DNA of 58,344 nucleotides, taken from positions 1 through 58,344 of the forward strand of contig CAZVRA010000004.1 in NCBI GenBank assembly GCA_964630055.1. The letters are read 5' to 3'. Within the stretch, counting starts at the first letter, position 1. Each line of letters starts with the position of its first letter. Positions 1 to 58,344 of this stretch are shown here, piece after piece. The translations under genes were made by a program, and so were the position numbers. The notes below the pieces were generated by a model. It was not told the DNA's origin and did not search any database. It saw only the letters and a program-made list of their open reading frames with translations. The stretch is from an uncultured Candidatus Saccharibacteria bacterium (lineage in GTDB: Bacteria; Patescibacteriota; Saccharimonadia; Saccharimonadales; CAZVRA01).

Positions 1-53
1 GCGCGTCACTGATAATGACGAGGTCGGAGGTTCAAGTCCCTCATCGCCCACCA
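1..53 (+). tRNA. tRNA-Ile(GAU), 3' portion only (5' end is upstream of the window)
   Basis: Anticodon stem cgtca/tgacg (4-8/16-20) with loop ctGATaa. T-loop ttcaagt, 3' acceptor strand atcgccc, discriminator A and encoded CCA ending at 53. Confidence 0.8.
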
Positions 54-140
54 GAAAGTCATTATATTGAGCGAAGCGAGATATAATGGATTTGGGAGAT
101 CATTCATTGTTGCCCACCAAAACAATAGTCGCATTTATGC

Positions 141-217
141 GGGCGCTTAGCTCAGTTGGCTAGAGCACCTCGTTTACACCGAGGGGGTCGGGGGTTCGAG
201 CCCCTCATCACCCACCA
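141..217 (+). tRNA. tRNA-Val(UAC)
   Basis: 77-nt cloverleaf. D-arm gctc-agttggcta-gagc, anticodon arm cctcg-ttTACac-cgagg, T-arm ggggg-ttcgagc-ccctc, encoded CCA. Acceptor stem has two non-pairing positions (see findings). Confidence 0.8.
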
Positions 218-220
218 AGC

Positions 221-256
221 AAAAAACCGGCTTCACTTGTGAACCGGTTTTTTGCT
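221..256 (+). terminator. Rho-independent terminator after the tRNA-Ile/tRNA-Val pair (A-run upstream, so possibly bidirectional)
   Basis: Hairpin ccgg(c)ttca / tgaaccgg (227-247) followed by tttttt; preceded by aaaaaa. Confidence 0.6.
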
Positions 257-412
257 TTTTGTCGTGCGCGCCCACCCGCGGCGGGTGGTTTTTGTTTTAC
301 ATTTGTTTTAATGTTTATTTCCAAGCGCCGCATGAGCGCACGAACTATTCTTAGCATAAGCGCTCTGGCAAATTTGTCAAGCCTATCGGTGAACCCACTT
401 GCAAAGTTATCT

Positions 413-2443
413 TTAACCTAGCAATTTTAATAAGTCGGTTTCGCTAATAATTTTGGTGCCGTACTGCTCGGCTTTTTTAAGTTTACTGCCGCCAGACTTG
501 GCAGAACTAACGGAACCGGTCACCAAAAACGTTGTGTCTTTAGATATGGCCGACTGAAACGTGCCGCCAAGTGAGCGGATTTTCTCGGCTGCTATGTCGC
601 GCCCCATGCTCGCCAGCGTACCAGTTATTGCAAAAGATTGGCCGCTTAACAGGCCGCCAGTTTTTTTGACCTCTTGCGGCCAAACGCCCAGATTGCGAAA
701 TTTGGCCAGCAAATTACGGTTTTCGTCTTCGTCGAACCACAAAAGCACCGAATCGGCCACGATATCGCCAATTCCTTCGACGTCCCTAAGTTGCTTAAGC
801 GTGGCTGTACCTAGTGAGTCTAGTCGTTTAAAAGTGTTGGCCAGATCGGTTGCTGTTTGGGCGCCAACGTGCCTGATTCCCAGCCCGTAAATAAACCGCG
901 CTAAGCTGGGATTTTTTTTGGCGGCGATGGCGTCGACCAGTTTTTGGGCCGATATTTGAGCAAATCGGTCTAGCCGTAGCAGATCGCTGATGCTTAGCTT
1001 GTAAATGTCGGCTAGGTCCGCAACAAGGCCGGCGTCGACCAAAGCCTCGACGTTTTTTTGACCCAAAGTGTCAATATCTAGTGCGCCTTTGCTGGCATAA
1101 TGCTGCAATGCACGTTTTAGCATAACCGGGCCGCTAGCGCCCTTAACGCGGTAAACTGCTTCGCCGTTTGGACGTTCAAACTGTAAATCGGGGTATTGCC
1201 GTTTTAATTCTTGCTCAAAATTGAATGGTCGGGCGTTTTTGGGGCGTAGTTTTTGGACCACACTTTGAACCTGCGGAATTATGTCGCCGGCCTTAAAAAT
1301 TACTACAGTGTCGCCAATTCTGATGTCCTGCCGAACAATTTCATCGGCGTTGTGCAAGCTAGCATGCTGCACTGTTGTGCCAGCTACAACAACTGGATCA
1401 AATACCGCCACCGGTGTGGCGGCCCCGGTGCGACCAATGCTAATTACTATATCCTTGACCAACGTTGTTGCCTGCTCGGCCGGATATTTATAGGCTACGG
1501 CAGCCCGGGGCTGTTTGCCAACAATGCCTAGGTCGGCATAAGCCCGCCGGTCGTTGACTTTTACAACTAGTCCGTCTGTGAAAAACGGCAAATCATGGCG
1601 CTGATCGCCAACACTTTTTATATATTCGGCTAGCGTTTCCAGGTCGGTAAAAACCTTAGCCTGGTCATTGCAAGTAATTCCCAATGAAAGTATTGTTTTG
1701 TAGGCCTGAGAGTTTGTAGCAATTTGGTGTGCGTCATCGCGTAAAATATCGTACGCCCTAAAGGCCAGCGGCCGGGCTGCGACCAGCTCTGGGTCCAGCT
1801 GGCGAACTGTGCCAGCCGCTAAATTACGTGGGTTAGCAAATTCGGGCTGGCCGTCGGCCCGCCGCTGAGCGTTGAGCGATTCAAAATCTTGTCGCAGCAT
1901 GATTATTTCACCGCGAATTTCGGTCCGTCCCTGCAAAAATTGTTCATAGCCAGCCGACCTGCGTAACCGCAAGGGCACGCTACGAATTGTTCGAACGTTA
2001 GCGGTGATATCTTCGCCTACGTAGCTATCGCCGCGGGTGATTCCCTGCACTAAAACACCACCTTGATAAACCAACGCACAGGCCAGTCCGTCCATTTTTA
2101 TGTCGCAAAAATACTGGTGTTTGTTGCCTGGTAGCAATTTGTCCATGCGCTTCATCCAGGCGGCAACGTCTTCGATACTAAAAACATCGTTTAAGCTTAA
2201 CATCCTAGAGCTGTGGCGAACTTTGGCAAAGCCACCTTTTAGGGCCGATCCAACCCGCTGGGTGGGGCTATCTGGTGAAATTAAATCCGGATGAGCTGCC
2301 TCAAGCGCCTTAAGCTCGTCCATTAAACCATCGTAAATAGCGTCGCTAACGCTTGGAGAATCTAGAGTGTGATATTGGTAGCTATACTCGTTTAAAAGAT
2401 CACGCAGCTCTTCTGCTCGTTTTACTAAAGCTTGGCTGCTCAT
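413..2443 (-). CDS. ligA: NAD-dependent DNA ligase
   Basis: 676-aa ORF with adenylation motif CDIKMDGLA (KxDG). LigA-type nucleotidyltransferase/OB/HhH order and a BRCT-like C-terminus (GQSFAITGTL...). Confidence 0.95.
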   Translation of the reverse strand: MSSQALVKRAEELRDLLNEYSYQYHTLDSPSVSDAIYDGLMDELKALEAAHPDLISPDSPTQRVGSALKGGFAKVRHSSRMLSLNDVFSIEDVAAWMKRMDKLLPGNKHQYFCDIKMDGLACALVYQGGVLVQGITRGDSYVGEDITANVRTIRSVPLRLRRSAGYEQFLQGRTEIRGEIIMLRQDFESLNAQRRADGQPEFANPRNLAAGTVRQLDPELVAARPLAFRAYDILRDDAHQIATNSQAYKTILSLGITCNDQAKVFTDLETLAEYIKSVGDQRHDLPFFTDGLVVKVNDRRAYADLGIVGKQPRAAVAYKYPAEQATTLVKDIVISIGRTGAATPVAVFDPVVVAGTTVQHASLHNADEIVRQDIRIGDTVVIFKAGDIIPQVQSVVQKLRPKNARPFNFEQELKRQYPDLQFERPNGEAVYRVKGASGPVMLKRALQHYASKGALDIDTLGQKNVEALVDAGLVADLADIYKLSISDLLRLDRFAQISAQKLVDAIAAKKNPSLARFIYGLGIRHVGAQTATDLANTFKRLDSLGTATLKQLRDVEGIGDIVADSVLLWFDEDENRNLLAKFRNLGVWPQEVKKTGGLLSGQSFAITGTLASMGRDIAAEKIRSLGGTFQSAISKDTTFLVTGSVSSAKSGGSKLKKAEQYGTKIISETDLLKLLG

Positions 2444-3465
2444 TTAAGCAGCTCGCGGTAAAGCAAGTACATATACAGCACCGACACCAGCCAGCCAATT
2501 ATGCTTAAGCAATAGAACAATGCTTCGGCGATTTTGGTAGCATAGAGCAACACTGGCAGCATAATGACCGCCGACACAATAATGGCCACCACCAAGAAAA
2601 ACACTATTTTTTTAAGAATTTGTAGTCGACGAAATTTGACCAGTTGCTTGGCGCTACGCAGCGCGCGCATTGGCCGCATATCGGGCAATGTGGCAATAAA
2701 AATCGCAAACATCGAAGCCGTTATCCAATAAAGCGACATCCATATAAGCAGTAAATAAGTCAGCAAGCTTATAATTTTTTCTGGCGGCGATATGGCAATA
2801 CCACTACTAATTACGGTAGTATAGAGCCAGTTGCCAATTGCAATAGGTACTAGGTGCAAACCAACCATCATGAGCACCAAAGTACACTGAACAATTGGAT
2901 ACGTACCCATGTAAAAGCCGTCGCGGACCGATACTTTTTGGCCCGACATCACCTGCCTGGCAGACCAGATTAATACCACGCTGCAAAGCACTGTCAATAT
3001 TGACTGATAAACGGCTCCTGCATCCGATCCAGCCTGGGCTACACTGCCCAATAAAGCCCCATATAAAATACCACCTGTAGCCAAGCTACTATACTTGCCT
3101 TTAATTAGCTCACCAGCCAAATCTTTTATATCGCCCAGCTGGGTAGTACTGCTAACACCACGCACAAAAATTAAAGTCAGCAGGCCATAAACCAATGCTA
3201 TCGACCCAAACAAACGCCAATTTTGCCTGAGCAGAGAGACAGTACTTTTTAAGATACTATAGGCGCTAATTAGGTTTTTGGGTGCCGGACGCAGTCGGCG
3301 ACGCTGACGCCAATGACGTCTGGGCGGCAACTTCAAGCGTCGTGGCGAATCTGTTGCAGAGGCACTAGCAATAGACCTTTTAGATCCTGCGGCGGTTTGT
3401 TTGTTTATTTTTGTGATATTTGGTTTTTTTGTTTTGGAAGCTTGCCTGGCCTTAGGTCTATTCAT
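2440..3465 (-). CDS. Integral membrane protein, unknown function (basic Lys/Arg/Pro-rich N-terminal tail)
   Basis: 341-aa ORF with about 6 hydrophobic helices after a roughly 60-aa basic segment. 4-nt overlaps with the htpX stop and the ligA start imply one operon. Confidence 0.6.
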   Translation of the reverse strand: MNRPKARQASKTKKPNITKINKQTAAGSKRSIASASATDSPRRLKLPPRRHWRQRRRLRPAPKNLISAYSILKSTVSLLRQNWRLFGSIALVYGLLTLIFVRGVSSTTQLGDIKDLAGELIKGKYSSLATGGILYGALLGSVAQAGSDAGAVYQSILTVLCSVVLIWSARQVMSGQKVSVRDGFYMGTYPIVQCTLVLMMVGLHLVPIAIGNWLYTTVISSGIAISPPEKIISLLTYLLLIWMSLYWITASMFAIFIATLPDMRPMRALRSAKQLVKFRRLQILKKIVFFLVVAIIVSAVIMLPVLLYATKIAEALFYCLSIIGWLVSVLYMYLLYRELLK

Positions 3466-4343
3466 AATTTTTCCATACTTTGCAAACGAGCAATTCGGTC
3501 GGCAATTGGCGGGTGAGTACTAAATAAGTTAGCAATGTTTTTGCGACTCAGCGGATTAGCAAAAAACAAATGCGCGGTTGATGGATTTTGCCGCCGCATA
3601 GCACTACCGGATTCTGATATTTTTTGTAAAGCCCTGGCTAAACCTTCGGGGTAGCGCGTTGTTTGGGCTCCGGTTACATCGGCCAAATACTCACGTTGAC
3701 GTGATACAGCCAGCTGAATCAGGCTAGCGACAATCGGCGACAAAACTGCTGCCGCTAGGCCAAGAAAAAACAACACATTGCCACCACTGTTGTTATCGTC
3801 ATCACGACCGCCACCGAACCAACTAATCCGCAGCAGTATATCGGCCATCAGACCAATTGCTGCCACTAGGCCGAACGCCAGCATCATTACCCTAATATCG
3901 TAATTCTTTACATGACCCATTTCATGAGCTAGGACCCCTTCTAATTCGGGTTTGTCCATAATGTCTAGCAGACCGGTAGTGACTGCTACCGAGGCATGAG
4001 CCGGATCGCGACCAGTAGCAAAAGCGTTAGGCGCCGGGTCATCGATAATGTAAACCTTGGGCATAGGCAGGCCATCGGTCATGGCCAAGTTTTCGACTAT
4101 TTTGAACAAGCGAGGATTATCGGAACGCTCGATTGGCTTGGCACCGCTAACGGCTAAGGCCATGCGACTGCCAGCCAAATAGCTAATGAGCGCATAGACC
4201 AAGGAGCCAATTATTATGTAAGGTGTAATGAAAGGCTTGCCAAAACGCAGAGCCAACAAATAACCAACTGCCGCCACCAGAACAATAAAAATAAGTAGCA
4301 TTATTACAGTTTTGCGTTTGTTGGCTGCCGCATCTTGATGCAT
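3462..4343 (-). CDS. htpX: Zinc metalloprotease HtpX (peptidase M48)
   Basis: 293 aa. HEMGH zinc motif, N-terminal and central TM helices, and typical HtpX termini (NAFATG, FSTHPP...RI..L). Confidence 0.9.
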   Translation of the reverse strand: MHQDAAANKRKTVIMLLIFIVLVAAVGYLLALRFGKPFITPYIIIGSLVYALISYLAGSRMALAVSGAKPIERSDNPRLFKIVENLAMTDGLPMPKVYIIDDPAPNAFATGRDPAHASVAVTTGLLDIMDKPELEGVLAHEMGHVKNYDIRVMMLAFGLVAAIGLMADILLRISWFGGGRDDDNNSGGNVLFFLGLAAAVLSPIVASLIQLAVSRQREYLADVTGAQTTRYPEGLARALQKISESGSAMRRQNPSTAHLFFANPLSRKNIANLFSTHPPIADRIARLQSMEKL

Positions 4344-4395
4344 TTTTTATACCCTACTAACTATTAATTGACGATTTATGGCGCCTAAAAAACGA

Positions 4396-4959
4396 CTAAA
4401 ACTTAACGTCGACTGGGTTTTGTACAGCGGCGTTTTCGGCTTCGTCTAGCTCGTAAAAAGCTCGTTTCCGAAAGCCAAGCATTGATGCGAAAATGTTTGT
4501 TGGAAAAGTCTGGATTTTGATGTTGAGGTCTCTAGCCGAGCCATTATAGAAGCGGCGTGATGCCTGGATTTTGTCTTCGGTATCTGTTAATTCGGCTTGT
4601 AGCTGAGCAAAATTTTCGTTGGCCTTTAGCTCTGGGTAAGCCTCTGCTACAGCAAACAAACTTTTTAGCGCGCCGCTAAACTGGTTATCGGCCTTGGCCG
4701 TTTCTTCGACACCTTGGGCACCTAAAATTGCAGAACGCGCCTTAGTAACATTTTCGAAAACTTCGGTCTCGTGCTTGGCGTAGCCCTTAACCGTTTCGAT
4801 TAGGTTAGGTATAAGATCGGCTCGACGCTTTAGTTGGACGGTTATATCGCTCCAAGCCTCTTCGACACGCACATTGGCTCTCACAAGACCGTTGTATATT
4901 ACCACCAACCCAAGTGCTAAAACTCCTAACACAATTAGTACTATCATTAAAATGCTCAT
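4396..4959 (-). CDS. lemA: LemA family protein
   Basis: 187 aa. N-terminal TM helix followed by the YNGLV...EEAWSDI...QLKRRADLIPNL pattern typical of LemA. Sits upstream of htpX, as is often seen. Confidence 0.9.
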   Translation of the reverse strand: MSILMIVLIVLGVLALGLVVIYNGLVRANVRVEEAWSDITVQLKRRADLIPNLIETVKGYAKHETEVFENVTKARSAILGAQGVEETAKADNQFSGALKSLFAVAEAYPELKANENFAQLQAELTDTEDKIQASRRFYNGSARDLNIKIQTFPTNIFASMLGFRKRAFYELDEAENAAVQNPVDVKF

Positions 4960-5066
4960 AACTATTCCATGTCCCCTTTACTTAAGATTTACCCTTTGAT
5001 TATAGCAGAACGATGCCTCATAAAAAGACTAATTTATTTTTTTGTTTGAATCCTAAGCGATGTCTT

Positions 5067-5154
5067 TGGTGCGCGGGGCGGGAATCGAACCCGCACGCCT
5101 TTATGGGGCAAGAGATTTTAAGTCTCTCGTGTCTACCAATTCCACCACCCGCGC
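5067..5154 (-). tRNA. tRNA-Leu(UAA)
   Basis: Reverse complement gcgcgggtggtggaattggtagacac...cTTAAaa... with a long variable arm. T-arm gcggg-ttcgatt-cccgc, encoded CCA. Confidence 0.9.
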
Positions 5155-5276
5155 GTGTTTGTAATTACCCCAAGTGCGCAGCAGCGAGTGCTACCGAACC
5201 TTTGAGGAGTGAATAATTCGAATTAATTTCGAATCTGCTGCGGAGGAGTCAACTCCTCCTGAACCCAACTTAATGT

Positions 5277-5350
5277 TGGAGGCACGTACCGGATTTGAAC
5301 CGGTGTACGCGGTTTTGCAGACCGCTGCGTAACCACTCCGCCAACGCGCC
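5277..5350 (-). tRNA. tRNA-Cys(GCA)
   Basis: Reverse complement ggcgcgttggcggagtggttacgcagcggtctGCAaaaccgc...ggttcaaatcc...cctcca. 74-nt cloverleaf with encoded CCA. Confidence 0.9.
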
Positions 5351-5394
5351 GATTTCTATATTATAACTAATCTGCCCTAATTTATCATATTTTT

Positions 5395-5421
5395 TTGACA
5401 CTAGTGCGCATGCTGTATACT
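5395..5421 (+). promoter_or_regulatory. Sigma70-like promoter for a leaderless transcript (TTGACA-N15-TATACT, ATG 6 nt downstream)
   Basis: TTGACA at 5395-5400 and TATACT at 5416-5421, then catatt and ATG at 5428. No Shine-Dalgarno sequence. Confidence 0.4.
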
Positions 5422-5427
5422 CATATT

Positions 5428-6066
5428 ATGAGTAGCAAGCCTAAAACACGTCCGATTAGGAACAAAAATATTCGTTTTGGCACAGCGGCGCTGCTTGGGC
5501 TAACGGCCAGCTGCATTGCCGGCATGACATGGGGCTGGGATTTGGCGCCGCTAATTGGCTGGGATGCTAGTGCTTTGTTCTTTATGGCCCTACTTTGGTC
5601 GGACTTTTGGGGCCGTACGCCTCAGGAGCTAGAAACAGTCGTTCGACGGGACGACATGGGTAATCCGTTTGTAGACATAACCGTTACTGTGGCCAGCCTG
5701 GTTAGCATAGCGGCCGTAGCCTTAATGCTAACCAGCGATGGTACAGGGTTAACTCATGTTGGATTTGGCCTGGTTAGCATTGTTATATCTTGGGCCACAG
5801 TCCATAGCTCGTTTGCTTTGCGCTACGCTGGCCTGTATTTTGAAGGGCAAAAAGGCGGTATAGACTTTAATAGCCAAGAAGCTCCCTCTTTTGTAGATTT
5901 TGCCTACATAGCTTTTACTATTGGCATGACTTATCAGGTTTCGGACACCTCAATATCTTCGCGCCGTATTCGCCGACTAGCCCTAAGGCATGCCATTATA
6001 TCCTTTGTTTTTGGGACGGCCATTATAGCCACCACTATAAATTTTGTGGCCAGCTTAAGCGGCTAA
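5428..6066 (+). CDS. DUF1345 family membrane protein
   Basis: The maximal ORF starts at TTG 5395; ATG 5428 is preferred because of the promoter geometry. C-terminal pattern HSSFALRYAGLYF...GGIDF...PSFVDFAYIAFTIGMTYQVSDT matches my recollection of DUF1345. Confidence 0.65.
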   Translation: MSSKPKTRPIRNKNIRFGTAALLGLTASCIAGMTWGWDLAPLIGWDASALFFMALLWSDFWGRTPQELETVVRRDDMGNPFVDITVTVASLVSIAAVALMLTSDGTGLTHVGFGLVSIVISWATVHSSFALRYAGLYFEGQKGGIDFNSQEAPSFVDFAYIAFTIGMTYQVSDTSISSRRIRRLALRHAIISFVFGTAIIATTINFVASLSG

Positions 6067-6176
6067 TTAGTAGGTTTGTTATTCCAGCATTTTATTGCCT
6101 GCCGATATTGCCATAAGGCTAGTTTTACCTTATAATGGTGGCCTGTACCATATAATTATGGCATGCTGTATACCAT

Positions 6177-6253
6177 GCGGGTCTAGCTCAGTTGTTTAGA
6201 GCGCGTCCTTGCCAAGGACGAGGCCAGGGGTTAGAGTCCCCTGACCCGCACCA
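6177..6253 (+). tRNA. tRNA-Gly(GCC) with an atypical D-loop/T-loop
   Basis: gcgggtc-ta-gctc-agttgttta-gagc-g-cgtcc-ttGCCaa-ggacg-aggcc-agggg-ttagagt-cccct-gacccgc-acca. Clean stems. The D-loop lacks GG and the T-loop has A at position 56. Confidence 0.85.
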
Positions 6254-6665
6254 AAAGTGTCTTACTTGAACCCCGAGCAGTGTAAACATCATCCATATTT
6301 ATAAATATATATAACAGATAATAAATAAAACCTAATTTTATTTTTACAGATGTAAAATTTTTTTATTTTTAATAGGTGCTTACAGTGTTGCTCATAGATA
6401 AAAACAATAATAACTCCTTGTTTTTGAAATTGTCTGCAGCGAATACTGGAACTATTATTGCTTGCCAGGAAATAGAATTATAATTAATATTAAGGGGGTA
6501 AATTGCTATTGGTTAAGCTTAAATATTAATATGATTTTAAGACATAATCTGTTTTGTGCCGCGAAATCCATCACGGTTTGTCGTCATAAATATTCGAATT
6601 TTATAAACACTAATTATTTTTTATTCTTTGTAACTAACAAAATCTATCATTAATACGGTGGCTAT

Positions 6666-7955
6666 ATGTTAAAAAGACATGAGCAAATTCGCATCCACGA
6701 CCTAATAAAACAGGGTACAACTGTCAAGGAAATTTCTTTGCGAACCGGAAAAAGTCTGGGAACTATCTATAAATACAAAAAACTCAATGGGAAACTTACA
6801 AGTGGCAAGTATAATAGGGTGGTACTTGATTCCGAATTAGCGCCGTTTTATGATTTTTTGGACTCAAAAATAAGAACCAGAAACATAAAGCCTACGTCGT
6901 TATTTTTTACTATTCAGAAGCTGGGATATAGGGGTTCACGCAAGATATTTGATGATTATTTCGTTACTAGAAAACGAGAACTCAGTCCGTCCAGAACCAT
7001 AAAACGCATTGAGACAGCGCCAGGTGAAGAGGCACAAGTAGATTGGGGGCATTTTGGAACTATTGTAGTAGATGGCAAAAAAGAAAAGTTATATTTATTT
7101 TCTTATGTTTTATCCTATAGTCGTGCAGCATACATGGAATTTGTTGTTCGCCAAAATCAACGCACTTTACAGAGTTGTCACATAAAGGCTTTTAACAAAT
7201 TAGGCATACCCAGAACTATTTTATACGATAACATGAAGACAGTAGTAAGCCATCGCGAGAAGCAGCTAGATGGCAGTAGAAGGGTGATATATAATTTGCA
7301 ATTTTTAGATTTTGCCCGTTATTATCAATTCAAGCCCTTAGCCTGTGCGCCATATTACCCCCAATCTAAGGGCAAGGTAGAAAGCAGTATAAAGCTGGCC
7401 CGAAATTATTTTTCTAGGAGTACTCCAAATATTAACGAAACAATGGAAAGTATTAATGAGAGGCTTCAATATTGGTTGGACAACATAGCCAATAATCGTG
7501 TTCATGGAACAACTAATACAAGACCATGCGATCTTTGGAAAAAAGAGAAAGAAAATTTAGCTTTCCCTAATGTTCCACCCTATAACACATCTGTTGTGAG
7601 GTCCTACTACACGACCCAATACGGCATTTTTACCTATAAAAGCGTTGTTTATAACATGGGCGGAACATATGCCCGGATGAAATTAGGGATTCGTGAGATC
7701 GAAGAGCACGGATTGCCATTAATAGAGCTATATCGCAATAACGAATTAATTAAGATACTGCCAGTACCTAGTAAGCGCCATACTCTAGTGTCGGCAATAG
7801 ACGTTACTCCAGGCGAAATATCAAAACGTGATATGTTGCCATCTGGAGGATCAAGTAAAACGAAAAACCGCAAAAATTTTGATATTGATGTACAGCAGCG
7901 CGGCGAGAACTACTATTTAAACCTAAATAAACAAGAAACGGCAATCTATGGGTAA
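6666..7955 (+). CDS. istA: IS21-family transposase IstA (DDE)
   Basis: 429 aa. N-terminal HTH (IKQGTTVKEISLRTGKSLGTIYKY). DDE triad context: EAQVDWGHF, ILYDNMKTVV, PQSKGKVES. Confidence 0.9.
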   Translation: MLKRHEQIRIHDLIKQGTTVKEISLRTGKSLGTIYKYKKLNGKLTSGKYNRVVLDSELAPFYDFLDSKIRTRNIKPTSLFFTIQKLGYRGSRKIFDDYFVTRKRELSPSRTIKRIETAPGEEAQVDWGHFGTIVVDGKKEKLYLFSYVLSYSRAAYMEFVVRQNQRTLQSCHIKAFNKLGIPRTILYDNMKTVVSHREKQLDGSRRVIYNLQFLDFARYYQFKPLACAPYYPQSKGKVESSIKLARNYFSRSTPNINETMESINERLQYWLDNIANNRVHGTTNTRPCDLWKKEKENLAFPNVPPYNTSVVRSYYTTQYGIFTYKSVVYNMGGTYARMKLGIREIEEHGLPLIELYRNNELIKILPVPSKRHTLVSAIDVTPGEISKRDMLPSGGSSKTKNRKNFDIDVQQRGENYYLNLNKQETAIYG

Positions 7956-8829
7956 GAAGGCAATTGCAAAATTTACTTTTCCAAACGATGAATCACAAAT
8001 AGAGCGCATAACAAAAGCTTTAATCTGTCTTGGTCTTGGCACCGCTGCTTTGTCTTTTGAGTATTTGTCAAAGGAAGTTCAAAAGTCCCATGGTACGCAT
8101 TTTGATTTTATGGAGGAGTTGTTGCGACTAGAATTTGCCCAAAAAGAAGACAGTAGGGTCGAATTAAGAATTAATCGTGCCAAGCTCACGCCAGTCGTTA
8201 ATCTAAGAGAGCTTAGTTTTAAAAAACAACCAAGCATTGATCCGGTACTCGTGAATGATTTGGCTAGCTGTCGTTATATTAAGGAAGGCAAGAACGTAAT
8301 TATTCTCGGGCCTCCAGGCGTAGGCAAAACATACCTGGCCAACGGACTATGTTACGAAGCCATTCTTCAGGGTAGGACGACGCGATGTATGAAAAAGGAT
8401 GAATGCATAACTGCAATTAACAGCTCTTCAGAAAAAGCCGTGGAGCGCTTGTTCAAAATGCTCGCTGCCCCAAATTTATTAGTCGTCGATGACATTGACT
8501 ACTACAATAATGACGATAATTCAGGTCAAATTATTCATGATATTTTAAAGTATCGTTACGAGTATAATCTTTCGACAATTATAACGTCGAACAATAATCC
8601 TGTAGAATGGTTAAAGCTTTTTGGAAACAATAAAGTTAGAGCAGCAGCATTACTTGATAGGTTGATGGACCATTCCCGCGCGTATGTCATTAACATAAAG
8701 GGGCAATCTTATAGAGTGCCTGATCCGGGAATTATGGTTGATCAGATATCAACTAGTGTTGATTCAAAAAGTACTGTAAAGCTTGAGAGAAAGCAGATTC
8801 GTTCGCTTTTGAACCATCTAATAAATTGA
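7948..8829 (+). CDS. istB: IS21-family helper ATPase IstB (AAA+)
   Basis: 293 aa. Walker A GPPGVGKTYLA and Walker B LLVVDDID. Start overlaps the istA stop, the typical IS21 arrangement. Confidence 0.9.
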   Translation: MGKKAIAKFTFPNDESQIERITKALICLGLGTAALSFEYLSKEVQKSHGTHFDFMEELLRLEFAQKEDSRVELRINRAKLTPVVNLRELSFKKQPSIDPVLVNDLASCRYIKEGKNVIILGPPGVGKTYLANGLCYEAILQGRTTRCMKKDECITAINSSSEKAVERLFKMLAAPNLLVVDDIDYYNNDDNSGQIIHDILKYRYEYNLSTIITSNNNPVEWLKLFGNNKVRAAALLDRLMDHSRAYVINIKGQSYRVPDPGIMVDQISTSVDSKSTVKLERKQIRSLLNHLIN

Positions 8830-9216
8830 GCTTTCTGTTTGTGCTGGAAGTTGTCTTGATTTTACTATGTCAAGCATCAAATCTATAGCCTCATTGTCGA
8901 AGAGGTCAATCACTGAAGCTAATAGCCGGACTTTGTATTTATCCTGCAAAGTGACAAGTTCGCTAATAAATCCATCAGGTACTGCATCTTTATCATCCAT
9001 TAAACTGCCGTCTACTCTATGCTTTGTGCGCAATTCAGCAGTCCGGTCGGCAAACTCGCATAATAGCTTATCTATATCATTGTCTCCTGTCGGTTCAATA
9101 ATGTTGCTTGCACCCCATTCTCGCATTAGTATCAGACAAGCTTTGAAAGCTCTAGGATCATCAATAATTAGCCCATCATTTTTATCATATAAAATTCTAT
9201 AGTTAGTTATATTCAT
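8818..9216 (-). CDS. Hypothetical acidic protein (132 aa) in the low-GC segment
   Basis: The ORF track extends to 9321 through tRNA-Leu, so it is trimmed to ATG 9216 (MNITNYRILYD...). The 3' end overlaps the istB stop by 12 nt. No family recognised. Confidence 0.45.
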   Translation of the reverse strand: MNITNYRILYDKNDGLIIDDPRAFKACLILMREWGASNIIEPTGDNDIDKLLCEFADRTAELRTKHRVDGSLMDDKDAVPDGFISELVTLQDKYKVRLLASVIDLFDNEAIDLMLDIVKSRQLPAQTESSIY

Positions 9217-9270
9217 ATTTCTCCAGAATATCAATTGTTGATAAAACAGACGGCAGCCGACTGCTTGATC

Positions 9271-9358
9271 TGGTGCGCGAGAGAGGATTTGAACCTCCAC
9301 GGCCTTAACGGCCACTACCACCTCAAGGTAGCGTGTATACCAATTTCACCACTCGCGC
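9271..9358 (-). tRNA. tRNA-Leu(GAG)
   Basis: Reverse complement gcgcgagtggtgaaattggtatacacgctacc-ttGAGgt-ggtag plus long variable arm tggccgttaaggccg. T-arm ggagg-ttcaaat-cctct, encoded CCA. Confidence 0.9.
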
Positions 9359-9420
9359 TTAGTGCATTAGGACGATAAAACAAAATGTGCGGCCCAGCCA
9401 GCCCAAAGAACCCCTATATT

Positions 9421-9951
9421 TTAGCTGTTTTTGGGAGCTTTGGCAATTTGATGCGCGGTCTGTGTGGCCTGCGCGGGATGCTTGATCCGGCCGCTCGACT
9501 CCCTATTGCTACTGGCGTGCTCGCCGTCGCGAGCTCGGCGTTTGCGGTGATAGTCGCGCACCAGCGCGATAACGCTAATTGTGCTGGTGCAACATAGGTA
9601 GCCAAAAAATAACACCCAGGTTGTGACTGGTACGCCGTCGCCCTTGATATAAACATAAACGTCGGGTGCAAAAAAGGTGATCATGGTAAACAACGAAAAA
9701 ACAAAAACATCTTTGACCTTATGCTCCAAAAAGGCCAGAATAAGATGAAACGAGGCTTTGGCAAACAGCACCGAAAATAGCATCTCGTAAGCAAAATAAT
9801 GCCAGCCGTTAACACCGTGTTTGCCAAAAAAATGGCTTACAACAATGGCCCGGGCGATGTCGTAAATAATGCAGGCCACAAGCCAGAGTTTTTCGGTTCG
9901 GCTGCGCTGGGCAGGCTTAAACCATTCGCGAACGCGGCTAGGTAAAATCAT
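9421..9951 (-). CDS. Membrane protein, unknown function
   Basis: 176-aa ORF with about 4 hydrophobic helices and a basic C-terminal tail. No motif recognised. Confidence 0.5.
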   Translation of the reverse strand: MILPSRVREWFKPAQRSRTEKLWLVACIIYDIARAIVVSHFFGKHGVNGWHYFAYEMLFSVLFAKASFHLILAFLEHKVKDVFVFSLFTMITFFAPDVYVYIKGDGVPVTTWVLFFGYLCCTSTISVIALVRDYHRKRRARDGEHASSNRESSGRIKHPAQATQTAHQIAKAPKNS

Positions 9952-10007
9952 ACTTACTAGTATAGCCTAGTAAGCCACTAGTCAGAAATGATATAATAGC
10001 CATAAGT

Positions 10008-10778
10008 ATGTCCGAAATGTTAGAAAATAAATCTGTTCCTAGCCCGCACGTAAGCTATAGCCCGCCGCGGGGTCATGTGCCGCAAAGAATGATCGCTTGG
10101 GCGGTGCATCTTTTTACAACCACAGGTGTTATTTGGGCGCTTCTGGCGACTGTTAGCATTGCTAAGCACCGAGCTGGTTTGGCGCTTTTTTGGCTTTTAA
10201 TTGCTCAGGTAGTAGACGGTCTAGATGGGCCACTGGCTCGCAAGTTTAATGTCCGACGCTTTGCGCCAGTTATCGACGGCAATGTGCTCGATTTGGTCAT
10301 AGACTACCTAACTTGCGTGGTGGTGCCAATGGTTTTTGCGCTACGGTTTGGCATGTACCCGGCTGGCTTGCGAATGTGGATGATTGCTGCCGTACTTTAT
10401 GTCTCGGCTTTGTGGTTTGCTCGGCGCGACATCGAAACCAAAGATATTTGGTTTCGGGGGTTTCCGGCTGCCTGGAACCTGGTAATAACATTTTTCTGGA
10501 TTTTGGACACCCACCCCACGGCCAACGTATTTATTAGCCTTATTTTAATTGTCTTAACCCTAACGCCACAGGTAAAATTCTTCCATGCCATGTCTTCCAA
10601 GCAGTTCCGCCGTATTAGCCTGCCGTTTACCATATTGATGATGCTAATGGCTGCTTGGATGGTGCGATTTCATGATCGTTACAATAGCTTTGGTCATTTT
10701 GTAGTTATCGCTTGGGTTTTGTACACCATTGTGCTTAGTATTTGGCGCAGCACTTTGCCGGACGAATTGGGCGAGTAA
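10008..10778 (+). CDS. CDP-alcohol phosphatidyltransferase, phosphatidylcholine-synthase-like
   Basis: 256 aa, multi-TM. Motif DGLDGPLARKFNVRRFAPVIDGNVLDLVIDY matches DG(x2)AR(x8)G(x3)D(x3)D. N-terminal AWAVHLFTTTGV resembles bacterial Pcs. Confidence 0.6.
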   Translation: MSEMLENKSVPSPHVSYSPPRGHVPQRMIAWAVHLFTTTGVIWALLATVSIAKHRAGLALFWLLIAQVVDGLDGPLARKFNVRRFAPVIDGNVLDLVIDYLTCVVVPMVFALRFGMYPAGLRMWMIAAVLYVSALWFARRDIETKDIWFRGFPAAWNLVITFFWILDTHPTANVFISLILIVLTLTPQVKFFHAMSSKQFRRISLPFTILMMLMAAWMVRFHDRYNSFGHFVVIAWVLYTIVLSIWRSTLPDELGE

Positions 10779-10794
10779 CAGCAACCCAAAGGGT

Positions 10795-12432
10795 TTAGGT
10801 GGTTGGCATGTGACCGTGCAAATGCTGTAGCGAAAAATCGTTGCGCAGCAAATGCTTAGTGGTCTCTAAGCTGACATTGATTTTAACACCAGGGTTTAGT
10901 GTGCCGTATGGATCAAAGATAGTCTTCATTTTTTGCAAAACAGCATAACCATCTTTGCCGACCAGCTGCGGCAAGTAGGGGCCCCGCAAGCGACCGTCAC
11001 CATATTGCCCGGTAGTAGTGCCACCTAGGCTCAAGACTAGCTCGTAGTATTCGTCCATTAGTCGAAAAGCTTTTTGGCGGTCACCAACTTGAGACAAATC
11101 TAATATTGGCATGGCGTGCAGGTTGGCGTTGCCAGCATGGCCCCAAATAGCAGCCGGCATGTTATAGCGTTCAAGTATTTCTTGTAATCCTTGTATAAAA
11201 TTATTGAGTTTTTCGGGGGGCACAACGCCGTCGTCGATGAGTGGTAGGGCTCGGGCCTGGCCGTTTACGTGGGCCATCAAGGACCCAGCCGCCTGGCGTA
11301 TTTTCCACAATTCTTCCTTGCCGTTTTCGTCATTTTCTACTCGATATTGAAGCTGGTATTTGCTAAGAATTTTGGACATTTTTTTGACCAATTTTTTTTG
11401 AACTCTAGAATTGTTGTTGTCAAACTCAATTAGCAAGACCATTTTAGGGTAAGGCTTATCGACGATGCCTTTTAATAAGTTGGGGTTTGTTTTGTCCAAA
11501 AACTCCAGCAATGTCCCGTTGACCATTTCGATAGCGCTTGGCGAGTCCGATAACTTTAGGGCCTCGCCTATTACCTGTTCGGCAACTGTATTATCGTCGC
11601 AGAAAGCAGCAATCAGTGTTGCATCTGGTGTGAATGGCTCTGTGGCCATAACTACTTCCGTGACTATTCCCAGAGTTCCCTGGGAACCAACCATTATTGG
11701 CGTTAGGTCAAACGAGCCGTCCTTGCGTTTGACCTGGGACAAGGCATAACCAGCGGCATCTTTTTTGAGACCTCTATCCATAGCATCTATAGTGGCTTTA
11801 TTTTCTTCTATTAGGGCATCGAGCGAGCGGTAAATTTCGCCTTCAAAGCTTGTTAAGCCCATTTTTTTGCCTAGTTCGCGCTTACTTAAGCGTCGAGTCT
11901 GAATAAGTTCGCCGTTGGCCAGGACTACGCTCAAGCCCTGAACGTAATCTCGCATAGTGCCGTATTTAAGCGATTTGTAGCTGGCAGCATTGTTAGCCAC
12001 AGCTCCACCCAGGGTGCTATATTCGCCAGAAGTTGGGCAAGGAGGCACAAAACGGCCGTGAGTTTTTAGGGTCTGTTGTAGTTTGCCAAAAGTGACACCT
12101 GGCTCCACGGCAACGTCGCCGGATTTGCCGTCGATTTCTAAAATGCGATCCATGTGGGCCGGAAAAGCAATAATTATGCCTTCGCCAAGTGCTGCGCCGC
12201 TCTGGTCTGTGCCCAAGCCACGAGCTGTGATTGGTATAACTCGGCCGCGCTTGGCTAGCTGCCATGTAAAACGCGCGGTCTTCCTGACATCATTTTCGCC
12301 CCTTGGATAGACTACTAGAGCAGGTGTGATGTCAAAAATACTGGCATCGGTAGCAAAAAACCGTCTTACATCGGGTGCAGTGGACACCTCTCCACTTAGA
12401 TGTTCTTGCAAGTAGTGCGCCACCTTACTCAT
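10795..12432 (-). CDS. FAD-linked oxidase (GlcD / D-lactate dehydrogenase family)
   Basis: 545 aa. FAD_binding_4-like N-terminal half (VVYPRGENDV...ITARGLGTDQSGAA...) and a C-terminal FAD-oxidase domain ending ...KTIFDPYGTLNPGV. Confidence 0.85.
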   Translation of the reverse strand: MSKVAHYLQEHLSGEVSTAPDVRRFFATDASIFDITPALVVYPRGENDVRKTARFTWQLAKRGRVIPITARGLGTDQSGAALGEGIIIAFPAHMDRILEIDGKSGDVAVEPGVTFGKLQQTLKTHGRFVPPCPTSGEYSTLGGAVANNAASYKSLKYGTMRDYVQGLSVVLANGELIQTRRLSKRELGKKMGLTSFEGEIYRSLDALIEENKATIDAMDRGLKKDAAGYALSQVKRKDGSFDLTPIMVGSQGTLGIVTEVVMATEPFTPDATLIAAFCDDNTVAEQVIGEALKLSDSPSAIEMVNGTLLEFLDKTNPNLLKGIVDKPYPKMVLLIEFDNNNSRVQKKLVKKMSKILSKYQLQYRVENDENGKEELWKIRQAAGSLMAHVNGQARALPLIDDGVVPPEKLNNFIQGLQEILERYNMPAAIWGHAGNANLHAMPILDLSQVGDRQKAFRLMDEYYELVLSLGGTTTGQYGDGRLRGPYLPQLVGKDGYAVLQKMKTIFDPYGTLNPGVKINVSLETTKHLLRNDFSLQHLHGHMPTT

Positions 12433-12566
12433 GCCTAAATTTCTTGCCTCCCTATCTGCTGTTAGCGATTTTTCGCTCGTTAGTGATTATGCTATGTATG
12501 ATAACACATAGAAGGACGGCTAAAAAGCAGTTTTGGTATTGGAACAAAAATAGTGACAATACGAAA

Positions 12567-12575
12567 TGTTACAAT
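12567..12575 (+). promoter_or_regulatory. Extended -10 promoter (TGtTACAAT) placed 6 nt before the ATG; leaderless start
   Basis: tgttacaat-atataa-ATG(12582). No Shine-Dalgarno sequence. Confidence 0.4.
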
Positions 12576-12581
12576 ATATAA

Positions 12582-13298
12582 ATGTCGCGGAAGTTGTTAT
12601 TTGGCGTTTTTGCACACCCCGATGACGAGGCATTTGGCCCATCGGCTTACTTATACCGACAAGCCCAACAGGGGGCCGATGTGCATTTGGTGCTGGTTAC
12701 CGACGGTAGCGGCGGGCACAATAATGGCTTTAGTGATTTGGCAAAAATTAGGCATCAGGAATGGCTCGAGAGTGGCCGCAGAATAGGTGCCAAATCATCC
12801 TTGGCTCTTGGCTACAAAGATGGCTGTCTATGCAATAATCTTTATCACGAAATCGCCGACAAAATTATCGATTATGCCAGGGAAATAATTAATGATCATC
12901 AGGCATCGAGCATTCAATTTGTGACTATGGAGCCTAGGGGAGTGACCGGGCACCTAGATCATATATCGGTCAGCTATATTACCACTTATGTTTACGAAGC
13001 ACTAAAGCAGCGACGGCAAAAAATGCCGGGTGCTGAATTCGAGAAGTTACTTTATTTTTGCCTTAACGACAAAATACAACAAAGCGAAAACATTGATTGG
13101 CTTTATATGCCACCCGGTATTAAAAACGATCAAGTACATTTTACTCACGATTTTAGCGATATAGTCGATCAAAAAATGCATATTATGCGGGCCCACCAAT
13201 CTCAGAGGAAAGATCTAGAAGCAGTAATACTGGCTCGAAGTCGCAACAAAAAACAAGGCCAGCTTTTGAATGAGGAGCATTTTATAATCAAGCACTAA
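12582..13298 (+). CDS. PIG-L/LmbE family N-acetylglucosaminyl deacetylase
   Basis: 238 aa. N-terminal FAHPDDEAFG motif (AHPDDE) and a downstream HLDH metal-ligand region. Confidence 0.85.
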   Translation: MSRKLLFGVFAHPDDEAFGPSAYLYRQAQQGADVHLVLVTDGSGGHNNGFSDLAKIRHQEWLESGRRIGAKSSLALGYKDGCLCNNLYHEIADKIIDYAREIINDHQASSIQFVTMEPRGVTGHLDHISVSYITTYVYEALKQRRQKMPGAEFEKLLYFCLNDKIQQSENIDWLYMPPGIKNDQVHFTHDFSDIVDQKMHIMRAHQSQRKDLEAVILARSRNKKQGQLLNEEHFIIKH

Positions 13299-13440
13299 AC
13301 AAGTTAGCATTGGTGCATTGCTAATATCTTGATTACCAGATGTCGATGCGTTAAAATGTAATGGTCGCTAAGTGTTTTGCTAAGTGCCAAGGGCGTCAAA
13401 GGTCTTGAAGAGGCGCCAAGGCATAGCCACATTGCAGCGT

Positions 13441-13527
13441 GCCGCAGTGGTGAAATTGGTATACACGCTACGTTCAGGACGTAGTGGGGGCAACCCCGTG
13501 GAGGTTCAAGTCCTCTCTGCGGCACCA
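13441..13527 (+). tRNA. tRNA-Leu(CAG)
   Basis: gccgcagtggtgaaattggtatacacgctacg-ttCAGga-cgtag plus long variable arm. T-arm ggagg-ttcaagt-cctct, encoded CCA. Confidence 0.9.
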
Positions 13528-13585
13528 GATGTTGGTCGCAAGTGATGCTTAAAAATTTGTTGCGAAAGAAGAACGAAATTTGCGT

Positions 13586-13661
13586 GGCTCTTTAGCTCAG
13601 TTGGTAGAGCAGAGGCCTGAAGAGCCTTGTGTCCCCAGTTCGAGTCTGGGAGGAGCCACCA
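13586..13661 (+). tRNA. tRNA-Phe(GAA)
   Basis: ggctctt-ta-gctc-agttggta-gagc-a-gaggc-ctGAAga-gcctt-gtgtc-cccag-ttcgagt-ctggg-aggagcc-acca. 76 nt, canonical. Confidence 0.92.
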
Positions 13662-15330
13662 AACCAAGTGATTGCGGGTCAGCAAGTTCAAACAACTTAC
13701 TGACCCCTGTAATTTTAACTGCATCTTCAGTTCCAGTTTTTAATTCAGCGTAGGTCGGGATTTTGTCAAAAAAGACTCCGAAGAACTGCGCTTTTTTAAT
13801 AGGATCGATCTGTTTGAGCAGGAGTTCGTCCAAGTGTTCCAGAAAATACTTAACCCTCCGTACGATCTTATCCATCTGAACTGGTTCTTCGTTGGTTTTC
13901 TTATCTTTTTCTGTGCGTAGCTCCCGTATCTTTTGCTCTATGTTCACAAGATCTGCCTCCATATATTTAATTGCTGTTTCAGATTCGACCACCTTGAGCT
14001 TTCTGACAGCCATATCTGCCTCAAGCTCTAGTTCTTTAATCCGGGCATCATAACGCGCCAAATCGGCTGCTTGGTGCTCCTGTCGCTTATCCCACTCGGC
14101 CATAACCGTAGCGGCTATCAGGTCTATGTGTTCCTGTGGCAACGTGATATTCTTTACGAACTCTACAACCGTTGCCTCTAACTCAGCTTTTGGTATACGA
14201 AAATAGTGGCCTTTGTCGCAGTGGTAAGCCGGATATAGTTTGCCGCTCTGGCCACGATTAGAACTACCGTACATTGGCCGCCCACACTTTGAACAACCTA
14301 CAAAACGCCTATATGGAAACTCTGGGCTTTTAATCCCCTTGTTGAGTTGGTGCTCCGGCGCTACTTCTTTCTTGATCTCTATATCGTTGCTATCTTCGAT
14401 AATCATAACTTTGCCGCGGTTGGCAGCATTAAATGTATCTATGCTCACTAGGCCGTCAAACACCGTACGTACTGGCTTGCCCTGCGTCCACTTCTCGTTG
14501 TTAACGCCAGCATATATAGGGTTGCGCAGGAGTAAATCCATAGCGTCCTTATCGAGTGGGTTACCACCGCGCCTGCCGACTATTTTCGTTCTGTCTTGTT
14601 TGTCGCGTATGTTGTGTACTCTGGTTTGAAAGCCCATGCGGTTCAGCTCAGCGATGATGTCTTTATCGTGCATTGTACCTGCTGCTCGCATTTCAAACAT
14701 TCGTATGAGCAAAGGCGCTTCTTTGGGATGCGGTTTTAAGATAGCTCGCTTACCATTACGTGTTTCTGACTTTTCGCTCACAAAGCCGTATGGTGCCTGT
14801 CGCATCCAGTAGCCGAGCCTGGTATAGCGTACTGCTGCACCAACAGTGCGAGTTAGTATGTCACGTAGCTCATCTTTGGCTCGCTCAGCTTCCAGGTATT
14901 CAATCTTCTCACTTGGTGAATATTTGCTCCATGTGTACTCCACACCCAGATGCTCAAGTGTATTAACCCTACTTTGGCTAATAACACCGTATTTATCAAT
15001 AAGCTGTACATCGATAGCATCAAGCTGTCGTTTGAGTGGCGCATAGAAATCAGCGCCACCACGCGTAAACCGGTCAATCGACTTAATCAGGAACAGCTGA
15101 ATGTTGTTGCGTCTGTCGGCGCAGTAATCAATAGCCTCCTGCATGGGCTGGTGTAACTTAGCTCCAGACTCGGCAAATATAAAGACCTTCTTTACTCGAG
15201 CATCCAGGCTGTCGGCTAGCTGCTGAAGCTGCTCGCGTTGCGCTTCTGGCGAGTCGCCCTCTTGGAACTGCTTGTCGGACGACACGCGTATAGCAATAAC
15301 TGCATTGCGCTGTGCTACTCCTGGCTGCAT
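13597..15330 (-). CDS. Large serine recombinase (integrase)
   Basis: N-terminal resolvase domain AVIAIRVSSDKQ (catalytic Ser). Recombinase domain, zinc ribbon CSKCGRPMYGSS...YHCDKGH and a long coiled-coil. ATG 15330 is preferred because of the GAGGAAGAG RBS; an alternative ATG is at 15345. The last 21 or so codons are antisense to tRNA-Phe. Confidence 0.9.
   Translation of the reverse strand: MQPGVAQRNAVIAIRVSSDKQFQEGDSPEAQREQLQQLADSLDARVKKVFIFAESGAKLHQPMQEAIDYCADRRNNIQLFLIKSIDRFTRGGADFYAPLKRQLDAIDVQLIDKYGVISQSRVNTLEHLGVEYTWSKYSPSEKIEYLEAERAKDELRDILTRTVGAAVRYTRLGYWMRQAPYGFVSEKSETRNGKRAILKPHPKEAPLLIRMFEMRAAGTMHDKDIIAELNRMGFQTRVHNIRDKQDRTKIVGRRGGNPLDKDAMDLLLRNPIYAGVNNEKWTQGKPVRTVFDGLVSIDTFNAANRGKVMIIEDSNDIEIKKEVAPEHQLNKGIKSPEFPYRRFVGCSKCGRPMYGSSNRGQSGKLYPAYHCDKGHYFRIPKAELEATVVEFVKNITLPQEHIDLIAATVMAEWDKRQEHQAADLARYDARIKELELEADMAVRKLKVVESETAIKYMEADLVNIEQKIRELRTEKDKKTNEEPVQMDKIVRRVKYFLEHLDELLLKQIDPIKKAQFFGVFFDKIPTYAELKTGTEDAVKITGVSKLFELADPQSLGLVAPPRLELGTQGSSGLCSTN
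13676..13706 (+). terminator. 13-bp-stem hairpin immediately 3' of tRNA-Phe (tRNA terminator and/or recombination-site dyad)
   Basis: gggtcagcaagtt-caaac-aacttactgaccc with one mismatch, followed by ctgtaatttta. Lies inside the 3' end of the recombinase ORF on the opposite strand. Confidence 0.4.
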
Positions 15331-15455
15331 GACTCTTCCTCGCATATAAGTTCGATGAGCAGGTCGGCTATAACTTGCAAGCGTTGTTCGGGCGTTAAAG
15401 TGTAAGCTTCTGGGAGCCGTATTTCTTTATTAGTTGTACCCTTATTTCTAGCCAT
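15315..15455 (-). CDS. Small ORF (46 aa) overlapping the recombinase start; candidate directionality/accessory factor
   Basis: MARNKGTTNKEIRLPEAYTLTPEQRLQVIADLLIELICEEESCSQE. Its stop overlaps the recombinase ATG. Below the ORF-track cutoff and with no homology evidence. Confidence 0.3.
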   Translation of the reverse strand: MARNKGTTNKEIRLPEAYTLTPEQRLQVIADLLIELICEEESCSQE

Positions 15456-15647
15456 TTTTGCCCTCGATAGCTATGCTTTACATGAATAGTATAGCACCCA
15501 AATATGAATAGTTGCAATACCTTTTATGTATAAAATTGCACTTTTAAATCCCCACTAAGCATATAGCGCTTTCTTGATTGTACTACCTCTGTTCTCGCTT
15601 TACTTTTTCTTTCTCCTCTTTTATATATACATATAGGAGAAAAAACT

Positions 15648-16436
15648 ATGCGACGGACGGAGACAAAAACAAGATATACCATTAGTCGTTCACAAACTGC
15701 AATACTCCATGCCTTACTAAAATACCGCTTCCTAACAACTGACCTACTTGCAGACCTACTTAAGAAAGATCGCTCAACAATATACGAAAGATTAGCAGTA
15801 CTAGTAGATCAAGGATACATAGCACAGAAATATACCAGTACGTACCGCATAGACAGACGACCAGCTACCTACTATCTTGCACCGGCTGGAATACGGCACC
15901 TAAAGAAACAAGGCGTAGAACGCACTCAACTACACTACAAGAACAAAGACTTCACAGAAGCTCAAATAGATGAGTACTACCGTTATCCCAAGTTCAGTCG
16001 AGTAATTCACCGTAACTATCCTGAAACGTTCCGTACCTACACCAAGTACCAACTTGACCCCGAAAACTACCTCAACCCCATGCCCTGGCTGCTGTTCGTC
16101 CCAGACGACAAAGATGCCCCTGAACTCTTCATGGAATACATCTCAGCTGGTGAACAAAGCTGGATTATCCGTAAACGTATTAACCAACATATTGAGTATG
16201 CCGAGGAAGAGGCTGAATACCGCTACCCGTACTTATTACTGGTTGCGGGCAACGACAACACTGAAAAACGCATCGTGAAGATGTCGACTGACCTACTCTG
16301 GGACTCTGAGCTCTTTACCACCACCGAAGAACGGCTACTGAGTGACAACAAGAACATCTGGCTGCGCCCCATGGAAGTGGATTGGGATGAGGAGCTGATC
16401 TACCACGGGTTGCCGGTGGAGCTTGTTGAGGAGTAG
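15648..16436 (+). CDS. Winged-helix protein, replication-relaxation (Replic_Relax)-like
   Basis: 262 aa. N-terminal pattern ILHALLKYRFLTTDLLADLL...STIYERLAVLVDQGYI...YYLAPAGIRHL resembles plasmid replication-relaxation wHTH proteins. AGGAG RBS. Confidence 0.45.
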   Translation: MRRTETKTRYTISRSQTAILHALLKYRFLTTDLLADLLKKDRSTIYERLAVLVDQGYIAQKYTSTYRIDRRPATYYLAPAGIRHLKKQGVERTQLHYKNKDFTEAQIDEYYRYPKFSRVIHRNYPETFRTYTKYQLDPENYLNPMPWLLFVPDDKDAPELFMEYISAGEQSWIIRKRINQHIEYAEEEAEYRYPYLLLVAGNDNTEKRIVKMSTDLLWDSELFTTTEERLLSDNKNIWLRPMEVDWDEELIYHGLPVELVEE

Positions 16437-16470
16437 CTTTTCTCTCTAGAGGTACGGTATACTTGGGGCT

Positions 16471-16962
16471 ATGGATCTCTCGGGATTAATAAAGAAACTG
16501 GATTTCCAAGCTCAGGAAGAGCTTGAGTATGAAGATCTTCGAGCAAAGACACTCACGCGATCTGACGTGAAAGCGGACATGGAAGCCGTAAATTCTAGCC
16601 TAGAGATTATACGTAAAACTCGTGGTGGTTCGTGGCCATCTGAGCCCGTGACAGAAGAGTTTAACTTCCTCGATATGGCCTGGCATGAACGAGAGTTTCG
16701 AGACGGTGATTCATTCACATATGCAGTCTACGGTACCTCTGGCACATATATTGGTTGCTTCTACCTGTACCCTATGGGCTTGCGAACTCCACTAACAGAA
16801 GAGCTGTTGAGCTACGATGTTGATGCTAGCTGGTGGGTTACCACAGATGCATACAAGCAGGGTTACTATCAAAAACTGTACAAAGCTTTACAGCAATGGC
16901 TCAGTGAGCTTTCGCTCGAGAATGTTTATTATTCAAACAAGGAGATACCGAATGAAGATTAG
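16471..16962 (+). CDS. GNAT-family acetyltransferase-like protein
   Basis: 163 aa. Pattern WPSEP.T.E.N..DM.WHEREF.....FTYAV......YIGCFYLYP resembles a known GNAT (Acetyltransf_3-like) subfamily. Confidence 0.5.
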   Translation: MDLSGLIKKLDFQAQEELEYEDLRAKTLTRSDVKADMEAVNSSLEIIRKTRGGSWPSEPVTEEFNFLDMAWHEREFRDGDSFTYAVYGTSGTYIGCFYLYPMGLRTPLTEELLSYDVDASWWVTTDAYKQGYYQKLYKALQQWLSELSLENVYYSNKEIPNED

Positions 16963-17980
16963 TATAGAAGACTTAAGAAAAAAACTTGTTACTGCCGCAT
17001 CACAGGTAGTTTCGACAGAAGAAGCTGAATATTTCGCTGACGAGTCTATTGAAACGCATATTCGCAAGTCGCCGCGCTCCACTCCACTAAAGTCTGCAGT
17101 TGGTGACCTGAAGGCTAGTATTGAAAACAAAGACCATGCCATTACGTATAAGGTCGACCTACCATCGTACCTGTCTATAGACTTTCAGAGTCAAGGCCCA
17201 CTCGTATATATCAAAAGGATTCACGATGAGCTTGAAGAACGCTCCGCGAAGAATGGTATTGCTATGGGTTCGTTTGTTAACTCGCAGAGCATGCACACAC
17301 TTCATGCGTGGGTGCAGGGCCTTGCGAAACGTGGCCTTGTCGCGATTGCTGTATGCAATGGTGGCCCGAGCGCAGTCGTGCCGCATAACGGCACACGTGG
17401 CGTGTTTGGAACAAACCCTATGGCCTACGGCATTCCAGGAAAAGATGGAGAAATTCATTGTGTCGATATGGCAACCTCACAAATTCCATTCTTTGAGTTC
17501 ATGGATAGCCTGAAGAACGATACACCCTTGCAAGCAAACGCCGCAGTCGATCAAAATGGTGAGTTTACGACAGTAGCCAAAGAAGCAGTTGACCCTGATA
17601 GTGATCCGAAAGACCCGGTCAGTAACATAGTACCTATGGGCGGTAGTTACAAAGGATATTATCTTGTGTACTTGTTTGAACTGCTAACCAGTGGCTTAAT
17701 CGGTCAGCCCTCCAGCCCAGAAATGAGCGATAGCTTTGTTCCGGAAGAACATGGAGCAACTCTGATTGTATTCAACCCTAAAGCGATGGTCACAGCCGAT
17801 AATCTTGCAAAGTCTGTAAACTCACTCAACTCTACGCTGAAATCACAGAAGCCTAAGAAAGATACTGAAATACGGCTTCCTGGTGAAGAAAACAATAAAC
17901 GGTTTGCAGAAAATGTTCAAGAAATCGAACTTGACGATACTACTCTTGATACGCTCAACAAATTGCTGGACGAATCATGA
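16952..17980 (+). CDS. Ldh_2 family (malate/L-lactate/sulfolactate dehydrogenase type 2) oxidoreductase
   Basis: The ORF track starts at 16817, inside the upstream gene. Trimmed to ATG 16952, preceded by AAGGAG. Motif HNGTRGVFGTNPMAYGIP is typical of Ldh_2. Confidence 0.75.
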   Translation: MKISIEDLRKKLVTAASQVVSTEEAEYFADESIETHIRKSPRSTPLKSAVGDLKASIENKDHAITYKVDLPSYLSIDFQSQGPLVYIKRIHDELEERSAKNGIAMGSFVNSQSMHTLHAWVQGLAKRGLVAIAVCNGGPSAVVPHNGTRGVFGTNPMAYGIPGKDGEIHCVDMATSQIPFFEFMDSLKNDTPLQANAAVDQNGEFTTVAKEAVDPDSDPKDPVSNIVPMGGSYKGYYLVYLFELLTSGLIGQPSSPEMSDSFVPEEHGATLIVFNPKAMVTADNLAKSVNSLNSTLKSQKPKKDTEIRLPGEENNKRFAENVQEIELDDTTLDTLNKLLDES

Positions 17981-18858
17981 ATAAATCACCCTTGACTACT
18001 TCTGAGCTCAGTGAACTATTCCATCACTATTCACCCGACGATTTAGCTGCCAGTGAAAAGAATGGCGATGCCTTTGCCAACGATGCCTATAATCTGAAGA
18101 CTGCCGACGGTGCTGAATATGTCATGCGAATTCTAAAACTACAGATTCCTGAGACCGTAGAGCGTGAAGCGGAAATGCAGCATCAGCTCGCCGAAGCAGG
18201 TATTGGAACACCGCACTACCTTGCTTTCGAGAGCGGTAAGCACGTTGGCGAGCATGAGGGGCTTGCTTTTACGCTGAGCGAGCGTATTGCAGGTGAAGTT
18301 CCAAAAACTGCATCACTCGAACTAATTAGTAGCTTCGGTTCGACGTTGGCACAGTTTCATGATGTCCTAAAAGATACCGAGGTGCCCTTTAGCAAAATGC
18401 AGTGGTTCCAGCCCAAAAATGTTCATGAAGATCTTGAAAAGTATGACGGTGAATTAAAATCAGACACAACAAAGCTCATCACGGATGGTGAGAAACTATT
18501 TCAAACGGGTTTGCCACAAACACTGATTCATGGCGACTTGTGGCTTGGCAATGTGTTTGCTGACGGTGATAAAGTTACAGCTGTCTTTGACATGGAAACT
18601 GCCGAGCATAACTACCGTATTATAGACCTAGCCCGTACTTATCTTTCTATGCGCCTGGAAACCAAATACAGTAAAGACGAAATCATTGATAAGTTGTTTG
18701 TTGGCTACGATGCGGTCGCAAACGAGCTACTTACTCAAGAAGAAAAGGATAGTTTTGGTTTGGCGACCAGCTATACTGCTGGCGTTTGTGCGCTCTGGCA
18801 TGAGCTAAATGGCACAAGATATGCTGGTAATTACTTGAAATTTGGAGATGAGAAATAA
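17977..18858 (+). CDS. Aminoglycoside/choline-kinase-type phosphotransferase (APH family)
   Basis: 293 aa. Catalytic loop LIHGDLWLGNVF (HGDxxxxN) and metal-binding VFDMETA. Confidence 0.8.
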   Translation: MNKSPLTTSELSELFHHYSPDDLAASEKNGDAFANDAYNLKTADGAEYVMRILKLQIPETVEREAEMQHQLAEAGIGTPHYLAFESGKHVGEHEGLAFTLSERIAGEVPKTASLELISSFGSTLAQFHDVLKDTEVPFSKMQWFQPKNVHEDLEKYDGELKSDTTKLITDGEKLFQTGLPQTLIHGDLWLGNVFADGDKVTAVFDMETAEHNYRIIDLARTYLSMRLETKYSKDEIIDKLFVGYDAVANELLTQEEKDSFGLATSYTAGVCALWHELNGTRYAGNYLKFGDEK

Positions 18859-18860
18859 TC

Positions 18861-19520
18861 ATGAAACTATTGAACTATTCTTCCGCCGAGCTCACAGATA
18901 AGCTTAATACATATCTTGCCTCAGACCAGCGATATCAGGCCGTGTACAGCTATACGAAAAAACGTTTTGAGGCTGCAACCGAACTTGTAGCCCACAACTG
19001 GCCGCATTGCTACCGAGACACGCTAAACGCTATCGTAATCGGCGAAGCCGAAGGTGCGGACATGAGTATAGTTTTGCCAGCTATCACCATGCATGATATC
19101 GGATTTTTGTACGGTGCAAGCCCAGAGCAGCATGGTGCAGTTGGAGCAGATCGTGTCAAAGAATTCCTGAAAGAAGCAGGAGCTCATTATAGCGACGAGC
19201 AAATCGAAGCAATAGCAAATTGTATCCGAACTCACAAAGGCAGTATTCACGGTAAGCACCCCGAGGGACTGGAAGCAAAGGTCGTTACTGACGCTGATTT
19301 GCTAGAAAAGTTTGGTTTATTTGGCGTCTATCAAACAGTGCGCACCTACGCCGAGTTTAACTGGTCAATTGATAAAGCCATCGAGCGTGGCGATCGGATC
19401 CTCACGGTCGAGCTAGAAACTGAAACCGGGGAAAAATTGGCTGAGCCAGGCAGACAATTTGTCGCTGATTTCTACAGTCAATTAAAGATAGCAAATGAGC
19501 CGTACGAGGAAGGGCGATGA
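18861..19520 (+). CDS. HD-domain phosphohydrolase
   Basis: 219 aa. H...HD pattern (HNWPHCYRD...AITMHDIGF) and a downstream D (VVTDADLLEKFG). Confidence 0.7.
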   Translation: MKLLNYSSAELTDKLNTYLASDQRYQAVYSYTKKRFEAATELVAHNWPHCYRDTLNAIVIGEAEGADMSIVLPAITMHDIGFLYGASPEQHGAVGADRVKEFLKEAGAHYSDEQIEAIANCIRTHKGSIHGKHPEGLEAKVVTDADLLEKFGLFGVYQTVRTYAEFNWSIDKAIERGDRILTVELETETGEKLAEPGRQFVADFYSQLKIANEPYEEGR

Positions 19521-20182
19521 AATTAGTCCTCGCCTCCCAAGGCTTCACCACGCCTGAGATTGCCCAAGCAACCGCAGATCTCGTCGGTAAACCTCTCACC
19601 AAGCTCAACGTAGCTGTCATTAACGAAGCGTATGTAGCTATTGCTCCTGGCAGAGATGAAAGCTGGCTGATTAACGAGTTATCTCTTTTGAAACAGTATG
19701 TTAAGAGCGTGTTTTTTGTTAATCTTCGAGCCTACGAACTTCCTGAGGTTAAAGATCGTCTGAGCACAGCAGATATTATATACATCGTTGGCGGTGCGCA
19801 GTTAGTATTACCCAGATTATTCAGGCAAACTGGCCTTGACAAACTCCTCACTGAATATGCACAGGACAAAGTTATTCTTGGTACCTCTGCTGGTGCTAAT
19901 GTGCTCGGCAGTCACATACCAAGCGCAGCGTATTGGGAAGATCAGTATGGAGACGCCGCTACTTACTTAGCCGAACCATCTCTCGGCTTAGTTGATTTCA
20001 ATATCTTGCCTCATTACGGCAGAGAAGATCACCCACATCGAACCGATGCAATCTTAACGCCCCTGCTCAAAGATAATCCATTCCCATTGTTTGGCGTGGC
20101 TGACACACAAGCTGTTATATATAACAACGGTGCAATAACGTTTGTGGGTGGAGAACCGGTAAAGTTTGGAGAAGAAAAGTAG
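19517..20182 (+). CDS. Peptidase S51 (dipeptidase E-like)
   Basis: 221 aa. IIYIVGGAQ...LGTSAGANVLG nucleophile-elbow region and a downstream His (LPHY). Confidence 0.75.
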   Translation: MKLVLASQGFTTPEIAQATADLVGKPLTKLNVAVINEAYVAIAPGRDESWLINELSLLKQYVKSVFFVNLRAYELPEVKDRLSTADIIYIVGGAQLVLPRLFRQTGLDKLLTEYAQDKVILGTSAGANVLGSHIPSAAYWEDQYGDAATYLAEPSLGLVDFNILPHYGREDHPHRTDAILTPLLKDNPFPLFGVADTQAVIYNNGAITFVGGEPVKFGEEK

Positions 20183-20183
20183 T

Positions 20184-20516
20184 ATGCAGTTTGTCATCAT
20201 TGGCCTAGACGGAACAGACAAGGACGCGCCTACTCGTAGACAGCTGGTTCGCCAAGACCACATCAAGATGGGCGACAAGTTATTGGCGTCAGGCAATTTG
20301 TGGTACGGCGCAGCTTTGCTCCATGACAACGGATCTATGAAGGGTTCAATGTATGTCGTGAACTTTGAGTCAGAAGAGAAGCTCCAAGAGTACCTAAAGA
20401 AAGAGCCGTACATTGTTGGCGACGTATGGCTTGACGTTACGATTCATAAGTCTAATACCCGTGATCCATGGCAGTTCAATAGAGATGAATCTTGGTTTAA
20501 GGAGAGCACAAAATGA
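20184..20516 (+). CDS. YciI-like protein
   Basis: MQFVIIGLDG...RQDHIKMGDKLLASGNLWYGAALL...GSMYVVNFESEEKLQEYLKKEPY fits the YciI ferredoxin-like family. ATG 20184 was chosen because it sits just past the upstream stop. Confidence 0.6.
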   Translation: MQFVIIGLDGTDKDAPTRRQLVRQDHIKMGDKLLASGNLWYGAALLHDNGSMKGSMYVVNFESEEKLQEYLKKEPYIVGDVWLDVTIHKSNTRDPWQFNRDESWFKESTK

Positions 20517-20977
20517 ACCTAGACATTGAACAATCAATCCGAGAACATATAGGCAAAACTGTACACATGTCACTTGGTACGGCCACTCTAGATAGTAAGC
20601 CCTGGGCCTGTGAAGTGCATTTTGCCTATGACAGTAAGCTTAGTCTATACTTTGTATCTAAACTTACTACAAGACACTGCAAGGAAATTGCTGCTAATCC
20701 AAATATTGCAGGCAATATCGTTAAGCAGCACTCTTTGGAAGAATCACCGCATGGTGTGTACTTTGAGGGTACGGCTAAAGTTATAGAACCGAGCGATGAG
20801 CAACTTGAGCTATATTGCTCTCGCTTAAGTCGCAACAAAGAAGAATTGGTCGAACAACTTACTGAAGCAGATGGCCGTCGTATGTACAAAATCAGTGTTA
20901 GTAACTGGGCTATCTTTGGCAAATTTGGGTTTGAGGCCAACCAAAAACACGAGTTAGCATGGAGTAACAATGATTAA
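20513..20977 (+). CDS. Pyridoxamine 5'-phosphate oxidase-like FMN-binding split-barrel protein
   Basis: 154 aa. Pattern TVHMSLGTATLDSKPWACEVHFAYD...LYFVS......H...I..NP.IAG.I, as in general-stress-26/PNPOx-like proteins. Confidence 0.55.
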   Translation: MNLDIEQSIREHIGKTVHMSLGTATLDSKPWACEVHFAYDSKLSLYFVSKLTTRHCKEIAANPNIAGNIVKQHSLEESPHGVYFEGTAKVIEPSDEQLELYCSRLSRNKEELVEQLTEADGRRMYKISVSNWAIFGKFGFEANQKHELAWSNND

Positions 20978-21338
20978 GGGCTTTTTGCATACCGCTTTTG
21001 AAGTTGATGATATCGAAAGTGCGATTACCTTTTATGGCAACCTCGGCTTCAAAGTTACTAAACAGTTTGATAAACCCGAGCCAGAAGCCAAAGCAGCTCA
21101 TATTGTAAACGACAACGGAGATACATTTGAGCTTTGGCAGTTTACCGATAAAGCTCACCCGCAAGTTGAGTTTATCCGTCGTCATGTTGCCTTTGAATCA
21201 GATAGTCTTGAGGAAGATATTAAGAGGCTGACCGAACAAGGTTGTGAATTGGTTATCCCAATTACCAAAGGTGTAACTCTAACTTATGCTTTTGTCCGAG
21301 ATCCCAGCGGTAATTATATAGAGATAGGACAGCGATGA
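20970..21338 (+). CDS. VOC/glyoxalase-bleomycin-resistance family protein
   Basis: 122 aa. MIKGFLHTAFEVDDIESAITFYGNLGF... and C-terminal HVAFESD...AFVRDPSGNYIEI. Confidence 0.75.
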   Translation: MIKGFLHTAFEVDDIESAITFYGNLGFKVTKQFDKPEPEAKAAHIVNDNGDTFELWQFTDKAHPQVEFIRRHVAFESDSLEEDIKRLTEQGCELVIPITKGVTLTYAFVRDPSGNYIEIGQR

Positions 21339-21880
21339 AACTCTATCGCTTTAGCCCTATCTCTGACAAAGAGCAGCTTCTTGAAGCGATACAATATACG
21401 CACCTTGCCTGCAATAAGTTGTGTAAGCAATCATTTGGTAAGTATCTACCGAATGCAGGCAACGTAGGTATTTTTTGCCACTACGATATGGAGTATCGAA
21501 AGCTTATTGAGATTAGGAACAGAATTGTTAAGCCATCTGACGACCCCAGCCAGAAATACTTTGAGTTACTCGAACCGATCATTATCTCTGCCCAAGGTGA
21601 CGTGCCTAAAACAACCTACACGCATTTATATATTCGCAAACCCGACATTTACCGTGCACAAGTTGGTGATATAGATTTTTACCTCGAAGAATCTGAATAT
21701 GATGAATTGAAGAGATCTCTCGTCAATGACAAACAAATAGCTGGCGCACGAATATTCCCTCGAAACGACCTCGATATGATCGAACTCTACAATCCTGATA
21801 TTGATGCACTTGGCTATGTCAGTACTAGTGTCATGAGCCAAAAGGTACATATCAAACTATCTGAGGAAACGAACTTATGA
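21335..21880 (+). CDS. Hypothetical protein
   Basis: 181-aa ORF, translationally coupled (4-nt overlaps) on both sides. No motif recognised. Confidence 0.5.
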   Translation: MKLYRFSPISDKEQLLEAIQYTHLACNKLCKQSFGKYLPNAGNVGIFCHYDMEYRKLIEIRNRIVKPSDDPSQKYFELLEPIIISAQGDVPKTTYTHLYIRKPDIYRAQVGDIDFYLEESEYDELKRSLVNDKQIAGARIFPRNDLDMIELYNPDIDALGYVSTSVMSQKVHIKLSEETNL

Positions 21881-22320
21881 ACAACAAAGGTAAAAAAATA
21901 CTTGAACAAATCAGATATGCCACCATCTCATCAGTTGGTTCGGATGGTCAGCCCTGGGCTGCACCAGTGTGGTATATATTTAATGAAGATACTATTTACT
22001 GGTGGTCACCCGTAGAGTCGCAGCACTCAAAGAATATTAGTGTAAACCCGAATGTATATATAACAATCTTTGATTCAACAGTACCTGAGGGTGATGGACT
22101 GGGGCTATATCTGAAGGCAGAAGCACAACAGGTCAGCGATAACGAACTGGAAACCGTTATAACTCTATACAATGCGTCTACTAAGATATTCAAGCTTGAT
22201 CAGAAAAACTGTAGTGGTAACGCGCCAACAAGATTGTACAAAGCAACGATTACGAAACGCTGGGTTAACGACGGCGTTGAGCGTCATGGTTTTTACACTG
22301 ATCAAAGGGTAAGCCTATGA
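21877..22320 (+). CDS. Pyridoxamine 5'-phosphate oxidase family protein
   Basis: 147 aa. YATISSVGSDGQPWAAPVWYIF......IYWWS....HS.NI..NP.VYITIF is typical of the PNPOx split barrel. Confidence 0.65.
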   Translation: MNNKGKKILEQIRYATISSVGSDGQPWAAPVWYIFNEDTIYWWSPVESQHSKNISVNPNVYITIFDSTVPEGDGLGLYLKAEAQQVSDNELETVITLYNASTKIFKLDQKNCSGNAPTRLYKATITKRWVNDGVERHGFYTDQRVSL

Positions 22321-23051
22321 AAGTGTCTGTACTCCAATGGAACATCTGGTATCTCGAAGACACCAGGAAAGTTACCGAGTTTCTCAAGCAAAACAAAGCT
22401 GACATCATCTGCCTACAAGAGCTAACGATTGGTTTTGATCAGCAAAACAATATTCACACACCCGAATATATTGCCAAAGAGCTGGGTTATCACGTTTATT
22501 ACCAAGACATAACCTTTGACGGTAAAACACTGAAGCTTGCCAACGCAATCTTCAGTAAGTATGAGTTATATGATGTTAGAACGGTCTGGATTAATACTGA
22601 AGGCGGCTCTGGGCACTACGATGACGAAAATCGAGCCTATGTCGAAGCCACAGTTACCATTGATGGCAAGAACCTAACCGTTGGCACCGTGCATATGTCG
22701 TATACTCACGCTTTTGAACCATCTGAGCGGAAACTACAAGAAACTGATGCGCTGGTTGAGGCGATCAAGAGCAACAAGAAGAACTTTGTCTTAGCGGGTG
22801 ACTTTAATGCGCAACCAGATTCTGAGGTCGTTAAGCGAATTGAAAAGCATGTTAAAAACCTCGGCCCGGGCTATGACGAGAAAACCTGGACGACCAAGCC
22901 GTTTTCGTACAATGGGTTCGAAGCAACCGAGCTAGATTACCGCGTGGATTATGTTTTTGGTTCGCAAGACATTCAAGCTGAGTCAGCAAAAGTCCTCAGT
23001 ACTGATATTTCGGATCATCTGCCGATTTGGATGGAGCTTAACTTAAGGTAG
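22317..23051 (+). CDS. Endonuclease/exonuclease/phosphatase (EEP) family protein
   Basis: 244 aa. VLQWNIW, ADIICLQE, GDFNAQPDS, SDHLPIW motifs. Confidence 0.8.
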   Translation: MKVSVLQWNIWYLEDTRKVTEFLKQNKADIICLQELTIGFDQQNNIHTPEYIAKELGYHVYYQDITFDGKTLKLANAIFSKYELYDVRTVWINTEGGSGHYDDENRAYVEATVTIDGKNLTVGTVHMSYTHAFEPSERKLQETDALVEAIKSNKKNFVLAGDFNAQPDSEVVKRIEKHVKNLGPGYDEKTWTTKPFSYNGFEATELDYRVDYVFGSQDIQAESAKVLSTDISDHLPIWMELNLR

Positions 23052-23055
23052 GTCT

Positions 23056-23394
23056 ATGAATATTATTCTTATTATTATCGGTAGTCAGCTACTATTCACC
23101 ATCGGTGATTTACTGGCGCGGCATAACTTGCAAGCCCAGGGCTTCAAATTCACTACCTTCATTGCCTGGTGGTTCTTGGTCTACGTGGTGCTGCGAAGTG
23201 CTGCAACACTGGGACAGCTGTTTGTTTTTACTAACATGGAGGTCGGTAAGACTATGGCGCTATTTGGGGCATCAAGCTTAGTCCTCGTGAACGTGCTCGG
23301 ATTCCTTATTTTGGGTGAAAAACTTTCACTCCCAATATACTTCGGTATAATGTTAGCTGTAGGAGCAATCTTAATTGTAGGGTTCAGTAAATAA
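23056..23394 (+). CDS. Small 4-TM DMT/SMR-like membrane transporter subunit
   Basis: 112 aa with four predicted helices. The size and topology match EamA-half/SMR-like proteins. Confidence 0.5.
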   Translation: MNIILIIIGSQLLFTIGDLLARHNLQAQGFKFTTFIAWWFLVYVVLRSAATLGQLFVFTNMEVGKTMALFGASSLVLVNVLGFLILGEKLSLPIYFGIMLAVGAILIVGFSK

Positions 23395-23900
23395 TGAAAA
23401 CCGTTCACGACAGCGCCACCCCCACTCCTGGCCAGCAGGTTATCACAGCCTGTGCATTCATTCATCAGGAATTCGATGGCGTACAGAAACTCTTTATGGC
23501 CAAGCGTGCCGACACCAAGAAATTCTTGCCCGGCATATACGAGATCCCCGGCGGGCATATCGACTTTGGCGAAAACATCGAAGATGGTCTGGTTCGCGAG
23601 ATTCAAGAGGAGTTCAGCGTAGCAGTACGCCTAGGCGACCCATTTGCAGTTTTTACCTACCTGAATGAAGTTAAGGGCTCCCACTCTATTGAGGTGATTT
23701 ACTTCGCACAACTAGCTGACCCGAGCGTGAACATACAACCGAACCCCGAAGACCATAGTACTTGCGGCTGGTTTACCGAGGTGGAATTACCACAAACCTT
23801 TGTGAGCGAAAAAGATACAGAGGATGATGAGGTTAAAGCCTTGTATCGAGGGTTTGCGTTGCTCAAGGGTGAAAAGCTTGATTTTAGCAATAGAGCCTAG
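23394..23900 (+). CDS. NUDIX hydrolase
   Basis: 168 aa. Nudix box GGHIDFGENIEDGLVREIQEEFSV (GX5EX7REUXEEXGU). Confidence 0.85.
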   Translation: MKTVHDSATPTPGQQVITACAFIHQEFDGVQKLFMAKRADTKKFLPGIYEIPGGHIDFGENIEDGLVREIQEEFSVAVRLGDPFAVFTYLNEVKGSHSIEVIYFAQLADPSVNIQPNPEDHSTCGWFTEVELPQTFVSEKDTEDDEVKALYRGFALLKGEKLDFSNRA

Positions 23901-23942
23901 GCGTTAGGGCTTGAATAGCCGACAAGTATAGCGTTATTGAGG

Positions 23943-24542
23943 CTATTTTGCTGCTAGTGCAACTGACTTTTTGCCAAGTATTGACGCAACCCAAGACACT
24001 TTCTCTGGGCTTACTGGATCAGGTATTAGCACCTCTGGCATCTTGTAAAACGGAGGATAGGCATTGCCAGATGACCTATCTAGCAAAACACCATCTGACT
24101 GGTTATATAGTTTTCGATAATCACTGAGTGTAATTGCACTCTCCCAGTATCGCTCAACAGCTCTCTCGGGAATGCCGTTACGATGTGAATAACGAAGCCC
24201 TAAAGCCACATCTTTGAGCCTTTCTGCATCCAGTACCATAGCCGTATCGGGGTCAACCTCTACAGACAACGTGATGAGTTGGTCTAGCTCTTTTCCTCTC
24301 AGGGATCCTCTATGAAGCCTTTCTAGCGACGGGTGGGCATAGATTCCATCTGTTCTGGATATACCACGGGTAACTAGTTCTTTGGGTCTAAATTCATCGA
24401 CAACTTCGTCAACATAACCACGCATGGTCTCAAGCTCTCCCATACCTGATACCAAGCCATGTGCTTCAATGGAACTTAGGTGTGCTAAATCAGTGATGTG
24501 GTATACGGTATCTATGTTTGATGTATTTATTTTATCGGACAT
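23943..24542 (-). CDS. Hypothetical protein; candidate ADP-ribosyltransferase fold (Tpt1/Arr/DarT-like YHxT...GL motif)
   Basis: 199 aa. VYHITDLAHLSSIEAHGLVSG, then GIYAHPSLE, LITLSVEV and PEVLIPDP. The order and spacing recall the NAD-binding lobe of H-Y-[ED] ARTs. Assignment by eye only. Confidence 0.35.
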   Translation of the reverse strand: MSDKINTSNIDTVYHITDLAHLSSIEAHGLVSGMGELETMRGYVDEVVDEFRPKELVTRGISRTDGIYAHPSLERLHRGSLRGKELDQLITLSVEVDPDTAMVLDAERLKDVALGLRYSHRNGIPERAVERYWESAITLSDYRKLYNQSDGVLLDRSSGNAYPPFYKMPEVLIPDPVSPEKVSWVASILGKKSVALAAK

Positions 24543-24575
24543 TTACATACATATTAGCATAATGAGTTTGATTCA

Positions 24576-25454
24576 TTAAATTTCTGAAATCTTGAATTGT
24601 TCTGCTTTAGCAATGCCAGACGCTAATACCTCTTCGATTTCACTCTCCGTAAGACCAAGCTTTGCTCCTGATTCGTGGATCCATTCACGATATTTTTTAC
24701 TGCCAACTGTATCTCTATCGACTTCTACATTAATAGCTCCGCGATACAGGCCGGTAAAACTATCAATCTCCGCGGTAATTCTATCTTGCTCGGCTCGATC
24801 AAGTTGGAGTGCACCTTGAGCTATACGCTGCAGGCTTTCTCTCAGTGGAGCACCTCCAAGCAAGAATGCCGTAATATGATCATCGCCAATATCGTGATCA
24901 AAGTAATCGTATGATACTGGGTACTTGCCCTCAGCAATTGCGGCTAAGTATTCTGGTGAACGAATGTCTTTTTCGTCAAAGAAGACAACTTCAATTCCAT
25001 GCTCGGCGGCAGCTTTACGGAACGTTTCTGGCGTCGGAATACCAGATATGTATGAACCAGACTCGTCACTTGCAAATTCGTAACCAAGGGACTGCAACAA
25101 ACCTTGGCTTTCGTTGCCAGCCAGCAGCGTCCAGCCTGCTGAATCGTCATCAAAGGTTGGTGTAAAACATTCACTGTCAACCACCAAACCTTTCGGCCCC
25201 GAGCGCATAATGATCGAGCGAGCAGGTACATATGGTTCTACTTGGTCGTCTCCGGCAAAATATATTGTATAGGCTCCGGGCTCGAGCTTATCGAGGTCTT
25301 TGGGGTTAAGAGGATTGGTTGTAGCATCAGTGGTATCTGCCGTAAATGGCTCGACACCATCTGGTAGGTCAGTAAGAAAGTGTTGGTCGCCAATTATTAA
25401 TGGTCGCCTATCTAGGGATGTATCTCCTTCTGGTGTTAAATTTTCTACTGGCAC
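24576..25454 (-). CDS. Hypothetical acidic protein
   Basis: 292-aa ORF lying between the NTase gene (15-nt gap) and the ART-like gene (33-nt gap). No family recognised. Confidence 0.55.
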   Translation of the reverse strand: MPVENLTPEGDTSLDRRPLIIGDQHFLTDLPDGVEPFTADTTDATTNPLNPKDLDKLEPGAYTIYFAGDDQVEPYVPARSIIMRSGPKGLVVDSECFTPTFDDDSAGWTLLAGNESQGLLQSLGYEFASDESGSYISGIPTPETFRKAAAEHGIEVVFFDEKDIRSPEYLAAIAEGKYPVSYDYFDHDIGDDHITAFLLGGAPLRESLQRIAQGALQLDRAEQDRITAEIDSFTGLYRGAINVEVDRDTVGSKKYREWIHESGAKLGLTESEIEEVLASGIAKAEQFKISEI

Positions 25455-25469
25455 AATGTTTCCTCTTTT

Positions 25470-26255
25470 TTATTTTTCATCACCTACTAGCCCTAACCGC
25501 TCGATTACTTTTTGTTTATCAAACACGTCAACGTCTATGCCAATGTCTCCCCAAATGCTTCGCGCAACTTCTTCGCCACCAACGTATTTGAAAACTTTCC
25601 GAATATTCTTTTCATACCGCTCATCTTCAACTCCTGGAAGCTTTTTAATGAGCAGGTCAATTTCTTCTTTAGGCGGAGGAGTATAGCCGTTATGCACAAA
25701 TCTTATGACTGAGAACAGATTTGCAGCCTGGTGTCGATAGCCAGTAGGGTTTAGTACCAGTTTCTTATCTTGGATTGCTTCAAGTGCGCCTGGTAGAGAA
25801 ATCAGCTTCTCCTGCCATTGTTCGGAGAAAATATCTCTTAGTGAGATTGCATTGCCGTTAACGGTTAACCCTACATGCTGTTTTAGGTTGTTAGCGACTG
25901 AGGTGTTATCTACTAAGTGGATATCAAATACCAGATTGTTCTTAAAGTCTTCAGGGTCTTGATTGCCGACAAACGATTTAATCATGACTTTTTGTGTAGG
26001 TCGCTGAATACGCCCCTCGTAAAAGCCGAGTTGACTTAAATACGCGAGGTACTTATCACTTCCTTTGACTACAATCTGATCGTAATCTCGTTGTTCTAAG
26101 TCATCCCCACCATGAAAGAATCTTTGGATTGCATTACGTACAGTACCGGCGACTAAATACACCTCTATGCCGTCAGGGAGGTTTTTAACCAGGTTCTTGA
26201 AAACTTCACGCCCACGATTGTCTTTAAAATCCATGGGGAGTAAGGTGTTTTTCAT
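25470..26255 (-). CDS. Minimal nucleotidyltransferase of the CCA-adding/poly(A) polymerase (PolyA_pol head) type
   Basis: 261 aa. VAGTVRNAI...RDYDQIV resembles GGxVRD...DxD, and TVNGNAISL resembles the TiNAla motif. Much shorter than canonical CCA enzymes. Confidence 0.55.
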   Translation of the reverse strand: MKNTLLPMDFKDNRGREVFKNLVKNLPDGIEVYLVAGTVRNAIQRFFHGGDDLEQRDYDQIVVKGSDKYLAYLSQLGFYEGRIQRPTQKVMIKSFVGNQDPEDFKNNLVFDIHLVDNTSVANNLKQHVGLTVNGNAISLRDIFSEQWQEKLISLPGALEAIQDKKLVLNPTGYRHQAANLFSVIRFVHNGYTPPPKEEIDLLIKKLPGVEDERYEKNIRKVFKYVGGEEVARSIWGDIGIDVDVFDKQKVIERLGLVGDEK

Positions 26256-26390
26256 AAAATTAGTATATCAAAAAAAGAAAGGCTTCTGTTCTCTCGCAAG
26301 TAGCATGGACACAAACCTCTCTTAATCTCATCATCTGGGTAACGATGCAAGCTACAGTAGTGGCTGGTATTCTTATCTATCGATAAGGGG

Positions 26391-26396
26391 TATACT
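26391..26396 (+). promoter_or_regulatory. -10 box TATACT 8 nt upstream of ATG 26405 (leaderless-type start) in the divergent control region
   Basis: ggggTATACTggtagtcaATG. No Shine-Dalgarno sequence. Confidence 0.35.
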
Positions 26397-26404
26397 GGTA
26401 GTCA

Positions 26405-28222
26405 ATGGAAGAAAGTATCGACACTCTGCAGCCGAATCCTACGAGTCTGCATGATATTCCTGAACTAAAAGAAATCCACGTTCGAGAGGGTGTGACATTG
26501 CGCCCACTAGAGGTAGAAGATGCAACCCGCATGCTGGAAATCTTAGACACCGATCCATCCATACGTGATAGGGTATCAGTTGCTTCAAGAATGCATTCGC
26601 CGGAGAGTGTTGCAGAACAAGTAGAAACGTATCAAAACGATGCGCACACCATTCGTTACGCCCTGCTCGAGGGTGATCGACCTGTTGGTCTTGTATCGTT
26701 CTGGCGGGATATCGATAATCCGTTCAACGCCCCTGATAATCCGAACGACTATGGTTTTGGTTATTTCCTTGATCCAAATGAACGAGGCAAGGGTCTTGTT
26801 CCTGATGCCGTGCAGCAAGTCATGAATACCGCTCAAGATGTCTTACACGTAGAAAACTTCATAGCCTATTGTGAAGATAATAACCCAGAAAGTATTACAG
26901 CTCTAACCAAACTTGGCTTTGAGTCCACCGATCTAACCTATGAGGAACAGAATAACGGCTGGGTTGAACGCAAATACGTAAAGAGTACTCAGCCGAACGA
27001 GCCGCTATCAGTTATTGAACTGCCGTCTGAGGATGAAGTCACGAGTCGACAGCAAGCCCTACCGCAAGTGGATCATTACGAGGTGCGGCATGGCTCTGGC
27101 TTTAGAGAGGCGCGTTTTGAAGCGATCAAGAGACTTGAGCGCATAAATAAACAGGATTACTCAGTCGAAGAGCTCCAAGAACTTGAGGCACAAGCCCATG
27201 ATTATACGCCAACTATAGGCATAGAAATCGAGATTTACGACAAGGCCTTGCTGAGTGAGGCAGAGCGAACACTAAGCCCAGACGAACAGGCAGACGTTAT
27301 TGCTAAGCGAAAACGAACCTTAGGCAGGATCGAGCGCACCGGCATACCTAGGGATGATAGCGACCCTGGCTGGTGGGAATTTGCACTGCAGCCTACACGT
27401 ACCCCAGAGTTGTTGACAGCTGAAGTACAGGCACTCGAAGACGCTGATGTACTGCATGGCGGCGAACGATACTATCCCTTACACGTAACGCTTGGCGGTA
27501 TAACTAGCGAGAAGCAAAGCGCTTTATCCGAAGTTATGGAGCATGACTTACAAGGTGAGCAGGTTTTTGTACTTGTCCACGCTCTTGAGGCATCTGGCAT
27601 TGCAACAACTCCAAAGCGGCTCATGATGCCCGCAACATCATCAGTAAAAGGTGACTATTGGACAAGTGGAAACGCCGGTATCATCGAGAGAGAACCCGAG
27701 CAGATGAGGGGGGTTAACTTTACAAACGGAGTGGAAATACGATCATTTTGTTTTAGTACGGTTGAAGAACTAGGAACAATCATGCAATCCACACAGGCAC
27801 TTGGAGCAGCCTTAAGCGCATACCAGGACTTATCGCGATTGACTGAACATAAAAGCGCTATGCCGCTAAGCCATAAAACTATAGAAACAAGGCCTGCCCC
27901 GCGTATTAGAAGCGGCGCTGACCTAGAAGACGTTATACGGTTAAGTGCTGTTTGGTCAGATTTTAGCCACAAGGTACACGAGCTATTTGGTGAAGCTGGT
28001 TTAGTTGATCCAAGCACCGTTTGGCACGAGCCACGTTCAAAGGGGTTGTTGCGTAGTGCGTCAACGGGAGATTACGGTGCAATGGCAAACTTCATGAAAA
28101 AAGCAACGAAGCCAGGCAGCCCAGAACATGCCGTGCAGCAGCAACTCGTACGGCTGATTGAATCTGCGGCTACAGCGGTGAATAATATAACGCGCCAAGA
28201 GTCGACAGCTCCGAAGGTTTAA
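26405..28222 (+). CDS. Fusion protein: N-terminal RimJ/RimL-type GNAT acetyltransferase + C-terminal glutamine-synthetase-like carboxylate-amine ligase (amidoligase) candidate
   Basis: 605 aa. GNAT region is LRPLEVEDATRM...GFGYFLDPNERGKGL. The C-terminal part has motifs in the order TIGIEIEIY, WWEFALQPTRTPE, YPLHVTLGG, GVEIRSF, as in GCS2/amidoligase/PafA-type ligases. Confidence 0.5.
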   Translation: MEESIDTLQPNPTSLHDIPELKEIHVREGVTLRPLEVEDATRMLEILDTDPSIRDRVSVASRMHSPESVAEQVETYQNDAHTIRYALLEGDRPVGLVSFWRDIDNPFNAPDNPNDYGFGYFLDPNERGKGLVPDAVQQVMNTAQDVLHVENFIAYCEDNNPESITALTKLGFESTDLTYEEQNNGWVERKYVKSTQPNEPLSVIELPSEDEVTSRQQALPQVDHYEVRHGSGFREARFEAIKRLERINKQDYSVEELQELEAQAHDYTPTIGIEIEIYDKALLSEAERTLSPDEQADVIAKRKRTLGRIERTGIPRDDSDPGWWEFALQPTRTPELLTAEVQALEDADVLHGGERYYPLHVTLGGITSEKQSALSEVMEHDLQGEQVFVLVHALEASGIATTPKRLMMPATSSVKGDYWTSGNAGIIEREPEQMRGVNFTNGVEIRSFCFSTVEELGTIMQSTQALGAALSAYQDLSRLTEHKSAMPLSHKTIETRPAPRIRSGADLEDVIRLSAVWSDFSHKVHELFGEAGLVDPSTVWHEPRSKGLLRSASTGDYGAMANFMKKATKPGSPEHAVQQQLVRLIESAATAVNNITRQESTAPKV

Positions 28223-28225
28223 AGC

Positions 28226-28783
28226 ATGAAAATCTACGTCATTCGTCACGGTCAAACAAAACTAAACGTTGAACATATCATCAACGGTAATATAGATGAC
28301 GAGCTAACTCCCAAGGGTATAAAACAAGCAGCACTAGCTGCTACCACACTGCCGGATTCTATAAAACGTATGTACGTCTCTTCCCTCTGGCGTGCCAAGC
28401 AAACCGCTGACATATTAAATGCTGGCCGAGAGCTGCCCATTACCTATAGTGATGATCTGCGTGAGGTAAACTTCGGCGATCTGAATGGTAAGCCCTTTCT
28501 CGAAGAATACCAAGCACGACACATGGCGCTTAATTACGACTGGCGACCTTCTGGCGAGAACTTTACAGACGTCAAAACTAGAGTCCTACGGGCGCTACAA
28601 AAGATCAAAGAGGAGAACAATGACGGTGAAGCACTAATTGTTGGGCATGGTGGTACTATCCGAACACTGTACTATTTAGAGAATGGTCAGCCGATGGGCA
28701 CGATTGAGAATGCGTCACTCTTCACTTTTGACCTAGATAAAATCCTTGAACAACGTCTTACTCCTGAGAGTGCTGTAGAATAG
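28226..28783 (+). CDS. Histidine phosphatase (phosphoglycerate mutase superfamily)
   Basis: 185 aa. KIYVIRHGQT (RHG) and VGHGGTIR motifs. Confidence 0.85.
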   Translation: MKIYVIRHGQTKLNVEHIINGNIDDELTPKGIKQAALAATTLPDSIKRMYVSSLWRAKQTADILNAGRELPITYSDDLREVNFGDLNGKPFLEEYQARHMALNYDWRPSGENFTDVKTRVLRALQKIKEENNDGEALIVGHGGTIRTLYYLENGQPMGTIENASLFTFDLDKILEQRLTPESAVE

Positions 28784-28790
28784 AGTAGAT

Positions 28791-29003
28791 ATGCCAGATA
28801 AAACACCCCTACATATTGGCCACAAACTCCAGGCAGCTCGCCAGAATAAAGGCTTCACGCAAGCCGAAGTTGCTAAGCGTGCTGGTACAACTGTCAATCA
28901 CTACGCAAAGATTGAGCGCAGTGAAGTAGTTCCATCGCTCAAAACGCTTGAAAAGATCATCAAAGCGCTCGAGATCAAGTCCGCGGACGTCCTGCCCTTT
29001 TAG
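28791..29003 (+). CDS. XRE-family helix-turn-helix transcriptional regulator
   Basis: 70 aa. LQAARQNKGFTQAEVAKRAGTTVNHYAKIERSEVVPSLKTLEKI is a classic HTH_3 pattern. Confidence 0.85.
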   Translation: MPDKTPLHIGHKLQAARQNKGFTQAEVAKRAGTTVNHYAKIERSEVVPSLKTLEKIIKALEIKSADVLPF

Positions 29004-29218
29004 TTACCAAGAGATTTTTCGTACTCGTCGACAAGCGCTTCAAACTTGTCTGGGTCATCAAATGCGATACTGCGTACATTCTCGTTGATCCGTGATTTGA
29101 GATGGTCTAGAAACGCCAGACAGTAGGCAGGCTCAGCTTTTTCGGGGCTGTCAGGATAGAAGGCCTTCATGTAGCGCCCTACTGCTGCAATATCTTCATC
29201 GGTAAATTGATCACTCAT
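29000..29218 (-). CDS. Small acidic hypothetical protein downstream of and overlapping the PLD nuclease gene
   Basis: 72-aa ORF. Its start overlaps the PLD stop by 8 nt. Rich in Asp/Glu. Confidence 0.5.
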   Translation of the reverse strand: MSDQFTDEDIAAVGRYMKAFYPDSPEKAEPAYCLAFLDHLKSRINENVRSIAFDDPDKFEALVDEYEKSLGN

Positions 29219-29717
29219 GATTCACCTTATTATACCACCTTGCAAGCTTGGTGAAGCGTATCATCTGCTGAACTAATTCTGATGACTTAGTGCGTCGCAT
29301 TACTTCGCAGCTATCTGTTTGCGACAAAATGTTCAAGCTACCTTCGTAAAGCGTACGGTGGTCTATGATGGCCAGCTTACGATGCAGGTTGCTCGTGTAG
29401 ATGACCGTAATGCCCAGGCTTTGCAGCCAAGCAACTCCCCCTTGAGCCTGCACGCGCATTACGTCGCTATGCGTATCGGGATTGCGCGTATTTATAACGA
29501 TGCTCACACCACGACTGCGGGCTTCTCTCAGCCCGTCACAGAGCCATTCCAGGCGTTTAGTAGTAATGAACGGACTCTCGATGATAATACTCTGTCGGGC
29601 TCGCTGGATATCGCGTGCGAAGACATCATAGAATGCCTGTTCGTCCAATAGTTGCGACCGAAGTAAAGATGAGGTATCATACATCTGTTGACTCAGCGGG
29701 AATAGGAATCTACGCAT
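29211..29717 (-). CDS. Single-HKD phospholipase D-family (Nuc-like) nuclease
   Basis: HKD motif NLHRKLAIIDHRTLYEGSLN. N-terminal FYDVFARDIQRARQSIIIESPF. ATG 29717 is preferred (GGAG 7 nt upstream). The ORF track starts at GTG 29765, and ATG 29684 is also possible. Confidence 0.75.
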   Translation of the reverse strand: MRRFLFPLSQQMYDTSSLLRSQLLDEQAFYDVFARDIQRARQSIIIESPFITTKRLEWLCDGLREARSRGVSIVINTRNPDTHSDVMRVQAQGGVAWLQSLGITVIYTSNLHRKLAIIDHRTLYEGSLNILSQTDSCEVMRRTKSSELVQQMIRFTKLARWYNKVNHE

Positions 29718-29820
29718 CGCTAGACTCCATGATTGTATCGATGTCGAGCTTCTCAAGTTTGTCACTTAGTTTTGCAAGCTCAGAGAGTATGTCGTTCCAG
29801 TTTTCCCTGGTAGAGTCCAC
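29710..29820 (-). CDS. Possible small acidic ORF (about 36 aa, GTG/TTG start) whose stop overlaps the PLD start
   Basis: VDSTRENWNDILSELAKLSDKLEKLDIDTIMESSDA*. The stop TAG lies inside ATGCGTAG of the PLD start. No ATG and no clear RBS, so the call is weak. Confidence 0.2.
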   Translation of the reverse strand: MDSTRENWNDILSELAKLSDKLEKLDIDTIMESSDA

Positions 29821-29858
29821 CAAAACGACATTTAAATACGATACTGCTTAGATATAAT

Positions 29859-30110
29859 CTATCGTAGTTCTTGCATCCGACGTTCATTTTCGTCTAAATC
29901 ACGACCGAGCTGATCTAAAAACTGTACATGCTGATCTAGCTCGGATACCTCACGTTCCCATTCAGCTATAGTGCTTTGTAATTGCTCTATGTCACGCTTC
30001 ATACGCTCCAGAGTATCGCGAAAATTTTGAGATTGCCTGCGTCTTTCGTCGGCTAGTCTTTTTGCATTACTAGCACTAGAACGCACATTATCACCTGCAG
30101 CCACTGGCAA
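29859..30110 (-). CDS. Small coiled-coil hypothetical protein
   Basis: 83-aa ORF from TTG. GTG 30104 lies 6 nt after AGGAG and is more likely. Charged heptad-like sequence (ERMKRDIEQLQSTIAEWEREVSELD). Confidence 0.45.
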   Translation of the reverse strand: MPVAAGDNVRSSASNAKRLADERRRQSQNFRDTLERMKRDIEQLQSTIAEWEREVSELDQHVQFLDQLGRDLDENERRMQELR

Positions 30111-30160
30111 CTCCTGACTTATTTTATGGTTATTATATAAGATATTTTAGTCGAATTTTG

Positions 30161-30237
30161 TGGTGGAGCCACGGGGATTCAAACCCCGGACCTCAGCGCT
30201 GCCAGCGCTGCGCTCTAATCAGCTGAGCTATGGCCCC
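30161..30237 (-). tRNA. tRNA-Ala(GGC) with an atypical D-loop/T-loop
   Basis: Reverse complement ggggcca-ta-gctc-agctgatta-gagc-g-cagcg-ctGGCag-cgctg-aggtc-cgggg-tttgaat-ccccg-tggctcc-acca. G3:U70 Ala identity pair is present. The D-loop lacks GG and the T-loop has U at position 56. Confidence 0.9.
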
Positions 30238-30352
30238 TTATAGTCTGTAGTATAACATCTGTTTGGCAATCTAGCCAACTAGCCAATGCTTTGCAGCCTA
30301 GCCGGACTCAATTATTTTAGTAAAAAATGACCACCTGTTACAATAATAATTA

Positions 30353-31300
30353 ATGAATTCCAACCAACCCAAACAAGTAATTGTGATCAATTTGCGCCAT
30401 TGGCAAAGATGGGCGGTTAGTGCATCTATTTTTTTGCTGCTGATTTTTGGTTATTTTGGCTACACCAAGGTTTATACTAGCCCGCGACGTGTGTTTTGGC
30501 GGGCTATAAATAATAGCTTGGTGCAAGGTAGCGTAACAAAGCACGTTTCTGCGAGCGACCCTAGCAGTGGCCAAAAAATTAGTCAATATTCTCAGGTTAA
30601 CTTTGCTAGCGAGCCAAGCCTACATAGTTTTGTCACCGTCGAGCAGCAACCAGCAAGCGGTAATACCAATCAAGCCGGCTCAGGCATTAAGGCTACCATA
30701 AAAACCGAGAGCATAATTACGCGATCGGCCCAATATTCGCGCTATATTAGCATCGACACCAATCAAAAAACGGCCGACGGCAAGCCGCTTAAGCTTGACG
30801 AAGTAATTGGCAAATGGGGCAAATCTGATGCGGCGTCGGCTAGCCCAAATGAGCAGATAAATCAGGTGGCGGTTGGTCTGGCGCCATTTGCACGAGTGCC
30901 GCTGGCCAAGCAGAAGGATCTGGCCAACCAGATGCTACGCGCCGACGTTTTTGACCCGGATTTTGCCAGCGTGCAGCCAAAAGTTGTTGATGGTCACGCC
31001 ACTTGGGTCTACAAAACTAAGCTCAACCTGGCTAATTATCTGAGCATTTATAAACAGGCTCTAAGCATGAGCGGGTTAGTTGGTTTAGAAAAACTCAATC
31101 CAGATGTTTACAAATCTCTACCACCAATAGAGGTTATTATGTCTATCGACAAGGGTTCCGGCAAAATTTTGCAACTGCAGGCCGAGTCTATGGGGCGACG
31201 CGAAGATTACAGCGCTCATGGAGCTAATCTGCCTATTACCGAGCCGACCAACACTATTCCGCTAGACCAACTTCAGAGTAAGCTACAGGCCACTCGTTAA
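30353..31300 (+). CDS. Membrane-anchored hypothetical protein
   Basis: 315 aa with a single N-terminal TM helix (AVSASIFLLLIFGYFGY), then a soluble domain. TGtTACAAT lies 8 nt upstream of the ATG. Confidence 0.55.
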   Translation: MNSNQPKQVIVINLRHWQRWAVSASIFLLLIFGYFGYTKVYTSPRRVFWRAINNSLVQGSVTKHVSASDPSSGQKISQYSQVNFASEPSLHSFVTVEQQPASGNTNQAGSGIKATIKTESIITRSAQYSRYISIDTNQKTADGKPLKLDEVIGKWGKSDAASASPNEQINQVAVGLAPFARVPLAKQKDLANQMLRADVFDPDFASVQPKVVDGHATWVYKTKLNLANYLSIYKQALSMSGLVGLEKLNPDVYKSLPPIEVIMSIDKGSGKILQLQAESMGRREDYSAHGANLPITEPTNTIPLDQLQSKLQATR

Positions 31301-31317
31301 TTTGCTATAGTAAAAGA

Positions 31318-32070
31318 ATGAAGCTAACTAACAAGCAAATTGTTGTTAATGAAACCTTGGTGCGCTACACCGATACATTGGGTAGTAAACCAATTTTAGT
31401 TCTGCTGCATGGCTGGTTAGATAGTGCCGATACTTTTGCCAACCTAGAAAATGACTTGTCCGCTAAATTCCGTTGTATTGCGCTGGATTTGCCGGCGTTT
31501 GGAGCTAGTGAGGTGTCCGATGATGTTACCACTATTGAACAGTACGCCGAATTTGTCGCTAGTTTTTTGCAAAAGATCGAGGTTAGTGATTATGCGTTGC
31601 TCGGTCATTCCATGGGTGGGCAAATAGTAATTTACGGTGTGGCTACTGGGGTGCTGCGGCCGCGCCGTCTGGTGCTGGTGGCTGCCGCGGGTGTGCGCAA
31701 CAGGCAAAAGGTCAAAAAAACTTTACTCAAGATGGCGGCGCGGCCGCTGCGCCGCCTGGCGCCAAGCCGCGTCAAGCGAGCGCTTTACCGTCGTCTGGGG
31801 TCCGACTATTCGCCGGAATTAAAAGCCCATCACAAAAAAATTATTGCCGCTGTTTTGGGCCGCGATATTCAGGCCGAAGCCGCTCAAATTGCCATTCCAA
31901 CTTTGCTAATTTATGGTGACCGCGACGAGCACACGCCGCTCGAATTTGGCCAAACTTTAAAGCGAGCCATAAAAGGCTCTAGTTTGCAGGTAATTCCTGG
32001 CGCAAATCACTGGGTTCACCAAACCAACGCCCAGCAGGTAGCAAGGGCCGTGGAGGATTTTGCTAAATGA
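31318..32070 (+). CDS. Alpha/beta hydrolase
   Basis: 250 aa. HG oxyanion motif (LLHGW), nucleophile elbow GHSMGG, C-terminal GANHWVH. Confidence 0.8.
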   Translation: MKLTNKQIVVNETLVRYTDTLGSKPILVLLHGWLDSADTFANLENDLSAKFRCIALDLPAFGASEVSDDVTTIEQYAEFVASFLQKIEVSDYALLGHSMGGQIVIYGVATGVLRPRRLVLVAAAGVRNRQKVKKTLLKMAARPLRRLAPSRVKRALYRRLGSDYSPELKAHHKKIIAAVLGRDIQAEAAQIAIPTLLIYGDRDEHTPLEFGQTLKRAIKGSSLQVIPGANHWVHQTNAQQVARAVEDFAK

Positions 32071-33491
32071 GGGACATACTGAGTTGGTTCAACCCTAAAA
32101 CTCCCTGGACAATTGTTTATATGCTGCAGCAGCTGGAGTACGATCCGGTTAAGCTGATGTCTTGGTGGCTTAAGGCCGATAGTGTCAATAAGGCCCAAAA
32201 GCGTGGCCGGCTTAAGCTAACGGTCCGCGCTAAACTGATGCTTTGTTTGGCCTACGGAACTTGGCTAACATGTTGGCTGCTGGGCGCTGGCCTGACTGTT
32301 CGCTACGCTAGCTTGTTGTGGCTAGGCTGGATTTTTATGGCTGCCAACTTGGCCTTTGCCGTGGTTTGGGCGGCAACTTTTGGTTTGCAAAAACTTGTTA
32401 TTGACCCTCGTTACAACGCTTCAATTGAGCAGGCGTCGTTAAAAATGCAGGCCAGCTCGGCTACCAAAATTGCCGTTTTGGGCAGCTATGGCAAAACCAG
32501 CATGAAAGAGCTGCTCGCCACGGTTTTGGCCGAAGGCAAGCCCAAGGAGGAGGTCGTGGCCACTCCCGGCAACAAAAATGTGCCAATTAGCCATGCTCGC
32601 TGGGTCAACAAATTAACTGGTCTAGAGAAAATCCTAATTTTTGAATACGGCGAGGGCGCGCCAGGCGACATTTTGCGCTTAGCCAAACTTAGCCACCCAA
32701 ATTATGCGGTTATTACTGGCCTAGCGCCGGCTCATTTGGACCAATATCCATCGCTTCAGGCTGTGGCCCAAGATTTGGCCTCGATAAACCAAACGGTATC
32801 GCCCCAGAATATATACGTTAACCGACAGGCTGCTGCGGTTATGGATAGGCTGCCCAAACAGGCTCATGGTTATGACCACAAAGGGGTCGACGGCTGGCAG
32901 GTTAGTAATATCAAGGTTGGTTTTGACGGTACCAGTTTTACATTTAGCCGCGGCGATAAAAAGATGCAACTTGGTAGTGGTTTGCTGGGCCGGCATCAGG
33001 TGGGGCCATTGGCGGCGGTGGCTGTTTTGGCCCATAAACTGGGCCTAACTTCTAGGCAGATTCAAGATGGTCTTGCCAAAACAATGCCGTTCGAGCATCG
33101 CATGCAACCGCGCCATATCAATGGCGCATGGGTTATAGACGACACATACAACGGTAATATCGAGGGCATGCGGGCCGGCCTGGCGCTGCTGGCCGAGCTA
33201 CCTGCCAAGCGTCGCACATACGTGACGCCCGGGCTTGTCGATCAGGGTGCAGAAACAAAGGCTGTTCACGAGGAGCTCGGCCAGCTAATTGCTGCCGCCA
33301 AGCCCGACCGAATTGTGCTAATGCACAACTCGGTCACCGACCTCATCCAGGCCGGCCTGGCTAGTGGCGGCTACAAAGGCGAAATACAGTTAGAACCTGA
33401 CCCACTCAGCTACTATACTAACCTAGAGCAATTCTTGGCTGCTGGAGATGTCGTCCTAATGCAAAACGACTGGCCAGATAGCTACAAATAA
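32067..33491 (+). CDS. murF: Mur ligase family protein, MurF-like, with a transmembrane N-terminal region
   Basis: P-loop GSYGKTSMKELL, then ATPGNKNVPIS, EYGEGAPGDI...ITGLAPAHLDQYPSLQAV and a C-terminal Mur ligase domain. The first 110 or so aa contain about 3 hydrophobic helices instead of the usual MurF N-domain. Confidence 0.7.
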   Translation: MRDILSWFNPKTPWTIVYMLQQLEYDPVKLMSWWLKADSVNKAQKRGRLKLTVRAKLMLCLAYGTWLTCWLLGAGLTVRYASLLWLGWIFMAANLAFAVVWAATFGLQKLVIDPRYNASIEQASLKMQASSATKIAVLGSYGKTSMKELLATVLAEGKPKEEVVATPGNKNVPISHARWVNKLTGLEKILIFEYGEGAPGDILRLAKLSHPNYAVITGLAPAHLDQYPSLQAVAQDLASINQTVSPQNIYVNRQAAAVMDRLPKQAHGYDHKGVDGWQVSNIKVGFDGTSFTFSRGDKKMQLGSGLLGRHQVGPLAAVAVLAHKLGLTSRQIQDGLAKTMPFEHRMQPRHINGAWVIDDTYNGNIEGMRAGLALLAELPAKRRTYVTPGLVDQGAETKAVHEELGQLIAAAKPDRIVLMHNSVTDLIQAGLASGGYKGEIQLEPDPLSYYTNLEQFLAAGDVVLMQNDWPDSYK

Positions 33492-33495
33492 AAAA

Positions 33496-33837
33496 TTATA
33501 AGCCAATAAACAGGCTGACTGCTTGAGCAACTTGGTTGATGACGTATGTTGGGGCTTTTTCGATAAATTCTAAGTGGCGGCTTTGCCAGTCTAGGCTTTT
33601 GATGTGAATTGGCAACACCGCACCTTTGGTTTGACAGCCGCGCAAAGCAACTTCGGCCGGTAAGCCTTTGGCACGCGATGTAATAGGGCAAGCAATAACA
33701 AGGCTGGTATGTTCGGCGAATATTCTTGGCGACAAAACCAAGGCTGGTCGTCGGCCGGCCTGCTCGTGACCTTTGACTGGGTCTAGCACAACCCAAACGA
33801 TGTCGCCTCGTTCTGGAATGTAGTGGTTTTTTACCAA
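33496..33837 (-). CDS. mazF: MazF/PemK-family endoribonuclease toxin
   Basis: 113 aa. PERGDIVWVVLDPVKGHEQAGRRPALVLSP and CPITSRAKG motifs. Confidence 0.9.
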   Translation of the reverse strand: MVKNHYIPERGDIVWVVLDPVKGHEQAGRRPALVLSPRIFAEHTSLVIACPITSRAKGLPAEVALRGCQTKGAVLPIHIKSLDWQSRHLEFIEKAPTYVINQVAQAVSLFIGL

Positions 33838-34082
33838 AGTTCGTTACCTTTAGGGACGCCCCAATTTTGCTCGCCATCACTGTTATATGGTGTTGTGCCA
33901 GCCAAAAGATCTTCTAGTTTGGGCGCGGATTCTTTTTTTATAGGAGTTAATATAATGCTACGACCTCGCGTTGTGACAGCCAGAGTTTCGTAGGGTTTTA
34001 AGTCTACTTTTTCTGCCACTTGTTTTGGCAAACGAACTCCTTGCCCGTTGCCCCACTTTACAATATCTTGAGTAATATTCAT
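33831..34082 (-). CDS. mazE: MazE/AbrB-SpoVT-family antitoxin
   Basis: 83 aa. VKWGNGQGVRLPKQV swapped-hairpin motif. Overlaps the mazF start by 7 nt. Confidence 0.85.
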   Translation of the reverse strand: MNITQDIVKWGNGQGVRLPKQVAEKVDLKPYETLAVTTRGRSIILTPIKKESAPKLEDLLAGTTPYNSDGEQNWGVPKGNELW

Positions 34083-34089
34083 ATATACA

Positions 34090-34151
34090 AGTATATACCT
34101 ATAATCTTAACTATGCAAGCACTGTAATTGCGCGCCGTAATTGTATATACT
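34090..34151. promoter_or_regulatory. Divergent mazE/ddl control region with back-to-back TATACT boxes, each 6-7 nt from its ATG
   Basis: Minus strand: TATACT(34095-34090)-tgtatat-ATG(34082). Plus strand: TATACT(34146-34151)-aattgc-ATG(34158). Confidence 0.4.
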
Positions 34152-34157
34152 AATTGC

Positions 34158-35327
34158 ATGCAAACAGTAGCAGTTGTATTTGGCAGCCGTAGCACCGAGC
34201 ACGATGTTTCGGTGGTGACGGCTCTGGGCAGCATTATTAAACCGTTGGAATTAACCAAAAAATACCGGGTCGAGGCGGCTTACATTGCCAAAGACGGCGC
34301 TTGGTACTGGGACGATGCTCTAAAAAGCATCGACCTTTTTAGTAGCGGTCGCATAAACGAGTGGCTGCATAAAGCGCAGCCGGCTAGTATCCAGTTCGAC
34401 GGAGGCATGACTCTGGTTAAGGCTGGCGGTTTGGCTGGTCGCAAAAAACTGCAAAAAATTGATGTGGTTTTTCCGGCCACTCATGGCACTTACGGCGAAG
34501 ACGGCAGCCTAATGGGCCTGCTTCGGATGGCTAATGTGCCGTTTGTTGGTTGCGACCTAGACGCCAGCGTTGTTGCCATGGACAAGGTGCTGGCCAAGCA
34601 GCAGGCTCAGACCAATAACATCCCGGTGGCAAAATACCATAATTTTTGGGCCGATGATTACGCCACCAAAAGCGCCGAAATTATTAAGCAAATCGAAACT
34701 GGCCTAAAATACCCGCTTTTTGTTAAGCCAGCTCACCTGGGCAGCAGTATTGGCATTAGCCGTGCCACCAATACAGCCGAGCTGCGTAACGCTATAGAGG
34801 TGGCCGCTCACTACGACGACAAAGTCCTGGTCGAGGAAGAAATCCCCAATTTAATAGAAGTCACTCTGCCAATTATGGGCAACAACCAGCCAAGGGCGGC
34901 ACTACTCGAGCGGCCACTGACCACTGCCGAGGATTTTTTTGATTTCGATACCAAATATATGAATGGCGGCAAAAAAAATGGTGGCCAGAAGGGTGGCGTT
35001 AAAGGTGCCCAGGGCTACAGCGAGTTGCCAGCCAAATTGCCAAAAGAACTTTACGACAAGGCCGAAGCGCTGGGCAAACAAGTTTACGTGGCGCTAGGTT
35101 GCAGCGGTATTGCCAGAGTAGACATGCTAATTAACAGCAAAACAAAGGTGGTTTATTTTAACGAAGTTAACCCACTGCCGGGTGGTTTATATGACCATAA
35201 CTGGCGGGCTGCCGGAGTTAGTAGCGTAGAACTAGTTACTCAGTTGGTTCGCCTAGCCGAAGAGCGCTGGCAGCATCAACAGAGTAAAAACACAGTTTTT
35301 AGTACTAACTTTTTGCAACAATTTTAA
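34158..35327 (+). CDS. ddl: D-alanine--D-alanine ligase
   Basis: ATP-grasp protein. VAVVFGSRSTEHDVS start, HGTYGEDGSLMGLL, and C-terminal ARVDML...FNEVNPLPG. The ORF track starts at TTG 34128, but ATG 34158 fits the promoter. Confidence 0.9.
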   Translation: MQTVAVVFGSRSTEHDVSVVTALGSIIKPLELTKKYRVEAAYIAKDGAWYWDDALKSIDLFSSGRINEWLHKAQPASIQFDGGMTLVKAGGLAGRKKLQKIDVVFPATHGTYGEDGSLMGLLRMANVPFVGCDLDASVVAMDKVLAKQQAQTNNIPVAKYHNFWADDYATKSAEIIKQIETGLKYPLFVKPAHLGSSIGISRATNTAELRNAIEVAAHYDDKVLVEEEIPNLIEVTLPIMGNNQPRAALLERPLTTAEDFFDFDTKYMNGGKKNGGQKGGVKGAQGYSELPAKLPKELYDKAEALGKQVYVALGCSGIARVDMLINSKTKVVYFNEVNPLPGGLYDHNWRAAGVSSVELVTQLVRLAEERWQHQQSKNTVFSTNFLQQF

Positions 35328-35341
35328 GGTCAGACTAAGCT

Positions 35342-36628
35342 ATGCGCAGAAATATTGTTCATCCCGGTGCGTCCGAATTGCAGTACGAAATTCGGGCGAT
35401 TGTAGAGGTGGCTGACCGCTTAGAAGCGGCTGGCGTACCGATATTGTGGGAAAACATTGGCGACCCAGTGGCCAAGGGCGAGCCAGTGCCAGCCTGGCTC
35501 AAGGCGCTTTTGTCAGTGACCATGATTAAAGACACTAGTTATGCTTACTCGCCAACCAAGGGTTTGCTGGAAACCCGGCAGTATCTGGCCGATAAACGCT
35601 CGCGCGAAACTGGGCGCCAGCTGCAAGCCGACGACATCATATTTTTTAATGGTCTGGGCGACGCCATATCCAAAGCTTATGCTTGGCTGCGGCCGCGGGC
35701 GCGTATTCTTGGCCCAACGCCGGCTTATCCGACCCACAGTTCGGTGGAGGCGGCTCACGCCGGCGACCAGCCGCTAACTTATCAGCTGGACCCAAACAAC
35801 GGTTGGCTGCCCAACATGGCCGATGTCCGCAACAAGGTCAAATACAATCCCAGCATTGTTGGCCTGCTAATTATTAACCCCGACAACCCCACCGGCATGG
35901 TTTATCCACGTCACATTTTGGAAGAATTTGTGTCGATTGCCCGCGAATACGATCTGTTTTTGGTGGCCGACGAAATATACGCCAACCTAGTTTTTCCAGA
36001 TGTAGAGTTTGTCAGCATTGCCAGTCTGTGCGGCGAAATCCCGACAATTATTATGCGCGGTCTCAGCAAGGAGTTGCCGTGGCCCGGTGCTCGCTGTGGT
36101 TGGATGGAAGTCTACAATCATTATGTCGATATGGATTTTGCTAAATACATTCAGTCGATTGTTGATGCCAAGATGCAAGAGGTCTGCGCCACCACCTTGC
36201 CGCAATATATTTTGCCCAAAGCCTTGTCGCACCGTTCGTATAAACGCAGCATTGCCAAGCGAGTCAAAAAATACCAGCGCCGAGCGCGCCAATTAAGCGC
36301 TTTGGTGGCTGACATGCCAGGGGTCAATTTTGTTGAGCCCAAGGGCGCATTTTATGGCACTTTTGTTATTGAGCGATCGGTGGCGGCTCGTAAGTTCGAT
36401 ATGTACAACGACCAGGCTCAAAAAATACTCGACGAGTGCATCATGGACGAGCCCGACATGCCGCGCGACAAAAAGTTTTGCCTGCGAGTTTTGGCCTCAA
36501 CCGGTCTTTGCCTAGTGCCGCTGTGCGGTTTTAGCTCGGACTTAGTCGGCTTTAGAATGACCCTCCTAGAGGAGGACGACGCCGTTTTTGACCGCATATG
36601 CGGTATTCTCAAAGAAGTGATGAGCTAA
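35342..36628 (+). CDS. Class I/II pyridoxal-phosphate aminotransferase (alanine aminotransferase-like)
   Basis: 428 aa. PLP-lysine region GLSKELPWPGARCGW, INPDNPTG, ADEIY motifs. Confidence 0.85.
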   Translation: MRRNIVHPGASELQYEIRAIVEVADRLEAAGVPILWENIGDPVAKGEPVPAWLKALLSVTMIKDTSYAYSPTKGLLETRQYLADKRSRETGRQLQADDIIFFNGLGDAISKAYAWLRPRARILGPTPAYPTHSSVEAAHAGDQPLTYQLDPNNGWLPNMADVRNKVKYNPSIVGLLIINPDNPTGMVYPRHILEEFVSIAREYDLFLVADEIYANLVFPDVEFVSIASLCGEIPTIIMRGLSKELPWPGARCGWMEVYNHYVDMDFAKYIQSIVDAKMQEVCATTLPQYILPKALSHRSYKRSIAKRVKKYQRRARQLSALVADMPGVNFVEPKGAFYGTFVIERSVAARKFDMYNDQAQKILDECIMDEPDMPRDKKFCLRVLASTGLCLVPLCGFSSDLVGFRMTLLEEDDAVFDRICGILKEVMS

Positions 36629-36629
36629 T

Positions 36630-37661
36630 TTACGTATTTATAAAACGGTTGTGGGTGCTGATTTTACTGATTTGTTTGGGGTCAGGTTGGTCGAGACTAT
36701 TGGCAAAAAATATAATTGCCCACCGCGCACATGACACGGTGGTTTGGCCAGGAAAGCGCCGGCCTTTGTTGAGATTTTCGCTAGTTTGAACGCTGTGCCA
36801 AGCTGGCGCCAAATCTTGTTTGGCCTCGGCCGATTGCAGTTTTGAAGCCAGGTCTTGACCCATAAATACCGCCGCTGCATCGCCACGACGAACTACCAAT
36901 TCGGGTTCGGCGGTGGCGTTGGGCGCAATTTGCAGGCCTTGGTGGCTTTCGGCTAACTGCAAAGTCAGCAGACCCTTATCGTAATGGCCCCCAGCCGAAT
37001 ATTGATCATCTTTTTTTGCATCATCACCGCTCGGCTGATTATTGTGATAAAAAAGTAGTCGTAAGGGGCTTTGGCGTAAAAACTCGCTACTAAAATAGCG
37101 CCCCACCTCTGGGTGGACGAGTTCTATTTGGCTGACTACGCTGCGTGCTAGCCGGACGGCCCCACGGTGTATTTCGCGAAACGGCAGGTTTAGGGCTAAG
37201 GCCTGGTGGGGAGGCAAATTACCCCAGCCGTATTTTTCGTGGTTGGCTTTAACCAGCGCTGACCAGTCGGGTGTCCAGTGAAAATATTCTTTAGGATCAT
37301 CATTGATTTCTATGCCAGCCGCTCGCAGGGCAGTGGCCTGAATTGACCTGTTAGTATAACCCAACGGCTTGTGTGGATAATTAACATTAGTTCTGTATTT
37401 GTGCCAAGTTGCCTGTTGGTCGCGGCTTCTGTCTAGATTATCGAGTTGGCTAGCAATATCGGGTGAATCTGTCGGTAGCATCGCCAGTAACGTCTCTGGC
37501 TCAGGATCCGGTAGTTCGGTGGTAAATTTGTTGTACGCAGATACCAATAAGCCAAACCACTCCTGGTTTATGCCGTGTTCTATTTCAGCATAGCTGCGAT
37601 GTCTGATTTCGGTTACTAACCAATCGCGCGGTTTTTCGCCACCCGAGCCAACTTCAGTCAT
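36630..37661 (-). CDS. 2-oxoglutarate/Fe(II)-dependent oxygenase superfamily protein (IPNS-like)
   Basis: Trimmed to ATG 37661, preceded by AGGAGG. LRLLFYHNN...GGHYDKGLLTLQL..HQGLQI...AVFMGQDL...WHSV...R.A.IFF fits the HxD...H...R jelly-roll pattern. Confidence 0.55.
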   Translation of the reverse strand: MTEVGSGGEKPRDWLVTEIRHRSYAEIEHGINQEWFGLLVSAYNKFTTELPDPEPETLLAMLPTDSPDIASQLDNLDRSRDQQATWHKYRTNVNYPHKPLGYTNRSIQATALRAAGIEINDDPKEYFHWTPDWSALVKANHEKYGWGNLPPHQALALNLPFREIHRGAVRLARSVVSQIELVHPEVGRYFSSEFLRQSPLRLLFYHNNQPSGDDAKKDDQYSAGGHYDKGLLTLQLAESHQGLQIAPNATAEPELVVRRGDAAAVFMGQDLASKLQSAEAKQDLAPAWHSVQTSENLNKGRRFPGQTTVSCARWAIIFFANSLDQPDPKQISKISTHNRFINT

Positions 37662-37788
37662 TACACCTCCTGTGTAGCTATAGAGTCTACTCTGTTTATA
37701 TTTATCTGACAACATATTGCAGCACATATTACAACATGCTCGACTGCTTGATTTTTTGGCGTGTAGCATTTTAACAGAGACGGCTATC

Positions 37789-37797
37789 TGTTATAAT
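37789..37797 (+). promoter_or_regulatory. Extended -10 promoter TGtTATAAT 7 nt upstream of the leuS ATG (leaderless)
   Basis: ctgttataat-gggttta-ATG(37805). Confidence 0.45.
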
Positions 37798-37804
37798 GGG
37801 TTTA

Positions 37805-40276
<2,472 letters not shown>

Positions 40277-40339
40277 CCTCAATGCTTAATAAACTCAGCA
40301 CTCAATAAAGTAAGAGGCGTATCCGACTCGATCTAGGAT

Positions 40340-40747
40340 TTAGGCACCCTGATCGGGCGGCGTAGTGTTGAAATCAGGCCTATTTCTTACGCTTGGAGCT
40401 CTATGAAGTGGCACAACATTTTCATGCCTGACAACTGGCGTTGTTGTTATTGGCTGTCTCAACTGTTTGAATCGTCTGCCCGCTGCTGGGTGGTTGCTTT
40501 TTGATTTCTCTAGCTCCGCTGATTGCTCTAGTTCATCGGCAGCAAGCACTTCTTCGGCACCAACGGCCATAGCTCCAACCTCTTTGACAGTGTCGTCGCT
40601 AACTAGCCTTAAATTTCCATACTCGAAATTATCATAGTCTATGCCGCTAGGTTTTTGGGGATTGTCTACAGCGTCGGGCCCGTTTTTTAGGGTATCATTT
40701 ATAATTTGGCGTTTACTAATTTCGCTAAACTCGTCAGTTCGTTTCAT
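40340..40747 (-). CDS. Hypothetical protein
   Basis: 135-aa ORF. No motif recognised. Confidence 0.45.
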   Translation of the reverse strand: MKRTDEFSEISKRQIINDTLKNGPDAVDNPQKPSGIDYDNFEYGNLRLVSDDTVKEVGAMAVGAEEVLAADELEQSAELEKSKSNHPAAGRRFKQLRQPITTTPVVRHENVVPLHRAPSVRNRPDFNTTPPDQGA

Positions 40748-40823
40748 GGTTGATACTTGGTCCTTGTTAATGAAAAATGATATTAAGCTAAATGCTTACT
40801 TATGTCAATGTCAAAACTTGCAG

Positions 40824-41267
40824 CTAACCGTTATTGCTCTTAATTTGGACAAGGTTGCAAGCTATAGGAATTTTAATATGCTCGCCGGCTTCTAGGGTAG
40901 TTAGGTCATTGCCAGGGTTCATAGCCTCGATTTTGCTGATAACATCGGAGCGGAATGCTTTATCTCGGTCGGCGGCTTCAGAATAACTATTAATTTCGGC
41001 ACCACTTTGATCACTCTGACGCGTAGCATTGAACTTGCTTACACCCTCGATTTTACTAAGCATGGCGTTATGGCCTGTGCCAGCAGGTACAACATATTCT
41101 GTTTGGCCCTCACATTTTGCTGAGTATTTAACAGTGGTGTTATCGTCCTCGGTGCAAGATTTTATACATGTAAGTAGGGCCAAGCCAGCTGCAACGCCAG
41201 CTATTACCTTTATACTGGTTCGCATATTGCGGTATTCTTCGGATGGATCGTGGTTAAATTCTCTCAT
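40824..41267 (-). CDS. Hypothetical exported protein/lipoprotein candidate
   Basis: 147-aa ORF with a signal-like segment IKVIAGVAAGLALLTC. The lipobox-like LLTC is not canonical. Confidence 0.4.
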   Translation of the reverse strand: MREFNHDPSEEYRNMRTSIKVIAGVAAGLALLTCIKSCTEDDNTTVKYSAKCEGQTEYVVPAGTGHNAMLSKIEGVSKFNATRQSDQSGAEINSYSEAADRDKAFRSDVISKIEAMNPGNDLTTLEAGEHIKIPIACNLVQIKSNNG

Positions 41268-41353
41268 AACGCGTCCATTATATACTACTAAAGCTTATTT
41301 GTCAATAACTGGACATCGCTAAAATCGTTCTGCTCTAACGGCATCTATAAATA

Positions 41354-41382
41354 CTTGAGCGTACGCGTTTTATCTGGTATTA
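41354..41382 (+). promoter_or_regulatory. Sigma70-like promoter upstream of rpmF
   Basis: TTGAGC-N17-TATTAT (overlapping TATAAT). AAAGGAG RBS precedes the ATG at 41467. Confidence 0.45.
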
Positions 41383-41466
41383 TAATCCAAAGTAACAAAA
41401 GCATAGCCTCGGAATATAAACAGATAGAAGAGGCGTAATAGTACGAATTTATTAAAGGAGACAATA

Positions 41467-41622
41467 ATGGGTAAACCAAAGAAACGAAGCACACCACGCC
41501 GTACTGGCATGCGTCGTAGTCATCTGGCACTAAAATTGGCACGAGCTGTTAATAGTAAGTCGCCGGTCAAAGTTTTTACTACTAAGCGCGAAAGTGCTAA
41601 AAAGGTAGCCGCTAATCAGTAA
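41467..41622 (+). CDS. rpmF: 50S ribosomal protein L32 (bL32)
   Basis: 51-aa ORF below the track cutoff: MGKPKKRSTPRRTGMRRSHLALK... matches the bL32 N-terminal signature. AAAGGAG RBS. Confidence 0.8.
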   Translation: MGKPKKRSTPRRTGMRRSHLALKLARAVNSKSPVKVFTTKRESAKKVAANQ

Positions 41623-41757
41623 CCTATTGCTCGGGCAAAAACTTAGCACCGTCATCGGTTTATGGTTCGACAAACATTGGTGCATACGCTATAATGTAGC
41701 CCGTAACAGATAACGTTTCTCAAGTTTAAAGAGAAATAGCAACGGACATTTAACAAT

Positions 41758-42318
41758 ATGGCATCAAATAGGCACTTAGGCAGAATATTGGCCCTTCAGA
41801 CTCTTTACGAATATGGTTTTCGCAAAGATGCTGGTGACCAGAGTTTGCAAGTTAACGATATTTTGATGCGCAACATTGCCCGTTATCAGGAAACTGTTGA
41901 AGATCGACGATTTATTGAGTTGCTTGTAGAGGGTGTGCTTAAGCACCAGGCCGATCTTGATGCTGTTTTGCAGCCAATCGCCCCAGATTGGCCGCTTGAT
42001 CAGATAGCCCGCATGGATCGTTCGGTTTTGCAAATGGGTCTTTATGAGTTGTTGCTAGACTCGGATGTACCCACAAAAGTGGTGATCAATGAAGCGGTAG
42101 AACTGGCCAAAGCCTTTGGTGGCGAAAATAGTTCTAAGTTTATTAACGGGGTACTTGGAACAGTGGTACGCCGCCGCGATGATGGCTCATTGCAGATGCC
42201 AGAGCAACTGGCATTATCTGCAACTCCTAGCAAACCCGATACGGGCCAGAAGCCAAAAATCGAACCTAAAACTAAAAAATCACCCAAAACTACTACCAAA
42301 GTTGGCAATAAAGCCTAA
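41758..42318 (+). CDS. nusB: Transcription antitermination factor NusB with a Lys/Pro-rich C-terminal tail
   Basis: 186 aa. RILALQTLYEY..., ...LDRMDRSVLQMGLYELL..DVP..VVINEAVELAKAFG...SKFINGVLG. Confidence 0.88.
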   Translation: MASNRHLGRILALQTLYEYGFRKDAGDQSLQVNDILMRNIARYQETVEDRRFIELLVEGVLKHQADLDAVLQPIAPDWPLDQIARMDRSVLQMGLYELLLDSDVPTKVVINEAVELAKAFGGENSSKFINGVLGTVVRRRDDGSLQMPEQLALSATPSKPDTGQKPKIEPKTKKSPKTTTKVGNKA

Positions 42319-42342
42319 TTTAAGATAACAGAAGAAAATATT

Positions 42343-42846
42343 ATGCAAATGAAACGACCAAAGCCAATACAAGGCATACGCAAATTTGTTCGCCGGCGGC
42401 CAATTATTAACGAGGTAGTCCGCGAGCCAACCGCTGGCGGCGTGGTTTTTCGTCATAACCCCAAGACTAAACAGTTGGAAATACTGCTTATCCAGGACGC
42501 AAAAGATCGCTGGACTATCCCCAAAGGTCATATAGAAGAAGGCGAGACGGCTCGCCAAACGGCCGAACGCGAGATTGGCGAAGAAACGGGCCTGACTCAG
42601 GTAAAAGTTATGAGTTGGCTTGGAAAGATTAACTTTCGGTACCGCCGAGCCAGTAGTTTGGTGCTTATGACCACTGAGATTTTTTTGACCAAAGCCTTGG
42701 GTGACACCGACGCGCTAAAGCCCGAGGACTGGATGAACGGTATTAAGTGGTTTTCGGCTAACGAAGCGCTAGACAAGATCGAATACGAGGATATAGGCAA
42801 GCTAATTTTAGTGGCCATGACAAAAATTCGAGAAGGCAATTTGTAG
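42343..42846 (+). CDS. NUDIX hydrolase
   Basis: 167 aa. Nudix box KGHIEEGETARQTAEREIGEETGL. Confidence 0.85.
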   Translation: MQMKRPKPIQGIRKFVRRRPIINEVVREPTAGGVVFRHNPKTKQLEILLIQDAKDRWTIPKGHIEEGETARQTAEREIGEETGLTQVKVMSWLGKINFRYRRASSLVLMTTEIFLTKALGDTDALKPEDWMNGIKWFSANEALDKIEYEDIGKLILVAMTKIREGNL

Positions 42847-42851
42847 TAGTC

Positions 42852-43571
42852 ATGCAGGATACCAGGGCTTACACTGTCTTTGCCAAAGAAGTTCTAGGTG
42901 TAGTATTTAATGATATTAATCTGCTAGTTACTGCTTTTACGCATCGCAGTTATGTTAACGAACACCGCAAAACAGCTCGCGAGCATAATGAACGGCTCGA
43001 ATTTTTGGGTGATGCAGTGCTCGAGCTGGTAACTACTAAGTACTTATACCTAAATTTTAGTGAACCAGAAGGCATACTAACCAATTGGCGTAGCAGCTTG
43101 GTAAGGACCGAGAGTATAAGTGCGGCCGCTGGTCGTCATGGGTTTGCACCCTTGCTTAGGTTAAGCAGAGGCGAACGACGTGGCACAGAACGGGCGAGGG
43201 CCCAGATATTAGCCAATGCTTATGAGGCAGTCATTGGTGCGTTGTATTTGGACCAGGGTTACGAGGCGGTAGAAGCTTTTATTACCCGAACCCTGCTGGG
43301 CACTTTTGTCGATATACTAGAAACTGGATCCTGGTTGGATCCTAAATCTCATCTGCAAGAGCAAGCTCAGAGCCATGATGGCTACACGCCTATATATAAG
43401 GTTTTGACCGAAGAAGGGCCTGACCACGACAAGGTATTTACGGTCGGTGTATATGTAAACGGTCAGCTTAAAGGTCAGGGTGTGGGGCCAAGTAAGCAGG
43501 CCGGTCAGCAAAAGGCTGCCGAAGCAGCGTTGCTTTATTATCAGCAAGCTAGCTCAAAAAAGCCTAGTTAG
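42852..43571 (+). CDS. rnc: Ribonuclease III
   Basis: 239 aa. Signature NERLEFLGDAVLELV, plus a C-terminal dsRBD (KSHLQEQAQ...GPSKQAGQQKAAEAAL). Confidence 0.93.
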   Translation: MQDTRAYTVFAKEVLGVVFNDINLLVTAFTHRSYVNEHRKTAREHNERLEFLGDAVLELVTTKYLYLNFSEPEGILTNWRSSLVRTESISAAAGRHGFAPLLRLSRGERRGTERARAQILANAYEAVIGALYLDQGYEAVEAFITRTLLGTFVDILETGSWLDPKSHLQEQAQSHDGYTPIYKVLTEEGPDHDKVFTVGVYVNGQLKGQGVGPSKQAGQQKAAEAALLYYQQASSKKPS

Positions 43572-43591
43572 GTTGCGACCTGGTTGACGGT

Positions 43592-43620
43592 TTGACTTTT
43601 GTCGCCTCTACCTCTATAAT
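43592..43620 (+). promoter_or_regulatory. Consensus sigma70 promoter upstream of rpsP
   Basis: TTGACT (43592-43597), 17-nt spacer, TATAAT (43615-43620). Confidence 0.55.
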
Positions 43621-43674
43621 ACGTCGCAGCAATCAACAATAAGTTAAAGTTCAGAGAAGGAAAAAGCCAAATTT

Positions 43675-44139
43675 ATGTTAGCTATTCGTATGCAGCGAAC
43701 CGGTCGCAAAGGCCATGCCCAATATCGAGTTGTCGTGCAAGACAGCCGTTTAACACCTACCAGCGGCCGGGTTGTCGCTCGTTTGGGTGCTTATAATCCT
43801 CACACCAAGTCAGCCGAGCTAGATTCCAAAAAAGCCGAATTTTACCTGGGTAATGGTGCGCAACCTTCGGATCGTGTGGCTCGTCTATTCCAAAAAGAGG
43901 GCATAAAGCTACCATATTGGGTGTCAATTGCTGCGCCTCAGAAGCGAACTGTTCGTAATCCAGAAAAGCTCCGCAAGAACCAGCCTCAAGAACAGCCAAG
44001 CGAGGAGCCCAAAGAAGATCCTGAACAAGATCCCAAAGTAGACAAGCCAGAAGAGCCCGCAGAAGCAGCCACCAAGGCTACCGCCGATACAGATGCCGAA
44101 GCAGATAGCGAAACAGAAGTAAAAGCAGAAACTAAATAA
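43675..44139 (+). CDS. rpsP: 30S ribosomal protein S16 (bS16) with an acidic/lysine-rich C-terminal extension
   Basis: MLAIRMQRTGRKGHAQYRVVVQDSR... is the S16 N-terminus. The last 60 or so aa are low-complexity E/P/K/D/A. Confidence 0.9.
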   Translation: MLAIRMQRTGRKGHAQYRVVVQDSRLTPTSGRVVARLGAYNPHTKSAELDSKKAEFYLGNGAQPSDRVARLFQKEGIKLPYWVSIAAPQKRTVRNPEKLRKNQPQEQPSEEPKEDPEQDPKVDKPEEPAEAATKATADTDAEADSETEVKAETK

Positions 44140-44243
44140 TTTTAGTTTGTAATTAGTCTAGTAAGCTTTTTGTTCGTGCCGCTGGCAAACTTTTTGGTGT
44201 TATAATATTAATGTACCAAAATTTCTCTAAAAGAAAGGCAATT

Positions 44244-44741
44244 ATGACCGCTACTATTGACCAACAATTTGTTGAATACATTGTCAGATCTCTGGTTTCC
44301 AATCCGGATGCCGTTAGTGTTGCTCGAAGCGTTGATGACAAAGGGGTTCTGCTAGAGCTAACAGTGGATCCAAATGACCTGGGCCGGGTAATTGGCAAAC
44401 GAGGCGGCACTGCGCAGAGCCTGCGTACGCTGCTTAGAGCTCTGGGAACCAAGAATGAACAAAGATACAACCTAAAAATTATCGACAATGGACCAAATGA
44501 CAGCCATGGCGATAGCATCAGCCAAGATGCCTCAAGGCAGTCTACCCCCACCGATAAAAATGACATAGCTAACAACCAGACCGATTCATCGTCAAGTATT
44601 AGCGATGCCGACAATGCCAACGATACAGTAGCCGCAGAAGATTCTAGTGCAGCGCAGGATAACCCGGAGAGATCGCATACTAGTGATGTGGTTAATAAAA
44701 CCCGCCAAGAACTAGCCGATTTAGATGATCTAGACATCTAA
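44244..44741 (+). CDS. KH-domain RNA-binding protein (YlqC/UPF0109-like) with a low-complexity C-terminal tail
   Basis: IVRSLVSNPDAVSV...VLLELTVDPNDLGRVIGKRGGTAQSLRTLL (GxxG KH motif). ATG 44244 is preferred over 44211. Classic position after rpsP. Confidence 0.8.
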   Translation: MTATIDQQFVEYIVRSLVSNPDAVSVARSVDDKGVLLELTVDPNDLGRVIGKRGGTAQSLRTLLRALGTKNEQRYNLKIIDNGPNDSHGDSISQDASRQSTPTDKNDIANNQTDSSSSISDADNANDTVAAEDSSAAQDNPERSHTSDVVNKTRQELADLDDLDI

Positions 44742-44861
44742 AAATAATCGTGCTATATTAGTACCAAGTCGAAAAATCGACCTAGTTCCGACAAAAATAA
44801 AAATATACCGAGCTCATGCGAGCCACCGGGTTGACCTGGTGGGAGCTTTATGTGACAGACG

Positions 44862-44897
44862 GAACCCGTACCCATTAAAACAGGGCGGGTTCTTTTT
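44862..44897 (+). terminator. Rho-independent terminator between the KH gene and trmD
   Basis: gaacccg-ta-ccc-attaaaaca-ggg-c-gggttc followed by ttttt. Confidence 0.6.
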
Positions 44898-44962
44898 GTT
44901 GGCGGCCAAACAGCAGCGCAGAGTATTAGACAAAATACCAAAAACGTGCTTAAATATTTACG

Positions 44963-45622
44963 ATGCAAATAACCATAATTACTCTTTTTCCGCAGATGTT
45001 CAAAGGTGTTTTTGAGTCTTCGATGCTTTTTAAGGCAGCACACAAAGGCATTGTGAGCTATCGATGCCTTGATTTACGCGACTTTGGCTTGGGCCAAAGA
45101 AAAACAGTTGATGATACACCTTATGGTGGTGGCAGTGGCATGGTGCTGATGATTGAGCCACTAACCAAGGCAGTAGAATTTGCCAAACAACAAACACCAA
45201 GCGCCAAAGTTTTGCTGATGACGCCCCGCGGTGATTTATGGGTTCAGTCACTCGCCAAAGAATATGCCACTAGGGTCGCCGGCTCTGCCGAATCTCAGGA
45301 TTTAATAATTATTTGTGGTCGCTACGAAGGTTATGACGAGCGCATAACCAGCTTGGTAGATCAACAGATTTCGGTTGGTAATTATGTCATGACCGGTGGC
45401 GAGATACCTGCCATGGCGGTTGTAGACAGTATTGTGCGTTTGCTGCCTGGTGTTTTGGGGGGCGAAACTAGCGCCGAGCAAGAGAGCTTTTATGATGACG
45501 ACAAGTCAGTAGAAGCTCCTCAGTATACTAGGCCAGAAGTTTTTCGTGGCCAAGCAGTTCCTCCGGTACTTTTAAGCGGTGACCATGCCAAAATTAAAGC
45601 TTGGCGGGCGTCGGGTGGTTAG
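44963..45622 (+). CDS. trmD: tRNA (guanine37-N1)-methyltransferase
   Basis: 219 aa. ITIITLFPQMF..., DDTPYGGGSGMVL, CGRYEGYDERI and GGE.PAM..VDS.VRLLPGVLG motifs. Confidence 0.93.
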   Translation: MQITIITLFPQMFKGVFESSMLFKAAHKGIVSYRCLDLRDFGLGQRKTVDDTPYGGGSGMVLMIEPLTKAVEFAKQQTPSAKVLLMTPRGDLWVQSLAKEYATRVAGSAESQDLIIICGRYEGYDERITSLVDQQISVGNYVMTGGEIPAMAVVDSIVRLLPGVLGGETSAEQESFYDDDKSVEAPQYTRPEVFRGQAVPPVLLSGDHAKIKAWRASGG

Positions 45623-46547
45623 TCTTGCTCGGTTTGGCTCTAGACTTGGTCTTGGCAGATTTTCTCATACTGTCAGCATCTTTGGGCCAACGCCACTGCC
45701 AAACACCGCAAACAATTAAATAGCTAGCCACCGCATAAATTATGCCTAAAATAGCATCTATGGCATAATGCTCGCCTTGGTAGACTGTGCCAACGTAAAT
45801 CATAATTGGATAAATGGCGGCCAAAATTGACCAACGCTTGTCGAATAGTCGCCAAATAATTAGCAAAAACAGGGTAGCATAAGCCGAGTGCAGTGATGGT
45901 ACTGCCGCAACGGGGTTAGGACTTAGCTTGTTATATAAGGAAGGAAAGTCGTGAATACCCAGAGCTCGCCAAACGTCACTCGATATGCGCAGTATGGGCT
46001 CAATTAAGCCTTTATCGCTAGCCATCCAGGGTGGTGCGGCCGGGAATAAGGCGTAAGTAACAAATCCGGCAAAAGACAGCAAAATATAGCATACTACATA
46101 AGGCCAATAAAATTTGGCGCGTTTTTTCCATACCAATATGGCAAGACCAAGCGGCAAAATAAAATGCAACATATAAAAAATATAAAATGCAAAGTCGTAC
46201 CACTGTACGTGTCCATGCCACCAATGTTTTTGCAGCCAAGCTGTTGGCAGCGCGCCACCAAATAAATAGCGGTCAGCGCCCGGCATCCATAAGTAGTTAA
46301 CGTGATTATTTAAGTGAGTCGCCAGACCTCTAAAAGATTCATATACCAGCAGCAAAATTACAAATGGGCCAAGCCGTTTTAGCATAGCCCAGGCTTGACC
46401 AAAAATCATAAACACAAATGTCAGAAATACCAGGATTTTATCTGGAGTTGGCCAGCTAGGCTGCCTAGCAAATATTATTAGGCAAATAAGACTGCCGACT
46501 ATGCCAATTATTTGCGAAAAATGTTTGATTTTGACTTTTGCTAACAT
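45594..46547 (-). CDS. PAP2-superfamily membrane protein (AUR1/PAP2_3-like)
   Basis: 317 aa, multi-TM. Motifs VPSLHSAYA and YQGEHYAIDAILG (PSxH ... HYxxD). The 3' end overlaps the trmD 3' end by 29 nt, convergently. Confidence 0.65.
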   Translation of the reverse strand: MLAKVKIKHFSQIIGIVGSLICLIIFARQPSWPTPDKILVFLTFVFMIFGQAWAMLKRLGPFVILLLVYESFRGLATHLNNHVNYLWMPGADRYLFGGALPTAWLQKHWWHGHVQWYDFAFYIFYMLHFILPLGLAILVWKKRAKFYWPYVVCYILLSFAGFVTYALFPAAPPWMASDKGLIEPILRISSDVWRALGIHDFPSLYNKLSPNPVAAVPSLHSAYATLFLLIIWRLFDKRWSILAAIYPIMIYVGTVYQGEHYAIDAILGIIYAVASYLIVCGVWQWRWPKDADSMRKSAKTKSRAKPSKTNHPTPAKL

Positions 46548-46686
46548 GCTATTAGTATAAACACTAAAATTGTAGTATCAAAGTCTGATTGTTGATCTGA
46601 GCTCAAGCTGCATTTTTGGTCAACTAATCAAAACGGTGTACAATGTCTTTGTGTTGTAATCAAATAACTAAAATTGGAGGGAAGTT

Positions 46687-47028
46687 ATGGACGGAAACAA
46701 CGACACCAACCCAGCTAGCGATCAATCAGCACCGCTAACGTCAGATTTTGGCGCTCAAAACGATGCTCAGCCATCATCGGATGCCAATCTTGGCACCGAT
46801 GTTGCTGGTAATATTCCGCAAGCAGAGCCACCAATGGATGAATCGGCCAACACCGAAGCCAGTGCTATCGATCTGTCGGCACTAAATCTAGACGATACCG
46901 AGCAGTCTGCTGCCCCAAATGATATGACAGTCAATCAAGGCCAAGACGTCCCAGCTCCTAGCCAGGGCGAAACTGATGGTGGGGCGACTTCACCACAAGT
47001 AGAGCCACCGGTCGGTGGTGCGTTCTAA
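46687..47028 (+). CDS. Low-complexity acidic hypothetical protein
   Basis: 113-aa ORF rich in D/N/Q/S/P/A. GGAGG RBS upstream. No motif. Confidence 0.4.
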   Translation: MDGNNDTNPASDQSAPLTSDFGAQNDAQPSSDANLGTDVAGNIPQAEPPMDESANTEASAIDLSALNLDDTEQSAAPNDMTVNQGQDVPAPSQGETDGGATSPQVEPPVGGAF

Positions 47029-48298
47029 AAGCAAAAGACTGATATATTCATATCGTACTGCGCCTAAAGAGCGCGGTGCTAGGTCTAGTGTTGGTCCAGC
47101 TTTTTATATTTGGCGGCTAATATTTTTGTTGACATTTTTGGCAATTTGCGGAGTTGTTTTTTGGTTTTATAAAACCAAACACTCCAAGCAGCCCGTCGAT
47201 TCTGTAGGCGCATCAACTTCTTCGCCGCAAAATCATTCCAAAGAAGTTACCTATAAAACTGCGGAAGGCCGTTATTTATTTAATGGCACAATTGTTCTGG
47301 CGCGCGCGGTCGAAAAATATGCTCGTGGTAAATATACTCAGCCTTTTAGCCAACTAAATACATTGAACCCCGAAAAATACGATGCTTGGACAGCTAACTT
47401 GGAATGTCCGATAACCAACAACCAGGTTAGTTACGAAACACAAGTCAATAACTTGGTTTTTAATTGCCGACCAGAGTGGTTGCCGGAGCTGACCAAAAAT
47501 TTTCAGATTCTTAATTTGGCTAATAATCATACTGGCGACCAGGGTGTAAAAACTGGCATGCAAGATACGCAAAAATATTTATCTCAAACCAAATCTCAGT
47601 TTTTTGGCAACTATGATCCTTCGGTAATTAACGATATATGTGAGGTTGTGGCGTTGCCAATTCGCGCCAAAAGCCATAGTGGGCAAGAACAAAAAGCGAC
47701 TCTGCCGGTAGCTTTTTGCGGATGGCATTATTTTAACTTTAATCGAGGACCTACCCAGCAAGAATTGGACGTTATAAAGCAGTATTATCAGTATATGCCG
47801 GTATTTGGCTTTATAGAGATGGGCGCAGAATATCAGGCAGAGGCCGGAGCTGCCCAGCGGTCGATTGCAAAAGCCGTGGTTGATGCTGGAGCGGATATGG
47901 TCTTGGCCAATAATCCTCACTGGGTCCAAGACAGCGAAGTGTATAAAGGCAAATTAATTGTTTATAGTTTGGGTAATTTTATATTCGACCAAATCGATGC
48001 CGAAACACAGCGAGGAGTAAGTATAGATATGACTCTAGGGCTGCATGCAGGGGATTTGGACGAGACTATGGATAAGTGGTTGTCGTTTGGCCAAGAGTGT
48101 GCAGCTTTTAAAGATTCGTGCTTAGAAAAAATTAAGCAACAAAAGTTGGGCAAGCTCAAATTTGATTTAATTTTTAATACTCCGGTGGCCAGCCAGGGCG
48201 GCGCTGGCAAAATAACTCACCGGGCTTCGCCTGAGGTTCAGCAAGCAGTAGAAAAGCGTTTGCGTTGGCAGGAAACAAAAAAACAGCTCGGGCAATAA
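47015..48298 (+). CDS. CapA/PgsA-family metallophosphatase-like protein, membrane anchored
   Basis: 427 aa, GTG start. N-terminal TM helix. NLANNHTGDQG and VYSLGNFIFDQ motifs typical of CapA. Confidence 0.7.
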   Translation: MVRSKSKRLIYSYRTAPKERGARSSVGPAFYIWRLIFLLTFLAICGVVFWFYKTKHSKQPVDSVGASTSSPQNHSKEVTYKTAEGRYLFNGTIVLARAVEKYARGKYTQPFSQLNTLNPEKYDAWTANLECPITNNQVSYETQVNNLVFNCRPEWLPELTKNFQILNLANNHTGDQGVKTGMQDTQKYLSQTKSQFFGNYDPSVINDICEVVALPIRAKSHSGQEQKATLPVAFCGWHYFNFNRGPTQQELDVIKQYYQYMPVFGFIEMGAEYQAEAGAAQRSIAKAVVDAGADMVLANNPHWVQDSEVYKGKLIVYSLGNFIFDQIDAETQRGVSIDMTLGLHAGDLDETMDKWLSFGQECAAFKDSCLEKIKQQKLGKLKFDLIFNTPVASQGGAGKITHRASPEVQQAVEKRLRWQETKKQLGQ

Positions 48299-48309
48299 AG
48301 CCCGAGCTG
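48275..48309 (-). terminator. Rho-independent terminator for the minus-strand stress operon (overlaps the capA-like stop codon)
   Basis: 10-bp stem cagctcgggc/gcccgagctg with a 6-nt loop. On the minus strand it is followed by ttttttt. Confidence 0.6.
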
Positions 48310-48340
48310 CTAATCAGATCTACTACACAAAACCTACTAT

Positions 48341-48754
48341 TTATTCGTCGGCCGCTTCGCGCTTAACACCCACTATGCGCATAATTATCCAGGCGGCTAA
48401 GCCCCAGGCTAAAATAGCAACCACAGTTTCTATTTCGAAATGGCTACCCGTTTGCCCAAGGTTAGTATTGATACTAAACAAAGATCTAAATGGTGCTACC
48501 ATCCAGCCGGTTAGACTGTAAATAAGGTGAGCAAAACCATTAGCCCGGTTAGCGGCCAACAGAGATAGAAGAATTCTAATCCCCATCAAGGCGGCCATTA
48601 TACCGTAAATCAGATAAACAATATGCTGAGTTGTTACTACGCTGTCGGCTTCAACGTCGCGTTTGGTAGTTACTTGTCGGCGCTGGACGGTATTACCGGC
48701 CTGATCTCGAAATGTCTTGTTCTTAACGTCGACCTGTGTTTTATCGTAATCCAT
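48341..48754 (-). CDS. YggT-like membrane protein
   Basis: 137 aa. IRILLSLLAANRANGFAHLIYSLTGWMVAPFRSLF resembles the YggT repeat. Two or three TM helices. Confidence 0.4.
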   Translation of the reverse strand: MDYDKTQVDVKNKTFRDQAGNTVQRRQVTTKRDVEADSVVTTQHIVYLIYGIMAALMGIRILLSLLAANRANGFAHLIYSLTGWMVAPFRSLFSINTNLGQTGSHFEIETVVAILAWGLAAWIIMRIVGVKREAADE

Positions 48755-48765
48755 GTTAATAGCTC

Positions 48766-48987
48766 CTAAGCCGCAACACTTTGCAGCCCGTTAATATGCT
48801 TTTGAAGTTCACTTATAGAATGCATTAGTGTTTCGTATTTATGCTGCAAGGACAAAAAATCCGAAACATTATCGCGCAAGTACGATGCATCAATTCTACG
48901 AGCTAATTCTCGCCTTTTGTATTCTAATGATCGTAAACGTTTGTAACATTGTTTAAGATTAGTGTTCACTTTATTACCCTCCCGCAA
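48766..48987 (-). CDS. Small hypothetical coiled-coil protein
   Basis: 73-aa ORF lying between the GlsB-like and YggT-like genes. Confidence 0.4.
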   Translation of the reverse strand: MREGNKVNTNLKQCYKRLRSLEYKRRELARRIDASYLRDNVSDFLSLQHKYETLMHSISELQKHINGLQSVAA

Positions 48988-49036
48988 TCATTTATGCGAA
49001 ACCTATTAAATTGCTTGTTAAGTTAGCTAATTGAGA

Positions 49037-49288
49037 CTAACGATGAGCCACTGCTTTGTATATGAATAGCAGAATCACGGCACCCATTATGGCTACTATG
49101 GCACTGTAGAGGTTAAAACCAGTTACTCCCGATTTACCAATCAGATTCATAACAAAACCACCAATAAATGCTCCGATAATACCTACAATAATGTTAGCTA
49201 GCGCACCTTGCTGGGCATCTGTTCCAGCGATTAATGATGCTATCCATCCAGCTAAGGCTCCAAAAATGATCCATACAATAATTGACAT
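49037..49288 (-). CDS. GlsB/YeaQ/YmgE-family stress membrane protein (transglycosylase-associated)
   Basis: 83 aa. IIVWIIFGALAGWIASLI...GIIGAFIGGFV, glycine-zipper TM pattern. Confidence 0.8.
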   Translation of the reverse strand: MSIIVWIIFGALAGWIASLIAGTDAQQGALANIIVGIIGAFIGGFVMNLIGKSGVTGFNLYSAIVAIMGAVILLFIYKAVAHR

Positions 49289-49339
49289 AATTTTACCTTT
49301 CTAAATTTATAAATAATAATTTTGAACTGTAGCCACTGT

Positions 49340-49453
49340 TTAATGGCGGCTGTCTAGTCTGTCGACGTCAAAATGTTGACCGAAAACTTCGGGAAACACT
49401 TCGGCTTTCCGGTTTAGGAATCGTGCAATACGTACGTCTAATGTTGATCTCAT
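49340..49453 (-). CDS. Possible 37-aa small protein
   Basis: MRSTLDVRIARFLNRKAEVFPEVFGQHFDVDRLDSRH preceded by AAGGGGGG 6 nt upstream. Below the track cutoff. Confidence 0.3.
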   Translation of the reverse strand: MRSTLDVRIARFLNRKAEVFPEVFGQHFDVDRLDSRH

Positions 49454-49700
49454 AGTTCACCCCCCTTAGAAGTCACTATCGAATTAATTAGTCTTATGTT
49501 GTTTGCATGTTGCTAAATCTTGATTTTGTTGTTGTGCGATTGACCTGATTGTTAATGTGCCGCTTCGCAGCATATTTGATTTTGCTGACGGCTATGAACC
49601 TATACTAGCTCGTCCATTAGTTCGCAACTATGATCCGGCTCACGCCGAAAATGTGATCCAGTTCACAATATAGGCACCATAAACAGGTATAATGGTTATT

Positions 49701-51449
49701 ATGAAATCACTATTAGCCAAAAAGACAGACTTGCACGATAAGCAGGTTAGGGTATACGCCATAGTAATATTAATAGTTGTAGGTATGGGAATTTTAGCCA
49801 GCTATGTTTTATCAAATGCTGCCAGTGTACGCCAACGCAAAGATCAAGACCTAGCCGGCATCAGACAGTCCGATGAACTGACACAGTATCTCGAGGGGCG
49901 TTTGTCTACTTATCAGCAAATACTTTTTTCGGCAGCTGGTTTGGTATCGGTTAAGGGTCGCGAAAATTTATCTCAAAGCGATTGGCGCCATTTTGTCGAA
50001 TGGCTGCAAAATGATCAACGAGCAGCAGAGGTGCTAGGTATTGGCTATGCAAGGCGCACCGATGAAGGTAGCGACATCGATAAGGCCACATCAGCTATAA
50101 CATATATTGAGCCTTTTAACGATATCAACCAAAGGGTTGTTGGTTATGATATGTTTTCGGAGTCTAATCGTCGTGTGGCTATGCGGCGAGCTGCTCTTAA
50201 TGGCACAGTGGTAATGACGGCGCCAGTTGTTGCCCGTCAGGATATAGCTGCTGGTAATAGTCATGATAATTACAGCATATTACTTTACTATCCGGTTTAT
50301 CAGGATGGTGTTAGATCGCCCGAAGAATCTTTGCGGCCTCAACTGCTGCGGGGCTGGGTTTACGCAATTGTTAGAGCAACCGATATTATGCAAAACCGAG
50401 ATAAAAGTCTGTTCCAAGATGGGGTAACTTATTCTATAACTGATGTTGCCGAAGGACAAAATAAACAGTTTTTTTCTAATAAATATGGTGCCTCTGGGAA
50501 CAACTTAAAATCTAATAGTGACAATTATCAGCGACATATTGATGCTCTTGGCCGAAAATGGCAAACCGATTTATCGATTCCCAAAGAATTCATTAGCCAC
50601 AGCGCCACGCCGCTTTTGGTATTTATTACTGGCGTATTGTTGAGTTCTATGCTGGGCGCTATTTTGTTTGGCCTGCTATCGAGACGTCACCGAGATGTTG
50701 TAGCTGGTCATAGGGCCGACATTCAGCGCACAAAGGACGAAATATTGGCATTGGCATCACACCAGCTTCGGACTCCGGCCACAGGGGTAAGACAATACTT
50801 GGCAATGCTAGAAGCTGGCTACTTTGGCAATTTAAATAAAGAGCAGGCCGAAGTTGCCAATAAGGCCAGCCTTGCCAATAACCGCCAGTTAGAAATTATT
50901 GACCAGCTACTTTATGTCGCCAAGGCCGATGCTGGCCAGCTGATGATTAAACCAGCCAATTTTGACCTTGCAGCTATGCTCAAGGCTACCGTTGAGTCTT
51001 TTTCCGAGGATACCCAACAAAAGAAAATATCCGTCCGGCTAAAAAGTCCTGATAAGCTAATGGTTTTGGGCGATAGTCGCTATATTCAGATGGTCTTGGA
51101 TAATTTAATAAGTAATGCAATTAAATATTCTTATACCAAGTCTAGCATAAGCATAAATCTTAGGTCTGTCAGTCGCCGGCTAGAGCTGAGCATAACCGAT
51201 AAAGGGGTTGGAATTGCCGAAGACGATATGAATAAGCTATTCAAAAAATTTAGTCGAATAGAAAATCCACTTTCTAGAACCGAGGGCGGTAGTGGTTTGG
51301 GATTATTTTTGGCCCAAAAATTGGCTCGGGCGCATGGCGGTAGAATTAAGGTTCAATCTGTTGTCGGCAAGGGTTCCAGCTTTATTCTTACTATGCCTAT
51401 ACAATCTCGGAAACTAAAATCTGTTATCCAGATCACAGAATCTGCTTAA
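49701..51449 (+). CDS. Sensor histidine kinase with an extracytoplasmic CHASE-like domain
   Basis: H-box SHQLRTPAT. N and G boxes (NLISNAIKYS, DKGVGI, GGSGLGLFLA). Two TM segments flank a periplasmic domain of about 270 aa. TATAAT 7 nt upstream favours ATG 49701 over 49692. Confidence 0.85.
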   Translation: MKSLLAKKTDLHDKQVRVYAIVILIVVGMGILASYVLSNAASVRQRKDQDLAGIRQSDELTQYLEGRLSTYQQILFSAAGLVSVKGRENLSQSDWRHFVEWLQNDQRAAEVLGIGYARRTDEGSDIDKATSAITYIEPFNDINQRVVGYDMFSESNRRVAMRRAALNGTVVMTAPVVARQDIAAGNSHDNYSILLYYPVYQDGVRSPEESLRPQLLRGWVYAIVRATDIMQNRDKSLFQDGVTYSITDVAEGQNKQFFSNKYGASGNNLKSNSDNYQRHIDALGRKWQTDLSIPKEFISHSATPLLVFITGVLLSSMLGAILFGLLSRRHRDVVAGHRADIQRTKDEILALASHQLRTPATGVRQYLAMLEAGYFGNLNKEQAEVANKASLANNRQLEIIDQLLYVAKADAGQLMIKPANFDLAAMLKATVESFSEDTQQKKISVRLKSPDKLMVLGDSRYIQMVLDNLISNAIKYSYTKSSISINLRSVSRRLELSITDKGVGIAEDDMNKLFKKFSRIENPLSRTEGGSGLGLFLAQKLARAHGGRIKVQSVVGKGSSFILTMPIQSRKLKSVIQITESA

Positions 51450-51473
51450 TAGTTGGTGTAACATAAGTGTGAC

Positions 51474-51869
51474 ATGCCAGATAGGGTAACAAAAAAGATT
51501 TTGCTGGTCGAAGACGACGCTACACTAAACGATGCTTTTAGTATTCTTTTAAGTAAAGAAGGCTTTTTGGTTAAATCGGTTTTTAATGGCAAGGAAGCGC
51601 TGCACAAGTTAACATCTTTTAGGCCTGATTTAATACTGCTCGACTTATTAATGCCTATTATGGACGGTAAAGAATTTTTGCGAGTTTTTCCGAACCCGTC
51701 TAATATACCAATTGTAGTTTTTAGTAATTTAGATGCCAAATCGGATGTTAAAGAGGTAATAGATCTGGGTGCTGACCGGTTTATTCTAAAAGCCTGGGCT
51801 TCGCCCAAAGAATTAGTTCGAGTTATCAGCGACACATTGTCGCCCGGACTTAGCGGCGACAAAGTTTAA
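51474..51869 (+). CDS. Single-domain response regulator (receiver only)
   Basis: 131 aa. ILLVEDD, phospho-acceptor LILLDLLMPIMDG, conserved K (FILKAW). Confidence 0.85.
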   Translation: MPDRVTKKILLVEDDATLNDAFSILLSKEGFLVKSVFNGKEALHKLTSFRPDLILLDLLMPIMDGKEFLRVFPNPSNIPIVVFSNLDAKSDVKEVIDLGADRFILKAWASPKELVRVISDTLSPGLSGDKV

Positions 51870-52471
51870 GTACTGATATCTAATTTTATTAGTTCATCAT
51901 CGATCAAATTTCTGAGTTTGGACATATTAAGAGCGTAGTGCTTATTTTTTTCTACTACAACTCCAGAATCTTTGAGCTTGGCTAGCTCAATGCTAGTAGT
52001 CTCGCGGGACATGTTGCTCATATCAGCCAGATCTTGCTGGGTTAGCTTTAAGTTAATTCTTATAAAATTCTTGTTAATCAGCGGTACGCCGAAACGTACT
52101 GCTAAATACCGCAATGTATGAACTAGTTTGTCGTGAGCATTCATTTGTACCAGGGCGTTTATATGCAGCAGGGCTCCTAAATAATGCCGCGATTGATCCC
52201 TGGCGTCCATTTTTAGGTCTTCTGGCGCAACATTTTGTAGTTGGACATCAGTCATTGCTTGGTAGTAAAAAAGAGCAGTTGGCATGGATTTGCTGTCGGT
52301 GTAGGTTGGGAATGAATCGCCTTCGCTATAAAGTGCCACGACTATTTCGTTGCCATTAGACAAAACAGTGTACATTTTTACAATGCCTTTTTTTATAACG
52401 TAGAGCTGTGGGCGCACCTCACCTTGATACAGTATGATCTGGTGCTTTTTTATTTGGCGGCTTCTGTCCAT
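51866..52471 (-). CDS. Crp/Fnr-family transcriptional regulator
   Basis: Trimmed to ATG 52471, which has TATACT 6 nt upstream. cNMP-binding-like beta barrel, plus C-terminal HTH LTQQDLADMSNMSRETTSIELAKLKDSGVV. Confidence 0.75.
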   Translation of the reverse strand: MDRSRQIKKHQIILYQGEVRPQLYVIKKGIVKMYTVLSNGNEIVVALYSEGDSFPTYTDSKSMPTALFYYQAMTDVQLQNVAPEDLKMDARDQSRHYLGALLHINALVQMNAHDKLVHTLRYLAVRFGVPLINKNFIRINLKLTQQDLADMSNMSRETTSIELAKLKDSGVVVEKNKHYALNMSKLRNLIDDELIKLDIST

Positions 52472-52502
52472 AAATACAGTATAGTGTATAGTTAGTAGTA
52501 TT

Positions 52503-53063
52503 ATGAAACAAAATAAATTGTTGATAATTTTGGGAAGTGTTAGACAGGGTCGGGCTGCCGACGGTCTTTTGGCTACTGTCAAAGGTCTGATCAAACCTCA
52601 AGATGGTATCGATATTTCTGTGGCTGATCCGCTAAAGCTAAATTTACCGCTATTTGATGACTCGGCTACCCCTAGTGATCCAAGTTTTTCTCCAAAACAC
52701 AAAGGAGTCATTGAACTTATTGGTTTGGCCGAGGCGGCCGATGCTGTCTTAATACTTTCGCCCGAGTACAACCATGGCATTCCGGCGGCATTAAAAAACT
52801 TGCTCGATTGGACTTACCAACCCTGGAAAGGCAAAAGAGCTGGTTTGGTTGGATACGGTTGGCACGGCGCTCCATTTGCCCGCAAGCATCTGCATGATGT
52901 TTTGGATCGTTTGGGTTTTGAGCTGCTTAAGCCAGATGTAGAGCTAGTTTTTAAGACAAATATTGAAATTGACGGCAGTCCAGCCGACAGCCAGCCAGGG
53001 ACTGGGGCGCTAAAACAACTACGCGATCTTATAAATGCGCTAAACAGCAATAAGACTGCCTAA
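52503..53063 (+). CDS. NAD(P)H-dependent FMN reductase family protein
   Basis: 186 aa. LLIILGSVRQGR and SPEYNHGIPAALKNLLDW motifs. Confidence 0.8.
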   Translation: MKQNKLLIILGSVRQGRAADGLLATVKGLIKPQDGIDISVADPLKLNLPLFDDSATPSDPSFSPKHKGVIELIGLAEAADAVLILSPEYNHGIPAALKNLLDWTYQPWKGKRAGLVGYGWHGAPFARKHLHDVLDRLGFELLKPDVELVFKTNIEIDGSPADSQPGTGALKQLRDLINALNSNKTA

Positions 53064-53085
53064 AAACTTGCTACATTCACTGCAT

Positions 53086-53673
53086 TTAAGTGTAGAAACG
53101 GAATACTATGGCCATGGCTACAATGGCTGCTATGGCTATCCAGATCATAATGTCTTTGTTGCCAACGTTAAAGTTGGCAAGTTTTTGCTTTGTTTGACCG
53201 GAAAATGGGTAATCGGACAAATTGATTCTGTGCCATGTGGCGTTGACGGCTAGAAGACCAACAAAACAGAAAAGGCAGAAAATACAGATTGAACCAATGG
53301 CGTATGTGCTCTGTTGTAAAAACCACAATGCAAAACCCAGCGTGAACAAGCTGAGGAACTGTACTCCTAGACGCATTTTTTTGCTTATAGTGCCACCGGT
53401 TAAGCCAACTAAGGCAGTGACAAAAAAAGTAACGAATAACACGAGGCACATAATTGAATTTGGGAAACCAAAAACGGAGCTTTGCCAGGCATTTAAAACA
53501 TTATTGCAGTTAAATACGCTGTTAAGATTGCACGGCAAAAGGGCATTGGTGTTTTTTAATAGAGTTATTTTATCTAACGTTTGCCAAAAAGCGGCTACTA
53601 CGCCAATAGCAGCGCCGATTGCCATTATTCTGTAGTAGTTGGGTGTAGATTTTCTGATTGTGACTTTAGCCAT
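53086..53673 (-). CDS. Vitamin K epoxide reductase (VKOR) family membrane protein
   Basis: Loop cysteines CNLNSVFNC and TM CXXC (CIFC). Four or five TM helices. ATG 53673 (MAKVTI...) is preferred over 53700. Confidence 0.7.
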   Translation of the reverse strand: MAKVTIRKSTPNYYRIMAIGAAIGVVAAFWQTLDKITLLKNTNALLPCNLNSVFNCNNVLNAWQSSVFGFPNSIMCLVLFVTFFVTALVGLTGGTISKKMRLGVQFLSLFTLGFALWFLQQSTYAIGSICIFCLFCFVGLLAVNATWHRINLSDYPFSGQTKQKLANFNVGNKDIMIWIAIAAIVAMAIVFRFYT

Positions 53674-53763
53674 AGTATTATTATGGCACCTAAATGGCAT
53701 AAATCATAATATTAGTTGTGCGGCTTTATGTGGGGCCATGTTTTTTGAGCTATACTAATGTGC

Positions 53764-54522
53764 ATGAGCATGACTAAAAAAATTATCATTGTGGCTGCTT
53801 TGCTTTTTGGTGCTCTGGCTGGGATATATAGTCTGAAATACAAAAATCAAAAAAATGCTGGATTTTCGACGGCGCCAAACCAATCAGGAGCAGGCAACAG
53901 TATTAAGTTCGACAAAAAGGCTTATTCGCTGACCGATCCATCTAGCCCGTGGATAGTTGTTAATAAGAAGCGGCCGCTTGATCCGGCCGATTATGAGCCA
54001 AAAGATTTAACAGTACCCAAGGTTTTGCTGCGAGTGCCCGGCAACGACAGCATGAGGCTGCGTCAAGAAGCGGCTAAGGCGCTAGAGGATATGTTTTTGG
54101 CTGCTGAGCAAAAAGGCCTAAAAATAATGTTGGCCAGTGGATACCGTTCTTATGCCTACCAGACAAATTTATACAACGGTTATGTTCAGTCTCAAGGTCA
54201 GGCAAAGGCAGACGGTTTGAGCGCTAGGCCGGGGTATAGTGAACATCAGACAGGCTGGGGCGTCGATATAGAAGGCGCCGATCGGTCATGCGAGCTTGAA
54301 GCTTGCTTTGCTGACAAGCCAGAAGGTAAGTGGTTGGAACAGAATGCTTATAAATATGGTTGGTTGCTACGCTATACGCCAGATAAAGTAAGCATTACTG
54401 GCTACCAAAGCGAGCCCTGGCATTTTAGGTATGTTGGCAAGCTTTTGGCACAGGAATTGGAGAGGCAGAATATAAAAACTCTTGAGGAGTTTTTTGGAGT
54501 GCCCGGCGGCCAAGCTTACTAG
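53764..54522 (+). CDS. VanY/M15B-family D-alanyl-D-alanine carboxypeptidase
   Basis: SGYRSY..Q, SEHQTGWGVD and EPWHFRYVG motifs. N-terminal TM anchor. TATACT 7 nt upstream of ATG 53764; the track starts at 53758. Confidence 0.85.
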   Translation: MSMTKKIIIVAALLFGALAGIYSLKYKNQKNAGFSTAPNQSGAGNSIKFDKKAYSLTDPSSPWIVVNKKRPLDPADYEPKDLTVPKVLLRVPGNDSMRLRQEAAKALEDMFLAAEQKGLKIMLASGYRSYAYQTNLYNGYVQSQGQAKADGLSARPGYSEHQTGWGVDIEGADRSCELEACFADKPEGKWLEQNAYKYGWLLRYTPDKVSITGYQSEPWHFRYVGKLLAQELERQNIKTLEEFFGVPGGQAY

Positions 54523-55754
54523 AGCTGGTTTTTAGATGCCCGTTTAATGCTGGCATCCATTTTGTTAAGGGTGTTTTGCAGACGGTCTTCTTGTTCTTTG
54601 ACGGTGGTGCTAAGTTGTTGTTTGTCAATCATGTCTGCGTTGGCGTCTTCTAGAAAGTGCAGCTTGGCGTTTTTGCGGGCCAAAAGATTGCCAGCGGCTT
54701 TGTCGGCCGCCGACCACTCGTAATTCATATAAATTGGGGTATATTTTGCAGCCACAATACTTTTTTGAGTGGTGTCTATTTCCATACCGGCCACAATATT
54801 AAATAAGCTTTCTGGAGTTTCTTGGCTGTTTAAAAAGTTACCCAAGCTGTACCAAACAAGCGTTTTTTTGCCATCTTTTGCAGGTATCCAGGCTGCTGGC
54901 TGCAAGACGTGGGGGCCATGGCCCAAAATGACGGTGGCGCCATTGTCGGCCAGGAACTGGGCATCGGACTTTTGACTGGCGTTTACCTCCGATGAGTACT
55001 CGGTGCCCCAACGCATACTAACGATTATTATTTCGGCGCCCTGATTTTTGGCCTGGGCAATCTGCTTGGCAGCAAAATCGCGCGAAAAAACATTGGCACC
55101 GTAACTATTTTGCGCCTGGGCACTGGCATTCATGTAGGTGGTGTAGGCCAAAAAGGCGCATTTAACACCCTTGACAGTAAATGTTGACACGGCGTCGTGC
55201 GCCTGTTGATTTTTATTTTGGCCAACCACAGCTAGCATATTTGGCTGCTGCGCCCAGGCGTCGACGCTGGAGTCGATAACAGCCTGAGTTTTGTCGAAGC
55301 TATGATTAGAGGCGGTATTTACCAAATTGCAACCTAGTTTGTTCATGCTGATCACAAAATCTGTCGGTGAGTTAAATTTTGGGTAACCGCTTATGCCAAA
55401 AGCTTGGCCGCCGTTTAAGATAGGGTCGTTGCAAAACCTGATGTCGTAGCGTTTAAATAGCGGCAAAAAATCGCTCATCATTGGCAGGTAATCGTAGCTG
55501 CCATCAGGCTTTTTGGCGTTGGCGTTGATTGTGTCGTGGGCAATAAAGTCGCCGGTTGCCAAAAGGCTAATTGTGGAGTCACTAGGCCCGGCAGAAGAGT
55601 GACTGTCTGTTGGCCCATCGGCTTTTTTAGATTTTGGTGTAGCACTTTTATGTCTATAGAAGAGCCAGCAGCAGCCAAGTATGGCGCTGGCAATGATTAA
55701 AAACACAATTTTCATCTTTTTGCTTTTGTTGTTTCTGCGGGGGTTCAGCCTCAT
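54519..55754 (-). CDS. CapA/PgsA-family metallophosphatase-like protein (second paralog)
   Basis: 411 aa. N-terminal TM helix. LATGDFIAHD, NTASNHSFDK and WYSLGNFLNSQ motifs. Confidence 0.7.
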   Translation of the reverse strand: MRLNPRRNNKSKKMKIVFLIIASAILGCCWLFYRHKSATPKSKKADGPTDSHSSAGPSDSTISLLATGDFIAHDTINANAKKPDGSYDYLPMMSDFLPLFKRYDIRFCNDPILNGGQAFGISGYPKFNSPTDFVISMNKLGCNLVNTASNHSFDKTQAVIDSSVDAWAQQPNMLAVVGQNKNQQAHDAVSTFTVKGVKCAFLAYTTYMNASAQAQNSYGANVFSRDFAAKQIAQAKNQGAEIIIVSMRWGTEYSSEVNASQKSDAQFLADNGATVILGHGPHVLQPAAWIPAKDGKKTLVWYSLGNFLNSQETPESLFNIVAGMEIDTTQKSIVAAKYTPIYMNYEWSAADKAAGNLLARKNAKLHFLEDANADMIDKQQLSTTVKEQEDRLQNTLNKMDASIKRASKNQL

Positions 55755-55848
55755 TGGCTATATTATATACCTTTACGCTGGTTTGGGCCTCATTTGCGAT
55801 ATTTGTTTTGGTTGTGGTTTGGCGGGACTAGGCATATAATAAATCAAA

Positions 55849-56700
55849 ATGACTAAGCACATGACAACAAATGGAACAAACGGATTGGCCAAAAAGATTG
55901 TTGCGGTAGTCGCGTTTTTTGTGTCGCTTGCCGTAAACGGTTTGGCTGGGACAACAATAATTGGCGGCAACACCACGGCTCAGGTTTCGGATTCGTACCC
56001 AAACTTGTTTGCGCCGGCCGGTGTGACTTTTGCAATTTGGGGAGTGATATATCTGTTGTTGATAATGTTTTGTGTTCGGTTGTTTATTACACCAAAAAAT
56101 CAGACTAAAAAAACCACCCAGTTGCTTGAGCAGGTTACCGAAAAGTTCATTTTGCTTAGTGGTCTCAATGCGGTGTGGCTGATTGCTTGGCAGTATCGAG
56201 TGTTGTGGTTGTCGGTGTTGTTGATTATTGCGATGCTTATAACGCTTATCAAGATATCGTTTGTTTTGACTGAGCACAAAACCATTGGTTGGGATTGGCT
56301 GACCATCAAGCTGCCGTTTAGTGTCTACTTTGGCTGGATTACCGTTGCAACAATTGCAAATATTACAACATTTTTGGTTAGCATTAACTGGAATGGATGG
56401 GGTATTGCTGACCAAACCTGGACAGTGCTAATTTTGATTGTTGGCGCGGTTATTGGCATGACAACGGCTTTCAAACACCATAGCTGGCCGTATCTGGCGG
56501 TGTTTGTGTGGGGTTATTATGGTATTTGGCTCAAGCATACTAGTGCCGTGGGGCATCATAGTAAGTATCCTGCTGTGATATCGACTCTGCAAATACTGCT
56601 GGCAATAATTGCCGTGGCTGCAATTTGGCTGATGTATAAATGGCCCCAGGGGTCAATTGCGGGCCAAAACGAGCCAAAGACTAAGGCTCCTGCTAAATGA
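55849..56700 (+). CDS. TspO/MBR-related multi-pass membrane protein
   Basis: 283 aa. VSDSYPNLFAPAGVTFAIWGVIYLLL resembles the N-terminus of bacterial tryptophan-rich sensory protein-like proteins. Trp-rich helices. Confidence 0.45.
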   Translation: MTKHMTTNGTNGLAKKIVAVVAFFVSLAVNGLAGTTIIGGNTTAQVSDSYPNLFAPAGVTFAIWGVIYLLLIMFCVRLFITPKNQTKKTTQLLEQVTEKFILLSGLNAVWLIAWQYRVLWLSVLLIIAMLITLIKISFVLTEHKTIGWDWLTIKLPFSVYFGWITVATIANITTFLVSINWNGWGIADQTWTVLILIVGAVIGMTTAFKHHSWPYLAVFVWGYYGIWLKHTSAVGHHSKYPAVISTLQILLAIIAVAAIWLMYKWPQGSIAGQNEPKTKAPAK

Positions 56701-57101
56701 TTGATCAAGTTATAAAGCTGCTCGTGGCTGGCGGTGTTATGGGCGCGCTGGACTTTGTCTGGCTAGGGTTTGTGGCCAAAAAACTTTATGCTGGGGAAAT
56801 AGGCAAGATATTGCTCGACAAGCCAAATATGCTTGCTGCGCTAATATTTTACGCAATTTATATAGTTGGCGTGGTGGTGTTTGTGGTTAACCCAGCCATT
56901 AGCAAAAACTCATTGACCCACGCCTTGGTTTACGGCGCTTTTTTTGGGTTTGTGGCTTATGCGACATACGATTTAACCAGCCTAGCGGTGATCAAAGGAT
57001 TTACTACCAAAGTTGTGATTATAGATTTGATCTGGGGAACCTTACTGACAGCCGTGGTGGCCACGATAACTTTTGCCGTTATCCAGAAATGGTTTGCCTA
57101 A
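56697..57101 (+). CDS. DUF2177 family membrane protein
   Basis: 134 aa. LDFVWLGFVAKKLY...GAFFGFVAYATYDLTSLAVIKGF...VIIDLIWGT pattern recalled for DUF2177. Confidence 0.55.
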   Translation: MIDQVIKLLVAGGVMGALDFVWLGFVAKKLYAGEIGKILLDKPNMLAALIFYAIYIVGVVVFVVNPAISKNSLTHALVYGAFFGFVAYATYDLTSLAVIKGFTTKVVIIDLIWGTLLTAVVATITFAVIQKWFA

Positions 57102-57121
57102 GCTTAATCGTGTCGTTTTGA

Positions 57122-57940
57122 TCATGGCCAAAGCCTTGGTATCAAGACCGGGGTTTTGGCGGCGTATTGTTTCCAGCCGGGTTTTGTGTTGACAGCCGCC
57201 TCGGCTAGCGGCACGCCCGATACCTTGATAATAAGATAGCTAAGTAATGACGGTCCGATTAATCCCAGCCAGCCAAAGCGTGAGCCTAGCGACATCAGTC
57301 CAATACCCCACCAGAGCAGGATTTCGCCAAAGTAGTTCGGGTGCCTGGTGACCGACCATAGTCCAGCGGTCATTAACTTGCCGCGGTTAGCCGGATTTTT
57401 GATAAACTGCGCTAGCTGCCAGTCGCCGATTGACTCAAACGTAAAGCCAACTAGCCAGATGATTAACCCTGCGATGTTCCAAAAATTGTGCTGTTGTTTA
57501 TTGATTGAAAGCATCACCGGCAGACAAATTATGGCAGACAATACTGCCTGCGTAGCGAATATTCTGATCAAAGCTTGCGCCGAAACGTGCTTGGCCGGCC
57601 AATTGCTGATGAGTTGCTCGTAACGTTTGTCTATAGATTGGCTGCGCCGCCAACGGCGTAACAGATGGAGGGCAAGCCTAACACCCCAGACCAAAACTAA
57701 GATAACGACCAGCTTGGGCTGCCAGCTTTGGCTCCTTTGTAAGCCAGAAATATATGCCCCAAACAAAGCGATAGCCATAAAGCTAATCGGCCAAAATACA
57801 TCGACAAGATCATAGCGAGATTTGCTAAGTTTGGCTAAAACAAACGCCACGACCATAATTATTAGGCTGCAAGCCAGGGATATCAAAAACAGCTGCCCGA
57901 TCAATTGCCAATTACCTAAATAGATAGAATTCATAACCAT
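57122..57940 (-). CDS. DUF1295 / steroid 5-alpha-reductase-like membrane protein
   Basis: 272 aa. GLWSVTRHPNYFGEILLWWG signature. Confidence 0.8.
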   Translation of the reverse strand: MVMNSIYLGNWQLIGQLFLISLACSLIIMVVAFVLAKLSKSRYDLVDVFWPISFMAIALFGAYISGLQRSQSWQPKLVVILVLVWGVRLALHLLRRWRRSQSIDKRYEQLISNWPAKHVSAQALIRIFATQAVLSAIICLPVMLSINKQQHNFWNIAGLIIWLVGFTFESIGDWQLAQFIKNPANRGKLMTAGLWSVTRHPNYFGEILLWWGIGLMSLGSRFGWLGLIGPSLLSYLIIKVSGVPLAEAAVNTKPGWKQYAAKTPVLIPRLWP

Positions 57941-58180
57941 CTAATTATTGCACGGATTAATGATCGACTGCAAAGATTAGCTCAAAAAGTCAAAATTAAA
58001 ATACAAGGCTTATCAGTGGATAAAAGATTCCGACGCTTCAAGAGCTAGCGGTTTACCAACGCTATCCATTGAAGAATATATAATAATTACACGGAATGCG
58101 AACGAGACTAAATAGGCAAGAGGGCAATTATGTTTTGCTAAATTTGGCTGGGGCGAAGGTTCCTTAATAGAACTTTTTCC

Positions 58181-58264
58181 ATGCAGGAAGATGATCCAAT
58201 AGTCGATGTAGAAGAGATACGTGAACTACTTGATGAGGATATCGAGGAGGGCGGCAATGAATAA
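58181..58264 (+). CDS. Possible 27-aa highly acidic ORF overlapping the start of the PLD paralog
   Basis: MQEDDPIVDVEEIRELLDEDIEEGGNE*. Overlaps the downstream ATG by 8 nt (ATGAATAA). Its 3' part contains the GAGGAGG RBS of the PLD gene. Confidence 0.3.
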   Translation: MQEDDPIVDVEEIRELLDEDIEEGGNE

Positions 58265-58344
58265 CTCATCTCTCTTTGACAACAACACGTTCTACAAAGC
58301 TTTTGAGCGTGATTTAAGGCGTGCTAGGCAGTCGGTAATCATAG
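58257..58344 (+). CDS. PLD-family nuclease paralog, 5' fragment (continues beyond the window)
   Basis: MNNSSLFDNNTFYKAFERDLRRARQSVII aligns with FYDVFARDIQRARQSIIIESPF of the PLD protein at 29211-29717. Confidence 0.6.
   Translation, partial: MNNSSLFDNNTFYKAFERDLRRARQSVII

Follow-up and report, generated by a model that had tools for sequence, protein, structure and literature searches.

The window analyzed here is a stretch of 58,344 nucleotides from an uncultured Candidatus Saccharibacteria bacterium, in which a gene for a large serine recombinase (LSR) and a series of unusual genes lie between a tRNA-Phe and a tRNA-Ala gene. The question raised by this locus is whether these genes form a mobile element and, if so, of what kind it is and where it ends. 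An earlier note, made from the sequence alone, had proposed an integrative element filling the space from one tRNA gene to the other. According to our analysis, positions 13662-29822 represent, with a probability of about 0.8, an integrated copy of a site-specific integrative element of 16.2 kb (16,161 bp), which belongs to a family found widely across Saccharibacteria and other CPR bacteria. Its right end, marked by a degenerate version of the tRNA-Phe 3' end, is found 340 bp short of tRNA-Ala.

Recombinase, backbone and cargo of the island

The genes of the element and its target are the following:

13586-13661, forward strand: tRNA-Phe(GAA), detected with ARAGORN; the integration target, whose 3' end provides the chromosomal (B) arm at the left junction.
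13597-15345, reverse strand: LSR gene, an ORF of 582 codons, called as 577 aa with a probable start at 15330.
15315-15455, reverse strand: conserved ORF of 46 aa overlapping the LSR start.
15648-16436, forward strand: Replic_Relax-like winged-helix (wHTH) gene of the backbone, divergent from the LSR gene.
16471-28783: 18 cargo genes, assigned by family searches.
28791-29003, forward strand: HTH_3 (Cro/C1-type) regulator of the far-end backbone module (Pfam E 4e-14).
29000-29218, reverse strand: 72-aa gene of the same module, downstream of the PLD gene.
29211-29717, reverse strand: PLD-family nuclease-type gene (168 aa from the ATG at 29717), the first gene inside the right end.

The recombinase had been described as full-length and as lying directly against tRNA-Phe, and both points hold. 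The intact LSR gene and the tRNA gene meet tail-to-tail, and the wHTH gene and cargo of enzyme type lie beyond the LSR gene. The final 65 nt of the LSR ORF run into tRNA-Phe on the other strand, and ~22 codons at its 3' end, together with the stop codon, are antisense to the tRNA. The protein exceeds the Pfam cutoff for Resolvase (32.3 bits) and falls just under those for Recombinase (20.7 bits, cutoff 21.1) and Zn_ribbon_recom (22.7 bits, cutoff 25.3), and residues 12-537 match the phage family phrog_95, annotated "integrase" (E 9e-38). Its AlphaFold2 model has the layout NTD, alphaE, RD, ZD and coiled coil (404-484), with an additional C-terminal helical domain at residues 491-551 and a tRNA-antisense tail that is predicted to be disordered. 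The best Foldseek matches of this model are full-length cryo-EM structures of serine integrases (E 1e-17 to 1e-12), while at the sequence level the protein has very little similarity to solved LSRs (best phmmer E 0.0095). Residues R20, S22, R92, R95, C351, C354 and C376 are invariant in 17 homologues.

Gene conservation shows a backbone divided between both ends of the island, with the LSR, the 46-aa ORF and the wHTH gene on one side and the HTH regulator, a small gene and the PLD nuclease on the other. The 46-aa ORF has no match in family profile searches. Gene calling finds a counterpart of 45-49 aa, likewise overlapping the LSR start, in three related loci (L001, L003, L165), and tblastn matches were obtained in 35 loci; the product of the ORF is a candidate regulator or recombination directionality factor. 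Homologues of the wHTH protein are present in 99 of 163 loci, and those of the HTH_3 regulator near the far end or junction in 20. The 72-aa gene has homologues in L006 and L036, and small genes occupy the equivalent position in L130, L164 and L165. The PLD protein (PLDc_2, E 2e-11) matches the PLD nuclease domains of MkoC, MkoB and DrmC; its gene is found at the equivalent position in L006, L033, L036, L103, L130 and L165, and an Mrr_cat nuclease takes its place in L164.

The cargo with family matches comprises a GNAT protein, an Ldh_2 dehydrogenase, an APH-family kinase, an HD hydrolase, an S51 peptidase, a YCII protein, two PNPOx-like proteins, a glyoxalase-fold protein, an EEP protein, a small EamA-like membrane protein, a NUDIX protein, a GNAT fusion of 605 aa and a His phosphatase, whereas four genes (181, 199, 292 and 261 aa) have no family match. 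Since no cargo protein reaches a curated NCBIfam cutoff, neither a specific function nor a resistance gene can be named. With 6 backbone and 18 cargo genes, the element has 24 genes in all.

The phrog_95 match and the Cro/C1-type HTH gene with a small ORF beside the integrase, which resemble a lysogeny module, could suggest a prophage remnant or a PICI-like phage satellite with a serine integrase. This origin is extremely improbable, because capsid, terminase, portal, tail, primase and packaging genes are absent from the island and from the related islands inspected, and no LSR relative occurs among 2.9 million viral contigs of IMG/VR. The absence of capsid, terminase, portal and conjugation genes had been remarked on before, and it is confirmed by family searches in which the element genes gave no match to capsid, terminase, portal, relaxase or T4SS families.

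An integrative mobilizable or AICE-like element, with the Replic_Relax protein acting as relaxase or replication initiator and a translocase provided in cis (in some relatives) or in trans, is unlikely but deserves more weight. It would agree with the PF13814 match (29.7 bits, residues 20-98), with the DUF87/TraG/TrwB-like ATPases that adjoin the module in L003 and L164, and with a size of 9-16 kb and a tRNA targeting like those of actinomycete AICEs (PMC2440964). However, that match is limited to the N-terminal wHTH part of the family (profile positions 1-76 of 191), and regulator families such as TrmB and other HTH profiles match equally well. The island of the window has no translocase, T4SS or T4CP, and most relatives lack the ATPase. 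To our knowledge, conjugation is undocumented in Saccharibacteria, which also counts against this possibility.

Circulation of the island and position of its ends

Pieces of the island are found at 99-100% identity in four public metagenome runs (X1-X4), in which the 26 kb of left and right flank are matched only by fragments of tRNA and conserved genes, mostly below 95% identity. The right part of the island is present in 20 indexed runs from 18 studies and the right flank in none; beyond 29825, near-identical coverage is zero across all runs holding the island. A 315-aa protein of the adjacent flank has no homologue among 5.8 billion proteins. The island circulates independently of this chromosome. 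Its occurrence elsewhere at such identity, next to different flanks, upholds the proposal that the LSR belongs to a cargo-rich integrative element, distinct from both prophages and ICEs.

The sequences at and around the two junctions are:

13656-13664: left junction (attL core region), CCACCA+AA; the only sequence common to the right end is CCACCAAA.
13676-13707, forward strand: stable hairpin and U-rich stretch, 15 nt downstream of tRNA-Phe and within the LSR 3' coding region.
29807-29822, forward strand: right end, the element-borne P arm; CTGGTAGAGTCCACCA, a degenerate 12/16 copy of the tRNA-Phe 3' end CTGGGAGGAGCCACCA.
29859-30110, reverse strand: coiled-coil ORF of 83 aa, chromosomal flank outside the element.
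30161-30237, reverse strand: tRNA-Ala(GGC), chromosomal flank outside the element.

Two kinds of comparison place the right end at 29822. Homology to the island of L006, whose LSR is 89% identical, ends at this nucleotide, and the right end of L006 is an exact 16-nt copy of the tRNA-Phe 3' end. Metagenome contigs from X2, X25 and X24 (one contig per sample in three samples, at a depth of 2-3.6) are 100% identical to the island until 29825, 29824 and 29822, respectively, and continue into three different sequences, none of which is the flank of the window. At least four different flanks thus adjoin the same island, all of them at one and the same nucleotide. The flank from 29859 to 30237 has no homology with related islands, and the tRNA-Ala gene, previously taken as the boundary, must be left with the coiled-coil ORF on the chromosomal side. 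Taken alone, the tRNA-like repeat is weak evidence: its score of 11 stands above the background (6.1 +/- 1.5) but below that of a few chance sites in the window, which reach 12-13, and a relaxed repeat search was non-specific (10 forward matches versus 9 reverse-orientation controls). Only about six related islands show both of their ends.

The junction contigs part ways immediately past CCACCA(A0-3), and we infer from the sequence that the crossover lies within or next to the CCA end of tRNA-Phe. The hairpin (dG -19.4 kcal/mol, z -3.7, with none of 200 shuffles as stable in RNA folding) may be a tRNA terminator supplied by the element, or it may belong to the P' arm. The same metagenomes also contain identical tRNA-Phe genes that are followed by different sequence.

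We give next to no credence to an assembly chimera in which the island of one organism was fused to the chromosome of another. Such an artifact would account for an island that is common in public runs next to flanks found in none, and the left junction does lie in a tRNA gene common to many organisms, but CCACCA is all that the right junction has in common with other sequence, which is far too short to mislead an assembler, and the architecture running from tRNA and LSR to the P arm recurs in more than 100 independent assemblies. The compositional deviation suggested as a check is seen in the tetranucleotide profile of the island relative to its flanks and not in its GC content (0.454 vs 0.458).

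The attachment site and the 3' end of the recombinase gene

Inside the right end, a further reading frame leads from the P arm to the PLD gene:

29713-29823, reverse strand: frame of 37 codons, LVDSTRENWNDILSELAKLSDKLEKLDIDTIMESSDA, which would prolong the LSR frame after excision (attP form).

The stop codon of this frame (29710-29712) overlaps the ATG of the PLD gene (ATGCGTAG). Junctions joined in silico stay open in the window and in L006, L033, L058, L099 and L103, and the LSR and its tail exist as a continuous natural sequence in L130, L164 and L165. All nine junctions are open for 27-46 codons, and their tails align to LV.S..E.WN.L...L..L...LE.LG. The overlap between the stop codon and the nuclease ATG is shared by the window, L006, L033, L103 and L130, and is apparent in L099, whose downstream gene was not identified. 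Between the tails of the window and L099, 22 of 42 differences fall at codon position 3 in that frame only, where the BLOSUM score is also the best. These comparisons suggest that the LSR gene contains attP in its 3' end.

In our main reading, the LSR recombines attP with the 3' end of a tRNA gene, here tRNA-Phe, at or next to the CCA end, keeping the tRNA intact. The P arm of the element mimics the acceptor/T-stem strand of the tRNA, so that the inserted island has the tRNA 3' end on one side and a tRNA-like repeat on the other. If attP does lie within the LSR gene, an excised element or a tandem junction would encode an LSR with the conserved helical tail of ~37 aa, its stop overlapping the PLD start; upon integration, this tail would be exchanged for ~22 tRNA-antisense residues and the LSR would be separated from the PLD operon. 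Such a swap could tie LSR activity and nuclease expression to the integration state.

Alternatively, the frame could belong to the PLD operon as an independent leader or small ORF that begins at the in-frame GTG in TGGTG, with the overlap of LSR and tRNA as incidental read-through; we consider this rather doubtful, though less so than the other alternatives. Every P arm does have an in-frame GTG at its extreme end, tRNA 3' ends having the sequence TGGTG on that strand, and the comparison of the window with L006 by itself separates the frames poorly. Nevertheless, the frame is continuous with a full LSR in the three natural junctions, and 100 of 116 loci agree in the register of the LSR frame relative to the tRNA end. 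In the integrated state, moreover, the DNA upstream of the GTG is unrelated host flank in every case, and therefore no conserved ribosome-binding site is possible.

An attP within the 3' end of the LSR gene has parallels. In SSV1-type archaeal integrases, attP lies within the integrase gene and integration splits it, and the mycobacteriophages BPs and Brujita display integration-dependent immunity, the integration of BPs removing a C-terminal degradation tag from the repressor. In these systems, as proposed here, attP is located inside a protein-coding gene of the element, and integration therefore alters the encoded protein. They differ in using tyrosine integrases, whereas in the present case a serine integrase gene would exchange no more than its final ~37 codons for tRNA-antisense codons, and the downstream nuclease gene would be uncoupled.

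Relatives of the island and comparison with known elements

A count of relatives gave 368 for GTDB species genomes and 387 for JGI contigs; nearly all belong to Saccharibacteria and other CPR bacteria. A convergent tRNA gene follows the LSR in nearly every locus with enough room, and the LSR ORF enters that gene in 116 of 119 distinct loci. The constant use of tRNA genes as targets, with 19 isoacceptors in all, is unusual for the serine recombinase class. Hundreds of genomes have LSR modules beside tRNA genes, with a conserved backbone and a variable cargo that includes Hachiman, Thoeris and restriction-modification systems as well as transporters.

This distribution also bears on whether the LSR could be a resident, vertically inherited gene domesticated beside a tRNA, with neighbouring genes turning over by homologous recombination, transformation or similar processes and not by LSR action. 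Its 50-89% identity and near-constant length across many CPR genomes would suit such a gene, as would the unremarkable GC content and the fact that neither an empty-site allele nor an excision junction was found for this host in public metagenome data, which consist of short, low-depth contigs that break at tRNA genes. We nonetheless regard domestication as highly unlikely. Apart from the single joining nucleotide shared by all the flanks and the presence of the island without this chromosome, several genomes of ~1 Mb hold two or three copies at different tRNAs, tandem arrays exist (L130 with L128; L164), and the chromosomal sides differ even between islands with 89% identical LSRs. For a mobile element of this kind, candidate routes from cell to cell would be competence-based uptake of excised circles, transport in vesicles, or the assistance of other elements.

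Like the integrases of phiC31, Bxb1, TP901-1, A118 and SCCmec (Ccr), the LSR combines a catalytic Ser domain, a recombinase domain and a zinc ribbon with a coiled coil. Further likenesses to phage and ICE serine integrases are the location of the gene at one end of the element, the short attP-attB identity and an adjacent small ORF that could be a directionality factor. The family differs from them in targeting tRNA 3' ends throughout, in an LSR ORF that overlaps its target and appears to span attP, in the extra C-terminal domain, and in an element that is neither phage nor conjugative. Serine integrases were not known to target tRNA genes in the Islander study of 2014 (PMC4383910). The tRNA islands of the Islander type likewise have an intact tRNA on the integrase-proximal side, a repeat resembling a tRNA 3' fragment on the distal side, variable cargo and tandem accretion at one tRNA, but they use tyrosine integrases and their repeat is a displaced gene fragment, in contrast to the element-borne tRNA mimic of 6-17 nt from the extreme 3' end found here.

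The island also resembles the tycheposons of Prochlorococcus (Hackl et al., bioRxiv 10.1101/2020.12.28.424599), cargo-carrying integrative elements of streamlined genomes without a recognised conjugation or prophage route. They are also tRNA-specific, with integrase clades partitioned by tRNA, form tandem arrays in which newcomers displace older copies, and carry niche and defence cargo. Tyrosine recombinases are present in 474 of 501 tycheposons, together with primase/helicase replication modules, whereas the elements described here combine an LSR, a wHTH protein and a nuclease/HTH end module in hosts of another phylum (CPR).

Ends and flanks of the island

The island spans 13662-29822 (16,161 bp) and is integrated at tRNA-Phe. 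The features of its left part and of the region beyond its right end are listed here, with the tRNA genes as called by ARAGORN.

13586-13661 (+), tRNA-Phe(GAA)
13597-15345 (-), large serine recombinase (LSR) gene, an ORF of 582 codons; gene callers start at 15330, which gives 577 aa
overlapping the LSR start, 46-aa ORF
15648-16436, divergent from the LSR gene, Replic_Relax/wHTH gene
29859-30110, coiled-coil ORF, chromosomal, outside the island
30161-30237 (-), tRNA-Ala(GGC), chromosomal

The right end was set from two independent sources, the comparison with a related island and the contigs that cross the right junction. In blastn searches against related loci, L006, a locus from a Saccharibacteria MAG with an LSR 89% identical to that of the window, was homologous to window positions 28790-29822, and the homology ends at 29822. 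Both islands terminate in a copy of the tRNA-Phe 3' end, which in L006 is exact over 16 nt, with a terminator-like hairpin next to it in the flank, and in the window is the degenerate sequence CTGGTAGAGTCCACCA (29807-29822; 12/16 identical to the tRNA-Phe 3' end); the related island L033 carries a 16/17 repeat of its tRNA 3' end. In each of three samples, a junction contig follows the island at 100% identity and runs on into a sequence of its own, which together with the window gives four different flanks after 29822-29825. The earlier note had extended the island to tRNA-Ala; this limit has been moved inward to 29822, leaving the coiled-coil ORF and tRNA-Ala on the chromosome.

Right junctions of the island in the window and in three coded public runs (X2, X25 and X24). 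The columns give the source, the last base matching the island and the sequence, in which the slash marks the junction.
Window; no entry; ...CCACCA / AAACGACATTT
X2; 29825; ...CCACCAAAA / ATTGAACAAATG
X25; 29824; ...CCACCAAA / TAATATCGAAAG
X24; 29822; ...CCACCA / TTTAGCAGAATATGG

The core common to the junction sequences is CCACCA(AA). Because the repeat accompanies the island into different flanks, we regard it as the element-borne P arm of attP and not as a displaced piece of the host tRNA, and since the two copies differ only upstream of CCACCA, the crossover is placed at or next to the CCA end. The repeat is too degenerate for strict searches and was found only through L006 and the junction contigs: a 29-mer search with up to 3 mismatches and a repeat finder detected no long direct repeat of tRNA-Phe in the window, and stringent local alignment returned only chance 9-mers. 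The right-end 32-mer had no match in 83 loci with up to 7 mismatches, so the P arm is not conserved as DNA. A relaxed repeat search of 160 loci was non-specific by itself (10 forward matches versus 9 in reverse-orientation controls), and matches were kept only if they had 0-1 mismatch, or both an open frame and a nuclease gene next to them; the match in locus L093, where the frame runs for 300 codons into a P-loop ATPase, is probably spurious and was left out. Dyad symmetry of the P and P' arms was not evident by eye. In each of two related loci, L099 (2812, 2983) and L118 (3742, 3864), the 16 nt of the tRNA 3' end occur once more, without mismatch, 120-170 nt beyond the P arm, perhaps as the remnant of an element that previously occupied this tRNA.

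Pieces of the island (13.7-29.8 kb) occur at 99-100% identity in four runs, X1-X4, from freshwater, wastewater and other metagenomes of three studies, whereas the window's flanks (13.4 kb on the left and 20 kb on the right) are represented there only by tRNA and conserved-gene fragments, mostly below 95% identity. Indexed runs with the right part of the island number 20, from 18 studies, and include one metatranscriptome; no indexed run contains the right flank. One element is thus present in several contexts with nucleotide-precise ends, as defines a mobile element, and we put the probability that the island is a mobile, LSR-integrated element at about 85%. The reading of the region as an integrative cargo element, proposed in the earlier note, gains support from the four flanks, from the occurrence of the island without this chromosome and from a recombinase family linked to tRNA genes. 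The compositional deviation that the same note had suggested looking for is seen in the tetranucleotide distance, raised across the whole island (0.25-0.28 vs a window mean of 0.21), and not in the GC content (0.454 vs 0.458).

The runs, whose short, low-depth contigs break at tRNA genes, held no joint contigs of an excised circle, and terminal overlaps were found in no contig. No empty-site allele was found: the tRNA-Phe contigs of the island-bearing runs continue into other sequences and never lead into the island's right flanks, and an exact-protein look-up of the PIG-L neighbour gave no match. For the 315-aa protein encoded just right of tRNA-Ala (30353-31300), a search of 5.8 billion proteins gave no homologue, and the host lineage seems to be essentially unsampled though its island is common.

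Some contigs of X24, a wastewater metatranscriptome, are identical to the island over 29300-29822, the region of the PLD gene (a nuclease-type gene just inside the right end), and continue into a foreign flank, which suggests either transcription across the right junction or DNA carry-over. The window also holds a second mobile element, an IS21-family insertion sequence at 6300-8900 with a low GC content (0.35-0.39), located between tRNA-Gly and tRNA-Leu, with two ORFs.

6666-7955, IstA-like rve transposase
7948-8829, IstB ATPase

The recombinase and its family

The last 65 nt of the LSR gene, including the stop codon, are antisense to tRNA-Phe. The protein scores above the Pfam cutoff for Resolvase (PF00239; 32.3 bits, cutoff 23.3) and just below those for Recombinase (PF07508; 20.7, cutoff 21.1) and Zn_ribbon_recom (PF13408; 22.7, cutoff 25.3), and the PHROG family phrog_95, "integrase", matches residues 12-537 with an E value of 9e-38. 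Residues R20, S22, D91, R92 and R95, as well as the zinc-ribbon cysteines C351, C354 and C376, are unchanged in 17 homologues, and S22 aligns with the catalytic serine motif of TP901-1. Judged from the Resolvase match and these residues, the protein has a resolvase-type catalytic domain with a predicted nucleophilic Ser and conserved Arg. The AlphaFold2 model (mean pLDDT 71) consists of a catalytic domain, alphaE, a recombinase domain (RD) and a zinc-ribbon domain (ZD), the latter two beta-rich and the ZD with a coiled coil of two long helices (404-484), and has an extra helical domain at 491-551. Its best Foldseek matches are cryo-EM structures of full-length serine integrases (E 1e-17 to 1e-12), with 514-570 aligned columns for 9dxh, 9y66 and 9iu2. 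The recombinase domain, zinc ribbon and coiled coil are present despite the Pfam scores below cutoff, given the span of the phrog_95 match, the invariant cysteines, the model and the Foldseek alignments. By sequence profile and fold, this is a large serine recombinase. The arrangement first noticed in the window, an LSR with a wHTH gene and accessory genes beside tRNA-Phe, is therefore real according to ARAGORN, Pfam, PHROG, AlphaFold2 and Foldseek. Large serine recombinases act on attP and attB at short sites with a 2-bp crossover, and their excision reaction requires a recombination directionality factor.

The protein collection contains more than 1,500 homologues; among the best 120, identity is 51-89%, most lengths are 570-580 aa and nearly all members come from Saccharibacteria, and the C-termini of the homologues are all tRNA-antisense peptides. 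A scan of one genome per species gave 368 relatives and JGI metagenome contigs gave 387, most of them in MAGs of Saccharibacteria or other CPR; several genomes of ~1 Mb have two or three copies. A convergent tRNA was the selection criterion for the 119 distinct loci with sequence beyond the LSR, and is accordingly present in all. The LSR ORF runs into this tRNA in 116 of the 119 loci, with its stop within the tRNA in 92 and the ORF passing the whole tRNA in 24, and the register of the frame relative to the tRNA 3' end is identical in 100 of these 116. Nineteen isoacceptors are targeted (Glu 58, Gln 25, Phe 14, and others).

The backbone of the island recurs in the family, and the cargo differs between its members. 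Among 163 loci, the wHTH gene is present in 99, the small ORF in 35 and the far-end HTH gene in 20, and the PLD gene is found wherever the far end is visible. The complete islands with both ends visible (L103, L099, L033, L006 and L058) measure 6.6-11.1 kb. Three loci, L132, L147 and L163, have no intact tRNA downstream of the LSR; L132 retains a tRNA-Glu 3' end over its first ~14 nt only (5300-5400), and L147, an 11.2-kb whole contig, encodes a 608-aa LSR with a different long tail. They may be decayed, tandem or excised forms. Six loci (L013, L041, L047, L060, L061 and L066) lie in MAGs labelled Gammaproteobacteria, Pseudomonadales, Dormiibacterota or Eisenbacteria, on mostly short-to-medium contigs (7-86 kb), and contamination of these bins by CPR contigs seems more likely than a wider host range.

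The attP site and the end of the LSR gene

To rebuild the excised form in silico, we connected the tRNA-side end of each LSR with the far end of the island that carries it. The joined frame stays open for 35-46 more codons in the window, L006, L033, L058, L099 and L103, and in the window, L006, L033 and L103 its stop overlaps the ATG of the PLD gene (ATGCGTAG, ATGCTTAA, ATGTTTAG). A comparable ATG/stop overlap, ATGACTGA, occurs in L099, where the downstream gene has no assignment. Three loci show such a junction naturally: in L130 a 606-aa LSR leads straight into PLD, a small gene and an HTH gene; in L165 a 602-aa LSR is followed by PLDc_2, a 74-aa gene and an HTH gene; and in L164 a 588-aa LSR is followed by an Mrr-type nuclease in place of PLD. 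The L130 contig has a second LSR with a tRNA-Glu 28 kb further along, and so represents a tandem array.

The nine tails, six in silico and three natural, align to the pattern LV.S..E.WN.L...L..L...LE.LG. Between the window and L099 the tail region is 62% identical in nucleotides, and the tail frame is the only one that is stop-free in both; it also has the highest amino-acid identity (18/37), a BLOSUM score of 90 versus at most 59 for the other frames, and the most synonymous codon changes (9). The differences cluster at third codon positions, which have 22 of them, against 13 at first and 7 at second positions. Since the DNA upstream of this frame in the integrated state is unrelated host flank, the simplest reading is that it serves as the LSR C-terminus when P' and P are joined. 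The LSR gene thus probably spans attP, and the excised form of the window LSR would be ~603 aa long (13662-15330 plus 29713-29823). Genes that span attP are known for SSV-type tyrosine integrases and for the repressor of mycobacteriophages with integration-dependent immunity, and we know of no serine integrase gene that does so.

In the mechanism that we propose, the LSR would insert the circular form into the tRNA 3' end and leave the tRNA undamaged. The four unrelated flanks and the tandem insertion beside a resident element suggest that the requirement for the B' arm would be loose. The products of the 46-aa ORF, the wHTH gene and the HTH_3 gene may regulate recombination, or replication of the excised form. 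A hairpin at 13676-13707 with a 13-bp stem and a U-rich tail (dG -19.4 kcal/mol, z -3.7), 15 nt downstream of tRNA-Phe and within the antisense LSR coding region, may act as an element-supplied terminator that ends tRNA-Phe transcription inside the element. Integration would exchange the conserved tail for ~22 tRNA-antisense residues, predicted to be disordered in the AlphaFold2 model, and would detach the PLD operon. A regulatory role for this exchange is speculative, and we rate it below even odds. Equally tentative is a broader picture, in which a CPR-dominant clade of serine integrases would have specialised on tRNA 3' ends with a gene straddling its own attP. In the excised form the integrase would be full-length, end in the conserved helical tail and be translationally coupled to a nuclease operon, and integration would leave a disordered tRNA-antisense peptide and silence the operon, acting as an integration-state sensor for directionality or post-excision functions; in these reduced genomes, the family would be the main vehicle of defence and accessory genes as well as a ready-made integration tool.

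Class of element and cargo

The earlier note was right that the island is neither a recognisable prophage nor an ICE. Pfam and PHROG searches of the island gave no capsid, portal, terminase or tail genes, and a viral origin was dropped because the 2.9 million contigs of IMG/VR contain no LSR relatives. Relaxase and T4SS families had no matches in the island, no T4CP was found, and the match of the wHTH protein to PF13814 is limited to the N-terminal wHTH (profile positions 1-76 of 191); its NCBIfam matches are transcription regulators, all below cutoff. The island is therefore not an ICE or IME either. No island ORF has a tyrosine phage_integrase domain; the serine recombinase is the sole recombinase, and there is no primase or helicase.

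The island has the Islander architecture, in which an integrase gene is enclosed between an intact tRNA and a repeat of the tRNA's 3' part, and works like the classical tRNA islands, but these use tyrosine recombinases, also part of the Islander definition, and that of the window is a serine recombinase. According to Islander, targeting of tRNA genes is not known for serine integrases (PMC4383910). The tycheposons of Prochlorococcus are ecologically similar in being tRNA-specific cargo elements of streamlined genomes that form tandem arrays; however, they are defined by a tyrosine recombinase of the tycheposon clade and a primase/helicase replication module, at Prochlorococcus island tRNAs (bioRxiv 10.1101/2020.12.28.424599), and the window island, with its serine integrase and without primase or helicase, falls outside this definition. 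In the limited collection of literature searched, LSR islands of Saccharibacteria or other CPR were not described. What appears to be new is a tRNA-targeted LSR integrative island with attP apparently within the LSR ORF. The working rule that tRNA genes are used by tyrosine integrases alone does not hold for this family, which may also contain the first LSR gene to span its own attP. A practical benefit is a set of integrase/att pairs, with tRNA-Phe, -Glu, -Gln and others as natural landing sites, for use in organisms whose genetic manipulation is very hard.

The genomes of Saccharibacteria and other CPR are tiny, few routes by which these bacteria exchange genes are recognised, and widespread tRNA-targeted LSR islands would explain their gain and loss of accessory and defence genes. 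Among the cargo of the relatives are defence systems such as Hachiman, Thoeris and restriction-modification. In L003, Hachiman and restriction-modification genes occur with a DUF87/TraG-like ATPase; in L164, Thoeris and type I R-M occur with AAA ATPases. L164 (Logan SRR27460158 contig, 1-20638) is a composite defence island with two LSRs in opposite orientation; besides Thoeris (ThsA/ThsB) and type I R-M, it contains AAA and SMC-like ATPases, a D12 methylase and a DUF87/TraG-like ATPase.

In the window, the LSR is followed by the 46-aa ORF, the wHTH gene, 18 cargo genes, HTH_3, a 72-aa gene and the PLD-type gene. The cargo consists of small enzymes and genes without an assigned family. An antibiotic-resistance reading (APH, GNAT, glyoxalase) was dropped, since the APH(3') match, at 22.6 bits, is below its cutoff of 205 bits and no cargo gene reaches a curated cutoff. 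The cargo of the related island L001 includes ABC-F, MFS and zeta-like genes, and it has NUDIX, EEP, PNPOx and two family-less genes in common with the window. A 605-aa cargo protein (26405-28222) has an N-terminal GNAT acetyltransferase domain (residues 30-174) and no family match in its remaining ~430 residues; the neighbouring (-) strand genes of 199, 292 and 261 aa also lack a family match, and those of 199 and 292 aa are found in L001 too. The longest ORF of the Ldh_2 dehydrogenase (16817-17980) overlaps the preceding GNAT gene by 146 nt; its true start is probably an internal Met at about 16949, as the Pfam match begins only at residue 66.

Follow-up and report, generated by a model that had tools for sequence, protein, structure and literature searches.

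The ADP-ribosylation of nucleic acids, exemplified by DarT, Tpt1, CmdT, and RhsP2, is a fast-growing field. DarT (PF14487), the DNA ADP-ribosyltransferase (ART) toxin of the DarTG system, is a single-domain ART of ∼200 aa, and to our knowledge every known DarT has a macrodomain or NADAR partner that reverses its action. Tpt1/KptA, an RNA 2′-phosphotransferase, carries an N-terminal RNA-binding lobe and an NAD+ lobe with the motif YH.T..L.SIL.eGL.p. A catalytic-type Glu is a feature of transferase ARTs. Arr, the rifampin ADP-ribosyltransferase, acts on rifamycins; it is a small protein of ∼140 aa and has an H-Y-D motif. The residues essential in DarT are R51/52, Y71, and E152/E160, and the ADP-ribosylation of bases needs E152 and R52 in DarT1 and E160 and R51 in DarT2 (PMC11543638). 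BC2332 of Bacillus cereus (PDB 2AUA) is an uncharacterized orphan of ∼210 aa with a diphtheria-toxin-like ART fold (PMC3024214). Among the class-II nucleotidyltransferases (NTases), represented by Cca and PcnB (PF01743, PF12627), the EDxxR motif (motif D) is the amino-acid template for CTP/ATP and defines CCA-adding enzymes and poly(A) polymerases (PMC2532741).

The window analyzed here, i.e., the whole stretch of 58,344 nucleotides from a Candidatus Saccharimonadales genome, harbors three successive genes on the minus strand: NT261 (25470–26255; 261 aa, ATG start), AC292 (24576–25454; 292 aa, GTG start), and ART199 (23943–24542; 199 aa, ATG start). The ORF call confirmed the gene coordinates given in the first-pass annotation, with gaps of 15 nt between NT261 and AC292 and 33 nt between AC292 and ART199. 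Homolog families with conserved columns were obtained for all three genes (9, 39, and 14 clusters, the 14 being those of AC292); hence, all three are real genes. The strong Shine–Dalgarno sequence of AC292, AGAGGA (25461–25466, minus strand), is placed 6 nt before the GTG and right after the NT261 stop codon, a position that is compatible with co-transcription in this genome. No terminator-like sites were found on the minus strand between the three genes.

Scans for tRNA genes and Pfam domains placed the genes in an integrative element of ∼17 kb (13441–30237), flanked by tRNA-Leu/Phe on the left (13441–13661) and tRNA-Ala on the right (30161–30237). Its left end carries a large serine recombinase (13597–15345, minus strand) and a Replic_Relax protein (15648–16436), both identified by Pfam, in agreement with the earlier description of the region as a mobile island. 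The remaining Pfam-annotated cargo comprises Ldh_2, APH, HD, peptidase S51, YCII, two PNPOx, glyoxalase, Exo_endo_phos, NUDIX, a GNAT fusion, His_Phos, HTH, and PLD proteins. The synteny of the element with other Saccharimonadales loci is mosaic. A search for the locus with narrow alignments recovered one GTDB species representative, and no relatives of NT261, AC292, or ART199 were found in the phage, plasmid, and IMG/VR viral-contig collections.

Tertiary structure prediction of ART199 with AF2, using a 61-sequence alignment from an exhaustive profile search, gave a model with pLDDT 90.7 and pTM 0.86 that contains six core strands, the ART fold starting at residue 11. With a 9-sequence alignment, pLDDT was 56.8 and the fold search was uninformative. 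The best Foldseek match in the PDB was DarT1 (8baq; E = 5.5e-4, probability 0.99); the DarT structures 7omu and 7omv were also among the best matches, and further ones were BC2332, DarTG, DarT, Tpt1, pertussis and cholera toxins, and PARPs. Among the 50 PDB matches listed, all the characterized proteins were ARTs, and the only uncharacterized one, BC2332, is ART-like. The named structural matches in BFVD were Tpt1-, DarT-, and PARP-like. Since the TM-scores of the matches were low (0.3–0.4), the likeness of ART199 to DarT is at the level of the superfamily or clade and is not a close one. At the sequence level, the family profile searched against PDB sequences detected DarT1 (E = 0.009) and Tpt1 (E = 0.01) at the NAD motif of strand 1 and helix 1, so that the comparison with these two enzymes, made earlier from the sequence by eye, was recovered independently. 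PDB searches with the three proteins and with narrow family profiles returned noise only, scans of the three proteins against Pfam, NCBIfam, and PHROGs gave no matches, and a Pfam scan of ART199 with its 61 relatives gave none at E ≤ 0.01. The best relative, the fusion protein P0170, matched the Pfam DarT model over 164 residues (E = 4.8e-4) with 20.3 bits, below the gathering cut-off of 22.5. The PADLOC DarT model showed a weak, partial N-terminal match to ART199 (E = 0.04, residues 11–33) and a match to one relative at E = 0.0015; a tblastn search with a 47-aa DarT1 fragment against plasmids found no match. Taken together, the model and its matches support a DarT-like ADP-ribosyltransferase fold for ART199, in line with the ART call of the first-pass annotation for the 199-aa protein.

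Candidate catalytic residues of ART199 were mapped by conservation and secondary structure. H15 was found in 57 of the 61 family sequences, R63 and E170 in 60 each, and Tyr or Phe at position 68 and W133 in all of them; the family invariants are V13-Y14-H15-I16-T17, G66-Y68-A69-H70-P71, and P169-E170. In the model, H15 is located on strand 1, R63 in the loop before strand 2, Y68 on strand 2, and E170 on the PEVLIP strand. H15, the aromatic residue at 68, and E170 would occupy the positions of the H-Y-E triad and, along with R63, are the candidate catalytic residues, apparently comparable to the essential Arg, Tyr, and Glu of DarT. The D49-x-x-R52 segment also has the spacing of DarT1 R52/D54 from the strand-1 His, which makes R52 a rival to R63. 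The H-Y-E signature suspected earlier is thus conserved. Of the accompanying layout, GIYAHPS…LITLSVEV…PEVLIPDP, the G, Y, A, H, and P of GIYAHPS and the first P and E of PEVLIP proved to be conserved; the conserved Glu, however, does not lie in LITLSVEV, and E95 of that segment, present in just 11/61 sequences, was ruled out as the catalytic Glu.

ART199 resembles DarT in its size and single-domain organization, in the strand-1/helix-1 motif [FY]H.T...L.SI...GL common to DarT and the ART199 family, in an invariant Glu near residue 150–170, and, apparently, in an invariant Arg of the loop that precedes strand 2 (PMC11543638). A helical insertion of ∼40 residues (106–145), placed between strands 4 and 5 in the AF2 model, sits where DarT has its substrate-binding ARTT loop (PMC11543638). 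In contrast to DarT, ART199 lacks a DarG macrodomain or NADAR partner, and no Macro or NADAR domain was found in AC292, its 13 relatives, or the neighboring genes; the gene often stands alone and is confined to CPR and DPANN organisms, and giant proteins can carry the domain as well. Moreover, ART199 is acidic and not an obvious DNA binder, and its family is mostly acidic (median pI 5.5), which is unusual for a DNA/RNA-binding enzyme. The Foldseek probability for Tpt1 (8tg4) reached 0.97, and phage Tpt1-like proteins were present among the BFVD matches. The profile match to Tpt1 is limited to the beginning of the NAD+ lobe (Tpt1 residues ∼88–123), and ART199 differs in its conserved catalytic-type Glu, E170. 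With an ART fold that already begins at residue 11 of its 199, ART199 has no N-terminal RNA lobe and cannot have the full Tpt1 architecture. BC2332, the second-best structural match (probability 0.92), has no detectable sequence relationship to ART199 and belongs to a different phylum. Arr, compared by description, differs in its length and in having Asp in place of Glu.

The ART199 family comprises about 128 representatives at 50% clustering, with Saccharibacteria, Parcubacteria, Altiarchaeota, and Woesearchaeota as hosts. The domain is also found C-terminally or internally in proteins of 1302–7011 aa and fused to the C-termini of 400–1500-aa proteins. A literature search on ARTs or short CCA-type NTases of Saccharibacteria/Patescibacteria found no prior description. 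Sliding identity and nucleotide alignment revealed a recombination tract (23932–24562) covering exactly the ART199 ORF, which is 97.5% identical at the nucleotide level to loci L010 and L011, in contrast to flanks of only ∼70% identity (range 58–84%); no repeats flanking the tract were found. ART199 alone has therefore recently been exchanged as a gene-sized tract and behaves as a separate selectable unit.

The protein encoded by AC292 is strongly acidic (pI 4.30, net charge −31; family pI 4.2–4.6). The earlier remark that it has no recognizable motif agrees with the absence of any Pfam, NCBIfam, PHROG, or PDB relative and of PADLOC matches for any of its 14 family members. The family does, however, possess an invariant motif of its own, H187-D188-x-x-D191-D192-H193. 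No internal repeat was found. When the AC292 profile was compared with the other two families and 17 E. coli proteins, the sole match was a short one (P = 0.002) to the C-terminus of NT261, probably a chance similarity.

NT261 gave no Pfam match above threshold, PolyA_pol included; PF01743 matched one of the 30 members of its family at E = 0.055. With hhalign, NT261 aligned to E. coli Cca (residues 2–178; P = 2e-4 to 6e-4) and to PcnB (residues 45–268; P = 2e-3 to 4e-3), the alignments being collinear over 160–207 columns, whereas the best of 15 unrelated controls reached P = 0.027. The similarity to class-II CCA/poly(A) NTases is specific, and the PolyA_pol-type motifs quoted in the first-pass annotation turned out to be family invariants: G37/R40/N41/A42 (AGTVRNAI), R56-D57-Y58-D59-Q60 (RDYDQ), and N133/A136 (TVNGNAIS). 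D111 and R185-F186 are further characteristic residues of NT261. G37 and the DxD pair D57 and D59, invariant in 30 sequences, align to the GG and D21xD23 of Cca. Like Cca and PcnB, NT261 has motif A (GGxVRD…DxD), motif C (RRDFTINA, matching GLTVNGNA), and the RF of the neck helix. It differs from them in that the GG is often AG, N replaces the D of VRD, an insertion of 7 aa separates the G motif from the DxD, and the 261-aa protein consists of head and neck only, lacking the tRNA/RNA-binding body and tail domains. The position of EDxxR is taken by [HY]-Q176-A-A-N179, in which the conservation of Q and N is 90% or higher. Going by these modest profile P-values, NT261 may be described as a divergent stand-alone class-II Pol-beta NTase. 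Owing to the replacement of EDxxR, it does not belong to the canonical CCA-adding enzymes or poly(A) polymerases, and the action on RNA 3′ ends suggested earlier is not supported for a protein lacking that template. A role as the housekeeping CCA-adding enzyme was rejected: EDxxR, body, and tail are absent, the genomic contexts vary, and all eight tRNA genes in the window encode CCA. In such a setting, NT261 is of interest as a naturally minimal class-II enzyme with QAAN in place of its template.

The three genes were seen together in this window alone. In 11 other distinct genomic contexts, NT261 was never found beside AC292 or ART199, nor were these found beside NT261, and the synteny of the window with loci L005 and L010 ends at the AC292 N-terminus, so that the break falls precisely between NT261 and AC292. 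A three-gene system, as put forward from the window alone, is therefore not upheld, and the trio ought not to be entered in catalogs of systems. An intact AC292 next to an intact ART199 is found in the window, L005, and L010/L011, i.e., in three related genomes, and the pair is decayed in one other case. Being orthologous loci of related genomes, the three intact pairs do not count as independent associations. In L001–L004 (14 contigs), an intact ART199 stands beside a truncated, frameshifted AC292. ART199 relatives without AC292, distant ones among them, occur in four contexts, including L006, L023, and L024, with housekeeping genes around them, and the genes upstream of the relatives in L006 and L023 are unrelated to AC292. 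Conversely, AC292 occurs without ART199 in two contexts, and its most abundant variant (L007–L009) is a solo gene. The decayed copies and the solo genes count against AC292 as a required neutralizer.

On balance, we lean toward the view that two independent units have been juxtaposed in the variable cargo of a serine-recombinase element, as opposed to a three-part system: one unit would be ART199, optionally with AC292, and the other NT261. ART199 would bind NAD+ via H15, Y68, and the invariant R63, after which E170 would transfer ADP-ribose to a macromolecular target, for which our best guess is a nucleic acid, since the nearest structures are DarT1/DarT2 and Tpt1. AC292, translated just upstream, would most likely act as a modulator or neutralizer of ART199 where the two are paired and be dispensable across the family. 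NT261 is probably unrelated in function to the first unit and yet probably co-transcribed with it in this genome. A closer bond between AC292 and ART199 is conceivable, though we regard it as rather doubtful: the two could form a type II-like toxin–antitoxin or anti-phage abortive-infection pair resembling DarTG, with NT261 as a bystander, in which ART199 would ADP-ribosylate DNA or RNA and arrest growth and AC292 would neutralize it, either binding to it in imitation of a nucleic acid or reversing its action enzymatically via HDxxDDH. The antitoxin-first gene order with a 33-nt gap, the pairing beside a serine recombinase in three genomes, the location on a mobile element, the recent single-gene spread of ART199, the low pI of the AC292 family, and DarT as the closest structure would all favor such a pair. 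The persistence of intact ART199 beside decayed AC292 on 14 contigs is at odds with it, as are the solo ART199 relatives among housekeeping genes and the prevalence of solo AC292. Furthermore, nearly identical ART199 alleles (97.5%) adjoin AC292 alleles that are only 71% identical. The link to defense systems suggested earlier was not substantiated either, as PADLOC returned nothing for NT261 and AC292 and only the marginal, partial DarT match for ART199, PHROGs returned nothing, and relatives were lacking on viral contigs and in phage and plasmid collections.

The remaining explanations move away from a conflict pair altogether. Saccharibacteria live on antibiotic-producing Actinobacteria, and with such hosts ART199 could be an Arr-like resistance ART acting on a small molecule and thus a further detoxification gene in the cargo, AC292 and NT261 being unrelated to it and NT261 possibly an antibiotic nucleotidyltransferase. 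Much of the cargo would suit this proposal, consisting mostly of small-molecule modifiers (APH, GNATs, glyoxalase/bleomycin-resistance, NUDIX, PNPOx, HAD, and EamA proteins); relatives of ART199 can stand alone and seem to be non-toxic, the family is acidic, and the single-gene spread at 97.5% nucleotide identity is reminiscent of how resistance genes disseminate. We nevertheless judge it improbable, as Arr is missing among the 50 PDB matches listed, where DarT and Tpt1 take the lead, the fusions (400–1500 aa) and the embedding in giant proteins suit effectors better than resistance enzymes, and the insertion at 106–145 falls where DarT has the ARTT loop (PMC11543638). The least credible is a single RNA-repair or modification pathway, with NT261 extending or repairing RNA 3′ ends, ART199 as a Tpt1/KptA-like enzyme acting on the phosphate ends of RNA, and AC292 as an adaptor. 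The tight spacing, the Shine–Dalgarno sequence directly after the NT261 stop codon, the occurrence of Tpt1 among both sequence and structure matches, and the relation of NT261 to class-II tRNA NTases would be in line with it, but the restriction of the trio to this window, the synteny break, and the parts missing from both enzymes (the RNA lobe in ART199; EDxxR, body, and tail in NT261) speak against it. A bolder possibility, which we hold to be unlikely, is that the ART199 family represents new ADP-ribosylating effectors of ultra-small CPR/DPANN episymbionts, with AC292 as a new acidic fold that neutralizes or reverses them. If so, ART199 would act on macromolecules of the host or of competitors, be it as a separate enzyme of 200 aa or built into giant proteins. 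The conflict system so formed would be akin to DarTG, but its second component would differ entirely, and its target chemistry might be new.

As part of the explanation in terms of two independent units, and with the same leaning, ART199 would represent a previously undescribed and unannotated DarT-like ADP-ribosyltransferase branch of CPR/DPANN microbes. This DarT-like family is invisible to Pfam and NCBIfam, is barely seen by PADLOC, and is confined to reduced-genome CPR/DPANN episymbionts, where its members are found solo, with an unrelated acidic partner, or inside giant proteins. A recent single-gene transfer has carried one allele between genomes that differ by about 25% elsewhere. If ART199 is active, the DarT clade would be extended to symbiont–host conflict, possibly with a new target or a new mechanism of neutralization.

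The three adjacent minus-strand genes, encoding the nucleotidyltransferase (NTase) homolog NT261 (25470–26255, 261 aa, ATG start), the acidic protein AC292 (24576–25454, 292 aa, GTG start) and the ADP-ribosyltransferase (ART) homolog ART199 (23943–24542, 199 aa, ATG start), were located exactly where the first-pass annotation had placed them, and the gaps of 15 and 33 nt were confirmed. At 90% identity, their homolog families fell into 9, 39 and 14 clusters (14 for AC292) and had many invariant columns, and the three ORFs are real genes; all homologs with a named source belonged to Candidatus Saccharimonadales or Saccharibacteria. A strong Shine-Dalgarno sequence of AC292 (AGAGGA) was found 6 nt ahead of the GTG, right behind the NT261 stop codon, and no minus-strand terminator-like site was found between the three genes. 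Owing to these features and the short gaps, co-transcription of NT261, AC292 and ART199 in the source genome is plausible.

ART199 showed no match in Pfam, NCBIfam or PHROGs, and the PADLOC DarT model matched its N-terminus only (E = 0.04). A word-indexed search retrieved nine close relatives, and a HMMER profile search run exhaustively over 1.84 billion representatives retrieved 128 family proteins at E ≤ 1e-3. None of the 61 aligned members matched Pfam at E ≤ 0.01; hence, the family lies outside Pfam coverage. AlphaFold2 modeling with the 9-sequence alignment gave a pLDDT of 56.8 and a fold search that returned noise, and the 61-sequence alignment gave a confident model (pLDDT 90.7, pTM 0.86). 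The top PDB match of this model was E. coli DarT1 (8baq; E = 5.5e-4, probability 0.99). Second came BC2332 (2aua), itself uncharacterized, whose ART fold is diphtheria-toxin-like (PMC3024214). Further matches were DarTG of Thermosipho, DarT of Thermus, pertussis toxin S1, cholera toxin, Tpt1/KptA and PARP1/2. In BFVD, the model matched phage proteins whose annotations read RNA 2'-phosphotransferase, PARP catalytic domain or DarT. The TM-scores of the fold matches were just 0.3–0.4, so the likeness is one of clade and not of orthology. The family profile also matched DarT1 with E = 0.009 and a number of Tpt1 chains (E ∼0.01) at the strand-1/helix-1 NAD+ motif, and residues 7–170 of the fusion relative P0170 matched Pfam DarT with E = 4.8e-4 and 20.3 bits, just below the 22.5-bit cut-off. 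The sequence evidence agrees independently with the fold evidence. The ADP-ribosyltransferase-like character first proposed for the 199-aa protein was borne out by the fold searches and the DarT1/Tpt1 profile matches, and ART199 is an ART-fold protein of a new DarT-like family.

Residue conservation was counted over 61 family sequences. The H…Y…E layout suggested earlier was retained at H15 on strand 1 of the model (57/61), Y/F68 (61/61; Y68 lies on strand 2) and E170 in the PEVLIP strand (60/61), but not at E95 within LITLSVEV, which was present in 11 of the 61. Also conserved were G29 and R63 (60/61 each), D49 (53/61), P53 (57/61), Y132 (58/61) and W133 (61/61). A helical insertion of ∼40 residues (106–145) separates strands 4 and 5 of the model, and at the matching position DarT carries its substrate-binding ARTT loop (PMC11543638). 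The essential residues are R52, D54, M71, N104 and E152 in DarT1 and R51, Y71, H119 and E160 in DarT2 (PMC11543638); H15, R63 (or D49–R52), Y68 and E170 of ART199 would be comparable to these in position, as mapped by conservation and secondary structure.

Neither AC292 nor its 13 relatives had any relative in Pfam, NCBIfam, PADLOC, PHROG or PDB. All family members are very acidic (pI 4.2–4.6; net charge −31 for AC292 in the window), and the family has two motifs, H-D-x-x-D-D-H, which is invariant, and P-T-P-x-T. A G-I-[ED]-V-x-x-F-D-x-K-like stretch was common to AC292 residues 142–166 (24957–25031) and the NT261 C-terminus, residues 228–252 (25500–25574); with a hhalign P of 0.002 over 25 columns, it is probably due to chance.

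NT261 had no Pfam match, and one of its 30 relatives reached PF01743 (E = 0.055). Its family was compared by hhalign with E. coli Cca and PcnB from NC_000913.3 and was collinear with them over 161 and 207 columns, respectively. P was 2e-4 to 6e-4 with Cca and 2e-3 to 4e-3 with PcnB. Fifteen unrelated E. coli proteins, among them the Pol-beta NTase GlnE from a different family, served as controls, and the lowest P in this set was 0.027. The aligned motif pairs were EVYLVAGTVRNAI with KIYLVGGAVRDAL, QRDYDQ/VKDRDW, HVGLTVNGNA/RRDLTINALA and the neck IRF/ARF, and G37, D57, D59, D111 and R185-F186 were invariant. In CCA-adding enzymes and PAP, the EDxxR motif is the amino-acid template selecting CTP/ATP (PMC2532741), whereas NT261 has [HY]-Q176-A-A-N179 there and stops after the neck, without body or tail domains. 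The CCA/poly(A)-type call therefore stood as to class-II likeness and the invariant D57/D59, but not as to EDxxR or the body and tail; NT261 is best described as a divergent class-II NTase rather than a canonical enzyme of the CCA or poly(A) type, judging from its sequence. All eight tRNA genes of the window (141–217, 5067–5154, 5277–5350, 6177–6253, 9271–9358, 13441–13527, 13586–13661 and 30161–30237) encode their own 3'-terminal CCA, which makes de novo CCA addition unnecessary here.

Gene context was compared with related loci in other genomes and contigs (those with L numbers below). Among the loci examined, all three genes occurred together in the window only. NT261 relatives without AC292 or ART199 were present in three different neighborhoods (L014/15, L016 and L017/18). 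The intact AC292–ART199 pair was found in the window, L005 and L010/11, the latter two with an adjoining serine recombinase, and in L001–4/L021 ART199 was intact beside a truncated AC292 of 132 aa whose tail is frameshifted. ART199 relatives stood alone in L006, L023, L024 (28% identical, amid PRPP synthetase, DHODH and glycosyltransferase genes) and one JGI contig, and AC292 stood alone in L012/13 and in L007–9, the variant of it that was most abundant. The loci with the pair are orthologous, and the association of the two genes is optional. DNA homology of the window to L005 or L010 ended at the AC292 N-terminus (∼25,400–25,440), indicating that NT261 came by a separate rearrangement. The proposed three-gene system is refuted, as NT261 was never linked to AC292 or ART199 in the other loci examined.

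The genes lie in an integrative element of ∼17 kb (13441–30237) flanked by tRNA-Leu/Phe (13441–13661) on the left and tRNA-Ala (30161–30237) on the right. At the left end are a large serine recombinase (13597–15345, minus strand), whose ORF overlaps the 3' part of tRNA-Phe (13586–13661), and Replic_Relax (15648–16436); at the right end, just short of tRNA-Ala, are an XRE-family HTH regulator (28791–29003, plus strand) and a PLD-like (Nuc-type) protein (29211–29765, minus strand). The cargo consists almost throughout of small enzymes (Ldh_2, APH, HD, peptidase S51, YCII, two PNPOx, a glyoxalase/bleomycin-resistance-like protein, NUDIX, Exo_endo_phos, His_Phos, PLD, HTH and a GNAT fusion), and this gene set reappears with shuffled order in the Saccharimonadales loci L001, L005, L007 and L016. 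The flanking tRNAs, recombinase, Replic_Relax and small-enzyme cargo support the mobile island suspected in the first-pass annotation. The 605-aa protein divergent from NT261 (26405–28222, plus strand) is a two-part fusion, in which the GNAT portion at the N-terminus (26405–26983) matches stand-alone 196-aa GNATs of L001 and L007 and the C-terminal portion (27173–28206) matches a stand-alone 418-aa uncharacterized protein in L016 (4164–5420). The NUDIX hydrolase gene at 23394–23900 (plus strand; weakly Nudt16-like, E = 0.027) is convergent with ART199 at a distance of 42 nt. L005 has the same arrangement, and the ART199 relative of L023 likewise has a NUDIX gene nearby. NUDIX also occurs in islands without ART199 (L007, L016), so a functional connection with ADP-ribose metabolism, while possible, is unsupported. 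In L005, whose pair is 82% identical, the island runs on (9482–12563) into Terminase_6C (weak) and ParB-N6/N4 methyltransferase genes, a hint that part of the element is of phage-like or plasmid-like origin.

In a comparison of the window with L010/L011, the ART199 ORF was 97.5% identical at the nucleotide level (600 nt, 15 mismatches). This tract extended from ∼20 nt upstream of the ATG to ∼10 nt past the stop codon, and the flanks were 60–84% identical on the upstream AC292 side and 58–78% on the NUDIX side; no repeats flanking the tract were found. Thus, ART199 has moved recently and alone between diverged genomes, which marks it as an independently selected unit, and it now stands beside AC292 alleles just 71% identical in protein sequence. 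The L010 and L011 contigs, from two independent samples, both stop ∼250 nt downstream of the ART199 homolog (∼7800), suggesting that the assembly breaks just behind the gene in a segment that is repeated or hypervariable.

Named ART199-family members came from Saccharibacteria, Parcubacteria and one unclassified bacterium, and the large fusions from DPANN archaea (Altiarchaeota, 7011 aa; Woesearchaeota, 1754–1779 aa). In proteins of 278–1497 aa the ART199-like domain is C-terminal behind a short NP(L)F linker motif, an arrangement typical of effector or toxin modules. An N-P-L-F linker ∼25 residues before the VYH strand was common to P0164 (residues ∼1300–1330), P0129, P0123 and P0144, and could be a processing or pre-toxin motif. 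Phage records and IMG/VR contigs yielded no relatives, the plasmid collection having been queried with a DarT1 fragment only.

All functional statements on the three proteins are predictions. On balance, it is somewhat probable that ART199 is an active NAD+-dependent ART of the DarT/Tpt1-like clade acting on a macromolecule. NAD+ would be bound through H15, R63 and Y68, with catalysis by E170; nucleic acid is the best guess for the target from the nearest structures, against which stand the acidic family and the lack of a DarG/NADAR-type partner. AC292 would be an optional modulator or neutralizer of ART199, and NT261 would be independent of both. That AC292 and ART199 form a true toxin–antitoxin or defense pair is unlikely; the lone exchange of ART199 beside such diverged AC292 alleles counts against a tightly co-evolving toxin–antitoxin interface. 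An Arr-like activity on small molecules would suit the resistance-like island cargo, the solo relatives and the cassette-like spread of ART199, but the fusion architectures and the first rank of DarT among the fold matches count against it, and it is quite improbable. The RNA-repair trio envisaged at first deserves hardly any credence with NT261 unlinked to the other two outside the window.

Neither the ART fold nor the class-II NTase scaffold is of a new kind, and no earlier description of the DarT-like family was found in the searchable literature. What is new is a DarT-like family missed by current family libraries, confined to CPR and DPANN and without a canonical reversal partner. In some cases its members stand next to an orphan acidic protein, and in others they are carried inside giant proteins.
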